Of a stretch of DNA of 64,000 nt, positions 1 through 64,000 are shown in pieces. The notes under the pieces were generated by a model. That model did not search any database and was not told the origin of the DNA. It saw nothing but the letters and a program-made list of their open reading frames with translations. How positions within the stretch are numbered: position 1 is the first letter of the stretch; the number at the start of each line of letters is the position of its first letter. The translations under genes and the position numbers were made by a program. Source of the DNA: Phoronis australis (Eukaryota > Animalia > Phoronida); assembly GCA_002633005.1 (NCBI GenBank), contig NMRA01000060.1, positions 1,037,355 to 1,101,354 on the forward strand, written 5' to 3'.

Positions 1-380
1 TGGCCTACAGGAAAGAAGGACTATCAGTTCTTTGCAATGTCCAGTGCCGTGCCGGTCATCTAATAAGGAACTTGATTATATATCCGTAAGGGGTTCAAAG
101 CAAAAAAATCCGATGAAAAGCAGGTTAATTGCAAGCTGTAGGCTGTCTATCTCCGGATTTAAGTGCTAGTGAACAAAAACCCTGTTTGTCACTTTAGAAT
201 GAAACTTATAGGTGCATGCCCATATGTGAAAAAACACTTGCAAAAACCTTTTTTGTGAATACTTCAGATGTTGGTTCATGGGCCTAAATACGTTCGTAAA
301 TGGTAGATATAAATATAAACGCAGACACACACAAGGAGTCGACACTTGTTTTCCTGCACAGATGCTTCTCTTTATTTTAG

Positions 381-2610
381 GCTTCAGTTCACGTGACCCT
401 CCCTTCCGGGTCTTCTGATAACAGTTGTTCCACAACAATAACGACTGCGTCCTGTGACAATACGGCAGTGACTCTTGCAGATGTCAAAACTGAGCTGGAA
501 CGCATGTCGGAGTTGTACAACCAGATGAATACTTTGTTGTCTGCGATGAACGCAAATCTGATGTCGCAGGCTAAAAGTAATGCTGCAAACACGAAGGCTT
601 TCAAACAGCAAATTGTCATGCCTTGCATCGAACGTGGCTGACATTAAAACTAAGGTTACCGAAATTGACAATCTAAATTCCCTCATTTCAAACAATGGAA
701 ATAAACTGGACCGGATTTTGAACACGAGTAGGCTTACACAAGATGAAGCCAAAAGACATCAAGCACAGGCTACAGCTGCTCATGAAAAACAACAGATGGC
801 GCTCGATTATCACACGTCAAAGCTAGATTCCTTGAGCCAATGTTTTTGCCGTAAGGGTAAGTGTTTTTAAAAGTTCTCAGAACGTCACGATTAATACTTT
901 AACTCTTCTAATCACCGGGAAAAATCTATTATGAACCGGCTAAGGTACCAACGTCGCTGTGTATTTTTGAGTCTGGAATGACACCAAGTTACTGGCGACG
1001 GGGTGGAATTTTGAAACTTGTGACAATTGGGGAACAAAACTTATTAACAACAGGTACACAAACAGTTGTGGTCCATGGCGTTTCACATCAAATTTTCATG
1101 TGCCTACTCAATAATTTTGCTTGCCTCCCGACCTGCAAAGGATTTTCGTTCAATGATATATATGAACCTACACCACGTCTTCCTGAAAATATTTTAGCAC
1201 TCCGGACCTGCGTTTTTACAGATAGGCCTACTAAACCCTTTGAAAATTTTGTAGTCACGCATTATTGTGCTGGATATTAAAAAATATATTCGAAGTTAGA
1301 CCCGATGTGGTAAATGAGAAATGGAGCTTACCGTCGGAGAAAATTTTTACTTGAAGTTCATTTAATACCTTAGTAAGTTCACAAAAGACCCTAACCAAAA
1401 ATTGGATTGTTTAGGTTTAGACTAGTATCCAGGAATACTGCGGCATATGCCTTCTTAGACAAAATTTAGATAAGAGATAACTGCCAATGGACGGTTCCAA
1501 CAAACCCGTCTAATCCACGCCTACCATAGTTACCGTGGTTGAAGTGAATGTGAATGAATGTCCTCTGTGTACTTTCTGTATTTATTTTAGTTTATCGTAG
1601 AAGTTGAAATGTTCTTTTATAATCCTAATTAACCCTTAAAATTTTGGAACAGAATTGGAAACTCCGATAAATGTTTTTTTTTTTTTGATTGTCAAAGGTG
1701 ACTAAGGCATTTGGCAAGCTAATTGACGGTCGTAGGGAAAGACTCTCAGTCATACGACAAATTTGTAACAAAACGATTAAATTTTCAGATGAATGATGAA
1801 TTTTCTCTCTCGGGAAGTACCAATGATAAAATAGCGGGTGCTGAATTACAAACCAAATTTCAATGTGAAATCGCCTCAGCAGGACTATCGTATCCCTTAC
1901 TGTATTACTCCGCAAATAACCGCATGCCACTCTATGCGGAACAATGAAGTTTTTCCGCAAGATTTTTCCATTCAGATGTACTGCATACAGGCGCGTGAGT
2001 TACGCAATTAGGGCCATACGGTGGTCCTATAATAGGCACGCTTTATTTTTTAAATACACCACCGAACCATTTTACTCCACACATTGTGTAGTGTCAGTGA
2101 CACCCTCAGCAAAAAAAAAGGTTAACAAATTGTTAAATACTAAAAATATACAGTTTTAAAACTCATAGCTTTATTTTTAACAAAGCTTGATCGTCGATAA
2201 AATAACACCGAGTTCCTTTGCCGTAGTTCCACTCAAATGTCCCGCAATTAAGCGTCGCTCCACAATATAGGCCTATGCGCTCAATTGCGGGGCTACGTGG
2301 TAAGGAAATACAAATGATTTATTATAGTTATTTGTTTTCAGTTAAAGTGTTTCACGTGGTGCATCCTGAAGGTGGCTATAAGTTCACTTTCGAGCAAGCT
2401 AAAGCCGCGTGCCAGGCGAAAGGGGCAGTGCTTGCCACACCGGTACAACTCGAGGTAGCCTGGAAGATGGGGTATGAGATGTGCGCTTGTGGCTGGCTCA
2501 GTGACCGAAGTGCGCGTTATCCGATGCATTTCGTACGCCGCGGATGTGGAGGAAGTAGACCGGGAATATCAACTTGTTCGAATCAACTGAACGATGCCTA
2601 CTGTATTTGA
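381..2610 (+). pseudogene. Copy A of coiled-coil + Link-domain gene: exon 2 (381-856) and exon 3 (2342-2610). Exon 1 lies upstream of the window. A +1 frameshift at about 603-606 gives a premature TGA at 639-641
   Basis: Acceptor tttattttag|GCT at 380/381, donor AAGG|gtaagt at 856/857 (phase 1), acceptor ttgttttcag|TTAAAGTG at 2341/2342. Exon 3 encodes a Link module (VFH..YKFTFEQAKAAC..GAVLAT..QLE.AW..GYEMCACGWL.D....YP......CG.....DAYC). TTC AAAC AGC here versus TTC ACT AGC in intact copy C splits exon 2 into ORFs 393-641 and 580-870. Confidence 0.85.
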
Positions 2611-3149
2611 TTTTCATCACCATACGGATATCCACTGGTCCTTTAATTTGATCAATAGTGAAACTTCTACAAGCAACTGAGTGGTAGACCATTGACTCGG
2701 AAATCGACCACGAGGTAGCAGCACTGTTGAGGAAACTGTTTAATTTCAATCAGACTGGTGCCATTCTCGCTTTTCTGGTATTCTATCGGGTCGCGTTTTC
2801 GCTACTTTGATATAAACTTGGGATACTTGTTAAAGATTAAATGTGTATAGAAATGGGGTGGGCGATTACTATTTTGCTTGGTATAAATATCGGTCTGATA
2901 GGCCTACCCTACACAGTTGATGCTGTCCGATGAGAGCGCTCTGATCGAGGAGCGACACTTACGAAATCGAATTAAAATTTGCAGCCAAGAGGTGAGGTAG
3001 ACTACGAAACCAAGTTAACCAACAACCACGACCTCGACGCCTGTTGCACAGGCGTCCTCAGCTTCTGATCGTATCCAATACACTGTATAAAATACTACAA
3101 GGTATGACATTCCGGACTAGAAATTCCACGGGTGCTTCACTTCAGCCGT

Positions 3150-3842
3150 TCATAGCAAACATAAAACTCAATAAATTTACATAAAACAGAGGTTCAACAA
3201 ACCGTGAGGAATTGTTTGTTCTCCCAATACCATTTACGGTCTCCTGCTCAACCGAGTTGGGGGAACTTTGAACCGGCACTATAGATGGCGCTGTAATTGT
3301 CTCCCTAACAGGAACTTCTTTCTCATCCGAATTGTGCTACTAACAGAGCCAGACATTTGCCTCACAGGCTGACTACCAGCAAACTCCACAGGTAGCGCTG
3401 ACTTGAACATCACAGGAACAGGTCTAGTAATTTGTGTAGAGGTTTTAGTCGTCGTCGAATGTCCACTGACATACTTTGTAGGCTGTTGACCTTGACCTTG
3501 CCGATAGGACGCGGGCAACGTGGATGATGGCCGGGGAAAAGCGGGTGAATCGTTGATGCCACCATCTTGGGCAAGATTTCTGGGCATTGTACCTCGATGC
3601 TCTGAACATGTGGGCCAGCGGAACCATCCGTGTACGAGAACTTCATCTGAGAAAACTGCACGCGGCTGTACAAGCCCTCTTCATCTCCTGTTGACAGACG
3701 TGGGGGGCGAGGTGGGACAGGGGGTGGTCCCTGATGCGGCTTATACAACCGCTTCAGTTCCTTAAACTGTTCGAAATGCACAGAGGACGTTGTCTAGTCT
3801 TTACTGGTTCGTGGTACTATCCGAAACTGTTACAATCATGCT
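3150..3842 (-). pseudogene. Degraded exon-like segment encoding a Pro-rich low-complexity sequence (PPPVPPRPP, EEGLYSRV), broken across frames
   Basis: Minus-strand acceptor ttcttgtctttattgtttcag ending at 3843. GC-richer than its flanks. Overlapping ORFs 3410-3781 and 3279-3587 are in different frames with stops. Parent gene not recognised. Confidence 0.4.
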
Positions 3843-5982
3843 CTGAAACAATAAAGACAAGAATTGTAAGAATTTGATATACATGTCGTCAAACTGATGG
3901 AACTTGAGGAGTCTGCACAGTAGGCTAAAAAGTTTTTAATTTGGCCATATTTCTATTTTTCAGAGACTTACCGGTAATAAACATAACACATACGGAAATG
4001 CTCATGTGAAATCAATGACCGTCAACATTTTTTGGCTGGGCTTGAAAAGAGTACATTTTGCACACTGATAAAATGCATATAACTAGGAACAGTACCCAAG
4101 TTCCCACGAGAATCTATCTATGTCATTAAAGTTAGCCACTTTAAGAATGAGATATCTTCAAGATCTAAACTAAGAAAAGCCAAAATTGACCCATCCAGAT
4201 GCAGGATCAATCAGTACAAGACACGATAATATTCATATAATGTATATCAAGACTGAATTGAATGAATCATCACTACATGCCAGAGGGCCAGTTGGAGGAT
4301 AGATTACTTGATGAAATCCATAGGTCAAATGTTGGTACTCTAGCTGCCACAGAGGGAGCAAATTTTCAGGACACTAATGAGGAAGACTACCGCGATCACG
4401 CGTGGTACTGATTGCTGTTGATAACAATTACTTTGTTTAAAAAATTGACTGAATATGATAAGAGCAAATGCCATACCAATCATCGTTTTAGCTAACAGAC
4501 GCTTAAACCGGGATTTCCGAAAGAGACCTACTGTGGAAACAAGACTTAAAAAAGCACCTCTCTTTCTGGATCATTTGGCATATATGACAAATGTGGAAAA
4601 TAAAGACAAGGTTTTCCGATATTTTTTTTCACTTTTTGATCTGAATGAGAATGCTGTAGACAGCAAAACAAGTTTCCCAAAGTGCCCCAACACTTTTTCA
4701 AAAGGACCCAGAGAGTCTCTGTTTGGACAAAGATACTTCGTTAAAACGACAATTTCCAAAAGAACACCCTGGAGTTTTTTCGGAAATCCCTGGTATGGCA
4801 GTTGAGCCAAGGGATGTAATGCGATGGTATTATAATTTCGTTAATTCTTTGTCTAAGTCTAGAATAATTCACGAATTACACATGGTCAGTTGGTAATGAA
4901 GTTTCAGAAGGAGCCTGTGCAGATACTCAAAGAAATAATTTGATTTCTAAAATACATGAATAGACACTGAGAACCACAGCTTGCTATGAGCTCCAACAGA
5001 ACAGAAAAATCACAGCCTAAATTGATCATTTCTCAAGGAGATTTAAAAATTGTAAATGTACACAGTGTATTAGAGGAGGTAGATGTTTTACAAAACGTCA
5101 GAAATAGCGAACACTATTTAGGGCTTCCTTAAACAAAACCAAGCTTCACTGCCCCTCATATTGTCCAATGCAGGTGACATTTCACTGTAAATTGAATCAT
5201 TATCACCACCCTTGCCATTCCTTCCAGACTACTGTTTAAAAACCAATCAAATATGTAATAACCATTCGAATCATGAAACAAAAACAGGAAAATCAAAATC
5301 CACAAAACAGAAATACTTTACAACTCGATTTTTTGTGGAGCATCGCGACACCAAATCAAAATATTCGATCTTGTTGCGTGAAATGAAAATTATCAAAGTA
5401 ACATCTATAAGGAAATTACATTTTCAACTGCAAAATGTTTCACAATTAATTTTCTGTGCAATCATCGACATCAAGATTTCTATAAACATTTAGACAACAA
5501 AGACCGTTTTTAATTATCAAGATATTTACCTCCAAATCCCAAAAACGATTGAAAACTGCCTACACACCACAAACTGAACTCTATATGAAATTCAAAATAA
5601 ATTCAAATAAACATAACCTGCAGAGCTCACATAATTATTATTCATTTTTAGGAAAACATCACCGGTACTTGGGATTAACATGCCAACAAAACCTGTAGTA
5701 CCGGTATAAAGATCAGTCGGCTGACTCTTAAAGACTGTTAAGTCACCACAGTAAGCCGTCAGCCTTGAATTTTTATGCACCTACGTAGTTGGTGCAGAGA
5801 GTGAATACTGCAGAAATTGAATATTACAATAAAAATATATAAAGTTAGAGGGATAGAATCTCACCAGATGAGAGCACAATATGGCAGTCAAGTGAATTTT
5901 GTTTTCACATTTTTCATAAAACCTACGTTACGCCAAGTCAATCCTTAATCACATTAAAATTCTGCATCATAGTTACCGTTAA

Positions 5983-6467
5983 GGCTCTTTCACACTAACG
6001 TCGACGCATAGATGTTTTGGGGGAGTTGCGGTCAGTATGAACGGTTAACTTGGTCCTGGATCAAAGTTAACAGTGCCAGTTAACTTTGCAGTAAACAGGT
6101 GGATTTAACAGTGGAGCGTCGACGCTGCACTGCGGTATGAATGGTCAACTTCGGTCCCATTGAAGTTATCGCCAGAGCCACTGTTCTCATCAACAACTAA
6201 AGAGCAGTGACATCACTAACAGCAGCTCATATTTTGCTCGAATAATCACCAATCTAAATAAGATTGATGCCAATTAGCACATGTAGATGTTCCCAAATTG
6301 TTTCATTAAAAAGTCTGAGCGTGCAGCGCTACCTTGTGATAACTTCAAAGACGACAGCATCACCTACAGTTTACTTCGATGTTTGTTTACTGCCGAAACC
6401 GGTATGAAAGGTTCAGTTAACTTCGCAGTTTACGTCGACGCTCCACTCAGACCGGAGTGAAAGGGCC
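5983..6467. mobile_element. Non-autonomous DNA transposon (MITE, probably PIF/Harbinger-like); second copy at 51906-52409
   Basis: Termini GGCTCTTTCAC...GTGAAAGGGCC flanked by TTAA on both sides. Internal repeated gtcgacg/gtatgaacggttaact motifs. Aligns end to end with 51906-52409. Confidence 0.75.
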
Positions 6468-7374
6468 TTAAGGCATTTTGTAAAACTGTGGGCACTCACA
6501 ACAATGTCATTAAAAGACCGCTAAAAATGAAAACAGGGCAATTTTTTTCTTTATAAAATTTGTGAGATTTCCCGGTGATAAGTATGTGTTTTCAACACAG
6601 AATCCTTGCAAAAGCAGATTTTCAAATTACAAGTTCCTCAAAACAAGACCAAAATAAAATGGCATTAGTAATAAATCACTTACAGCACAGACACTAAACA
6701 TCCAGTCCAGTTCTCTCTTCCATAACAAGTGGCGGAGACGATCAAAAATATCTGTAAATTATGTTGTCATCATAATAGCCACAGGATATCCTTGGTTCAT
6801 ATAGATTCATTCAAGTAAGTCAGGCAAACGCATTTTAATTAATAATCCACTGGTGCCACCTGCCGCCCCGAAGTGTTGTACCAGAGGGTCCCAGTTCAAT
6901 CCCGTCCTGCAGCCATTCTGTTATTGCTTATGAATTTCTGTAATTACATTACGTTTCGTCTCTTATAGTTGCTAAACGTATTTGAAACAGAACATTCTAG
7001 AAACCATGTGTAGTTTGTTGCAACAAGAGGAGGGTTACATATATCAAACCTGACCAATATCAGTGGCGTTGGCGCATTGGATTTTGGAATTAAATGCTGA
7101 ATGACGTCAATATGAACATGTGTCTTAACACGCTACGCAATATTGCCACAAGTTAAACTTTAATAATTCTGCTAAAACAAATGACTGCCTAAATGTATTC
7201 CGATAAACACAATATACATTCATTGACTGACCTTGGTGCATTACAAGCTTCAGAGTGTAAGACATATCAAATCCAAATAGAAAAAATATTTTACAAAGAG
7301 TTCGTCTAACCCACTTTTTAGACGAAGTACAGGCTCTATTTCCTATTTTTGGTTATACTAATTGTCGTATCTTG

Positions 7375-7577
7375 CTACATAAATATAGACAAGCTAAATC
7401 CGTGGCCATGACCATAATATAGAATAGTGCACTAAATATATAGACCCTCAAAATCCCAGAATAGCGGTATGTAGATAGACACTCTATATCCATGGTCATG
7501 ACCATAAAAATACAATAGCGTGCTACATATATAGACATTCTAAATCCATGGCCGTATCCATAATAGCGCACTAACAC
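7375..7577. repeat. Degenerate tandem repeat (unit about 50-60 bp; atatagac...aatccatggccatgaccata..aatagcg)
   Basis: 3-4 diverged copies of the same motif visible by eye. Confidence 0.55.
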
Positions 7578-9473
7578 TTGTACGTAAATCCGACACTGCC
7601 AAGTATTTACGAGGGAAGTTGTGATACCATATTCATCAAAAACACAAAAAATTCTTGCACAGCAAAGCCATTCGACCCAAACAACCAATAATTTGCCGCC
7701 ATCGAAAAAATGTAAGAAACTTATCGATTCGAAGCGCATGGGATAAATACAAAATGTACCTCGATTGGCGTACATGAAGTAATATCCACTCGACCTTATT
7801 CCGCTTATCGACCGAGACCGAATTTTTTCGGCAGATTTTTCAAATCCATCACCTAGACTGTTCACATGGCGGGTCACATCCTATATGTATGTACTTGCGC
7901 GTTGGGTTGCAAGTTTTCTCTTGTAAAAGAAACACTTTTAAAAGTAAGGAGTGATTTATTTCTTGAAAAGAGGTAGCCAAGATGAAAACAACAGCAACTG
8001 TGCAGTGATCTTGTAACATCTCCTGGAAATAGATAAGAACAACAATATTTGATATTTTAATTTCCTAGGAATCGGCGCCTGAGTTGCAGACGACTTAGTA
8101 GCCTATTCAGCAATTGAAAACTGAGACAAAAGTGTTTTATAATTAACAGTTTTGTTCCAGATTTTACGTTTAGGGCCTGGTTGCATGTCGAGTGTTAGTT
8201 ACACTGCTACAACTGTATTACTTTAAACTATATTCGGAAAGTTTGATGATCGAACCGGCTGAAGACGTCGAGTCGACATTGACCTACCTTTTGAACTTTT
8301 TATATCAGAGGTCGCTGTTGAAGTAGTGCGGGAGGTGAATACGAAAAACTTTATTGCATGGTCGTATTTCCTTCGACAGATTCAACGCGTATGGGATAAA
8401 TTGTATATTATATATGCTCTTACGTCACAAAGTAATGACTTAGATAATTTTCCACATTGTTGCGTGAAAACAAAGAAACAAGGAAAAACAAAACAAATTT
8501 TATGATAAAGCAACCAACTTGGAGAAATTACAATTATTAAAATGAATTTAAAGTGCTCTGATGAGCGACACTTGGCGAAGTGGAATGAATATTTTAAAGA
8601 TTAGGTCGACGACAAAACCAAGAACATCAACCACAACGACTCTGACGCCTCACCAACGTATTAGATAGTCCGTGAAGAGATCTTTTTACATACCAAATAT
8701 GAAATGGTTCAATCAAAGGATAACGGAGCTAGAGCTCCGCAAATATAATTTGAAAAATCTCCTTCACAGCGCCATCTTGTGTTCAACTACTCCCGAAAAC
8801 AAACGTCCTCTAAATAAACACATAAATTTTCCTCTTGATCAGACGAAAAATGCTATCTCCAGCACATGATAGGCTAACAGTGTAGCTATAAATAACTAAT
8901 CAATAGAACAGCCATCTAAGTAGTAAATATCGAACATCACCAGAACAATAACTAGCGAGAAACGGGTGTTACTCTACGTGAGAGCGCTTGAAAATATCTA
9001 TCCACATATTAAATTTCAGACAGATATGCCAAAGGATTCAATTAACTGGAAACAAGTCCTTGGAAAATCTCGAATTACTCGAGCACTTATTAAGACATAG
9101 AGAAAAAGAAATGGCAGTTTTCCTAAAGCCATAAGGTTGAAATGATCTATCCACACCAAAAATTCAGAAAATCCCTTCGGAAACAGTAAAGATATGGCTC
9201 TGCTAAACAAAAAAGTGAAAATGGCCACCACAGCGTCATTTTGCACTTGGTTTTAACCAAAAACAAAAGCCTTCGAGTCTTTCAAGAGACACATGTTGTG
9301 TGTAAATTTCAGGTTGATAAGTGAGTTGCCAACAAAGAAACAAACAAGCAAAAAACAAATTCTATGACAAAGCACATATTTGGATGATTTTCATTTTAAC
9401 AAGTAAAGACAAACAAATTTGATGACAAAAGAACAGACTTAGAGAAATTTCATTTCATCAAGTAACAGCACTA

Positions 9474-9555
9474 CACACGCACACACACTCGCACACACAC
9501 TCGCACACGCACATAAGCACGCATGCACGTACACGCGCGCGCACACACACACACA
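9474..9555. repeat. (CA/CG)n microsatellite just upstream of the copy B promoter (shorter, gap-interrupted equivalent at about 20600-20625)
   Basis: acacacgcacacacactcgcacacacac... Confidence 0.85.
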
Positions 9556-9615
9556 AGCGCGTTGTCTCGCATTAGTTACCACTGGTGGCCGTCGGTGGCG
9601 TGGCACTTCTCCAGT

Positions 9616-9621
9616 TATAAA
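9616..9621 (+). promoter_or_regulatory. TATA box of copy B
   Basis: TATAAA 70 bp upstream of ATG 9686, conserved at the same spacing in copy C (20646-20651). Confidence 0.65.
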
Positions 9622-9685
9622 GCACCTCGTTTACAAGGTCCTTCCCAAATCGACAACTGAGAAAGAACGTACAGGTTTTAGAAAG

Positions 9686-12600
9686 ATGGCGTCTCTTTGT
9701 TTGTCAGTTCTCGCATTATTGGTAAGTACTGAAAGAGAGTTTATGTTCACGTTTTATGTCGTTAGAATAAATTCACCAAGCTGACGTCTGCTGAATTCTA
9801 CGGGTGGTCGCCAGAGCACAGTCAACAGGGTGTGGAAGGACCTTTTCCTATATATAAATGAGCATAAATTCACATTTATATTATCTTGTCGCCTTAGTTC
9901 GAACTTTCACTTGTTGGGACTTCGAAACAGCGCTTAGTTATGTATAACTTTAAAAAGTGGCATCACCGGCGAGAAAAGCGATTTTCTAAAATTAAGCCCC
10001 AGCGCGGAAGCGATCCTGTAAACTTTGCGTTCATAGCAAAACGCTCTGCTGACGCGCTAAACCGTACCCAATAAAAAACAAATGAGTATTTTAAACGTAA
10101 TTAATTGGTAAAAGTGACCGGCCTCGAATTGGCGAAGGGCCGGTAGACGTTGACGAGAAAGAATGGGCGGTATGTTATGAAAGCACAAAAATAACGGGTT
10201 TTGTTGATTTTTAGCTCTGGTTGGTCAAACCTGCAGAAACCTCGTTACGTATGGCAGCACTTGAATAAGTATCCACAATGCATGAGCCAGCTGTAACTCA
10301 CTACTGTGGCCATTTTAGGTGGTAGCACACTTCCAAAAATAAAAGTTTAAAACCAAAAAAATCCTATTAAATTCAATTAAGTTTGAAAAAAGTGGAGTTG
10401 TGTTGAACGAGAATTATTTGTTTCGACTGAACTAACTAGCGTGAAAATTCGTTTTATGAGGTTTTTAACTAAAATTAATCGGAAATAGTATCTTTAGTAA
10501 CCTCCGAAGTGAGTCGGCCCTTAAAATATTTCCCGTTTCGTAATCGATACTGAATGACAGCACGTGAATGTTCCTTGCTGAATGTTCGTACCATGAACAT
10601 CCGCACTGCTAATAACCTGCAAACATGTATCTGGTCACGCAGCTTACTGTACAGTAGCTTGTGTAGTCGAGGAGATAAACATGTAAACGGAAGGTTCTGG
10701 AGTTTATCTGTGCATCAAATTCATCGAAACGGAAGAATGAGACAGACGCCTTCTAGTGATAGATTTCCTGCTACCCAAAAAACAAGGATACCACACTCAT
10801 GAACAAAGTTAATGAACACGGCTCACCGAACGCTATGATAATGAGTTTTGACCCTGCGATAAATGTTTTTCAACAGAGTGGATACTTAAGGATAATGCCA
10901 CCCAAAAAAAAACAACCTAGTTTGTATCAATTTAGATCGAGTAGTTCCACTCGATAACAGCAAGTACAGCTCTTTTACCTGACACCTGACGGCAGGTGGA
11001 GATGTTGAAATTAACCAATGACGTCAGAGGTTCGAACTCAGTCTGTTCAGCAGTTAACACTCTTACTGGTGTCAGCTTATCGCTTGAATTCACCGTTTTA
11101 CATCAATAAATCATCAAAATTCAATCAAAAACCTTTACAAATACACCGAGTTATTGAACAAACGTGTTATTTCATTTCGCTGTTGCGGATTTTTAGGTAT
11201 TTGAACGTACCGTAGCCTACAAAGTTCGGTAGGCCAATTTACCGTGACTAAGGTTGGTCAGGGGAGTTTGGGGTCTGTTCGGTGATAAATTCAAATTATT
11301 CGTCCGTGAAATACAGACAGGAGAAAATAGCTGTGTGTTGTAATTTTTGACGCGATTTTTCAGTTCTAAACACACAAAACGCTTGCTATCCCGGCCAGTT
11401 GCTCAAAACCCGATGAGGCCCACATCGCCGCGGCCGAACTGGAGACATCACGAGCATAAACCAGCCAAAGTTAAAAACTAAACTAGACTATACTAGTGAG
11501 CCACAGAAAAAAACTGCACGTGATTGTTTTGGTAAATTAGCCGCGAAACTGCAAATCTACTTACTATCTCGTCGGGGTTCGCGAAGTCAGTTTTCCCTTC
11601 CACAGAACCGTCAGAGCAAACGTTGTACAGTAACATGTGTATGAATAACTAAATAAATATTCCCCTAATATCTGACCATAGGATATCAAGTCGAATTGTT
11701 GCGTTTCACAAAAGCTTTATGTCAGGAAACACTGCATCAGAATGCGCTCGCACGGCCTCGGTGCCCGGTCATTTAGTTTAAAGCCGGTACTAAAACGCAG
11801 TGATTTATTCATTGCCGGCTTTTCAAAACATTTGCACTCACGAACACTCCAATGCATTACAAATTGTATCTAATGAGAAAGATTCCGTTTCAGTTTTATT
11901 TAAGCATTGGTTAGGGTGAGAATAATTCATTTTGAAACAGAACGTACAATAAGAAACGTGAACTCGCAATCCCGACTTAGACGAGTGCTCATCCGACGAA
12001 CTGACTTCACAAGTTAATCGTTAGGTTTCACAGGCTATCAGTTCGAACCGGAATACACTGACCAACAAATAATAGAGAGGATCTGCGAATCTACACAGAC
12101 AACGGAACATATGGATAGTTCCGAAAACCGTTTGAATGACTTGTCATGATGTCAGTGAGCTAACCATGCACGCACCAAGCCTAAAATATAGGGGGACTCG
12201 AATTTTTCGGTGTGCACACCTTTTACTGACAAAAAATCTACCAAAAAACTAGGTTCAGGCATGCGCGCAGAATTCATGTGGAGATTTTGTGAACTTTTGG
12301 ATGCATTGTGTTCACTCCTAAATTCAAATTCAACTTCGTCCCAACTCGCGGCGTATCAAACCAGTTAACGATGTAGCAGGAAAAGACCGCCCAAGGTGAC
12401 ACGCAACAAACCTAACTGAAATATGAAACTCAGCCTCCCATAGTCATCGTCAATTTTACACCACCAAAACACCCACTTGACACCAATTTTGTGCCCCCTC
12501 CATCGATTCTCAGGCATCTCCCAATCCAGTCGTTACCAGTTTCTCGCGGCCAGTCCCACACAGACTATTGCTGTTGATTACAACCTGAACAATGACGCCG

Positions 12601-15600
12601 CCGAAGACAACCACAATGTCCACTACACCGAAATGCGACTGAGGTGGAAGGCGTTGCTCTGACAAGAAATAATTATGTAAAACGTATTAAGGTCAAATTT
12701 TTGTGCCATAGAACCAGAAAAACAGATTAAATTGCAATTCAAAGTGAGTCTCTACTACTGAAACAGAGGTGAAACTGTTCACCAAGCATTTTTACGGTTT
12801 CTTCAAGAATATTTGGAATTGATGTTCAGGTTAAAGCATTTCTCCTTTAGTTTCAAATTTCAAAAAAAAACGCTATGTTAACTACTCGTCACTTCGTCGA
12901 TTTTTTTTCCAAAAATTCTTTCGGTATTCAAAGTGAATAACTCTTCGTTAGCATCCCAAGTAGTTATTTTTACGAGATTTAGCGTTCCGTGCCTCTTTCT
13001 TAGTGACACAAGACTTAAACATCTCATGTCGCTTTCATAAAGCAGACCTCTTCAGTAATTTATCCATGGGAATGTGAAATAAATTCATCTTCAGAATCTT
13101 TGTTTTCTCAACTATGTCTTTTGTTTCTTCCTCGGTCATTCCCTAGCAACACATCTGTCAGCTCACAACTACTCACATTTGCGCATGCACCATAACTTAC
13201 TTCCCACGGCTCATACTCTAGACGTCACTGATATCGTGACCAATCTAGTGGGTCTGTGGAGGAGACAGAGTTGGACCAAAGAAATAACTTAATTGGTAAT
13301 TAACAACTACAGCGGATTTCCGAAAGAATTCCTTGGGAGTTTTTCTTTAACAAGGCCGGCGTGCGTTCCGTCGGCGCGACAACCTCGCGAAAACGCAAGT
13401 GCACTTAAAACGTCGTGTGATATCGCGAAAGCGAAGCATGTGATCGCTCTTGCTTGCTTCGCAAGATTCTTGCGTCTGAGCAACATAGCCAAGGTTAGAA
13501 AACTCATATGCTTAGTCTTTCGGGATAGTTTTGCATGCCTGCCAGGGTATACACAAACGGTATGGAATATATGCCAAGTAAGACGAGCGTTTCATGAGGG
13601 AGCTTACATAATATCCTGGTCGCCGAGATTGGAGTGTTGACCAATGAGATGAATTTCGGGCTCACTGTTGTTGACAGTGTTTTCCAAAACTGAAAACCCA
13701 AACGTGTTGGAAGAAGATTTTTTATCAGAACGTGCAGCCCGGAAGTCCTCCCATCATACAGTTGTAGATCGAACTTCAACACTCGGAGATCGGATTACAC
13801 TTCGGTGTACCGAGTAAACATGAATTTAAAGCGGCTGTAAACCAGTCTTACGTCACAAAAAAAAATTGAATTAAACCACTTTCCTTTATGAAATTAGTCT
13901 CAAGTTGTTCCATCAAACAAATAGATGAGATTGGGCTTGGGGAGACCAAATTCTATAAATTGATTTAACATGGCGTGTCTTTTTAAGTGCGCCGAACATG
14001 GCCTACAGGAAAGAAGGACTAACGGTTCTTTGCAATGTCCAGTGCCATGCCGGTCATCTAATAAGAAACTTGAATATATATCCGTAAGAGGTTCAAAGCA
14101 AAAAAATTCGATGAAAAGCAGGTTAATTGCAAGCTGTTGGCTATCTATCTCCGGATTTAAGTGATAGTGAACAAAAACCCTGTTTGTCACTTTAGAATGA
14201 AACTTATAGGTGCATGCCCATATGTGAAAAAACACTTGCAAAAACCTTTTTTGTAAATACTTCAGATGTTGGTTCATGGGCTTAAATACGTTCGTAAATG
14301 GTAGATATAAATATAAACGCAGACACACACAAGGAGTCGACACTTGTTTTCCTGCACAGATGCTTCTCTTTATTTTAGGCTTCAGTTCACGTGACCCTCC
14401 CTTCCGGGTCTTCTGATAACAGTTGTTCCACAACAATAACGACTGCGTCCTGTGACAATACGGCAGTGACTCTTGCAGATGTCAAAACTGAGCTGGAACG
14501 CATGTCGGAGTTGTACAACCAGATGAATACTTTGTTGTCTGCGATGAACGCAAATCTGATGTCGCAGGCTAAAAGTAATGCTGCAAACACGAAGGCTTTC
14601 AAACAGCAAATTGTCATGCCTTGCATCGAACGTGGCTGACATTAAAACTAAGGTTACCGAAATTGACAATCTAAATTCCCTCATTTCAAACAATGGAAAT
14701 AAACTGGACCGGATTTTGAACACGAGTAGGCTTACACAAGATGAAGCCAAAAGACATCAAGCACAGGCTACAGCTGCTCATGAAAAACAACAGATGGCGC
14801 TCGATTATCACACGTCAAAGCTAGATTCCTTGAGCCAATGTTTTTGCCGTAAGGGTAAGTGTTTTTAAAAGTTCTCAGAACGTCACGATTAATACTTTAA
14901 CTCTTCTAATCACCGGGAAAAATCTATTATGAACCGGCTAAGGTACCAACGTCGCTGTGTATTTTTGAGTCTGGAATGACACCAAGTTACTGGCGACGGG
15001 GCGGAATTTTGAAACTTGTGACAATTGGGGAACAAAACTTATTAACAACAGGTACACAAACAGTTGTGGTCCATGGCGTTTCACATCAAATTTTCATGTG
15101 CCTACTCAATAATTTTGCTTGCCTCCCGACCTGCAGAGGATTTTCGTTCAATGATATAAATGAACCTACACCGCGTCTTCCTGAAAATATTTTAGCACTC
15201 CGGACCTGCGTTTTTACAGATAGGCCTACTAAACCCTTTGAAAATTTTGTAGTCACGCATTATTGTGCTGGATATTAAAAAATATATTCGAAGTTAGACC
15301 CGATGTGGTAAATGAGAAATGGAGCTTACGTCGGAGAAAATTTTTACTTGAAGTTCATTTAATACCTTAGTAAGTTCACAAAAGACCCTAACCAAAAATT
15401 GGATTGTTTAGGTTTAGACTAGTATCCAGGAATACTGCGGCATATGCCTTCTTAGCCAAAATTTAGATAAGAGATAACTGCCAATGGACGGTTCCAACAA
15501 ACCCGTCTAATCCACGCCTACCATAGTTACCGTGGTTGAAGTGAATGCGAATGAATGTCCTCTGTGTACTTTCCGTATTTAATTTTATTTTATCGTAGAA

Positions 15601-16508
15601 GTTGAAATGTTGTTTTATAATCCTAATTAACCCTCATAAGTTTGGAACAGATTTGGAAACTCCGATAAATGGTTTTTTATTGTCAAGGGTGACTAAAGCA
15701 TTTGGCAAGCTAATTGACGGTCGCAGGGAAAGCCTCTCAGTCATACGACCCATTTTGTAACAAAACGATTAAATTTTCAGATGCATAATGATTTTTCTCT
15801 CTCGGAAAGTACCAATGATAAAATAGCGGGTGCTGAATTGCAAACCAAATTTCAATGTGAAATCCCCTCAGCAGGACTATCGTATCCCTTACTGTATTAC
15901 TCCGCAAACAAGCGCATGCCCCTGTATGCGGAACAATGGCACGCCTTGTTTTTTAAATACACCACCGAACCATTTTACTCCACACAGCGTGTAGTGTCAG
16001 TGACACCCTCAGCAAAAAAAGGTTAACAAATTGTTAAATACTAAAAATGTACAGTTTTAAAACTCATAGCTCTATTTTTAACAAACCTTGATCGTCGATA
16101 AAATAACACCGAGTTCCGTTGCGGTAGTTCCACTCAAATGTCCCGCAATTAAGCGCTCCACAATATAGGCCTATGCGCTCAATTGCGGGGCTACGTGGTA
16201 AGGAAATACAAATGATTTATTATAGTTATTTGTTTTCAGTTAAAGTGTTTCACGTGGTGCATCCTGAAGGTGGCTATAAGTTCACTTTCGAGCAAGCCAA
16301 AGCCGCGTGCCAGGCGAAAGGGGCAGTGCTTGCCACACCGGTACAACTCGAGGTAGCCTGGAAGATGGGGTATGAGATGTGCGCTTGTGGCTGGCTCAGT
16401 GACCGAAGTGCGCGTTATCCGATGCATTTCGTACGCCGCGGATGTGGAGGAAGTAGACCGGGAATATCAACTTGTTCGAATCAACTGAACGATGCCTACT
16501 GTATTTGA
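9686..16508 (+). pseudogene. Copy B of secreted coiled-coil + Link gene: exon 1 9686-9721, exon 2 14379-14854, exon 3 16240-16508. Same +1 frameshift as copy A (about 14601-14604; stop 14637-14639)
   Basis: Exon 1 ATG GCG TCT...TTG|gtaagt (MASLCLSVLALL, phase 0) joins exon 2 ASVHVTLPSG to form a signal peptide. Splice sites are identical to copy A. Exon 2 appears identical to copy A, including the inserted base. Confidence 0.85.
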
Positions 16509-17827
16509 TTTTCATCACCATACGGATATCCAATGGTCCTTTAATTTGATCAATAGTGAAACTTCTACATGCAACTGAGTGGTTGACCATTGACTCGGTA
16601 ATCGGCCACGAGGTAGCAGGAAACTTCAATTTCAATCAGACTGGTGGAATTCTCGATTTTCTGGTATTCTATTGGGTCGCGTTTTTGCTACTTTGATATA
16701 AACTTGGGATGCTTGTTAAAGATTAAGTGTGTATAGAAATGGGGTGGGTGATTACTATTTTGCTTGGTATAAATATCGGTCTGATTATAGGCCTACCCTG
16801 CACAGTTGATGCTGTCGTCATGAGAGCGTTCTGATCGAGGAGCGACAATTACGAAATCGAATGAAAATTTGCAGGTGAGGTAGACTACGAAACCAAGATC
16901 ACCAACAACCACGTCCTCGACGCCTATTGCACCCACGGGCGTCCTCAGCTTCTGATAGTATCCAATACACTATATAAAATACTACAAGGTATGACACTCC
17001 GGACTAGAAATTCCACGGGTTTTTACTTCAGCCGTCAATAGCAAACATAAAACTCACTGAATTTACACAAAATAAAAGTTCAACAAACCACGAAGAATTG
17101 TTCTTTCTTTCAATACCCTTTACGGTGTCCTGCTCCACCGAGTTTGCAAGAAATTCGCGGTCAAAGCACAAAAATCTTCCCAAAAGCCCGTCCGGAGCAA
17201 CTCCTTGGTCCCACGCGCAGCGGGTACGGAATTATCTGATTAAGTTACGGATGTTCGGCAATTGCCGATTCATCACGGAAACTCACTGTTTCTGTTCCCT
17301 GAGGGTAGATTTCTCACCATAAGTGAATCAAGAGTGTCTTGAGTGTATGGAACTGAGACCAGAGTAGTGTACTGTTTAGTTATGGGATAGTGTTTGATTT
17401 GTTCAACTATCTTTGAGTGAAGTAAAATTTTAATCATGTTCATGTTTTCCCATTGAAATCCTTTGTCTCAATTGCAAAGTTGTCAAATGGTGCGTTAATG
17501 ATTTTTTCATACACATTATTTACACGCAGGTGTGTTGCAAAAATTCCAGCACTGTCTGCTTCATAAAAGATGTATATTTCCCTTGTGCGTCACGGTGATG
17601 GAGGCCTTGTCGCACCAAACTCGTTCTCAGATCATGCAAGCCCGTCTTAACACTTGATGAAATAGGCTGGGGACGGTCGGAAATGAGCAAGTTTGTCCAA
17701 AACATGCCTTTAACACGACGCCATCTACGCATTTCTCTTTCTGATTGCAAAAAATAGTGCAGGTGGTCTGATACATATTGCTCAGCAGGGCTACTCCAAA
17801 TATCTAAAACTATTTTCAGTTATTAAT

Positions 17828-19175
17828 TTATTTTCCATGATTTTATTCTTCAATAATATACATTGATAATTTTTAAAGGGTGAAAGGGTGAACAAGGAAA
17901 AGGGGCAAGGACTTTCAGTCACACACTCGCACACTCATTCACACACTTCATCATTTAATGATAATACCACTAAACAATATATGAGTTAAGTATATTACAG
18001 ATATTACAGATTCATTGCATGGCAGCACTGAGGCTCTCCCACATTTTAATATTAATATTGTCCGGTTCTTTTTGTTTTTGAAAATTAAATATTGAAATTT
18101 TAATATATTTGACATGAATATTTTAAGGGCAGACCAATCTGGATGCAAGTGCTGTTGGCAACGTAAATAAATAAAATATTGGGCGATAGTGATAACATAA
18201 TTAATCAACAGGGAGAATTCAGAAGCTAAATGGCAAAACATGATTTCATTTTTGGTTATTCTGACTTCTTCCTTAAGGGAAGATGTCAAAATATCCTGAA
18301 CATTAATCAACAATCTTTGCACTACATCACAATGGAAAAACATGTGTTCAGTACTTTGTACTAGATTACATTAGGGACATTTATCTGAATTAACAATCTT
18401 CATCTTATATAACAAAGAGTTAGTATACACTCTGTTATGTAACAACATATACTTAAAAGATTTAATGCATGGTTCAAGGGGAAGTGTAAAAGGCAAGGAA
18501 TAAATTTTTCGGATATCTTGTTTAGAGTAATGCTGCAACAATTTTTCATAAGTGTCTGGTTTTTTGCAATACTTTTGTATCAAAATACTCTTGATTTTTT
18601 CTTTTGCAATTTTATTATAATCTAAGCAAATTTTATTGTTGCAGCCAACCAATCGCTGATGACCTTGATCAATTTTTCTAGATAAAACAATACATATTGA
18701 ATTAAAATTCAGAATTTGAGAATTTACCAATTTATATTTTGCCTTGAGCACCTCCCACGATAAAAGCTTATTTTCAGCATCAAGAAAGTCATTGATGAAA
18801 CATAGCCCATTCTTAGCAAACTCTTTATAATAAAGTGACTTATTATTAAGTGTTATCTCTCTGTTATGCCATATAATCTGATCACAAACAGGTACATCTT
18901 TAAAAGCATTATGATTAACTGTTCACTCACCGACAAAACCTCTCTATAAAAAACATCATTTACTGTTCTAAATAGTTTGCTTACTTTAAAATAACATGAC
19001 CACAACAGTTCACCACCATAATTCTTGAGGAGACTGAAGTCTTTTAACCCAGTTGACTAAAAGGCCTTCCTTTATAAGGGTCATGTCAGGAAATTTTAAA
19101 CCACCATCTTCATGAGAAGCCATTGCAACGCTTTTCTTTATTTTAGGTGGTTTCCCTGCCCAAATAAAAACATTT
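17828..19175 (-). mobile_element. 5'-truncated, degraded L1/Tx1-clade LINE (ORF2 C-terminal region with zf-RVT)
   Basis: FIWAGKPPKIKK...GGLKFPD...W motif (ORF 19010-19201) and LLHNRVYTN..LYKMKIVNSDKCP*C...EHMFFHC zinc knuckle (ORFs 18371-18751 and 17951-18343). AATAAA near the 3' end on the minus strand. Confidence 0.85.
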
Positions 19176-19976
19176 AAAATAGTGCAGGTGGTCTGATACA
19201 TATTGCTCGGCTGGGCTTCTCAGTTATTAATACACACATGTAACACCTAGGCATATACACATATGAAAACCGAGCAGAGGAGCTAGAAACTTCACTCAAG
19301 AGTCTAGCTATGGGATAAAGTGGGATTGGAGCCTAGGACTTTGTGAACAGGAGCAGAACTGACATATGCAACGTTTTTAACCATGGTATGATCACTCACT
19401 AATACATATTGGTTTACGATTCTGGATTACATCTCTTCTCGTTCACTGAACACAGGTCATGTAAGGTTACACGGGAAAAATTTGTCTATTGAAAAAAATG
19501 AAGTGCCGCAAACCCATTGTCTCAGTCTTCAAAGGAAGAAGTAAAACAGCTGTTTATAGGTAATAATATAGATATTGATTTAAATATCGATATACTGTAT
19601 ACTATGTATGCTCTTTTGTCACAGAAAATTGCAACCTGTAGCCTGTAGGCAAAGAAACAAATAAAAACAAAAACATTTTTTGACAAAGCAACTAACTTGG
19701 AGAAATTTCTTCAAACTAAAATAAAAGCGCTCTGATGAGCGACACTAGGTAAAATGGAATAAATTTTTAAAAGATGAGATGGTGAATGACAAAACCAATG
19801 AACGTCAACAACCATGATTGTGACGTCACACTAAGGTATTAGATAGTCGTAAGGAGATCTATTTCCATACGAAATACGATTATCGAGCTACAGCTCCGCA
19901 AATTAAACTCGAAAGATCTCCGTCTCACAGCGCCATCTTTTGTTTAAATTCTACTTAAAACAAATGCCCTCTAAAT

Positions 19977-20061
19977 CACAGGCGCTTGTGTTTGTCGCAA
20001 ATGACGTCACAATATATATATTATTGAGTGACGTCATTTGCGATAAACCCAAGCGCCTGTG
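19977..20061. mobile_element. 85-bp hairpin MITE (CA...TG termini, 8-bp TSD; hAT- or P-like)
   Basis: TIR CACAGGCGCTTG.../...CAAGCGCCTGTG. TSD CTCTAAAT at 19969-19976 and 20062-20069. The paralogous site upstream of copy B (about 8808-8820) is empty. Confidence 0.9.
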
Positions 20062-20645
20062 CTCTAAATAAACACCTCACGTAAATTTTCACGTTGATCA
20101 GACGAAAAATGCACATGATAGGCTAACAGTGCAGTTATAAATAGCCAATATATACTAGAAGAACAGCCATCTAAGCAGTGAATATCGAATATCTGGAGAA
20201 CGCTAAGTCTGAGAGAAACGTGTTACTCTATACTGAGAGCGCTTGAAAAGATTTATCCACATATTAAATTTCAGAAAGATCTGCGAAGGGACGCTGATGG
20301 TACGACACAAAAAATTCAATTATTTGGAAACAAGTCCTCTGAAAATCTCGAATCTATACAAATCAAAAACACCATAAAAATCCCGACAGAAACAAAAAAG
20401 TGATAAATGGCCACCACAGCGTCATCTTGCTTCTGGTTTTAACCATAACCAATAGTCTTCGAGGCATTCACGAGAGACAGGTCGTGTGTAAATTTCTGGG
20501 TCAAGACTGAATAGCGAACAAAGAAAGAAAGAAACAAACAAATTTGATGACAAAGAAACAGACTTAGAAGTTAGAGAAATTTTATTTTACAAGGTAACAA
20601 CACTACACACACGCATGCACGCACANGGCGTGGCACTTCTCCAGT

Positions 20646-20651
20646 TATAAA
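20646..20651 (+). promoter_or_regulatory. TATA box of copy C
   Basis: TATAAA 70 bp upstream of ATG 20716, conserved with copy B. Confidence 0.65.
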
Positions 20652-20715
20652 GCACCTTGTTTACGAGGTCCTTCCTAAATCGACAACTGAGAACGAACGT
20701 ACAGGTTTTCGAAAG

Positions 20716-20751
20716 ATGGCGTCTCTTTGTTTGTCAGTTCTCGCATTATTG
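20716..20751 (+). CDS. Copy C exon 1 (MASLCLSVLALL, first part of the signal peptide)
   Basis: AAGATGG start context, donor TTG|gtaagt (phase 0). Identical to copy B exon 1 and in frame with exon 2. Confidence 0.8.
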
Positions 20752-21468
20752 GTAAGTACTGAAACAAATTTATATTTACGTTTTGTGTCGTTAGAATGAA
20801 TTCACCAAGCTGAAGTCTACTGAATGCTTCTGGCGGTGGCCAGAGCACATTCAACAGGGGGTGGGACGACCTTTTTCTCAATATAAATAAGCATCAATTC
20901 ACATTTATGTTATCTTGTCGCCTTAATTTGAACTTTCACATATTGGGCCTTCGAAGCAGCGCTCAGTTATGTACGGTTTTAAAAAGTGGCATCGCCGGCA
21001 AGAAAAACCATTTTCTAAAAGTAAGCCCCAGCGCGGAAGCGATCCGGTAACCTTTGCGTTCATAGCAAAACGCTCTGTTGACGCCCTAAATCGCACTCAG
21101 TAAATGACATGAGTACTTTAAGCGCAACTAACTGGTGAAAGTCACCGGCTTCGATCTGGCGAACGACTGGTAGACTTCGGTTAGAGAGAATGGGCGTTAT
21201 GTTAAGAAAGCACAAAAATAACGGGTTTCGTTGATTTTAGCTCTGGTCAAACCTAACTTCATCAAGTCTATCTTATCCAAAACAATCTCAAAAATGCGTT
21301 TTTCGGCAATAAAACTATAAAATCTCTTCAAATTTTACGAGGAGAAAAGTAAAATTTTGATCATGAAATGTTCTGCAAATTACAATTCTCAATCTGAACA
21401 CCGTAGTGATACTCTTACCTTTACATTCATCAATTTAAAACACAGAGACTGAGTTTCCTCACTTTAGA

Positions 21469-21600
21469 GGAGGCAGTGTGACCTAGTGGGATAAGTGTTC
21501 CCTTCCTTTACTCAAGGTCGTGGGTTCGAGTCTCAGTGGGCCACACTACTTGACCCTTGAGTCAGTTCTCTAGCTCTTCAGCTCAGTTTTATCTATGTAT
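21469..21600 (+). mobile_element. tRNA-derived SINE remnant
   Basis: Pol III A-box-like GTGACCTAGTGG and B-box GGTTCGAGTC. No intact cloverleaf. Absent from the paralogous intron of copy B. Confidence 0.55.
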
Positions 21601-22063
21601 TAATAAAGCGTAGCTTAAAAATGGTTCCAGGTGATCAGTGCAATGGGCTCAATTGAGCGGCCTACGCACATATATGGTACAACGTGTACCAGACCGCCTG
21701 CAATGAACAATAATTATTTTCGTCACTCGAAAGATATCACTAACACATTTCGTAACTTTGAGCCCTGTTTGCGTTTGCCGTATTTTGCTGTCAATTTTGT
21801 TAACTTTTTAAATAGTGGGTGGGGGTTTCTGCAGAAGTGGCGGCTGTTGAATAACTACTCATAATGTATGAGTGGGCTGTCACTCACTACGGTGGCCATT
21901 TTAGGTGGTGGTACACTTCCAACAATAAAAATTCAAATAAAAAATCCTGTTAAACTCAGTTAAGTTTGAAAGTATTGGGGTTGTGTTGAACGTAATATAG
22001 TTTCGGCTGAACTAACTAGCGTTGAAATACTTCTCATGAACACGAAAACAACAACGGTTTTAA

Positions 22064-22111
22064 AACTTGACATGTTTCGGTGTCAATTATTAAATACCAT
22101 CCTCAGAAGTC
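22064..22111 (-). ncRNA. Minimal hammerhead ribozyme in the inverted pLTR (one stem II mismatch)
   Basis: Minus strand reads GACTT-CTGAGGA-T-GGTATT..GACACC-GAAAC-AT-GTC-AAGTT. Confidence 0.65.
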
Positions 22112-23516
22112 ATAATACAGTGGCCACCTAGCTAGGCCCAGCAACAAGTAATGAAGCTCAGACACAGTCAGTTACAGGGAGTGACAATGAACTAGACCAA
22201 CAATGACAACCTGTGGTGTGTCAGTTGCCTATTGAGATTGGTCTTGCACCAACTGATATATAAAGCCTCACGAATTTTAAGCTCCTTTGTTGTTACTGCC
22301 TGATCTATTATTGCAAAGTCATTGAAAGAGCACTGCTGATAACAATGATTGGAGCTCTGCAGGTGAATATTTACATGTGAATTACTGTCAGAATTTAGAT
22401 GTTCCTTGGTCCTGGTTTTCAAATGGCGAANNNNNNNNNNNNNNNNNNNNNNNNNNNNNNNNNNNNNNNNNNNNNNNNNNNNNNNNNNNNNNNNNNNNNN
22501 NNNNNNNNNNNNNNNNNNNNNNNNNNNNNNNNNNNNNNNNNNNNNNNNNNNNNNNNNNNNNNNNNNNNNNNNNNNNNNNNNNNNNNNNNNNNNNNNNNNN
22601 NNNNNNNNNNNNNNNNNNNNNNNNNNNNNNNNNNNNNNNNNNNNNNNNNNNNNNNNNNNNNNNNNNNNNNNNNNNNNNNNNNNNNNNNNNNNNNNNNNNN
22701 NNNNNNNNNNNNNNNNNNNNNNNNNNNNNNNNNNNNNNNNNNNNNNNNNNNNNNNNNNNNNNNNNNNNNNNNNNNNNNNNNNNNNNNNNNNNNNNNNNNN
22801 NNNNNNNNNNNNNNNNNNNNNNNNNNNNNNNNNNNNNNNNNNNNNNNNNNNNNNNNNNNNNNNNNNNNNNNNNNNNNNNNNNNNNNNNNNNNNNNNNNNN
22901 NNNNNNNNNNNNNNNNNNNNNNNNNNNNNNNNNNNNNNNNNNNNNNNNNNNNNNNNNNNNNNNNNNNNNNNNNNNNNNNNNNNNNNNNNNNNNNNNNNNN
23001 NNNNNNNNNNNNNNNNNNNNNNNNNNNNNNNNNNNNNNATGATTACTGTGTGAACTTAAGAGTTGTATTAACATTCAAGTCTCTAAAACTGTCGAGTTTA
23101 TTTAACCCTAAGGACAAAATTTCTATGGGTCTACGGTCCAAGGTTGTATACAAATTTATCTGTGCTGGATGTGGCTCCAGTTATATAGGCGAAACTGTTC
23201 GCCATTTGAAAACCAGGACCAAGGAACATCTAAATTCTGACAGTAATTCACATGTAAATATTCACCTGCAGAGCTCCAATCATTGTTATCAGCAGTGCTC
23301 TTTCAATGACTTTGCAATAATAGACCAGGCAGTAACAACAAAGGAGCTTAAAATTCGTGAGGCTTTACATATCAGTTGGTGCAAGCCCAATCTCAATAGG
23401 CAACTGACACACCACAGGTTGTCATTGTTGGTCTAGTTCATTGTCACTCCCTGTAACTGACTGTATCTGTGCTTCATTACTTGTTGCTGGGCCTAGCTAG
23501 GTGGCCACTGTATTAT

Positions 23517-23564
23517 GACTTCTGAGGATGGTGTTTAATAAATGACACCGAAACATGTCAAGTT
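23517..23564 (+). ncRNA. Minimal type I hammerhead ribozyme in the Penelope pLTR
   Basis: Stem I GACTT/AAGTT, core CTGAGGA, stem II GGTGTT/GACACC, core GAAA, palindromic mini stem III ACATGT, cleavage triplet GTC. This matches the known PLE-associated minimal hammerhead layout. Confidence 0.8.
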
Positions 23565-25348
23565 TTAAAACCGTTGTTGTTTTCGTGAACATATGCTGTT
23601 ACTTGCTATCATGGACTTCTCATGAAGTTTTTAACTAAAATGAATCGAAAAGAGTATCTTTAATAACCTCCGAAATAAGACTGCCGTTTCGTAATCGATA
23701 CTGAATGACTGCACGTGAATGTTCCTTTCTGTTACCGGAATGTTCGTTCCATGAACGTCTTCACAGCTAATAATCTGCTAACATACGTCTGGTCATGCAC
23801 TGTAGCATGTGTAGTCGAAGAGATAAGCATGAATCGGAGGGTCCTTGCGCACCAAATTCATCGAAACGGAAGAATGAGAGAGTCGCCTTTCTGTGACAGA
23901 TTCCAGGCTACCCAAAAGACACGGATACCAAACTCACGAACAAAGTTACCCACTCGAAAACACGACTCACGGACCTGATACAACAGTCGCTGACTAATGA
24001 ACAGGGCTCACCGAACGCCATGATAACTGAGTAAGTTTGACCCCGCGATAATGCCCTCTGAATTTTTTTCAACAGAGTCTATGTTAAAGTCATTTTTCAA
24101 CAAATGTTTGAGTGTCAAGTTTTCTAAAGTTTACTGATAAATGAAATTTCGAACCACACTCGCATGAAAAAGTGACTCTCAATAAATTTTTACCCTTTCG
24201 TGCTTTAGGGGAGGTTTAGAAGAAGACTCGCACTCAGGAACGAAACACAAGGGTGTTTCAGAGCAAATATGTTGAATTGCAAGACAATAAACTTCATGTC
24301 TAGACAACCAGAGAGAATTAGCCAAGTTTCGATTCACGATCAAGGCGAGGAGGACTGAGCTTGCGGCAATGAGATGACGGTCGAGAAAGTTGGAGACTAT
24401 CAGATGGATTGCATTGTGTTCACTTCTAAATTCAAAGTCAACTTCGTCCCAACTCGGGTATCAAGTAAGTTAACGAGCGAGCAGGAAGAGACCGCCCGAG
24501 GTGACACACCACAAACGGCGCTAAAATATGAAACTCGGCTTCCCCCAGTCATCTCACCAATTTCACGGCATCAAAACCCCCAATTGACATCAATTTTGCT
24601 CCGCCTCCGTCGCTTTTAGGTCATCTCCCAAGCCAGTCGTTGCCAGTTTCACGTGGCCCATCCCATTCAGTCTACTGCTGTCCATTACAACTCCCAAATG
24701 ATGCCGCCAAAGACAACAACAATTTCGACGACACCGAAATGCGACAGGTGGAAGGCATTGCTTTGATAAGATGAAAATGACGTAGCCTGAACCAAGTCAT
24801 TTCGCGATGCTTTGCTGTAGAAATTTGTTATACGAAGCCGTTGAAAATGAATCCCCCGCTTTGACATTTTCAACTATAGTAGCTGAAAAGTATACAAACC
24901 CAGTGTGGTCATTTCTTCACGGGTTTGATAACTTACAGAATTATTTAAGACCTGTGAAAAAGGCGACGCGGGATCAGCGTTCAAAATTGATTGCAGCTGA
25001 GTCAAAATTTAATCTCACATAACACGATTTGCGCATCCCGAAGCGCAGCCCCGACTCCTAGATGCAATTCAGTGACTGACAAACGGTACACGGGTATGGA
25101 TTCCGTGCCCCATGTATGTGGTTGTGAGTTGAAGAACACGTGTTTCGGGAGCGTATGTCGTGCTTTGGGTCCGACATGCACCGTGCTTGGCGACCGGTGG
25201 GCCTCCTTCGTGTCGGTAATTCTATTTTGAAGATTTGAATCCGTAAATGTAATTCTGCATCACATTGGAAAAATCCGGGGTTGATTACATTTTACTATTT
25301 ATTTGTTTATTCATTTATTTGGAGTCTATCTCATGAAAAGTGACTTAA

Positions 25349-26129
25349 AGAGGCATCGAACGCAAAAGTTCACCAAAATATCTTAGTTTTAAACAATTCC
25401 TGAAGAAAGTACCATCTCGCAACGTCTACTGCAAAGTTACTCACCAGTGTCGGGGAATTTCCACGAAAAATTATCACAAAATTCACGATTTTTGAAATAC
25501 GCGCGAAGGAAAAAACTCTTTAGGCACCACAGAGTTTCTAATCTTCCTCCCACTTATGATAAAGTGCGCATGCGCTCACAGGTGACTGACAAGAAGAATA
25601 ACGGCACATTATCGTGTGTGATCGCACTCCAAATCTGGGGTCGACAGCACAGTATGAGTCAAGCCAGTGAAACAGGAGATTTCCCAAAGAGAATTCCCAG
25701 TGTCATTTTACAATATATTTGAATAGTGCGATACCTTTGTAACTAAGCCAATTGTCTTAATCCGACTGCAGCTTGAAGTCGACATTGTTTTATTCACATC
25801 AAATGTCTAAGGTCACATTTTCATATGAGTGAAATGGGCTACGCCTATGTCTAATCAAGGGCTGTAGTACATGCCAAACCAAATAAGGAGAGTGACGTGC
25901 TTTGCTTTGTGGGAAAAAAATCAATTAAGTGATGAAGTGATGAGCAGTCGACAGGTCGTTTTTCTGAAATTTGTAGCTAAAAGAAAAAAATGTTTTGACA
26001 TCAACAGAAATTCAAAATCTTTACGAGAAAATGGTAAAAATATCTGATGAAAACTTTGAATTCTGTTTCAGTGGCAGAGAACGACTTTGAATAATGCAAC
26101 TTAGTGTGTTTTTCGCGTTCTAGGCCTCT
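25349..26129. mobile_element. Kolobok-like non-autonomous element (TTAA TSD) in copy C intron 1
   Basis: TTAA-AGAGGCATCGAACGC...GCGTTCTAGGCCTCT-TTAA. Confidence 0.75.
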
Positions 26130-26169
26130 TTAAGACTTAAGACAGAAATTTGGTCTTAGGCGCCCAATT

Positions 26170-26301
26170 CACATTTGTCAAATAAAGACTTGTCATGTAA
26201 GTATTAGAACATCACATTTGTCTAATAAAGACTTGTCATGTAAGTATTAGAACATCACATTTGTCAAATAAAGACTTGTCATGTAAGTATTAGAACATCA
26301 C
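26170..26301. repeat. 43-bp tandem repeat x3
   Basis: cacatttgtcaaataaagacttgtcatgtaagtattagaacat at 26170, 26213 and 26256. Confidence 0.9.
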
Positions 26302-28114
26302 TGCCAAGAAATATTTGTACAATGTTTCTCATTAAGTAACAATCACAGATTTATTCTCAGATACTTTATTCTTTTCTAAAATGGGTTTTATTAGTTATTT
26401 TTTACAAATAATTATGTAAAACGTAACATCAAATTTCTGTGACATAGAACGAGAAAAACAAACTAAATTGCATTATTCAAAATGAGTCTCTGCTACTGAA
26501 GCAAAGGTGAAACTGTTTACCAGGTATTGTTACGGTTTCTTCATAAAGATTTGGAATTTCTGTTGATGTCAAAGCATTTTTCCTTTAGTTTCAAATTTGA
26601 AAAAAAACGAGATATTAACTGCTCGTCACTTAGTCGATTTTTTCTAGAACTTCTTGCGGTATTCAACGTGAATAACTCTTAAGTTAGCAACTTAGCATCA
26701 CCAAGTAGATTCGCCGCGATCTGTTTAAAGGTTACTTTTTTACGAGATTTCGCGTTCCATCTCTCTTTTTAGTAACCAAAGACTTAAAAGTCTTAAGTCA
26801 CCTTCATAACCAGACCTCTTCAGTAATTCATCTTCAGAATCTTTGTTTTCTCAACTCTATCTTTTGTTTGTTCATCGGTGCTATCAGTTCCTAGCAACAC
26901 ATCTGTCGGCTCACAACTACTCATACATTTGCGCATGCACCATAACTTGGTTCCCAGGGTTCATACTCTAGACGTCACTGACATCGTGACCAATCTAGTG
27001 GGTCTGTGGAGTAGACAGAGTTCCACCAGGGAAATAAAATTAGTGGTAATTGATAACTACAGCGGATTTCCGAATTAGTTTCTTGTCAGGTTTTCTGTAA
27101 CAAGGCCGGTGTTAGTTCGGTTGATGCGACAACCTCGCGAAAACGCAAGTTCACAAAACACTTTGTGGGATATCGCCCACTTGTTCAAATGCTTCCTTCG
27201 CGAGATTTTTGCAACACATCCAATGTTCGAAAGAACTGCTTAGTTTTGCATACCTGCCAAGGGATATACAAGCGTATGGAAACCATGGGCAAGTAAGACG
27301 AGCGTTTACTGGCCTGCCGAGATTGGTGTGTTGACCAAAAGTGATATCCCGGACACATAGTTGGTGACAGTGTTTTCCACAACTGAAAACCCAAGCGTGC
27401 AGCATGTGCACTAACGTCAAAATTGCGTTTTAAGAGTCTCATAATTCAATTTGAGTAGTGGGGTTAAATTCACGAGATTTTTCGTCGGCACGCAGCCAGC
27501 AAGTCCTCGCATCGTACAGTTGTAAATCGAAATTCAACATTGGGGATTGCACCTCGGTATGAGTTTAAAACGTCTGCAAACCAGTCTTCCGTCACAAAAA
27601 TTTTTGACTTTGAATACTTTCCATTTTAAATTTAGCCTCAAATTGTACCTCACACCAAGTAGATGAGATTTGTGCATGGGCTTTGAAAGACCAGATTCTA
27701 CAATTTTGCGGCGCGTCATTTTAAGTACACCGAGCATGGCCTCTAGGAATGGTGGACTATCAGTTCTTTGCAATGTCCAGTGCCGTGCCGGTCATCTAAT
27801 AAGAAACTTGATTATATATCCGTAAGGGGTTCAAAGCAAAAAAAAAATCGGTGAAAAGCAGGTTAATTGCAAGCTGTAGGCTATCTATCTCCAGATTTAG
27901 GTGCTAGTGAACATAAAAGCAGTGTGTCACGTTAAATGAAACTTAGGTGCATGCCCGTATGTGAAAAACATTTGAAAAAACATTTTTGAAAATATTTCAT
28001 ATGTTGGCCCATAGGCTAAATAGGTTCATATGCGGTAGATATCAATATAAACACTGACACACACACAAGGAGTCGACACTTGTTTTCCTACAAAGATACT
28101 TCTCTTTATTTTAG

Positions 28115-28586
28115 GCTTCAGTTCAAGTGACCGTCACTTCAGGGTCTTCTGATAACAGTTGTTCCACAACAACGACTGCGTCCTGTGACAGTAAGGTAGT
28201 GACCCTTGCAGATGTCAAAACTGAGCTGGAACGCATGTCGGAGTTGTACAACCAGATGAATACTTTGATGTCTGCTATGAACTCAAATCTGATGTCGCTG
28301 GCTAAAAGTAATGCTGCAAATACGAAGGCTTTCACTAGCAAATTGTCATGCCTTGCATCGGACGTGGCTGACGTTAAAACTAAGGTTACCGAAATTGACA
28401 ATCTAAATTCCCTCATTTCAAACAATGGAGATAAACTGGACCGGATTTTGAACACGAGTAGGCTTACACAAGATGAAGCCAAAAGACATGAAGCAAAGGC
28501 TACAGATGCTCGTGAAAAACAACAGATGGCGCTCGATTATCACACGTCAAAGCTAGATTCTTTGAGCCAATGTTTTTGTCGCAAAG
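28115..28586 (+). CDS. Copy C exon 2: end of signal peptide, Cys-x7-Cys, long predicted coiled coil, CFC neck
   Basis: Acceptor tttattttag|GCT, donor AAAG|gtaagt (phase 1). Open 472-bp exon. Heptad-like periodicity (LADVKTELERMSELYNQMNTLMSAMNSNL...LASDVADVKTKVTEIDNLNSLISNNGDKLDRIL). Confidence 0.9.
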
Positions 28587-29091
28587 GTAAGTGTTTTTAG
28601 AAGTTCTCAGAACGCCACGATTAATGCTGTAACTCTTTTAATCACTGGGAAAAAATCTATTATGAACCGGCCAAGGTGCCAAATTCGCCATTTTGTATTT
28701 TTGAGTCAGAAGTGTCACCGTGGTGGCGACGGGGAGGAATTTTCAAAGTTGTGACAATTGGGGGACAAAACTTATTAGCGATATGTACACAAATGGTTTT
28801 GGATCATGGCGTTCCACATCAAACTTTCCTGGTGCCTACTCAATAATTTTGCTTACATCACGACCTGCAAAGGATTTTCTTTGAATGATATATATTATAT
28901 ATGAACCCACATCGCGTTTTCCGGAAAATATTTTAGTACTCCGGACCTGCGTTTTTACAGATACTAAACTCTTTGATACTACAGGTTATAGTCACGCCTC
29001 ATTGTGCTGGGTATTTAAAAATGCATAGTCAAAGTTAGACCCAATATAATAAATGAGAAATGGAGTTTACTCTCAGAGAAAATTTTGCTAG

Positions 29092-31407
29092 CGGGCAAAT
29101 CACAATCAAGGTCCATATTCGGTGGCCACTTTTGGTGAAAAAAGAAGGTTGTCATATGACAGTAAAAGTTGGATTATTTTCAAGTACTATCATTCTATTT
29201 TTGTAAGTTAAAATATATTTGCTCAAGAACCACCGAATAAAATTTTATCGTCAAATCATCACAGTTGTATAAAAGGGTACGTACACTACAACTTGTGGTC
29301 ACAGCCCACTTCTACCAGGCAAAATTTCATAAGGAGGCTGTTGATTTAATACGTTCTTGATCAAATTGAAGAAGTATCACATACTAAAGTAAGAAAAGTT
29401 ATTGCTGTGCTGATCAAGTTGTTCTAAATGATGATACATTGCATATCTTAACACTATAAAATGAGAACTTCTTTTCTTGCAATATGATTCTTACAAAAAG
29501 AAAAGAACAAGTAACTACTTTTTTTTCAAAAATTTTATTGGTACTATTTGCTTAGTTTTCACCACATTCACCACATGGTCAAAGTAGTTAAAGCAATGCT
29601 AGACCCAGTGTTCAACTTGTAAACAGTAAAAAATGGTACTGGTTGGGGGGTACGTACACTACGCACAGTCGATCAACGTCAAATTTTGATTAAGTTACAA
29701 ATGTATGGGATGGTCTGGAGTTTTGTGCTGCCTCTATTTGTTGGTTTGTTGCAAGTTGTCTTGAGAGATAGAGAACCTGCCTCTGCAACATCAGTTGTCA
29801 CGTGTTAAGTACTAGCCAAGTCCTGTGTGGCATTCCATTGCCCACAAATTCGATAGTGTCAATTGTTTTTTTGTCAGACTGGATACATTTTGGAAATATC
29901 AATATTGTTCATGAGAACAGCAGTATGTAAAATACTTGTGGACAATACTTTGAGAGGTTGCAGTTACGTACACAGGGGTACGTACACTACATTTCAATGA
30001 CTTGTCAGGTTTATAAAGAATACTGAATCTACTGGGCGTTAGTTCATTTACCAAATCTATTCAAAGAGAACAAATAAAAAGTACAGTATACATGTGCATA
30101 TCTGTCCGTCATTCTTTGAAAACAGGCACATGTTAAAATATAGGGGTACGTACACTACACAAATGCTAATAGTTCGCTCAAAACAAATGTATTTGTAATT
30201 AATACCCTTTTTAACCTAACATTTTTAATGGAGGAAACTGTCTGTGACAAATGTTACTTACTTACCGTGTAATATTCATGTTTCGTGGTATTTGTTCACG
30301 TCGGGGTACGTACAACACAAGGGTACGTACACTACATTTCAATGACATGCCAGGTTTGTTACTAAATACTAAGGATCTTCTGAGAGTTAGATGATTTACT
30401 AAATCAATTCAAACAGAAAAAATAAAAAGCACAGCATCCATGTGCATATCTGCCATACTTTGAAAATAGGCACAAATGATAGGGGTACGTACACTACATA
30501 AATTCTAATATTTTACTCAAAACAAACGTATTTGCAATAAACACCATTTTAACCTAACATTTTTAAGGAAGGAAACTGTCTATGACCAATGTTGCTCACT
30601 TACCAAGTGATATTTTAATTTTATGGCATTTGTAAACATGGGGGTATGTACACTACAAAAGGGAGTACGTACACTTCATCACTGTTTCTGCATCACATGG
30701 TTACATAATGTTGTATGGCCATTTATTTTTCTTTGATGATAATAAGCACCATGTTGTTATTTAAAAGGCAATAATTTCATTTGCAATGACCATTTGTGTT
30801 ACTGAATTCCACATGGAGGTACGTACACTACATTTTGTTAGCCTTTTTGGCCCATTTTCAATATAGCAGAACCCAGTCAATGTCCGAACTTTTGGTTTGT
30901 TTAGATATTGAATTATTTGCTGTGTTGCCTAAGCTAACATAGTCTGCAGTTCTTTTTATTACAGAGTGTGAACTTTAGTTTTTATCCTTCTTTGCAGTAG
31001 GTGAGGGTTAGAAACATAATTTACAAAATTCGTAACGAGTGCCTGTTTTATGATGAACCCTACCATTTCTCAATGATTAAGCACAACTTCATCTAAGTGA
31101 TTCTGAAAATGACCCATGTTATTCCCAGTCATATCTAAGCAATTGCAAATAATTTTCTTTTCTACTGTTGACACCTTAAAATAGTAATTTTTAGAATGGC
31201 CACTCGTAAATGCATGAAATTCATAGACAAAAACATGCATAAATTTCTCAAACATTGTCTGAATTTGATGAATCTTTTTTTAATTCGCACAACTAAATAA
31301 CTCTTTGCATATGAGATTCAGTTGGCATTTGGTAATTGACCAAAAAAATTATATTAGACCGTAACACAGTCAATTCTCGAATATGGACCTTGATTGTGAT
31401 TTAGCCG
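29092..31407. mobile_element. 2.3-kb non-autonomous DNA transposon with 30-bp TIRs and 3-bp TSD (TAG) in copy C intron 2; superfamily not assigned
   Basis: Left CGGGCAAATCACAATCAAGGTCCATATTCG, right (reverse complement) CGGCTAAATCACAATCAAGGTCCATATTCG. TAG on both sides. Absent from the paralogous introns of A and B. Confidence 0.9.
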
Positions 31408-32560
31408 TAGAAGCTCATTCAATACCTTAGTAAAATCACAAAACCCCTAACATTGGATGGTTTCAGTACAGACTAGTATACAGGAATACTGCGGCAATTG
31501 CCTTTTTAGCCAAAATTCAGGTTGGTGATACTAAGGGACGGTTCCAACAAACGCGTGTAGCCCACGCCTACGATAGCGTGGTGATGTCAGGCGGCTGTTG
31601 CAGACAACGATCTGATTGGCTTGGTTGACATATCGGAGCTATCCATTTACATTTAGTAATGACGTTCAAGAGAAGCTGCCACACATTTCCTGGACTGGAA
31701 AAATTGTGCAGATTTTCGGAATGAAATTGAGAAAAATTGTTACGAACTCAATGTAACTTAGTTACGTAAGAGATGCCCAGTTGAAGCGTATTTGAATGAC
31801 TGTCCTCTGTGTATTTTCCGTATTAAATTCAGTTTGTCGTAGAGATTGAAATGGTGTTTTATAATTCTAATAAACACTCAAAAGTTTGGAATCAATTTGA
31901 AAACTCCCGACAAAGAGTTTTAATTGCCAAAGGTGACTGAACCCTTTGGCAAGTTACTTGACGGTCGTGGGGAAAGTCTCTCACTCATAGGAGCCATTTT
32001 GTAACAAAACGATTAAAATTTCAGCTGAATATTAATTTCTCTCACGGGAAGTACCAATGATAAAATAGCGGGTGCTGAATTACAAACCAACTTTCAATGT
32101 GAAATTGCCAGGACTACCTTTTCCATTACAGTATTACCCCACAAATAAGCGCATGCCCCTATATGCGGAACAGTGAAGTTTTTCCGCAAGATTTTCCAAT
32201 CTGATGTCCCGCATATAGGCGCTATTAGGGGCATACGGTCGTCTGATAATAGACACATCCTGTTTTTTTTTAAATACACCACCGAACCATTTTACTCCAC
32301 ACAGCGTGTAGTGTCAGTGACACTCTGAGAAAAAGTGGTTAAAGAAATTGTGAAATACTAAAAATATGCAGTTTTTAAACTCATACCTTTATTTTTAAGA
32401 AAGCCTTTATCGTCGATAAAATAACACCGAGTTCCTTTACGGTAGTTCTACTCAAATATCCCGCCAATTAGGCGCCGCTCCACAATTAGGCCTATGCGCT
32501 CAATTGCGGAGCTATGCGGTAAGGAAATGCAAATGATTTATTATTGTTATTTGTTTTCAG

Positions 32561-32829
32561 TTAAAGTGTTTCACTTAAGGCACCCTGACGGTTACTATAA
32601 GTTCACTTTCGAGCAAGCCAAAGCCGCGTGCCAGGCGAAAGGTGCAGTGCTAGCCACACCGATACAACTCGAGACAGCTTGGAAGATGGGGTATGAGATG
32701 TGTGCTTGTGGCTGGCTCAGTGACCGAAGTGCGCGTTATCCGATGCATTTCGCATATCCCGGATGTGGAGGGAACAGACCGGGAATAACAACTTGTTCAT
32801 ATCAACTGAACGATGCCTATTGTATTTGA
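32561..32829 (+). CDS. Copy C exon 3: Link (X-link) module and stop codon. Spliced CDS 36+472+269 = 777 nt, 258 aa
   Basis: Acceptor ttgttttcag|TTAAAGTG (phase 1). VKVFHLRHPDGYYKFTFEQAKAACQAKGAVLATPIQLETAWKMGYEMCACGWLSDRSARYPMHFAYPGCGGNRPGITTCSYQLNDAYCI* aligns by eye with the TSG-6/HAPLN Link consensus, including its four Cys. Confidence 0.92.
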
Positions 32830-35800
32830 TTTTCATCATCATACGGATATCTAATTTGATCAATAGTGAAGCTTCTGTATCCATCTCAGTTGTTGACCAT
32901 TGACTCGGTAATCGGCCACGAGGTAGCAGCACTAATGAGGAAACTTCAATTTCAATCAGACTGGTCATTTTCAATGTTCTGGTATTCTTTCGGGTCGCGT
33001 TTTCACTACTTTGATATAAACTCGGGATGCCTGTTCAGATTAAGCTTGTGTAGAAATGGGGTGGGTGATTACTATTGTACTTGGTATAAATTTTGATCTG
33101 ATTATAGGCCTACCCTTCACGGTTGATTCTGTCCTGATACAAATGAACGCTCTGCGGAGCGACACTTACGAAAATTGAATGAAAATTTACAAGTGAGGCA
33201 GACTACGAAACCAAGAACACCAACAACCACGACCTCGACGCTTATTACACCAACGAACAGTAAATGATCATTAAAAGTGCATTCAGGAATTAATCAGTAA
33301 AAGGCAATTATCGAATCAGAAAAGTTCTTTAATAACCCGAGAACGGCAAGTTGTAGCGAGAAACCATTAATTCACTGCAGATTGCCCCTAGGGAGATCCA
33401 TTCTGACATACCATATTTGAGAAGGTTCGGTCAAAGTATCGCGGAGTTGGGGGTCACAGTATTAATGTCATAAGAAATGCAAGCTGTGGAGTGCGAACAA
33501 AGAAACAAACGGAAATAACAACAATACATATGAGAAAGCGAAAGACTTGAAAAAATTTCATTTCAAGTCACAAATCAAATCCAGCTAGCAACCAACCGCC
33601 ATTTTCCGCCGCCCATCATTCCTAGGCAAAGATCCCAATAACTGTAAGTTTACAAGAAGTAGTCCTCAAATGAGGAGGATAGGGTATGTATTTCTAAATC
33701 GAAATCTAATTAAAATTAAACTTTCCAGATGAATCTCCAAATAGTATTGTTCGACTAGCAGTGATCAAGCTACTAATGCATTTGTTTGCAATCTGGATTC
33801 TGATTCTGAAGTTTTCTACCGTCTTTTTCGAAGGTGTTTTTCAACTTTTGTAGACTGTAGAGTGGCGTTCGGCAAATTAAGAGTGTACTTGTGTAGTCCA
33901 CGATCTAGGTGATATTGGCCACAAAGGTTACCACTTTTCTAATGTAGATAAATTCTTTGTTTAAACGGGGAAAAGTTGTAATCAGTGTGGGCGATGGTAA
34001 TTTTCTCTCCATGATTGTTGTCAGATTTGGACAGCATCAGTGGTGAGCGGGAACCTCGATTCCGAATCGGGTCACCCGTTTACCCGTAACCAAGTTGATA
34101 CTGAAACCATCTTCCAGAAATCCGCCATTGCTGACCATATAATGTTGCAAACAACGACCAATGAGCCTTATTGTATTTTAAAATGAGGTCATGTCAAAGC
34201 CCTAGTTCACTAGGTAATTGATTGGGGGACATACTTGTAGTTCTAGCTCTTGGTATAAATGTATGTGTTCAATTTTCCATTTTGGTAGTCAGATATGGTA
34301 GCCCAGCTATATAACTTTCATAAAAAACCGAGCATCAGATCATGATCTTTTGATTAACATGGTCTGCCAATAAGCAGGTGCTAGACTTAAGTCCTCAGTT
34401 GTAACTTTAAAAGGGAAACTTGTATTACCTTTTTATGTCATCTGTAAAAATACAAATCCCTGATTTATTATCGTTCCCTTGGCGGTGGTAAGTTCTGTAT
34501 TCATGTCCACTGAGAAAGTACAAATGACCTGCTCAAACTGTGTTGAATAGCAAATAGTACACGGTGTTTGCTCAGTGGAAGTGAATGCAAAACCAAGATG
34601 GGGGCCTTGAAATGGGCTACTGACTTCACTGTCTATTGGTACCTGGGGAGTAAATACACTCAAAGGGAACATTAATTAACACGGGAAAATGTCTCTCCAA
34701 GATAATCAAGGATCTTCATTATACTAAACATAACATCATACATGGTTGCGTTCCCCTTTAAACCTTGTTCCCAGAACAACCACGTCTACCCAAGGGCCAG
34801 TCCGGTCAAACTGATTAACAAATACTTATTGAAGACATCGATGTTATTTTGTTGTATACGGCAAATCTTCCTCACTAAGCCATAAGATCAAACTGATACT
34901 GTTCTAAATAGTTGGATGCTTGTCGTATTGCTTTTGTAAGATACAAATATTCATTTAGACTCAGTCACCATCACGAAAGAACTAGCTGCATAGGAGTAAC
35001 AACATGTTACCCTAACGTGATTTTGCTAAACAGGCCTCGTAAATGAACAATTTATCTAGTTCTTGGGATGGATTTACTTTTGCAGCCCAACTTTGTCTTT
35101 AAAAAATATTCCCCCAAAAACAACAATCAGTTGTAGAAAAACTTTCGGCTTATTGTGACGGGACGTGAATCTTTAAGTCAGGGCATTCTTTGAGATAGCT
35201 AACACTGAAAAGATGTCCACAAAAAGTCGAAAAACGAACAGCTCGGCCAGGGACATCATTAGTAACATAGGCCTACATTACCTCTTCTGCTGTGGTCCAG
35301 ATATATAAGAGTGGAGAAATGGTTGAGTGCGATAGAACACCAATAACTCAATCTACGACAGCTAATTACACGTAATCAATTGCTGGGATCTCTGGAGTGA
35401 ATGTCAAGACAGTGTCCGGCACACTAATCTTGATGACAAACGTACTTATTTGGCTCATCAACAAAATATTTTCATCAACTACTGCGACTTACACTGCAGG
35501 TTTACATGGACCGTTAAAACAAATTTTCTGTACACATTGTTATCTATTTTGTGTTGACGACAATCCGGGCCACGGCACCAAAAATGTGGGTTATATTGTG
35601 TATGAATAAAACCCGAGGTGGTTCGAAGGGAAAAATGCTTGTGTTCGGTATGATGTATTAAAAGCTACTTGTGAGATATTATAAGGATATAACATATAAC
35701 ATGCAAGTGAACCTATTCCACCAATCAGAATGTGCGCCAAATATAAAACTAACCAATGGGGAAGATTAGCTAGGGCTGGGATGATTTGTAAATCTATGTC

Positions 35801-36292
35801 AAGAGGTAGCAATTAATAACTTTAAACTGAACATGTACAGGAAATACCGAAGCTAAATAGATGTCAAACTGAACATGTACAAAAAATACCTAAGCTAAAT
35901 AAACCGTGAAAACCTGTCATAAACACATTCCAGTACATGTCGCTGCTAGCTGCTAGTACAGCAGTACACTGAGAATGTGATGGACTACTACGCGGCAAAC
36001 ATTTTGAAGTCTAGTCTGCACGCTACCTGTTGGCCACTTCACGTGAACTAATGAACATCAGTCTGAAAAGTTTGCTGTCAGGTCCCGGGTTCGAGTCCCA
36101 GTCCCAGCATGGTCTCAAGGGATCCAACTGTCTGCAGCTCTTTACAGACTCAGATATCACTTGCCAGCTGAGTACCAAACAAGTTCACAGTCTAAACCCA
36201 ATGAGTTCACTTCTTTGATGGAACCCATGCTTGCGTTCAGTAATGGATACTACCTAGCTAAAATCTAGCCAAAGTCACGTGTTCTTACTTAA

Positions 36293-37522
36293 AAGGGGAC
36301 TGTAGTCAAAATAATGTTGCAGTTAATCGGTTCTAACATACAAATAAAACTCACATTTGCCTGACTTGCGTGCCAAACTAAAGCCAATTCGAATTCATGA
36401 TCAAAACACTGAATTCTGAAAGCCATCGCTGATTGGCTGATGTGTCAGTGACGTGAACGGCGGGGTATCGGCTGTTTTACACATTCATTGCTTATGTCAT
36501 ATTTGAAGAGTTTACATCGTAATTTATCATTGTATCAATCGTCCTTATTTTTTATTGTTTGCCACAGTGCTGTAAAAGGTTCGCTATGCCTTTTTGTATG
36601 GCACCTGGTTGCTCAAACTCTTCGAAAAAGGCGTCTTCTAAAGGGATGGTCATCGCATACCATCGCCGGGTTACCCAAGCCTTGGCCCAAAGCTCAGTGT
36701 AGANNNNNNNNNNNNNNNNNNNNNNNNNNNNNNNNNNNNNNNNNNNNNNNNNNNNNNNNNNNNNNNNNNNNNNNNNNNNNNNNNNNNNNNNNNNNNNNNN
36801 NNNNNNNNNNNNNNNNNNNNNNNNNNNNNNNNNNNNNNNNNNNNNNNNNNNNNNNNNNNNNNNNNNNNNNNNNNNNNNNNNNNNNNNNNNNNNNNNNNNN
36901 NNNNNNNNNNNNNNNNNNNNNNNNNNNNNNNNNNNNNNNNNNNNNNNNNNNNNNNNNNNNNNNNNNNNNNNNNNNNNNNNNNNNNNNNNNNNNNNNNNNN
37001 NNNNNNNNNNNNNNNNNNNNNNNNNNNNNNNNNNNNNNNNNNNNNNNNNNNNNNNNNNNNNNNNNNNNNNNNNNNNNNNNNNNNNNNNNNNNNNNNNNNN
37101 NNNNNNNNNNNNNNNNNNNNNNNNNNNNNNNNNNNNNNNNNTGGATGGCTAGAGTCCACATTGCCCTCGGCACAGTCACTGACACCAGTTGCACCGGCAA
37201 ATTTTCGTCTGACGATGACGATGACTGGGTATCACTTTGTGTTGCCTCGGCTCAAACAGGTATCCCTGGTGACCCGACATTTCACACTAAAATTTCTTAT
37301 TCCGACAATATGAAGAACGCTACTTGATTGCACGCTAACACAGGACAGTGACTTTGCCCCCGCCAAATACGTCACGAGACTAAGCAGCGCTCCAAGCCGG
37401 TAATTTTTTTAGCTTCTTTAGAGAATATAAGTTTAATTTTTGGTGTTGAATTATTTGTGAAATTAATCAACAATTCATAGAAAACTATCCAGAATTTATT
37501 CAGAATAAATTACAGTTCCCTT
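36293..37522. mobile_element. Internally deleted Kolobok element retaining the THAP-transposase start (+, ATG 36586) and a KolX-like start (-, ATG 37280)
   Basis: TTAA-AAGGGGACTGTA...TACAGTTCCCTT-TTAA. MPFCMAPGCSNSSKK...IAYHR is a THAP N-terminus. Minus strand reads MSGHQGYLFEP followed by a Ser/Asp-rich tract. N-gap at 36704-37141. Confidence 0.75.
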
Positions 37523-39804
37523 TTAAACTGCACACAATATCTCACGTGATATCGCGAAGTCATAGTTTTTAGCAAGGTTCGGTTGTTATTAAACGCCGTG
37601 AAGCAGGTTTGAAATGGCGAAAACCAAAAGAAAATTAAACGAAAAGCTTTAACCATGAGATCATGCATTGTGCGTCATTTACTTGGTAGAGAATAGTGAT
37701 TGCTAGTGAACTTGATTCACCTAAGAAACACAAGCGTTATCAAATGGTGGATTTCGTAGCCTCTTGCTGACGACGTAATCACCAAATATCGTTTCTCGAT
37801 CGCAAAAACGATAATGTCATTTGAAAAACTGTTTCTCACGCAAACCAATGAATCAAAACTCATTCCTTTAACGAAATGTCGTTTGCGCAGAAAAGCAAAC
37901 AGTAAAAGTGTATGCTGTGTCTATTTTTTGAATTCCTAGAGGTGAAAACCTGTTGCTACTTCCAGTCATTCTGCACCTAAATTTGTGAAGCGATCGTATG
38001 CGTTAGCTATGGGCTGGCGTATTCTTTAAGAGAAAGTCCTTAGCTCTCTCTAGTTAATACCCAACGAAATATTCAAATAGTTTCACTTTCGTGTAATTTT
38101 AGTAAGCTGTTGAAACAGAATTTGTGATAAACATAAACTCCAAAAATCTATGGAATCTCTTTGTATGATTGCCAGTGCATGTGCAGTACTTTGAGTTGGA
38201 CATGCACTCTGTACACGGTCATCAGAAATCGTACCCCCTATATAGTCTGCACGTTTCTTACAAACAGCTCCTAGCAACAATCTTCAAAAGAAATACTATT
38301 AATATGATACTAAGGGAAAAAGTATCGACATTTTATCACTGGTCTTCGAGTTCTACAAACCTCCATGCTTTTGATTACAGTCAATCCTAATGTATGTTTC
38401 AATACACTCATTTTCGGTTGTTTAGGCCGAATGCATTGATATGCACTGCTGTGCTTTGCACGGATTTGTTTTGTGTTTTTTCGATGATTTTGGAATCTTA
38501 CTTTCATCCCCTCTTAAACAGTTGACAGAACCGGATTTACTGAGGGACAATGGGGGTAATTGCCCGGGCCGCTCCTCCGGGACCCTTAATACAAAAGGCT
38601 AAATATCATTAAAATGAAAAGTAGGATTTAACTCCATATCACTCTCCAACATTTGAGCTGTTTTTAAGATAAAAGGTTGTAAAATTTCACAAAAATAGGA
38701 AAATAGAAGCAATCGATTCCACCATTGAGATCCATCTCCTTCAATAGAAGAATAAGAAAAGGTTAAAGGGTACCGCATGTATGCCATCAACAGGCCACAC
38801 TCCAAGGGATGGACCCCTAAATATGAAAGAATCTATAATTTCAAAAAAAAACAGGAAATGAGTAGGAATTGATGCTATCTATCAGGTTCTCAATTCAATT
38901 TCGAGAAAATCGAAAATAAGAGAGTGGCAGATGATTCCATTACACCTTGGCAGTGAGGGTTCCTGGAGAAATATAGCTTAGCATTCCCTAAAGTTATCTT
39001 TTTGAATTAAAAAATCCAGTGAATTGCTGTGCAAACGCTGCGCCGTTTACAAATTTTCTCGACTTTTTCGAAATTCATGCCAAATGATTAACTGCACGTG
39101 CGCCCCAGGCCGTACCCCCGCAGCTTGCAGCCCCGTCGGCGAAGGACGATTTCTCAGAATGGCCATTTCTCTAAAGGGCTTTTACTTCGAAAGTAGTAAG
39201 GTTATGAACTCTGTTTCCCGTGTTCTATACTGAGAAGGACCTGTACTCCGAAGGGGCGTTCCACCAAACTACGTTCAGAAGAGCGCAAAGATAACCGATC
39301 GTTGACATTCCAATTTTAATTTTGGAAAAAAGCGTATTTAAAAATGTCAGAGTAAGTTTTTAACTTGCATTGCGATTTTTCGTTTACTGCTCTACAAGTT
39401 TTCGAACAACTGGGACATAAATTTCGTATAGGTTTTCAATTTTAAAGTGCCCTCTTTTATCGAAATTTCCTCCACGTTCACCAAAATCAGCGAATCGCTT
39501 TACAGGGGGTGCGATTGTTTAACGAAATCGAAATTTCAAACAATTTCGTTCATTTTCCAATTATCTAATTATCTCTCTAAGAATCGAAACATCGCTCATT
39601 TCAAGGGCATCGTGCACTTTTGGGGTTTCTCAGATTTTTTGGAATTTATTGTTCATTTGCAAACCTACATCACTGAAAGAACGTTCCCACAAAATCTTGT
39701 ATATGAATTTTGTAGGCATAGTTGACATGCTATTGAAATTTAAGGATGTTAGTGTAATGTTTTAGATGTCGCTGTACGTTTTAGCGGCTTTAAGGTTATG
39801 TTAA

Positions 39805-41110
39805 AGTCCTTCTCTCACGCGTTGTTAACCCTTATTACATGGTTAGAAGATGTTATAAGGTCCCAAGAAGTACCTACCCCATAACTAATACACGATCCGT
39901 ACTCGAACACAGTTTAAATGAACGCGCCACTCACGATTCGCACCCGAAGAAACACCGCCATTTTGAACTTGCTGCGAACCCGGAAGTACAATTCATTCAG
40001 GAACCCAGGCCGAGAAAACGCCGTCAGTGCGACTGAAGCAGTGCCTGTACTGTTACCAGCCAGCAAACGGGGATAAAAAAATCGACAGTGCGCCTTAATT
40101 TTGATAAAATCAAACTACGGAAATTTTATGGAATTTGCTGAAGAAATGTGGCGAATAAATTTTGACAGAAATTATTTTGCTAGACTCGGGACCGCAGCCT
40201 ATCGGACCCGGTGCAGATCGAGACCAGACACTGGCGAACGGTAAATGCATGCGGTTGCAAGCTGTTTTGTCGAAGTAAAATGGTCAAANNNNNNNNNNNN
40301 NNNNNNNNNNNNNNNNNNNNNNNNNNNNNNNNNNNNNNNNNNNNNNNNNNNNNNNNNNNNNNNNNNNNNNNNNNNNNNNNNNNNNNNNNNNNNNNNNNNN
40401 NNNNNNNNNNNNNNNNNNNNNNNNNNNNNNNNNNNNNNNNNNNNNNNNNNNNNNNNNNNNNNNNNNNNNNNNNNNNNNNNNNNNNNNNNNNNNNNNNNNN
40501 NNNNNNNNNNNNNNNNNNNNNNNNNNNNNNNNNNNNNNNNNNNNNNNNNNNNNNNNNNNNNNNNNNNNNNNNNNNNNNNNNNNNNNNNNNNNNNNNNNNN
40601 NNNNNNNNNNNNNNNNNNNNNNNNNNNNNNNNNNNNNNNNNNNNNNNNNNNNNNNNNNNNNNNNNNNNNNNNNNNNNNNNNNNNNNNNNNNNNNNNNNNN
40701 NNNNNNNNNNNNNNNNNNNNNNNNNNNNNNNNNNNNNNNNNNNNNNNNNNNNNNNNNNNNNNNNNNNNNNNNNNNNNNNNNNNNNNNNNNNNNNNNNNNN
40801 NNNNNNNNNNNNNNNNNNNAATAAAACAAAATAATGAAGACTTTTCGAGCAAGCCATAGCACATTCAGTTACAAGGAAAAAATGGCGGCGTTCAGGACAA
40901 GTTCCTGAACTGATGAGCCGGAAATGTGGGTACGGAAATAACCGATGACAACCGGTAATCATACGCTCAGAGAGAAGGGTCAAATACTGTTAAAAATCGC
41001 TTTTGGCAAGAAAGGCGAAAAGAATATAAAGAAAGGGTGTCGAAAATAAGAATTTATGTAGTAAGTATTTTCGGATGCTAGAACCACATGGGCAGCTTGC
41101 AACAAGGACT
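39805..41110. mobile_element. Possible Kolobok-type non-autonomous element spanning the N-gap
   Basis: TTAA-AGTCCTT...AAGGACT-TTAA. The TIR match is short only. Confidence 0.4.
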
Positions 41111-42826
41111 TTAAAGGAGGATCCCTGAAAATGTACAAATTTGGCTCGAAACGTCGTATCTCAGAAATGGCTGGCCGGATTCATAGGGAAGTTTCGAGTG
41201 TTTTGCTTGCTGCACAGGTCTGCAAAACTTCTTTAAAAATTGTTTTAACGTGATCCACTTGCCCATGAGGTGCTAGCAAAACAGCGCTTTTAATACTACA
41301 ATACATTATGCAAATTCAAAGTGGCATAAAACGAAAAGAAAACATACAAAACCGTCACAGCGTTTTTGAGATTTCACTACGGTCGTCGTCTAATGAACAG
41401 TGATTTTTTATTGAAATGTCGCACAAGCACAAGTAGGCACGAGGCATTTTATTTTTGTCCATATGTCTATTCCTAAAATTATTTTGGAGTACCCGTAATC
41501 AAACTCATATACTTGACTGACGCGCTTTTGCAAGCTATATTTGTGTTTGTCAGCTGTGTCCCGTCATAAAAATACGTGGCCTGCAAAATTAAAACACCCC
41601 GCTTTAGAAGCCGGAGTGTCCCACCTTTTGGTTATCGACATGGAATGGTGACAGCTATGCAAAAAGTACAAACGTGCGCGAAATAACGGATTAACGGCCC
41701 TTCGCATTAAAGTCCCATCTTAGTGATTGCCCTGCTCTAAAGGCTCCCCGCCCACCAGAAGGAGTATAGACCGAGACCCCATTGATACATATGAACCGAG
41801 TATATTATATTCGTCAGTTTTTGACTGATGGTTTTTAAACTGATACATGTACATTCCGAATAAAGCCCGGTCTTGTCTGCAGAAAAATCCAGTTGTATTA
41901 GAGTCGACGCTAATCATGGTCTACAGGACCCCACTAAAGTAACTCGCCCGTGCCTCTGTTTACAAAGGTGACCCACGCGTGACCTGTATTCGCTGCTGTT
42001 TATTTTTGGTCACTCACGCATGCGTAATGATGAATAAGATGTGACCTACTTAAGTTATCTCTGCCAGACGAACTGGGCCATGGCACTTCGCAGTGTTTTT
42101 TTATGTTTTCATAAAGTCGGGTTACTTGTCGATTTTTAACATTATAGGAAGTTCATTACTGGATTAACAATAGATGATCAGATTGCATTTGTTTGCTTTC
42201 GTAAGGTAAATATTGATTTGACAACGCTGTGTTTCTCTGACCATGCTCATTTCCAATGAAATCAATTTCGGCGGTCTATCGTCTGCGCCGCGGCTGTCTA
42301 GCAGTGCTCTAATCGGTTTTAGGGCATAGATTTTGCTATTGTGCTATTAGGATTGACACCACAGTACTGTGAAAGGTTGCCGACAGGCAAATCAGGAGCA
42401 CTGATTTTGCTTCAACTTGATGAGTAAGTGTGGAAACCCTTGAAAGGCAATGACGATATTTTTACTAGCCTTGCCCTTGGCGCACCGTATAGCCCTACAT
42501 AAATATTAGCTTTGCGGTGATGTGTGGAAAAAACTGACCTGATAAAATCTGACACAAAATTAGTGTCATTAAAAACTATGCTCTTCCTTGAGTAAACTAA
42601 ATTATTTTACTGTGGCGGAAAAATTGGAGTTGTTCCGTTATTCTGCTGCTCAGTTGTGGAGCGATCTTTTGCGTCGGCTTTCGGTGCCATGAAATATTGC
42701 GTCACCTACTGACCAATTTCGTTTTTCACTGATTCTTCAATCAATTGTTCTTCTTCCACGGGGTTGCCTAGACTGCCAGCTAGCTGTATGTATGAAGACT
42801 ATAGTCAAAATATAGCTAGATACCAC

Positions 42827-45553
42827 CAAGGAGTGTAGTAGAGTAGGAGAGTTCACTTGTGAGTTCGCTGTTACCGCTACTACTAGCGCTGCCAAGTGGT
42901 GACTAAGCAACTGTCAACCAGGAAGCATCAAAACAATGGGGAAGGACGCATTTTGCAGTGCGATAAATTGCACTAATTCATCCACGACAACCCCAGACGT
43001 GTCATTTTTTAGGTTTCCTAAGGATCCGGAAAGGTAAGTATTATCTGTTACTCAATAATATGATACATTGTCTTTCATTTTGTGTGTTCTGTTCACGGTT
43101 GTTAGACAAGTAGATCGCAATCCCGGTGCCGCTATTTGTTGTCTGCAGTGTAGGATTGGCCTACTGGGCAGCCGGCAGAAGGACTATGATTAACGTACGA
43201 TGTGATCGTCAGCTTTTTGGATACTCGCAGTCCATGTATTCCAAATCAAAATGTCAATAATAATGATAATTTTATGAAAACATACCCATGGCCATGGGTG
43301 AATATGCTGAATCATCGTGGTGACACGGTCATGGCACAATCACAATCACAAGGCCTCAAGTTTTTCATTAGTCAAGTTAGAGAATCTGTGGGCCTCGGTG
43401 AAAAGTTGTGCGGCCCTTAAAATATCTGTGGATCAACATTTGAGTCCTAGTTTTTTAGTTGACACCAAGACACGTTTGTCTCTATCACAATCACAGTAGG
43501 ACAAGACTTCTGTAGTGTAGTGTAGCTTAGTGTAGGCTACCAGTCTTCTGTGAACCTGGTGAGTATGAGGTTTGTTCCTGAGTCTCTCATTGATTTCTGT
43601 TCAGGTGCAAGGCACTGGGAGCCGACCTTATGAATAGATCGAGGTGCAACCTACTTGTCCAAGAACTGCCACTTATGCTCCCATCACTTCGAGGAGTCCA
43701 TGTTCATGAATAAAGAACAAGCTGGTATTGAATGCAGTGCCCGAGCAGTATTTGATGTCCCGAATCCACCAAAAATGAAGATGTCAAAAAGTTCTCCAGA
43801 AATTATGTTACAGCTGGGAGTGGAATAAGCTTTTTTGCATTTCTGATTATCGTCTCACAAAGCAAGTACTGGAACATCACGAGTAGAAAGGACAATTAGT
43901 CAAAACCTGGTTTTCGTATTTTACTAAGGTTGATCAGATTGAAACATTTTATGAATGGTTAGCCTGTGATTTGAAGAGAGCCAAAGTGAAACTGATGGGT
44001 CTTTTAGAGTCTGAATGGTGGGCTGACATTTTGTTAAACCCAAGCTATCTATCATTTTGCTTCTCAATGACAAAGACCTCTGTGAGTAAATTAGTTTTCA
44101 TCTTCAACACATTTCCTTGGCAAAAAGAGCTGTTGTTTACTAGTGAATTAATCGAGAGTGAGAAGGTTGGTTAGATTTTCTTGTTGTATTGATGTATGTG
44201 TTGCCTGTTTTGTATATTTTTGGAGATTGTGATTAATTTATGCTCCAGTTGTGGCTAGGTAACAAGTATGATCTTCTGGTTTAGCTTTAGCTTACCTGAA
44301 ATATTTACTGTTATTGATAATAGGAACAGTGGGTATAGAAAATAAAATTTTAGTTTTATCATCCAAGTCTTTTTAATTCAGTTTTGTATGAAGTTGTGTA
44401 GCTAGTGAATGTTTTGATTGCTGTTCAGTACCTCTTAACTTTTTTGTCATGACATTTTGACCTTGGACAAGTTATGAGTGGTGATATACTCAATGTGGGG
44501 GGGGCTCGATTTCCTGACGATGGAGACCTTTTGCTTACAAATGAGTGGACTAAAAAAATAACGGGACCACCACTGTAAATTGCGCGTTTGCGCTTCTTTA
44601 GTGGACTTTTGTCCCATTTTTTTTGGATTTTTTGTCTCTCAAGGGCGGACCTTTTTGCCCACTTCGCCAAATGGAGGGGGCTCGTTCGAGCCCCCCGAGC
44701 CCCCTGGGTGCGCGCGTAGGAGAGTGCGATCGAGTTTACCCTATGCTGGCATGTCTAAGAAATGAAATTATATTCCGATTTTGTGGTAGTGATGAATTGA
44801 TTTCTTCTTCTTACATGTGTAACACCCACTACACCAAACAATTGTTCGCATTGCTAGTATCCTGGTGCATTGAATAGGGAACACGTGCGAAATTGTTGGG
44901 TGGAGATGAAACCAGCAGTGAGCTGAGAGCAACATGTTTGTCAATGGTCAGGGGAGCAACCAAAATTTGTATCAATGGGAGGGGCTCAACACCCATGTGG
45001 CAAAACCCATTGATTTTTACCTGTTTAGCACTCCTCCCATGTAACCCTCCTGGGAGGGGATCCCCATTTGGCGCCCACCTGGTTTTTGCCTGGTACCCCC
45101 TTAGCTGTCACCTGGGGAGAATTACCCTCTGAACCCCAGGAGCAATCATTCAAATTTTGTAGTCCACGGAGGTATGATTTGTTATAAGGAAATATAATTT
45201 GCCTTGTTAAGAACTCAAACATGAAACAAAACCATGACGGATTTTGAAGGGAGCTTCACTGAAGAGAATAAAAACAAATACACTTTAATATTGATTAAAA
45301 TACACATTTTCATTCTCATTCGATTAAAAGTGAATGTTAGTTTATGTATTCTAACCATTTTAAATCACACAGTAATTTTATTGCACGTTGAACTTCATTA
45401 AAGTATGAATTCATCAGTGTTTACATTGTTCGGACTGCGCTCCTAAGTAAGCGTTAATTATTCACCGCTTGGAGCGCTAGTGTTTTGATCGGTAACCATT
45501 GCGGCGAATGGTAAAATGGCGGAGTGAACTCTCCTGTACTAGTACACTCCTTG
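42827..45553 (+). mobile_element. Internally deleted P-element-superfamily transposon with a THAP-domain pseudogene
   Basis: About 30-bp TIRs CAAGGAGTGTA(G/C)TAG...AGGAGAGTTCAC. 7-bp TSD ATACCAC/GTACCAC. THAP exons inside. Confidence 0.85.
42936..43810 (+). pseudogene. THAP zinc-finger exons of the P-like transposase (exon 1 42936-43033; exon 2 from 43605, frameshifted)
   Basis: MGKDAFCSAINCTNSSTTTPDVSFFRFPKDPER|gtaagt (phase 2), then ttcag|G TGC AAG ...ADLMN...NCHLCSHHFEESMF...LNAVP..FDVPNPP. Shows the C2CH signature and AVPT-like box, with indels. Confidence 0.85.
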
Positions 45554-46704
45554 GTACCACCATCTGTTTAGCGCCGACAGACCTCGAAATTGCACACAGC
45601 CAGGAGAGTTCTGCTCCTCACCTCGCCATGAAACTTGTATCAACATGTAGAGCATAAGACCGGATGGGGCATGCAAAATCTGTCAATCAACCGACACTCA
45701 CCTTGCCTGTTACAACCATTTAAGTGAAAAACAGTCTAATAGACATCATTTTCTTGCATAATTCTTCGCCTTTTTTAACAATGAAAAGTATTGAAAACAG
45801 TACGCTCGTCACGCGCATGTGCCCTTTCCTAAAATTTTGCAACATCTCTCGGGAGATGATGACAGCTTCGCAGCAGCAAAATTGATTCTGAAATTCGGTG
45901 TCCTAGTGTTAAAATACTGAAAAATTTGTAACTAAATGAAACCAGATCCGATAATTTGTTGTGACATCTACGCAACGTTGTGAGAGAAGAACAATTGATT
46001 GAAGAATCTGCGAAAAAAGAAACTGGCCAATAGGTGAGGAAATATTTCATGGCACCAAAAGCTGACGCTAAACATTGCTACATAACTTTAGCAGCAGAAT
46101 AACAGTAGAACACCATTTTTTCTAATAACGTTAAATAATTTATTTTACGTAAGGAAGACTTTATTTTTTAATGACACTAATTTTGTGTCACATTTTATCT
46201 GGCCAGTTTTTTACCCACATCAACGTAAAGCTGCATATTTAGTATACAGCTTTGCGCCAAGGCTAAGTGGTACCTAGCTGTATTTCGACGATAGTCTTCA
46301 TACAGCTAGGTGGCTGGCAATATTTTTACGTGCTCAGTCAGCCTCTGAAGTCACCAACTAGCCCTCAGGCGTCAACTGTCTCTGATGGCATTCGTGTCCA
46401 AGTAGTTCTTAGAGTTTCTTGTAAATATATTATTTTTTTTAAAGTAAATTGTCATGGACTTGTGAAATTCAATTGAACTGTTGGTGAGTGGATCCCTCTG
46501 TGTCCGATGACAGTGTTTTCCCGTTCAGTGACTTTACCTGACGTAGGGGGTTCTAAGCGTGTGATAACATCTAGCTTCTTTGTTATAACTACCAAGCATC
46601 TGTTATGACAACAGATAGGCCAATTTTCTACCAGGCTTATTACTGACCACGTGTGAACACCCTCAAACCCAGAGTGAATTGGTACATTCGGAAAGAATAG
46701 ATTA

Positions 46705-47490
46705 TCGTAACTTCGGTTGCAGTTGGGCGATTTTGGCGATTCAAAAACTAAACATGATCACCATTTGACGAGGATTTCAGAAAGGCTATTGGTTTATTTT
46801 CAAATATAACTTAACTTTTATTACATTGCGGCGTTGCACCCAACTTGTTCGATTCTATAGCCCAACAACAGGTTGGGAAGATCACTACTGTAGCCAATAT
46901 CTTACAAGACTGATTAATTTCATTCTGGCATTTATAGTTGGAGGGCAGGCTCTGTTTTGTTCGATTATTGCTCTAATCTCCGATCAGATCATATCTAGCC
47001 TGAATGGGTTGTGCTGCTAAAAATGAAAGTTAAGTTATAACATATTTGAACATAATCCAATAGCATACCGGAATTCCTTGTCGAATGCTGATCATGTTTA
47101 GTTTTTGAATCACCAAAATCGCCCAACTATAGAAGTTAAGACAATCCATTCTGTCAGGTTTCAGTAACCCTTTGAAGCATGGGAGATAATTGGCCTGCTT
47201 GTTGTTATACAGGACAGTTATGTAGTGCTGGGCAGTTAACAAAGGAGCCAGATGTTATTGTATGTTCAGAACCCCTCACCCATGGAAAAGTTGCTGAACA
47301 ACAGAACACCTGAGATAGGATCTTATTGAAGATTAGAGCAATTATCGTACAAAAGAGAGCTGGCCCTCCGACCATGAATGCCAGAATGGAGTTAATCAGT
47401 CGAGTAAGATATTGGCTACAGGGGTAAACTTCCCAACTTGTTGGTGGGCTATTGAATCGAACAAGTTGGGAGCAACGGGAAAACGCTGTA
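46705..47490. repeat. Diverged, circularly permuted inverted repeat
   Basis: 46705-46822 recurs inverted at about 47022-47140, and 46825-46998 recurs inverted at about 47310-47480. ORFs 46826-47020(+) and 47205-47510(-) give similar translations. Confidence 0.75.
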
Positions 47491-47517
47491 ATGCTGAGTT
47501 TTTTCATCATTCTATGT

Positions 47518-48352
47518 TAGACAGTGATCACCGTCTCTAGCTGACTAGAGACGGTGTAGCTTCTATGGGAACTCTTTACGCCGAAAGCTTTTTTACACTG
47601 CCCACGCTAGGGGATATGACGTCATACCACCTGCCGCACGCAGTGTTAAGAATGGCAAGCTTCCGATTTTTTAACTGAACTAGGGACTGCTTGAAGAANT
47701 TGACTTTGTTTTACTGTGTGACGAAGTCCATTTTTTTATTGTTTTCGTTTTTTTCCTACAAACGAAGATCAAAAATGCGCGTAATATTGGAATTGATTGT
47801 AAATGCCTTAACTGCGTCTGTATCAACACGGAAATCGTGAATTTCGTAACATTATTCAGAAATTCGTTTGCGTTGTTGAGTGTCATATTTATGCAATTTC
47901 AGTTAAAGTGATATTGTTATTTTGGTGTGACAGAGCTGTTTTATCACAAAAAACTTAATTAGTTGATAAAAACTTCAAAAAAGTTTAAGGAAATAATGTG
48001 ATTGAAATCCAAGATGGCGGCCTTCATCTGCCGCTGGTCACAGACCACCACTGCTAGGGGATATGACGTCATACCACCTGCCGCACGCAGTGTTAAGAAT
48101 GGCAAGCTTCCGATTTTTTAACTGAACTAGGGACTGCTTGAAGAAAAGTTTGATAGCGGGAGTGTTTCATCGAGTTGGAAAGATACATCGACACCCTCCT
48201 AAGGTGTCCCTCTATGCGCAAGAGGTATTTATAACAACGTGACTGATGTTTTAGTCAGTGTGAGACATAACACACCACAAAGCTTTGGGCGTATGAAGCT
48301 CATATAGGAGCTACACCGTCTCTAGTCAGCTAGAGACAGTGGACACGGTCTA
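47518..48352. mobile_element. Academ-like non-autonomous element (TAG...CTA termini, about 70-bp TIRs)
   Basis: TAGACAGTGATCACCGTCTCTAGCTGACTAGAGACGGTGTAGCT... with an inverted copy ending at 48352. Imperfect 3-bp TSD tgt/ggt. Confidence 0.7.
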
Positions 48353-49182
48353 GGTCTGGGTCAGCTATTTTTGATTTGGTCTGAATTTTGAATGTGTCAT
48401 TAGGCAACTCTTAACAGGAATTGCATGCAAGTGGACAAGAAAGCATTCACTTTTTACCTCAGAGTATCCAGCGAAATCCTCGGAACATCAAAATCTTGAT
48501 TCAGCGTCACAGATTGAAGTGAGTTAGTTGCTATTAATGGGCTTGCCCGAATGTGTATTGGATGAGATAATTGCGCTGTTCATGGTATGAGTTTCAAAGT
48601 CAAAAGAATGAACCAAGGCAAACAACCAACACGAGGGTTTCTAAAATTGAAAAGTAAATATTAGTTATTATTGAATTTTTAAAACGGATGTGTTATAAGA
48701 GAAATTAGCGAATAGATTCAGCAGCGCGGCTAAGCATTAAATTGTGAATTGATTAGGACAGGTTAGTCACAGTCTGGCTTATGCGCGCTTAGTCGTTGGG
48801 GTAACAAAGCCCCAAATGTTGGAGTTAGCTTGTATGGTGGCACTGCTGAACCAATTGTATCGAAGCTGAGAACCACCTGCTGGTATACTATATGTATAAC
48901 TGGGCAGTACATCACTAGTGGATGCTGCAGCCATCCCAGGGGCTACATGTTGCCTAACTAGGCATTACGTATTTTTCTGACTCATTGTTACACTTTAAAA
49001 GTAAGCTCTTCTGATAACTGATTTCTTTATTTAAAACCATCTCTGCTTCATTTCTGTGGTATCTTCAGACTTCTTATTAACTGGTTAACCATAATTCATT
49101 TAAATTTGTATTTTACCCTTGTTAAGCTGTCTAAAAATGAACATTGAATTAGGCCATTTAGTCTCATAAATCAATCTGTTAA

Positions 49183-49631
49183 GGTCATGCAGAACCTTGT
49201 TGACAAGTGTGTGTATTCGGCTAGATATGAAAAAATTCAGATTTTACCTCAGTAATGATATATGAATCAATGCCTGTAGATTTTGGTTTTTAACTTTTTG
49301 CCAGTCAGCTAGAATTGGGTCACGTGATCATGTGTTTTTAGTAAAATTTAGCAAAACAACAGCTTAACAAGACTTAAATTTTTGTTTGATACCAATGTTC
49401 AAGGTGATATTTCAAAAACGCTGTTATCATTTTGTAATTATTGTGGGCAAATTTTTATTTTTTCAAGAAACCTTGAAACTTCTAATTTTTAATAGCCCTT
49501 CATGGAAAAGCGGAACATTTTAAAAACAAATCCTAATCACAGTGTTTCTGAGAACAGCACATAAAGCATAGTATTTGAAAGTTTCATGTTAATCCAATCA
49601 TTTGTTTCTGAGTATATGTTCCTACATAACC
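49183..49631. mobile_element. Possible old Kolobok-type MITE
   Basis: TTAA-GGTCATGCAGAAC at left and a degenerate inverted GTTCCTACATAACC-GTAA at right. Confidence 0.35.
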
Positions 49632-51905
49632 GTAAGATTTCTTAAGTTCCTTAGCGTGTTAGGATTCTATTTCCATCACGAATGTAAATATCAAAACCAT
49701 CAGCGACTCAAGAAAACCTTCAGAGTTTATTGGCGTTGGCCATTACCTTAAAATTGCCAATTCAAAAATAGCTCATGTATACATTGCCTATGGCTTGAGT
49801 TGCCATATTATTCAGCAACAAATCGAGATCAGATGAACATGGAAATGTTTTTTAAACCCCAGAGCAGTTTGGCTAAGAATTCAACATTGACAGCTTAACA
49901 GTGGCAAAATGCAGCATTTAAGAAAAGGAGAGATATGTATGGTATGTGGTTTGGCTAATACAGTGGCTTCATTCCAAGTTATAACACCTGCTCTAACTCT
50001 GTGCCTCATAAACTAACTCTTGGGAATTCTGTTCCCTGATTTTTTGCTTTTTAAAGTATGATAGGCCTTGTGTTCTTGTAACAGAATTGTAAATAAGTCA
50101 TTCCATCATAGGATTCTAAAATTGATGGATTTATGAAATTCAAATCTAATTGTTCAAAAATGGCTCTATCACATTAGACTGACAGTAAAACCTCAAGTAC
50201 AGAGACAACCTCTTTTATAGAAGATGTCCCTTCTGCAGCGTTAAATTTGTTTTCCTCAGAATTGACCTACCTTTCCAACACAGAAAAATCAGTCATGCTT
50301 CTTTTTTAATTGGGTTCTTTTATCTGATTGGCGCTGTTCCAAATTAACATATTGCTATGAGATGATTGGAGTTTGAATAGAGTTAATTGTCAACAACAGA
50401 TTGTAATTTGTTTAAGAACTTGTAATGATCTGGATACAATGGTATTCGCCAGCTGCAGTAAACAGGAAGAAAATATACATCATTATTTGCCCTGTTTATA
50501 TTGTTCATCTGTCATGAACAAGCGTACAATGAAATTTGATCATATTTACAACACTATGAGCTCTTGAAAGCTGAAAAATGACAATTACGGTATTTATTTT
50601 TGAAAAAATTATCCCATGGAGGGTGTTGACTGCTTATTTTGTCTAGTCAATACAGAAGCTAGCTTGTCATGGCAGATTTTCAAAGGAGTTACAAATAAGT
50701 AATGAATTTTTCATTGTTTGGCTTAGCCTTGTAAGGTTCACTAGCTTGGAACCTAAATTGAAGGTTTTCATTGTATTCTCGAGAGTCTTACGAGGTTGGT
50801 CGATGGATGAAATCTAATAAAGCATGGTTTCTGCTGTGTTTATTGCTAATAAAGTTATTGTGACTCATCACTCAGATGTCTTATCACCATTCCTGGGTGA
50901 ATGAAGACAAACTTGTGAAGTTCGGTAAAATTGCATTTAAAGACGCAGCTCACCAACACAGCATTCCAAAGACTTCTCGTTTAGTGTCAACTTCAGATGC
51001 CAATGTTTTCCAAATCCTTAGTTATGTATATAAAAATGTCAATTTTGTCCACTGAGTTCTCATCGCCTTTTGTCTCTCAGTATGTCTTGCATGCCGATAA
51101 CCTACCAGCTTCAAAGACTTATCCTAGACATTGTTTTTAGTGCCGTGAAGTCAACCTTTGTGCAAGGCGTAAAAACTGCACACTGATTATCCACTCCTCT
51201 TCAAAGATTTATTTGAACCTGTCCGGTTATATTGCTCTGCCTCTAAAAACGATACTTCTATTAGTGATGGGGATATGGCAGGTTGATGGAACTCGAGGTT
51301 CACATCTACAAATCTATTGACTAAACATGACGTAATGTTAAATAGGACGAGTTTCAAATGGTTTCCAAAAATTGCAGTTTTCTATTTTTCAAGGGATGTT
51401 GGCATTGTCAGATTGTTTTATACTTTAGTTAATTTTGCATAATGACAAGTGCACAATAATGGCACAGCAAACCCTCACCAATTTTTGGCACAATTTGGCG
51501 GACAAGTGAAATTTTATTTTCTCTAAGAAATATGTGTCGAGCTGTTAACGCTTCTCTGTATTTCAAGTTCTGTCAATTTAAGTGTGCACTTTTTATTAAC
51601 ATACATAAATGACAGGCTATTTCTATGAATGAAATGGNNNNNNNNNNNNNNNNNNNNNNNNNNNNNNNNNNNNNNNNNNNNNNNNNNNNNNNNNNNNNNN
51701 NNNNNNNNNNNNNNNNNNNNNNNNNNNNNNNNNNNNNNNNNNNNNNNNNNNNNNNNNNNNNNNNNNNNNNNNNNNNNNNNNNNNNNNNNNNNNNNNNNNN
51801 NNNNNNNNNNNNNNNNNNNNNNNNNNNNNNNNNNNNNNNNNNNNNNNNNNNNNNNNNNNNNNNNNNNNNNNNNNNNNNNNNNNNNNNNNNNNNNNNNNNN
51901 NNNNA

Positions 51906-52409
51906 GGGCCTTTCATACTAACGTCGACGCGTCGATGGTTTGGGGAGTTGCGGTCAGTATGAACGCTTAACTCCGGTCCTGGATCGCAGTTAAGAGCTCC
52001 AGTTAACATCGCAGTTAATAGGTGGATTTAAGACCGCAGCGTCGACGCTGCGGTGCAGTATGAACGCTTAACTCCGGTCCAATCGAAGTTATCGCCAGGT
52101 GCCACTGTTATCGTCAACAGTTACAGAGTAGTGCCGTCACTAATAACTACTTGTTTTTTGCTTTAATGATAACCAATCGATTTAAAAATGAGTTTACTGT
52201 CATTTAGCACATTTAAATGTTCCAAATTGTCACATTGAAAAAAATCTTAGCGTGCAGCGCCACCTTGCGATAACTTCGATGACGTCAGCGTCACCAACCC
52301 TTTACTTCGATGGTCATTAACTACCGAAGCCAGTATGAACGGTCCAGTTAACTGCGCTGTTTACGTCGACGCTCCGCTCAGACCGGAGTTAAGTCAATAT
52401 GAAAGGGCC
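51906..52409. mobile_element. MITE, same family as 5983-6467
   Basis: GGGCCTTTCATA...TATGAAAGGGCC termini. Colinear similarity with 5983-6467. Confidence 0.8.
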
Positions 52410-52856
52410 TATAGGGTTTGTATTGTGCAATTTTCAGACAGCTTCGTACTTCTGATTTGAATTGTTAATTTCAGTGTCATAAAAATTTACCAAACTATTT
52501 GAAATACCTTGCAGACTACATAAGTTAAGCATTTGACTTAACACCTTCAAACTAGGGTAATCCATTTTAAACAAAACTGTGTCTTTCTTTGCTCAGTTTC
52601 TACTGAATCTAATTCCCAAGAGACGTGACAAAAAATTTCTCTTTTCTTATTTGTTTGTACATACATGAGTGTATTTTGATAGAGTCTGAGCTTATTGATT
52701 GTGTGACTTTATTTCAGTCTATTTGGTTCACGGCTCATTTCTCATTTGTGTGAGCGCCCTAGAGACGCAATGTTATTAGTCTACCATGGATCGCAGAGGG
52801 AGTAAAAAAAACGTAGGATCATCTTCACAAGCGTGCACAAGTTGTCATAAGTAATC

Positions 52857-53117
52857 ATGGAGAGACGAAAACTGAGTCTGCCGTCGAATGTGCCCATGCT
52901 GAGGATGGGTGTGCGGGCTTTCCAGGATTACCTGCTTAAGCACGGTCTCGGCGATTACCTTCACCATTTCCCGCATGACATGAACTTGAGTCACTTCAAG
53001 TGCTTGACAGAGGTAGAGCTCATTCGTGATTTTGGTATCACCAGTGTCCAGGCGTTGAAGGCTTTGATGCACTCCGTACGACTTCTACAGGGTGGTTTTG
53101 ATGACAGTGACGCTGAG
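52857..53117 (+). CDS. First coding exon of a SAM-domain protein (exon probably 52718-53117); downstream exons not identified in the window
   Basis: Acceptor tttatttcag at 52717, ATCATGG start with an in-frame upstream stop, donor GAG|gtaagt (phase 0). FQDYLLKHGLGDYLHHF...LSHFKCLTEVELIRDFGITSVQALKALMHSV fits the SAM pattern (L...GL..Y...F......L..LTE.EL..LGI). Confidence 0.75.
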
Positions 53118-54963
53118 GTAAGTGAACCCGGCTGACTGTAATTCTACACTAATTTGGCTAAAAAGTAATCACCGGAATTGTTATATTTCCATATTTGAAA
53201 GGCTGACTGCTGGGCTAATGTTTTTTATAACATCTGCGCGGTACAAACCGTGCTAGTAATAGACTAAAGCTTTCTTAATTTAATGTTATTTTTGTGGAGA
53301 AATTTGACAAAATAGAATTTCATTTGGCGGCCATGTTGTTTGCTGCTTAAGTGATGAATTGCCACTACATCAACTGTTATTGGCGAACTGTAACTGGATT
53401 GAAATAACCTTCTTATTGCTTATTCCTCATCTCTGTGATTGCTTGTTCAAACTAGTTAGAAGCAACACATAGCGACCATGTGAATATGAAGTTGGTTGAA
53501 AATTGCCACATGTTTTTAAGCACAATTTTTTTCTCGATAATGACCTGCCGTAAATCACTCAACCGTGTCCAGTAAGTATTGTGACGTGGTGTAGCGGAGT
53601 AACACTGCATGACGTGTGTTATGGGAGCCCCAAAGGTTTACGATTAGTGCAAAGATCACGTTTTTGCAGAATTTTTTTGTTTTGACATTTACAAGTTGTC
53701 AATGAATACAACGTACTGCACTTTATTTAGCGCAGATGATGTTCAAATAGCATTGTCGTTTACTTCCTGTCGTACATTAGCATAGTTAGGAACATGCTAG
53801 TACAGAAATGGTGGTCTCTTTCTCGCTGTGAGGTGAGGGTTGAGTACTCGTCACATGCACTGTTCTCCAAAATGGTGTTACGGATTGTTTTTGAATTGCT
53901 CCACTTTACGCGAGAGGCTGTCAAAAATGGAACTTTTATGATTTCATGAAAATTTTTTTTAAGTTGCACAAAATGAAATAAAATGTTTAAAAAACAGTAA
54001 CAGAGTTTTTGAGATCTCACCTTGAACATTGGCATCAAATTTGATTGTGAGAAAAAATCAAAAGTTGCATAAAACAAAGTGATAACTTTGACGTCTGACA
54101 GCATTTTTGAACATTAAGTGGAATTTGGTTATATTATTGGTACCGTTGTTTTGCTGCCAATGTACCATTATACCTTTTTCGCTGAACTTTATTAAAAAGA
54201 GGTGGTCACGTGACCCAGTTTAGAGAGCGGTAAAATGTCAGAAATCAAATTCTGCCGTTTTTTTACTGGCAGAAGATAAATACTTTTATTTTGTAGTTCG
54301 TAGTAGTTTGTAGGTATTTGACTAAATGCTAAGTGCGCTTCACATAAGCTTGACATAGGAGTTTTTGAGGCATGTGTTCATAAGCTTTGTTTGTGTGAGT
54401 GTGCCGTTTGTTTTTGCAGATCTTACGAGGTTCATAAAATCGTTTTGCTTTCTTGCGTTACACATGTGTGCTGTGTATAATTTGATGACTTGGTTGAGGT
54501 TTTGGGGTTACAAAAGACAGGATGAATGAATGGTCACTAAATTCACTCTGTTGCTGAGGACCTAAAATATCAAAGTACATGGAAGCGAACTGTTTTTCCT
54601 AGGCGTTTTTCATCTGACTTGAGATTAGTTCATCTAGGTAAAATGTCGCCATTTAGGATACATTATAGTGGACAAAGCATTTTTCACTTTTTCATAAAAG
54701 ATTATTAAGAATTTATCAATATTTTTACTATATTCGGTGTTTTTGTGATACTGTGGGGATTCATAACAATGCTAGAATCCTTTCAAGTCAAAAAAAGTCG
54801 ATTTTGGCTATTGATTTTGTCTGTACTGAAGTCCTTTCGCATTCTGCCTTGAAGCAGAGGAAGTGGGTGTGAGTACAATAAATAGCGCCAGTGCAATGGA
54901 AAGGGGCATTGTTTACTTGGGTTCTGTATAATCAGATGAGAGTGTCAGCTTGTATGTTGAAAT

Positions 54964-55121
54964 ACCGTAAACGTTCGGGTTAACGCCCATGCTCAGTTAA
55001 CCGCCCATCCCCTACTTTAGGTGGATTTTTGATTTAACCACCCACTGCTCGGTTAATCGCCCCTCCGTGATTTTTGAAGATTTCCAGTTAGCGCCCACCT
55101 CTCGGTTAAGCGCCCATCCCT
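54964..55121. mobile_element. Left end of a pogo/Tc2-like MITE (TA-CCGTA start, repeated ttaa(g/c)cgccca motif); degraded relative at about 60343-60490
   Basis: taccgtaaacgttcgggttaacgccca followed by several ttaa.cgccca copies. The right end was not located. Confidence 0.45.
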
Positions 55122-55564
55122 GACATTTAAAGATTGAAGATTTGGTGCCCAGTGCTAAAGCAATGGGCGTTTCCCCGACTTTTAGATCAGTGATCACAAT
55201 GAGTCCAACGACGGCCTCGGAGCCGGCAGTTTGGCAATGCAAATTATAATGCAAGTAACAAATTGTTGTTGGTACGTACATGTTGTACCTAATGTCGAAC
55301 TTGTCTTGATGATACATTTCCTCGTTGGTGAATTGAAACTTTTGCCTGCGTATAACTCAGTCATCAGGCAAAATAACTGGAACTTCCGTGGTCAATGCTA
55401 ATCAATTGTTGAAAAGTTTGAATCAAAATTCCTTTAAAACATTTTCCAATTATTTATGGATAGCTCATGTTCGCTGGTAAATCAAAATCTACATTTTTCC
55501 TCGGCCACAGATTATGAAAACAAGTGTGCATTTTTTGCAAATCAACCCAGGTGCTGATCAGAAA

Positions 55565-55868
55565 GCTCTGTTCACACCAACTAAATGAGGTTGTAAATCG
55601 TTCTGCAGTTGTAACTTATGTAATTGTTACCAGTCACACTGACAATACTGCTGTAACCCTAGTTCATAGTTTTGTCGTTAAGAGTTTATACAGCAGCACC
55701 ACCTACAGGGTTATAAGTTTTAGAAGTGACTGCTGTGTTTACACCAAGTTATAACGATTATAACCTCTTTCTAAACCACCTTCACAAAGGGTTATGGCCG
55801 CACTACAGTTACAACCTTTAAAACCAGTTTTAAAGTGTACAGACCAACAGCTTTGGTGTGAACAGGGC
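55565..55868. mobile_element. Harbinger-like MITE
   Basis: TIR GCTCTGTTCACACCAA / TTGGTGTGAACAGGGC, with internal gttgtaa/ttataac repeats. Confidence 0.6.
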
Positions 55869-58057
55869 ATATGTTTAGAACAAGGTCATTTCTGTCCAGG
55901 GCTTCAGTAAATCTACCAAGGTGTAAATTCAGGATGTTTATTTACAAAGCAGTTTTAACAGTGTTTATCCAGCTCAGACTCTGACATGGTGTGATAACTG
56001 GGCAAATTTGTATTGACTTTCTACAGAGGATTTCAAGCTGTTGTTTTGCCTTCTGGTAATTTTACTTGTGTATCTTGCCCTGTAAACAGTGTCTACCTAC
56101 ACTACATACAGGTACTTTAAAATTTAATGACCTTTCCAGCTCACCGAGTCACCCTTACTTCCCCTCGTTTTTCGCATTCTAAGGATAATAGTATGACTTT
56201 TTAAACTGGTACTTTAAAATTTATTGGTCTGTCCGTCTGTGACACTGAGGTACTTTTATTCCCAGTCATTTTTTTGTAATATATTGATGTCAGTAATGGT
56301 TTTTAAATTGACACCAAGTTTAAATTGAACCGATTGGTTTATTTTTGAAACACATTATGAACAATAAAAGTTTATTTTCTCAAATTTTTTATAAACAAAT
56401 CACTGTGAAGGCACAGGTCTTCATTGTTAGGATATTTTACCACCATTATACATCTTATGTTATCCAAAATAATTGTTTTTAAGATTGCAGAAAGCTTTTG
56501 TATTTGTTTACTATGTTTTCTTTTAGAAAAAATTACTTACTCAAAGAAAATTAAGTGAGAGCTTTGGGAATTAAGTTTATGTTTACAAAGGTGTGAGCAC
56601 CAGTTCACAGTGGCACCTGGCAGTTTTGTAAAGTTAAATTCTCAGAGGAAAATGTTCAGGTTATGTGGCAACTCATCGTCAAGTCAAATATCTGCGAAAA
56701 TATGAATTTAACTGCATAAATATATTTTCGGAAAGTAGAGAGTCTGTAGAATTTAATTTTTGACTAAAGGGAGGTTAGTGTGCTAAAATCTTAGTGGCCT
56801 GTTTCACCAAACTAAACTGTTGCAACTTGACGTTTTTGCTCAAAGTCTAAATAGGAAGCTTACAACTAAGTGTAAGAATTGCAGTAAGGCTGTATACACT
56901 CTGTGTAAGAATGTCGCACTTCTGTCGAGGTCATGGTGCCAACAAGCAGGGCTAGTAGGTCATGCATGAGTGTCACCATGTGACTTTAACAAGACAATTC
57001 AATAAAAGCAATTTTAAAATAAAAAATATTTGAAGCTTCCATCATTAAACGTCTACACACATACACTACTAAGTATCATAACTGGGTCGACCAGTCTCTA
57101 TGTGGCACCCAAACTAATATTACTGAGTTAGTCCAGCTTGTCATTTCACACAGTTCCTGCACAGTGCAGTTGTGGTCAGTGCCTTCCTTTCAGCATCCAA
57201 CTTTGAACACAATCATCTTGTGGTCCCCACTTTGTCCGTTGAATGTTACAAGTCTTCACTGTCGGCACAAACGTTCCACCGTGTCCAAACAGCTTCTGCT
57301 GAGACAGTCTACACCGTATCATGGCTGGCTCTCGACTGCCGCACCCAGGTCGAACATTTGAATGCACCAATTACACAACAGTTCATTTACATATAAATGT
57401 CCTGGCAACAATCGCTGAACACTGACACCAACGACATAACAGACTATGTTCACAATTGTCTATTCTTTACAATGAGATTATGCAACAAGACCTGATTTTG
57501 ATAAACTTTCCTGCTCTGTTGAGAAACCGTAGTGTCAGCTATTTCTCAGTCTGTGTTGAAAGAGTGCGGACATAATATGAGAGCGATGCTGAGGTTTGGA
57601 GTGATCAAAGACTATTAAGAGCCATTTAATTATCATCTACTACTGGATAGCATATATTGATTTTCCATTTAGAAATTAACCATTATTGATTAAGTAGAGA
57701 TAATTAATTTTGATGTAGCGTAACGGCTTCCTAATTGGAAATGAATTTACCAAAAATGTTTTGGTCCACATTTATCAACGGGTACTCGTGTTTGACTTTG
57801 CCAGTTCTGCTGGAACAACCGGCTAAGACTTATCTGATTGGCTTTCAACGACGACTTCTGGCTTTTTAACCAACCACATGGTGGAACCAGTTTGGACCTT
57901 GGGTCGAACGTATCGGCAAGCACAGCTTTAATTTAGTTTCCACATTTGAAAGCATGAATTGAGTACCTGCGGCTATGACTGCCTCCCACTCCCAGACAAA
58001 TGACATTTTAGTCTTCATAACACACCTTTGACACATGTGAAGCATGTTTTATGAATA

Positions 58058-58475
58058 CAAGGTACCTAAACTACACGGTCAACGGACTCATAAACACCGT
58101 GGCACGGACGCATGAACACGACTCACGGACCTGCAAACACCGTCCACTGACTCACAAACACGGGAACGGACTCACAAAACACGATCCACGCACCCAAATA
58201 CATAGGACACGGACTCATATTCACGAGGAAACACGGTTAACGGACTGCCAAACACGGTTTACGGACAAAATGTAGATGTCAGCTGACCCAAGAAGCCGAT
58301 GAGTGTTTCCTCGTGAATATGAGTCCATGTCCCGTGTATTTGGGTGCGTGGATCGTGTTTTGTGAGTCCGTTCCCGTGTTTGCGAGTCAGTAGACGGTGT
58401 TTGCAGGTCCGTGTCGTGTTCATGCGTCCATGCCTGTGTTTATGAGTCCGTTGACCGTGTAGTTTAGGTACCTTG
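58058..58475. mobile_element. Foldback element with about 175-bp near-perfect inverted arms and a 5-bp TSD
   Basis: Arms 58058-58234 and 58303-58475. Termini CAAGGTACCTAAAC/GTTTAGGTACCTTG. GAATA on both sides. Confidence 0.9.
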
Positions 58476-59453
58476 GAATAGGCTTGACTTGTTGCTTGGA
58501 GGGCGTAACTTGCTGTTGCCAGAATTCCTTTGATGTCCTAAGAGATCGTGTGGGTAAAGCTCCTCGCCTAGCCTAGTCTTGGTGTAGCAAGGTCTGTAAA
58601 CACTGTTCCCGTATCTTGAATTGGTGAAAACAGAAATTGTCCAACAGGAGACGCTATATTCCATTACACTGGAAGCCGCGCATATGATCGCTCCACAATT
58701 TATGCTGCAGAATAATGGTAGGACACATTCATATACAATAGGACACCAATTTTTCCAATACCGATAGAAAAATTTAGTCTATTCAAGGACATGTGTAGTT
58801 TTTGTTCACATTAAGTTTGTGTAAGGTTTTATTGGGCCATTTTTGTACCCACTTTGGTGCAAAGCTGATTTTAATACAATTTTGCACCAAGGTTAAACTA
58901 ATTGAAGCAGAACAATGGTTTGTAGGTTTCTGGTACAGTGAATTACAGATAGTGAGGTGTTCCAATCTTATCTGAAATTTACTAGAGCAGTGAATGCAAA
59001 ATGTTAAACAGTACTGAACATCACTTCAAACCATTTTTATCTTGGCAATCACAGAAAATGTTTTCAAGCAGTATTTTTTAACTTGTACTAGCAAGACATG
59101 CTGCTTTCTGTTTTGTTTAAAGACCATATTGTCATTTGGTTGTTTTCATGCATTGATTTTCACACATCTGTGCTTGCACAGGTATGTGGGATGTTGTGTG
59201 CCGGACTTGGTGCTAGAAACACTTATCCTTCTGTTTTTAGCAGTCTTTTCAGAAAGTGAATGAACTGTATTGATTATTTTTTAGTAGTTTGATAACATCA
59301 GCTGGTCACTTCTTGTTTTGTCTAACTAGAGAAATGGAATAACAGTGTTTGATATACCACATCTGCCAGATGAACTGTGTTATCCCTAATAAATGCCCAT
59401 CCTCTGTCCCAACAACACTTCTTGAACAAGTTGGTTACACAGTAATTATCCGG

Positions 59454-59974
59454 AAGCGTGTTCAACAGAGTGAGCGCCCGCTAGCGTGTACTCGCGAATA
59501 CAAGGAACAGCTCCTGAACAGCTGTGAGGGCTCACTGTGCGATCCAGTATGGCGACTCTGAAGCAGATTGTGTTGAATGTCTTAGCCGATGAGCTTAACA
59601 CTAACAGCCCTTCCTATGGCGTACTGAGCGATAAATATGATTAACCTTTGCCAATAATTATTAATATCGGCAGCCCAAGACAATAACCGTGAAGGCTTTG
59701 GAAAGACAAGAATCGAAAATTACGTCGAGGAAACTATTCCTCGCTGCAGCGACCCGTAATTTAAGTCGCAGTTTCGGATGAGTCGGTCAACCTTTGAGGT
59801 TAGTTTTCGTGTTGCAGAACCATAATGGGTTCATATGTTGCAGACGTGAAGCCTTCGCAGGACGCCATCTTGGAAATCTAAGCGAATATGCTCTCGAGGT
59901 TGTTCGCTGAACACAGCTGTTCAGGATGAGGGCGCTCAAATCGCTCGCGGGCGCTCACTCTATTGAACACGCTT
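59454..59974. mobile_element. Internally deleted PIF/Harbinger element with a transposase first-exon remnant (59549-59798, +)
   Basis: TIR AAGCGTGTTCAA(C/T)AGAGTGAGCGCCCGC, TSD CGG. RIENYVEETIPRCSDP*FKSQFRMSRSTFE|gttagt is the typical Harbinger transposase N-terminal F...FRMSR.TF motif. Confidence 0.85.
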
Positions 59975-60676
59975 CGGGTATAGTAGCTAATGAACAGTGC
60001 TCGTGAAACTAATTTGTTGTTTTCCAACTCTAGGCTCTCATAAGCAGCTCGCCAAGTCACCACTAGTGAATTCTGAGTAGAACTGGCGATGACGAATCAA
60101 AACCATTTCGCCAGTTTGGCAGACACTTCACTGCTTGTCAATAAAAATATTTCAGAAATGTATTCACGTGGTGACGACTCCCAGTCAACGAGATTCAAAT
60201 CCCAGCGGAATTGATGGAGTTCCAAAATGGTGGATTGCAGTCCATGTTTAACTGGCTACCGAAATAACATCAGGCAGGCTAAAATGTGTTCTTGTTAATG
60301 AGTATTAAATAGGTCATTCAGGTGATTGGTTTATGCATGATTTACCATAAACATTTGCCCGTGCTTATGGAGCTACCACCCTTTACTTTTGAACATTTTC
60401 ATATTCAGCATCCACTGCTCGACTAAGCGCCCAACCTCATAATTTTCTTGAGAATTATGCATCCCACTGCTCAGGCTAGCACTCACCCGTGATTTGCTTT
60501 GCCAAATTGATTTTCAAAAAAATAATGTAATATCCAAAAACCGTATCAATTTCGAGTCGCAGTGTGTTGAGAGGTTGCTGCTGGAGAAGTTGTACGGGTA
60601 TTCTGTGCAGTGCATTAAAAATGGTTACTTAGTTGAAATTGTCACTGACTACAGTCAACCAAAGACTCTCATTCTG

Positions 60677-60919
60677 GGGCCCGTTCCAACAAAACTGACT
60701 GAGCTAAGACAAATCTTAAATTTTAGAATATTTTAAAATAAAAAAATTGTCTCAAAACCAATTCAAGAAAGAGATCTTAGGTTTAACTAAGTGTTTGACA
60801 CAAGTTTTGTCTCAATTTTGACTTAATTACCGAATGTGGAAGTTTCAAAGTTTGGAAGTTAAGATAATTCTTAGACTTAAGTCAAAAATGAACTTAAGTC
60901 AGTTTCTTGGAGCGGGCCC
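60677..60919. mobile_element. PIF/Harbinger MITE (CTG TSD)
   Basis: CTG-GGGCCCGTTCCAACAAAACTGACT...AGTCAGTTTCTTGGAGCGGGCCC-CTG. Confidence 0.8.
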
Positions 60920-62229
60920 CTGGACTTCAACTAATTTATTTTTCAAAAGATTGTCTAGCGTCAAAGTTTTCTTAGTCAAATCTTGACATATTTTGTCTTC
61001 AAGGGCGAAGTACATGACTGGATCATGTGTCATTTTGTGACTGATTTATACATTCCTTCCCATGCACCATATTCAGTGCCAAGGGAGCGAACTTGAACCA
61101 ACCGATAATGGAGATCCGCACAGTCGAAATATTTCAATGCTTTTTATTTCATGCAAACAGAATACAATAGGAATCATAAGGTTCTTTTTTGTGAAATTTG
61201 CACTGCATCGTTACTGCTCATTGTCATTCAACCTAGGCATACAATGCCCCTCAGATTTTTTGGGCAGAATTTTTTCAAGTTGCAAAATTTGGGCTGTGAA
61301 CAAAAGGAATCTTCGACAACTTCTCAACATGTGTTATCTCCTATTTTAAGTTTCAGGCGTAGCTTCTCGAATACCCTTGTCGGCTTGAGAGCACTGATTC
61401 AACTACCGTGTCAGTAATTAGCCTTGCAGTATTCTATGAACTTCGGGTTTGCGGACTTCAATTTTGAACGTTGTAAGGTTGTCTGAGGCTGACCGTCTAG
61501 CTCAGGTTAAGGGCACATGTTTGGGTAAGCACCCACCCCTAATTTCTTAAAATTTCTGGTTCATGCTCTAGGTTGAACTTCTACCAAATTTTACATTATG
61601 GGAAGTATTGGCCATCTCAAATTCAACAATTACGATCAATGACAAACGATCATTCACAATATGAGGAAGCATGATAACATCTAATACTTGAGAAATACAA
61701 TGAACGGCAAAGTTGTCCAGTAAGTTTTACTTTTGCACACTTTGTTGTCATGCAGACTTAAAAAAAATTGAAAAGCTGAGTCAGGCACCATAAATCGTTC
61801 TTCATTAGTCCGATTCGCCTCGTTAGTGAGTCAGAGGCCCTACATTCTGAAATCCAGGTGAACCATACCTGGAGCTGAGGAGAGTTAAAGTTGGGATGTT
61901 GGAAGACATGGAAGACAAAGTAATGTTTTTACGTTATCTTTCCTAAAATTACTGATCCTTTTATCTTGGAGAGACTTATTCAGCATTAATTTACTGTGCT
62001 GGCCAAGAGTGAGGTTACTCAGCCTAACAAATGGCCTGCAACTTTTTTGTGCATTCACTTCTTAATTGAGCAACAGCAAGCAATTACAGGCGGACACGAG
62101 ACTGTAAGGCAGAGCATTAAGACTAAAGCAGAGCACTAAGTCTTTACTTTGTTATAAAACATGAAAATTAAAGTGTGTTTTATATTTGCTGCCCTCAGTT
62201 TTTATGGGCCATACAGATTCTAAAAATTT

Positions 62230-62805
62230 TGGAAAATGGTTTCCACTGGACTCTAAGGACAAGTCCTGATACCTGAAGGCTACAGACCATTGAAAATAAA
62301 CAGTGCAAGCTGGAGTAGATGATTATTGTTGTTTGAAAATTAGGAAACTTTCCATAAGTGCTTTGGGATTTCACTTCTTGTTATCCATTGATCTTTCCAA
62401 GACTTTTGTACCTGATAACGACCCTCCACAATTGAATATTTTTGGGCTGCCACAATCTCTAGCCAACACGATCAAACCGGACGTAAACGTGCCCATTGCT
62501 GTCGGATGAAAGATGGTGCTGTGACGACCATTTTTCGATTTTTTTTGCATTGTGGTGCTGTATCTCCAACATCCCTTGGCAGTTCTTTTTCTATTTGGGT
62601 TACTGATAAGTCTCAGCATTTACTGTTCTTTAGTTATTTGAGATTTTCTGATGGCTTCTCTCTAATTAATCTCTGGCATCCCTTGATGGATCTGTATGGA
62701 ATTCGGTTTATTGATAGAACTTGTGAAACACGTTTCTCGCTACAACTTACTGTTCTCGAAATATTCAAGATTTACTGGCCAGATGACTGTTCTTTTATTG
62801 ACTAA
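62230..62805 (-). mobile_element. Highly degraded Tc1-like transposase remnant
   Basis: Minus-strand fragments resemble, in the correct order, the Tc1 HTH (SGQ*ILNISRTVSCSEKRVSQVL), NPNRKRTAK, CGGSL (GGSV-like), IFKQQ (FQQDN-like) and DL..PVE (SPDLNPIE-like). Many frameshifts. Confidence 0.4.
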
Positions 62806-64000
62806 TCTAGCTGCACTTTTGTTGGTTTATCATATTTGTGCTACATGTCGCATTTTTGCATTTTTCGTCCTTAGGAGATTTGTAACATGTTACAATGTAT
62901 GATTTAGTCTTATCTAATTCTGATTGGGAACAATAGGTGGCATTGATAAGCAAATGGATGGTAGTGTATTTTATAGCAAATAATTCCACCTTGAGCAGTA
63001 ATCGTCACAAGTGTTGGTTGTTAATGTACTCTTCCTGATGCCAAAAGATAGTCAATTTATCAATTTGCATAATGTAAGAAAGACGAATACGACTGCTATT
63101 TTTTACAAAAATACCTTATGTTGTGTGAGTTGATTTGTTACAGAAACCAAAATAAGAGGCTAATCGAAAATTTCTAGCGGCGTTTTTGAGGTAACTTGTG
63201 AAGTTTTCATTAAAAAAGATTTCATTACTATATGTATCTTTCTTAAAAATGATATTTTGACATAAAAAGGGTGTTAATGTAATGATAATAGTGGCACATA
63301 AATATAAATATCTTTCAGAAAATGAATACTTTTACTAGTTGACAAGGCCTGTTTTTTGATATACAAGTTAGAATGAGGCCACTAAACAAGGTTTAATAAT
63401 GCTATGATTAGTATTGTAACACAATATGAGTCTGTGTGGGAATGTCACGTTATAATCTCTTCAGTTTAGGTCTGATTATGGCTGACTAGTGAATTTTTTT
63501 ATATCGTTTTTTCCATGCATCATAAGTTCCGTCCACACACAGTCTACCCTGGAACAACATGCACTAGTACAACTTACCCCACTTTTTAGTTGAACGTCCA
63601 CACATACATATCTGATAACTAGGGTAAGGCTTACGTTGTCGCTTTGTGTTTGACAAATGCAAATACGGCACGGCACGGCATGCAAAAGAAAACCAGTCTG
63701 TATGTAACTGCAGTTGATAATTACTTCCGCCTTTTGCGACCACACAAGAATTTGGAGTGGCACGAGTTACCCTAGAACAAGTTACCACACCTCGAATAGG
63801 TGGGGGTAAGTTGTCACAAGTGGGATAAGTTGCACTTGTTTAAAGATGCTATGTCTCATTAAATTGTGAATATGCAAATGAAGTACTAGTTTATAAACCA
63901 TCCCGGGTCTTCCAGTAAACCGGACACCATCCGGTTACCATTACAATCTCGCGAAAGTCTCATTCTGTGAGACTATATTTTTATGTAAATGAGTATGGCA

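What the first reader, a model, noticed from the sequence alone, without database searches (positions are those of the whole stretch)
381..32829. Tandem array of secreted 'Link-head collectin-like' proteins: signal peptide + coiled-coil stalk + single Link module
Seen: three head-to-tail paralogues with identical exon phases (0, 1). Intact copy C splices to 258 aa: signal peptide, Cys-x7-Cys, about 130 aa of heptad-like sequence, a CFC neck, and one C-terminal Link module ending at the stop codon. Established: known Link proteins (TSG-6, CD44, LYVE1, HAPLNs, lecticans, stabilins) pair Link with CUB, Ig, EGF or transmembrane segments. The Link fold is related to the C-type lectin fold, and 'Cys-linked stalk + C-terminal recognition head' is the layout of oligomeric soluble lectins and ligands (collectins, ficolins, angiopoietins/FRePs). 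Inference: this is a multivalent soluble glycan-recognition family that uses Link as its head, expanded by tandem duplication as innate-immune or mucus lectins are. I do not recognise a described family with this architecture, and it is the best candidate for an undescribed system in the window.
Basis: partly seen in the sequence, partly recalled or inferred. Interest (0 to 1): 0.85.

Follow-up and report, generated by a model that had tools for sequence, protein, structure and literature searches.

The report
Secreted trimeric rod with Link heads
This animal DNA holds three tandem copies (one intact, two frameshifted) of a spliced and transcribed gene whose likely secreted product is predicted to form a three-stranded rod tipped with three Link modules, likely gripping sulfated sugars of the animal's own matrix or mucus, a layout that appears to be shared by many unstudied proteins of lancelets, lamp shells and tube worms.

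Summary
Copy C splices (GT-AG, phases 0 and 1) to 258 aa; RNA reads join exon 2 directly to the Link exon (46, 51 and 115 reads in 3 of 3 raw runs) and carry exon 1 in front. The Link is real (Pfam 4e-28). The stalk is predicted as one 125-residue helix and as a parallel homotrimer (0.72 against best control 0.00; only three copies tried). Copies A and B share a +1 frameshift. The interpretation needs trimming. It is no collectin (no collagen, no C-type lectin domain). Only 2 of 8 TSG-6 hyaluronan contacts are kept. No sign of immune-type diversifying selection was found (dN/dS 0.41). A secreted protein with one stand-alone C-terminal Link is published for mussels (PMC12383584), whose supplement lists short single-terminal-Link proteins in Lingula (9 of 9), Owenia (12 of 13) and Branchiostoma (18 of 50 rows seen), several with the same six-cysteine Link type. 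What I found undescribed is the trimeric coiled-coil stalk. No earlier scan note holds this family. Verdict: new variant of a known kind, interest 0.4.

The parts
381..856 (+). Copy A exon 2 (N-terminal Cys pair and coiled-coil stalk), frameshifted by one extra A in the A run at 603-605; exon 1 lies outside the window
   Evidence: identical to B exon 2
2342..2610 (+). Copy A exon 3: Link module to stop codon (open in its own frame)
   Evidence: Pfam Xlink E 1.6e-27
9616..9621 (+). TATAAA 70 nt before copy B's ATG (likely TATA box)
   Evidence: function inferred
9686..9721 (+). Copy B coding part of exon 1 (12 codons, hydrophobic signal-peptide-like core), phase 0 donor
   Evidence: identical coding letters to C exon 1
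14379..14854 (+). Copy B exon 2, same +1 frameshift (A run 14601-14603); premature stop after 98 codons
16240..16508 (+). Copy B exon 3: Link module to stop
   Evidence: Pfam E 1.6e-27
20646..20651 (+). TATAAA 70 nt before copy C's ATG; the 5'-most transcript letter seen in one contig would map to about 20659
   Evidence: contigs cannot fix a start, so only compatible
20716..20751 (+). Copy C coding part of exon 1: first ATG, signal-peptide-like hydrophobic core
   Evidence: its last 30 letters are the loose ends of 121, 89 and 186 reads in front of exon 2
24435..24464 (+). 3' end of an alternative upstream exon in intron 1 of copy C (GT donor after 24464), spliced to exon 2 in a minority of reads; its 5' end is unknown
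   Evidence: 21 reads in run X2, mapped
28115..28586 (+). Copy C exon 2 (157 codons): Ser/Thr-rich segment with Cys28 and Cys36, predicted trimeric coiled coil 43-167 with Cys91, CFC neck; phase 1 donor
   Evidence: RNA depth 130-265 on the sense strand
32561..32829 (+). Copy C exon 3 coding part: six-cysteine Link module and stop
   Evidence: Pfam E 4e-28; aggrecan, TSG-6, LYVE-1, CD44 hits in PDB; joint 28586/32561 in RNA
32830..33000 (+). Start of copy C 3' UTR, read through without a listed splice
   Evidence: depth 18-138 in bin 32843-33000; true end not determined

Best explanation
Copy C is a spliced, transcribed three-exon gene for a likely secreted 258-aa protein that is predicted to zip into a parallel three-stranded coiled-coil rod carrying three Link modules at one end, and it likely works as an avidity-driven binder and cross-linker of the animal's own sulfated glycosaminoglycans in matrix or mucus. 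Steps: (1) shown: exon structure, splicing, sense-strand expression, Link identity. (2) predicted: signal peptide from exon 1; 125-residue helix (about 18 nm at 1.5 A per residue); parallel homotrimer. (3) inferred: the CFC neck would lock the three chains just under the heads, and with five non-Link cysteines per mature chain (28, 36, 91, 165, 167) a trimer has an odd number, so trimers could be joined by disulfides into larger bouquets. (4) inferred: three heads side by side turn the weak glycan affinity of a single Link into tight binding of a repetitive polyanion; heparan/chondroitin-sulfate-type ligands are more likely than hyaluronan bound in the TSG-6 way. (5) The array grew by tandem duplication (C versus A/B first, A versus B recently) and A/B are frameshifted in this assembly, while A/B-type transcripts in other animals appear mostly to lack the break.
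For: Splicing and expression: exon 2-exon 3 joint with GT..AG in 46, 51, 115 reads in 3 of 3 raw RNA runs of one study and in a contig of a second study; exon 1 loose ends in 121, 89, 186 reads; strand bias fits a + strand RNA; coding depth about 78-160x per Gb read. Link. Stalk: AlphaFold2 single helix, mean pLDDT 89.3. Homotrimer: ESMFold2 score 0.72, 0.72, 0.71 against best of 3 controls 0.00; runs agree in at least 76% of contacts, partner pLDDT 79; the mark was reached by 21 of 30 microbial homodimers and 0 of 23 monomers, on eukaryotes by 17 of 29 (animals 7 of 16) and 0 of 30 monomers; i-to-i contacts (84-84, 101-101, 104-104, 143-143) mean a parallel bundle. 26 of 36 positions that I picked as core from the contact list are hydrophobic against 21 of 89 others (partly circular). 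Ligand: with the gap-free 1:1 alignment to TSG-6 and the contacts named in PMC3937638, Tyr12 and Tyr59 are kept, but Lys11, Lys63, Arg81 (the three salt bridges), His45, Phe70 and Tyr78 are not; the ascidian Link binds heparin and not hyaluronan (as reviewed in PMC8508827 and PMC12383584). dN/dS of 0.41 (Link) and 0.58 (stalk) between C and B fits purifying selection.
Against: No ligand, tissue or secretion was measured. The Link is only mildly basic (net +3 in C, +4 in B), weak for a heparin binder. Only the three-copy state was modelled, outside the tool's two-copy calibration, and long helices can pass from memory of solved coiled coils (only 1 of 7 eukaryotic homo-oligomers with no solved relative passed); dimer or tetramer is not excluded. 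A plain Fourier test shows only a weak 3.5-residue period (power 1.92). The signal peptide has no basic n-region and was not run through a predictor. The dN/dS values rest on 8-11 synonymous changes and on a frameshifted partner.
Confidence: 0.5

Rival explanations
1. One reading: a soluble innate-immune or mucus-defence lectin whose trimeric Link heads recognise microbial surface polysaccharides and agglutinate or opsonise, as collectins, ficolins and FREPs do.
For: Same layout logic (Cys segment, oligomerising stalk, C-terminal head); tandem duplication with broken copies and mosaic alleles in the reads; loss of the hyaluronan contacts leaves the ligand open; mussel XLINK1 is highest in hemolymph and gill in adults (PMC12383584, section 3.3); 8 of 12 C/B amino-acid changes lie within 2 residues of TSG-6 groove residues.
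Against: That clustering is not significant (p 0.087 at +-2; 1 of 12 at the 14 named sites, p 0.89; 4 of 12 at +-1, p 0.61); dN/dS 0.41 in the head, and the head is not more changed than the stalk (12 of 88 against 16 of 153, p 0.53); only three copies in this window; no collagen or protease-docking part; the measured ligands of Link modules that I read of are host glycosaminoglycans.
Confidence: 0.25
2. A true hyaluronan-binding protein that cross-links hyaluronan through a different set of groove residues, in an invertebrate that makes or meets hyaluronan.
For: Tyr12, Tyr59 and the Cys47-Cys68 floor of the groove are kept; lancelet Links are reported to bind hyaluronan and Owenia has HAS candidates (PMC12383584); vertebrate Links differ among themselves in contact residues (own knowledge).
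Against: All three basic residues that pair with glucuronate in TSG-6 are lost, and Ala49 and Tyr78, which line the pocket, are both cysteines here, likely an extra disulfide. Whether this animal has a hyaluronan synthase could not be checked (no genome held).
Confidence: 0.12
3. The Link head binds a protein (a receptor, chemokine-like ligand or matrix protein) and the rod is a trimeric signalling ligand or structural strut, in the manner of angiopoietins, tetranectin or C1q/TNF-type cytokines; or the stalk forms a dimer, tetramer or filament and not a trimer.
For: The groove has lost most sugar contacts and is weakly charged; TSG-6 Link also binds proteins (own knowledge); only one oligomer state was modelled.
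Against: No receptor or partner is encoded nearby (80 further open frames gave no convincing Pfam family); aromatic groove residues and the disulfide floor are kept.
Confidence: 0.13

Closest known systems
Short single-C-terminal-Link proteins of Lingula, Owenia and Branchiostoma (UniProt entries in Table S1 and File S1 of PMC12383584; uncharacterised)
   Same: 130-340 aa, one Xlink at the very end: Lingula 9 of 9 rows, Owenia 12 of 13, Branchiostoma 18 of the first 50 of 69 rows. The CACG motif with the extra cysteine occurs 21 times in the supplement; 11 of the 13 places shown belong to these three genera and 8 of those to short single-terminal-Link entries. Owenia locus numbers in the Figure S3 legend are partly consecutive (6629-6635, 1958-1959, 23164-23165), which suggests tandem arrays too.
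   Different: Their N-terminal parts were not available to me, so whether they are coiled coils or homologous to this stalk is unknown. No function is published in what I could search.
Mytilidae XLINK1 (Rosani et al. 2025, PMC12383584)
   Same: Signal peptide, no membrane segment, one stand-alone Link at the C-terminal end, secreted by prediction, well expressed, ligand unproven.
   Different: 590-1356 aa against 258 aa; no coiled coil or oligomer is described in the main text read; its Links form a long-branch cluster near CD44/SUSD5; two loci, not a tandem array.
Tetranectin/CLEC3 group (CTLD group IX) and collectins (group III)
   Same: Secreted, trimerised by an alpha-helical coiled coil next to a C-terminal head of the C-type-lectin fold superfamily, to which Link is related (PMC514892 treats Link proteins among CTLD proteins; trimer details recalled). 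Tetranectin, with no collagen, is the closer layout analogue than collectins.
   Different: Head is a Link module, not a Ca2+-type CTLD; no Gly-X-Y collagen region; the coiled coil is far longer (125 residues); no sequence similarity found.
TSG-6, HAPLNs, lecticans, CD44, LYVE-1 (vertebrate Link superfamily)
   Same: Link sequence (E 3e-37 to 1e-4 against 9 PDB sequences), the conserved cysteines, Tyr12 and Tyr59.
   Different: No CUB, Ig, EGF or membrane segment; two extra cysteines at positions 49 and 78; 6 of 8 hyaluronan contacts replaced; multivalency would come from a built-in stalk, not from tandem Links or receptor clustering.
Angiopoietin-like proteins, FREPs, ficolins, C1qDC proteins with coiled coils
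   Same: Cys-linked oligomerising stalk plus terminal recognition head (recalled).
   Different: No fibrinogen or C1q domain; the Fib_alpha Pfam match of the stalk is far below its cut-off (15.2 against 29.9 bits) and reflects coiled-coil composition.

Membership tests
Link module superfamily (Pfam PF00193) | Match to the Xlink profile above the curated cut-off over the whole domain | tested here: met
   98 bits against 27, profile 1-91 of 92
Link module superfamily (Pfam PF00193) | Four conserved cysteines of the two disulfides | tested here: met
   Cys23, Cys47, Cys68 align to TSG-6 without gaps; Cys87 closes the domain
Link module superfamily (Pfam PF00193) | Link fold (two helices, two small sheets) | tested here: inconclusive
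   Single-sequence AlphaFold2 gives the right order of elements but mean pLDDT 54.8; not searched against folds
Hyaluronan-binding Link proteins, TSG-6 type | Lys11, Tyr12, His45, Tyr59, Lys63, Phe70, Tyr78, Arg81 contacts (PMC3937638) | tested here: not met
   2 of 8 kept (Tyr12, Tyr59); all three salt-bridge residues lost
Hyaluronan-binding Link proteins, TSG-6 type | Measured hyaluronan binding | not testable with these tools
   needs recombinant protein
Collectins | Gly-X-Y collagen-like region | tested here: not met
   none in the 258-aa translation
Collectins | C-terminal Ca2+-type C-type lectin domain | tested here: not met
   Xlink is the only Pfam family on exon 3 at E up to 1
Collectins | Trimerising alpha-helical coiled coil next to the head | tested here: met
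   predicted only:
Collectins | N-terminal cysteine segment | tested here: met
   Cys28 and Cys36; interchain bonding not tested
Ficolins / FREPs / angiopoietin-like | Fibrinogen C-terminal domain | tested here: not met
   no such Pfam match on exons 2 or 3; exons 2 and 3 are joined directly in RNA
Mytilidae XLINK1 | Signal peptide plus one stand-alone C-terminal Link, no membrane helix | tested here: met
   (signal peptide by hydropathy only)
Mytilidae XLINK1 | Length 590-1356 aa | tested here: not met
   258 aa
Mytilidae XLINK1 | Link in the Mytilidae clade of the tree | not testable with these tools
   the supplement's alignment could be read but not loaded for a tree
Short terminal-Link proteins of Lingula / Owenia / Branchiostoma (not a named family) | 130-340 aa with one Link at the C-terminus | tested here: met
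   258 aa, Link 170-257
Short terminal-Link proteins of Lingula / Owenia / Branchiostoma (not a named family) | Extra cysteine pair (CxCG before the WL motif and a Cys near position 78) | tested here: met
   Cys49 and Cys78; same pattern read by eye in the passages
Short terminal-Link proteins of Lingula / Owenia / Branchiostoma (not a named family) | Homologous coiled-coil N-terminal part | not testable with these tools
   those proteins were not returned; only their Link parts and lengths are in the supplement

The most novel reading that the evidence does not exclude
This gene is the first recognised member of a widespread, unnamed class of oligomeric soluble Link lectins: across brachiopods, annelids, lancelets and this animal, a six-cysteine Link head sits on a disulfide-locked trimeric coiled coil and serves as a lineage-expanded pattern-recognition or mucus lectin for non-hyaluronan polyanions. 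It would show what Link modules did before hyaluronan and that Link, like CTLD, fibrinogen and C1q heads, was recruited into the stalk-and-head lectin design.
Probability: 0.2. Interest if true: 0.7.

Novelty: new variant of a known kind. Interest (0 to 1): 0.4.

Why it matters
The ligand of the ancestral Link module, before vertebrates coupled it to hyaluronan, is an open question resting largely on one ascidian study. A small, well-expressed, single-domain-head protein with natural trivalency and two divergent paralog heads (86% identical) is an easy reagent for glycan-array tests of that question, and would put a structure on dozens of unannotated invertebrate UniProt entries now mislabelled or unnamed. 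It is not a new mechanism: stalk-plus-head oligomers are a common design of animal secreted proteins.

Tried and rejected
Homologue searches were blank but uninformative: the Link exon found no relative among longer proteins (14 candidates, none scored) or near-length proteins, although UniProt holds 14,579 Xlink proteins (PMC12383584), so these collections cover animals poorly; the stalk gave only 2 hits in 1.84 billion representatives (E 2e-4, 5e-4; 23-28% identity; both long repetitive helical proteins), which I reject as compositional; its blank is therefore no evidence of novelty. ESM Atlas: stalk best 0.77 (leads only); Link best 0.87, Xlink clusters. Foldseek of the stalk against PDB: nothing at E <= 0.001. 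Metagenome and viral contigs: no relative. No genome held, so copy number elsewhere and HAS genes were not checked. Link fold model too weak to use. Diversifying selection at the groove: tested, not supported. A fourth copy or remnant in the window: none. Extra domains spliced between stalk and Link: rejected by direct joints. Find-runs listed no indexed RNA holder on record; raw runs came by species label and were validated by laying. A and B as two alleles assembled in series: considered (exon 2 identical, 95-98% flanks) but not favoured, since no gap lies between them and B has its own first exon and intron, 82-88% like C's; not excluded. Literature searches for the architecture found no paper on coiled-coil plus Link; subscription journals are not covered and Yoneda et al. 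2010 was not held. The matrilin CxC-ring analogy is recalled and was not verified (one search gave one listing, not read).
Full report
What is there. Six-frame translation and self-comparison of the window show three same-strand copies of a gene between 381 and 32829. Copy C has exons at 20716-20751, 28115-28586 and 32561-32829, with GT-AG introns in phases 0 and 1, and translates to 258 aa. Copy B has exons at 9686-9721, 14379-14854 and 16240-16508; copy A has 381-856 and 2342-2610, its first exon falling before the window (only two exon-1 copies are found). No fourth copy or remnant was found by tblastn. A and B are 100% identical in exon 2, 99.6% in exon 3 and 95-98% in gap-free flanks; either is 93.7% and about 90% identical to C in those exons. 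Both carry one extra codon and one extra A in an A run, which stops B's frame after 98 codons. The third exon is a Link module in all three (Pfam Xlink 96-98 bits, cut-off 27; 9 PDB sequences matched, all aggrecan, TSG-6, LYVE-1 or CD44).

Is it transcribed and spliced so? Four public runs of the same species label were laid on 28000-33000 (3 raw RNA runs of one study, 18-19% of each read, and one contig set of a second study whose RNA status is a guess). The joint from 28586 to 32561 (GT..AG) is shown by 46, 51 and 115 reads and by a contig; no listed joint puts another exon between. Exon 1 was outside the stretch laid, but its last 30 letters are the consensus of the loose ends before exon 2 in 121, 89 and 186 reads. 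Depth over exon 2 is 130-265 and almost all first mates lie on the minus strand, as expected for a plus-strand RNA; this is about 78-160x per Gb read. Reads run on through the stop into the 3' UTR. The tissue is not known. A minor form (21 reads in one run) joins an exon ending at 24464 to exon 2. About 23%, 23% and 11% of reads at 28191-28204 carry the A/B-type letters, and a few joint reads show the A/B-type exon end spliced to the Link exon. The +1 insertion is not among the 12 indel rows shown (48 hidden), although rows with 11-17 reads are shown and 30-40 A/B-type reads lie 130 nt away; a contig piece spanning the site has 6 other letters and no gap. I infer that most A/B-type transcripts in those animals are in frame, so the break is an allele, an assembly slip in an A run, or the reads come from a further intact paralog; this is inference from a truncated table.

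Structure. AlphaFold2 on exon 2 alone gives one helix over protein residues 43-167 (mean pLDDT 89.3). Three copies fold in ESMFold2 with score 0.72, 0.72, 0.71 against 0.00 for the best of 3 controls, runs agreeing in at least 76% of contacts, partner pLDDT 79, and with like-numbered residues touching, i.e. a parallel bundle. The tool's counts: 21 of 30 microbial homodimers and 0 of 23 monomers reach the mark; eukaryotes 17 of 29 (animals 7 of 16; 1 of 7 without a solved relative) and 0 of 30 monomers; the job is outside its two-copy calibration and no other copy number was tried. So self-association is supported by a model, the number three less so. A simple period test is weak, probably because the contact pattern shifts register. 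The signal peptide is judged by hydropathy only. Five cysteines lie outside the Link in the mature chain, so some must be free or interchain (inference).

Ligand. The Link aligns without gaps to TSG-6. Of eight hyaluronan contacts named in PMC3937638 (passages read) only Tyr12 and Tyr59 are kept; Lys11, Lys63 and Arg81, the three salt bridges, are lost, as are His45, Phe70 and Tyr78; positions 49 and 78 are both cysteine, likely a third disulfide. The ascidian Link binds heparin, not hyaluronan (PMC8508827, passages; PMC12383584; the primary paper was not held). I therefore favour a sulfated glycosaminoglycan or another polyanion, with the caution that the head's net charge is only +3 to +4. 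From recall, TSG-6 uses Lys20, Lys34 and Lys41 for heparin; Lys20 and Lys41 are kept here, position 34 is not.

Immune or matrix? Between C and B, dN/dS is 0.41 in the Link (11 synonymous, 16 non-synonymous changes) and 0.58 in the stalk; 12 of 88 against 16 of 153 residues differ (p 0.53). One of the 12 changes hits the 14 groove positions named in the TSG-6 paper (p 0.89); 4 lie within one residue (p 0.61), 8 within two (p 0.087), 8 within three (p 0.25). This gives no support, though the numbers are small. Nothing nearby helps: 80 further open frames gave no convincing family. I give matrix or mucus glycosaminoglycan cross-linker 0.5, immune lectin 0.25, hyaluronan binder 0.12, protein ligand or other assembly 0.13.

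Comparison with what is known. Rosani et al. 2025 (PMC12383584; parts 1-4 of 6 of the text read; supplement searched; its figures are images and could not be seen, including the domain cartoons and AlphaFold models of Figures S1-S2, which may bear on whether mussel XLINK1 has coiled coils) report Link proteins in anthozoans, bivalves, Owenia and lancelets, and describe mussel XLINK1 as secreted with a stand-alone C-terminal Link (590-1356 aa). Their Table S1 lists short proteins with a single terminal Link in Lingula (9 of 9 rows, 136-282 aa), Owenia (12 of 13 rows, 147-285 aa) and Branchiostoma (18 of the first 50 of 69 rows, 133-335 aa; my count, Link ending within 20 residues of the end and at least 60 residues before it). 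Corals have similar sizes, but several are labelled with C-type lectin, Apple or EGF domains, so length alone does not show a shared stalk. The CACG motif of this Link occurs 21 times in the supplement; 11 of the 13 places shown map to those three genera (2, one accession, I could not map), 8 to short single-Link entries. The window is thus likely from a marine invertebrate and the head belongs to that six-cysteine type (by eye; no tree). I could not obtain those proteins' N-terminal parts: the protein collections returned no Link relative at all and no real stalk relative, which shows thin animal coverage and not novelty. As a design, the protein works like tetranectin or a collagen-free collectin (PMC514892, passages, for the grouping; trimer details recalled), but it fails collectin and fibrinogen-family membership. 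Eight literature searches (open-access library only) found no paper describing coiled coil plus Link; other papers seen were PMC8260672, PMC3002383, PMC11788884 (passages; nothing on this architecture). Earlier scan notes hold nothing on this family.

Verdict. It is a new variant within a known but barely studied group of invertebrate secreted single-Link proteins, built on a common stalk-and-head plan. The stalk-plus-Link trimer seems undescribed and makes the ancestral Link ligand testable, but there is no evidence yet for an immune role or a new system. Interest 0.4; the boldest reading (a cross-phylum class of oligomeric Link lectins) has probability about 0.2 and would merit 0.7.

Noticed in passing
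window 22041-23587 (intron 1 of copy C): 390-bp inverted repeat (98%) flanking a 608-N gap, each arm holding a GIY-YIG endonuclease-like frame (Pfam E 2.6e-4, just under cut-off): likely a Penelope-like retroelement end or a scaffolding artefact.
   Followed up: partly
window 17954-18922, minus strand (between copies B and C): Broken LINE-like ORF2 tail with a weak zf-RVT match (E 0.024).
   Followed up: partly
window 52851-53132, plus strand: Open frame with a SAM_1 domain (E 8.7e-5, at the cut-off): an exon of an unrelated neighbouring gene.
   Followed up: no
window 24435-24464: Alternative exon spliced to exon 2 of copy C in 21 reads of one run; no ATG in exon 2's frame between the last upstream stop and the donor, so it is a cassette behind exon 1 or a non-signal first exon; the matching place in copy B has an altered donor.
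   Followed up: partly
window 28165-28204 and 28578-32580 in RNA reads: Allele mosaics: run X4 has the A/B-type substitutions in about 30 reads but the extra codon in only 4, and the inserted codon differs from the one in this assembly; suggests gene conversion or more paralogs or alleles than the window shows.
   Followed up: partly
window 29094-31500 (intron 2 of copy C): Repeat-derived stretch read on both strands at depth 5-45, including a 348-bp near-duplication at 29970-30604.
   Followed up: no
window 46691-48352: Nested inverted repeats (74-165 bp arms, 81-85%) and a 97-bp direct duplication around a single N, likely a foldback element with an assembly seam.
   Followed up: no
ESM Atlas result for window 32563-32826: A cluster of 141 Xlink proteins (158 aa) assigned to giant viruses (Nucleocytoviricota) scored 0.81 (lead only); viral Xlink hits are also mentioned in PMC12383584.
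   Followed up: no
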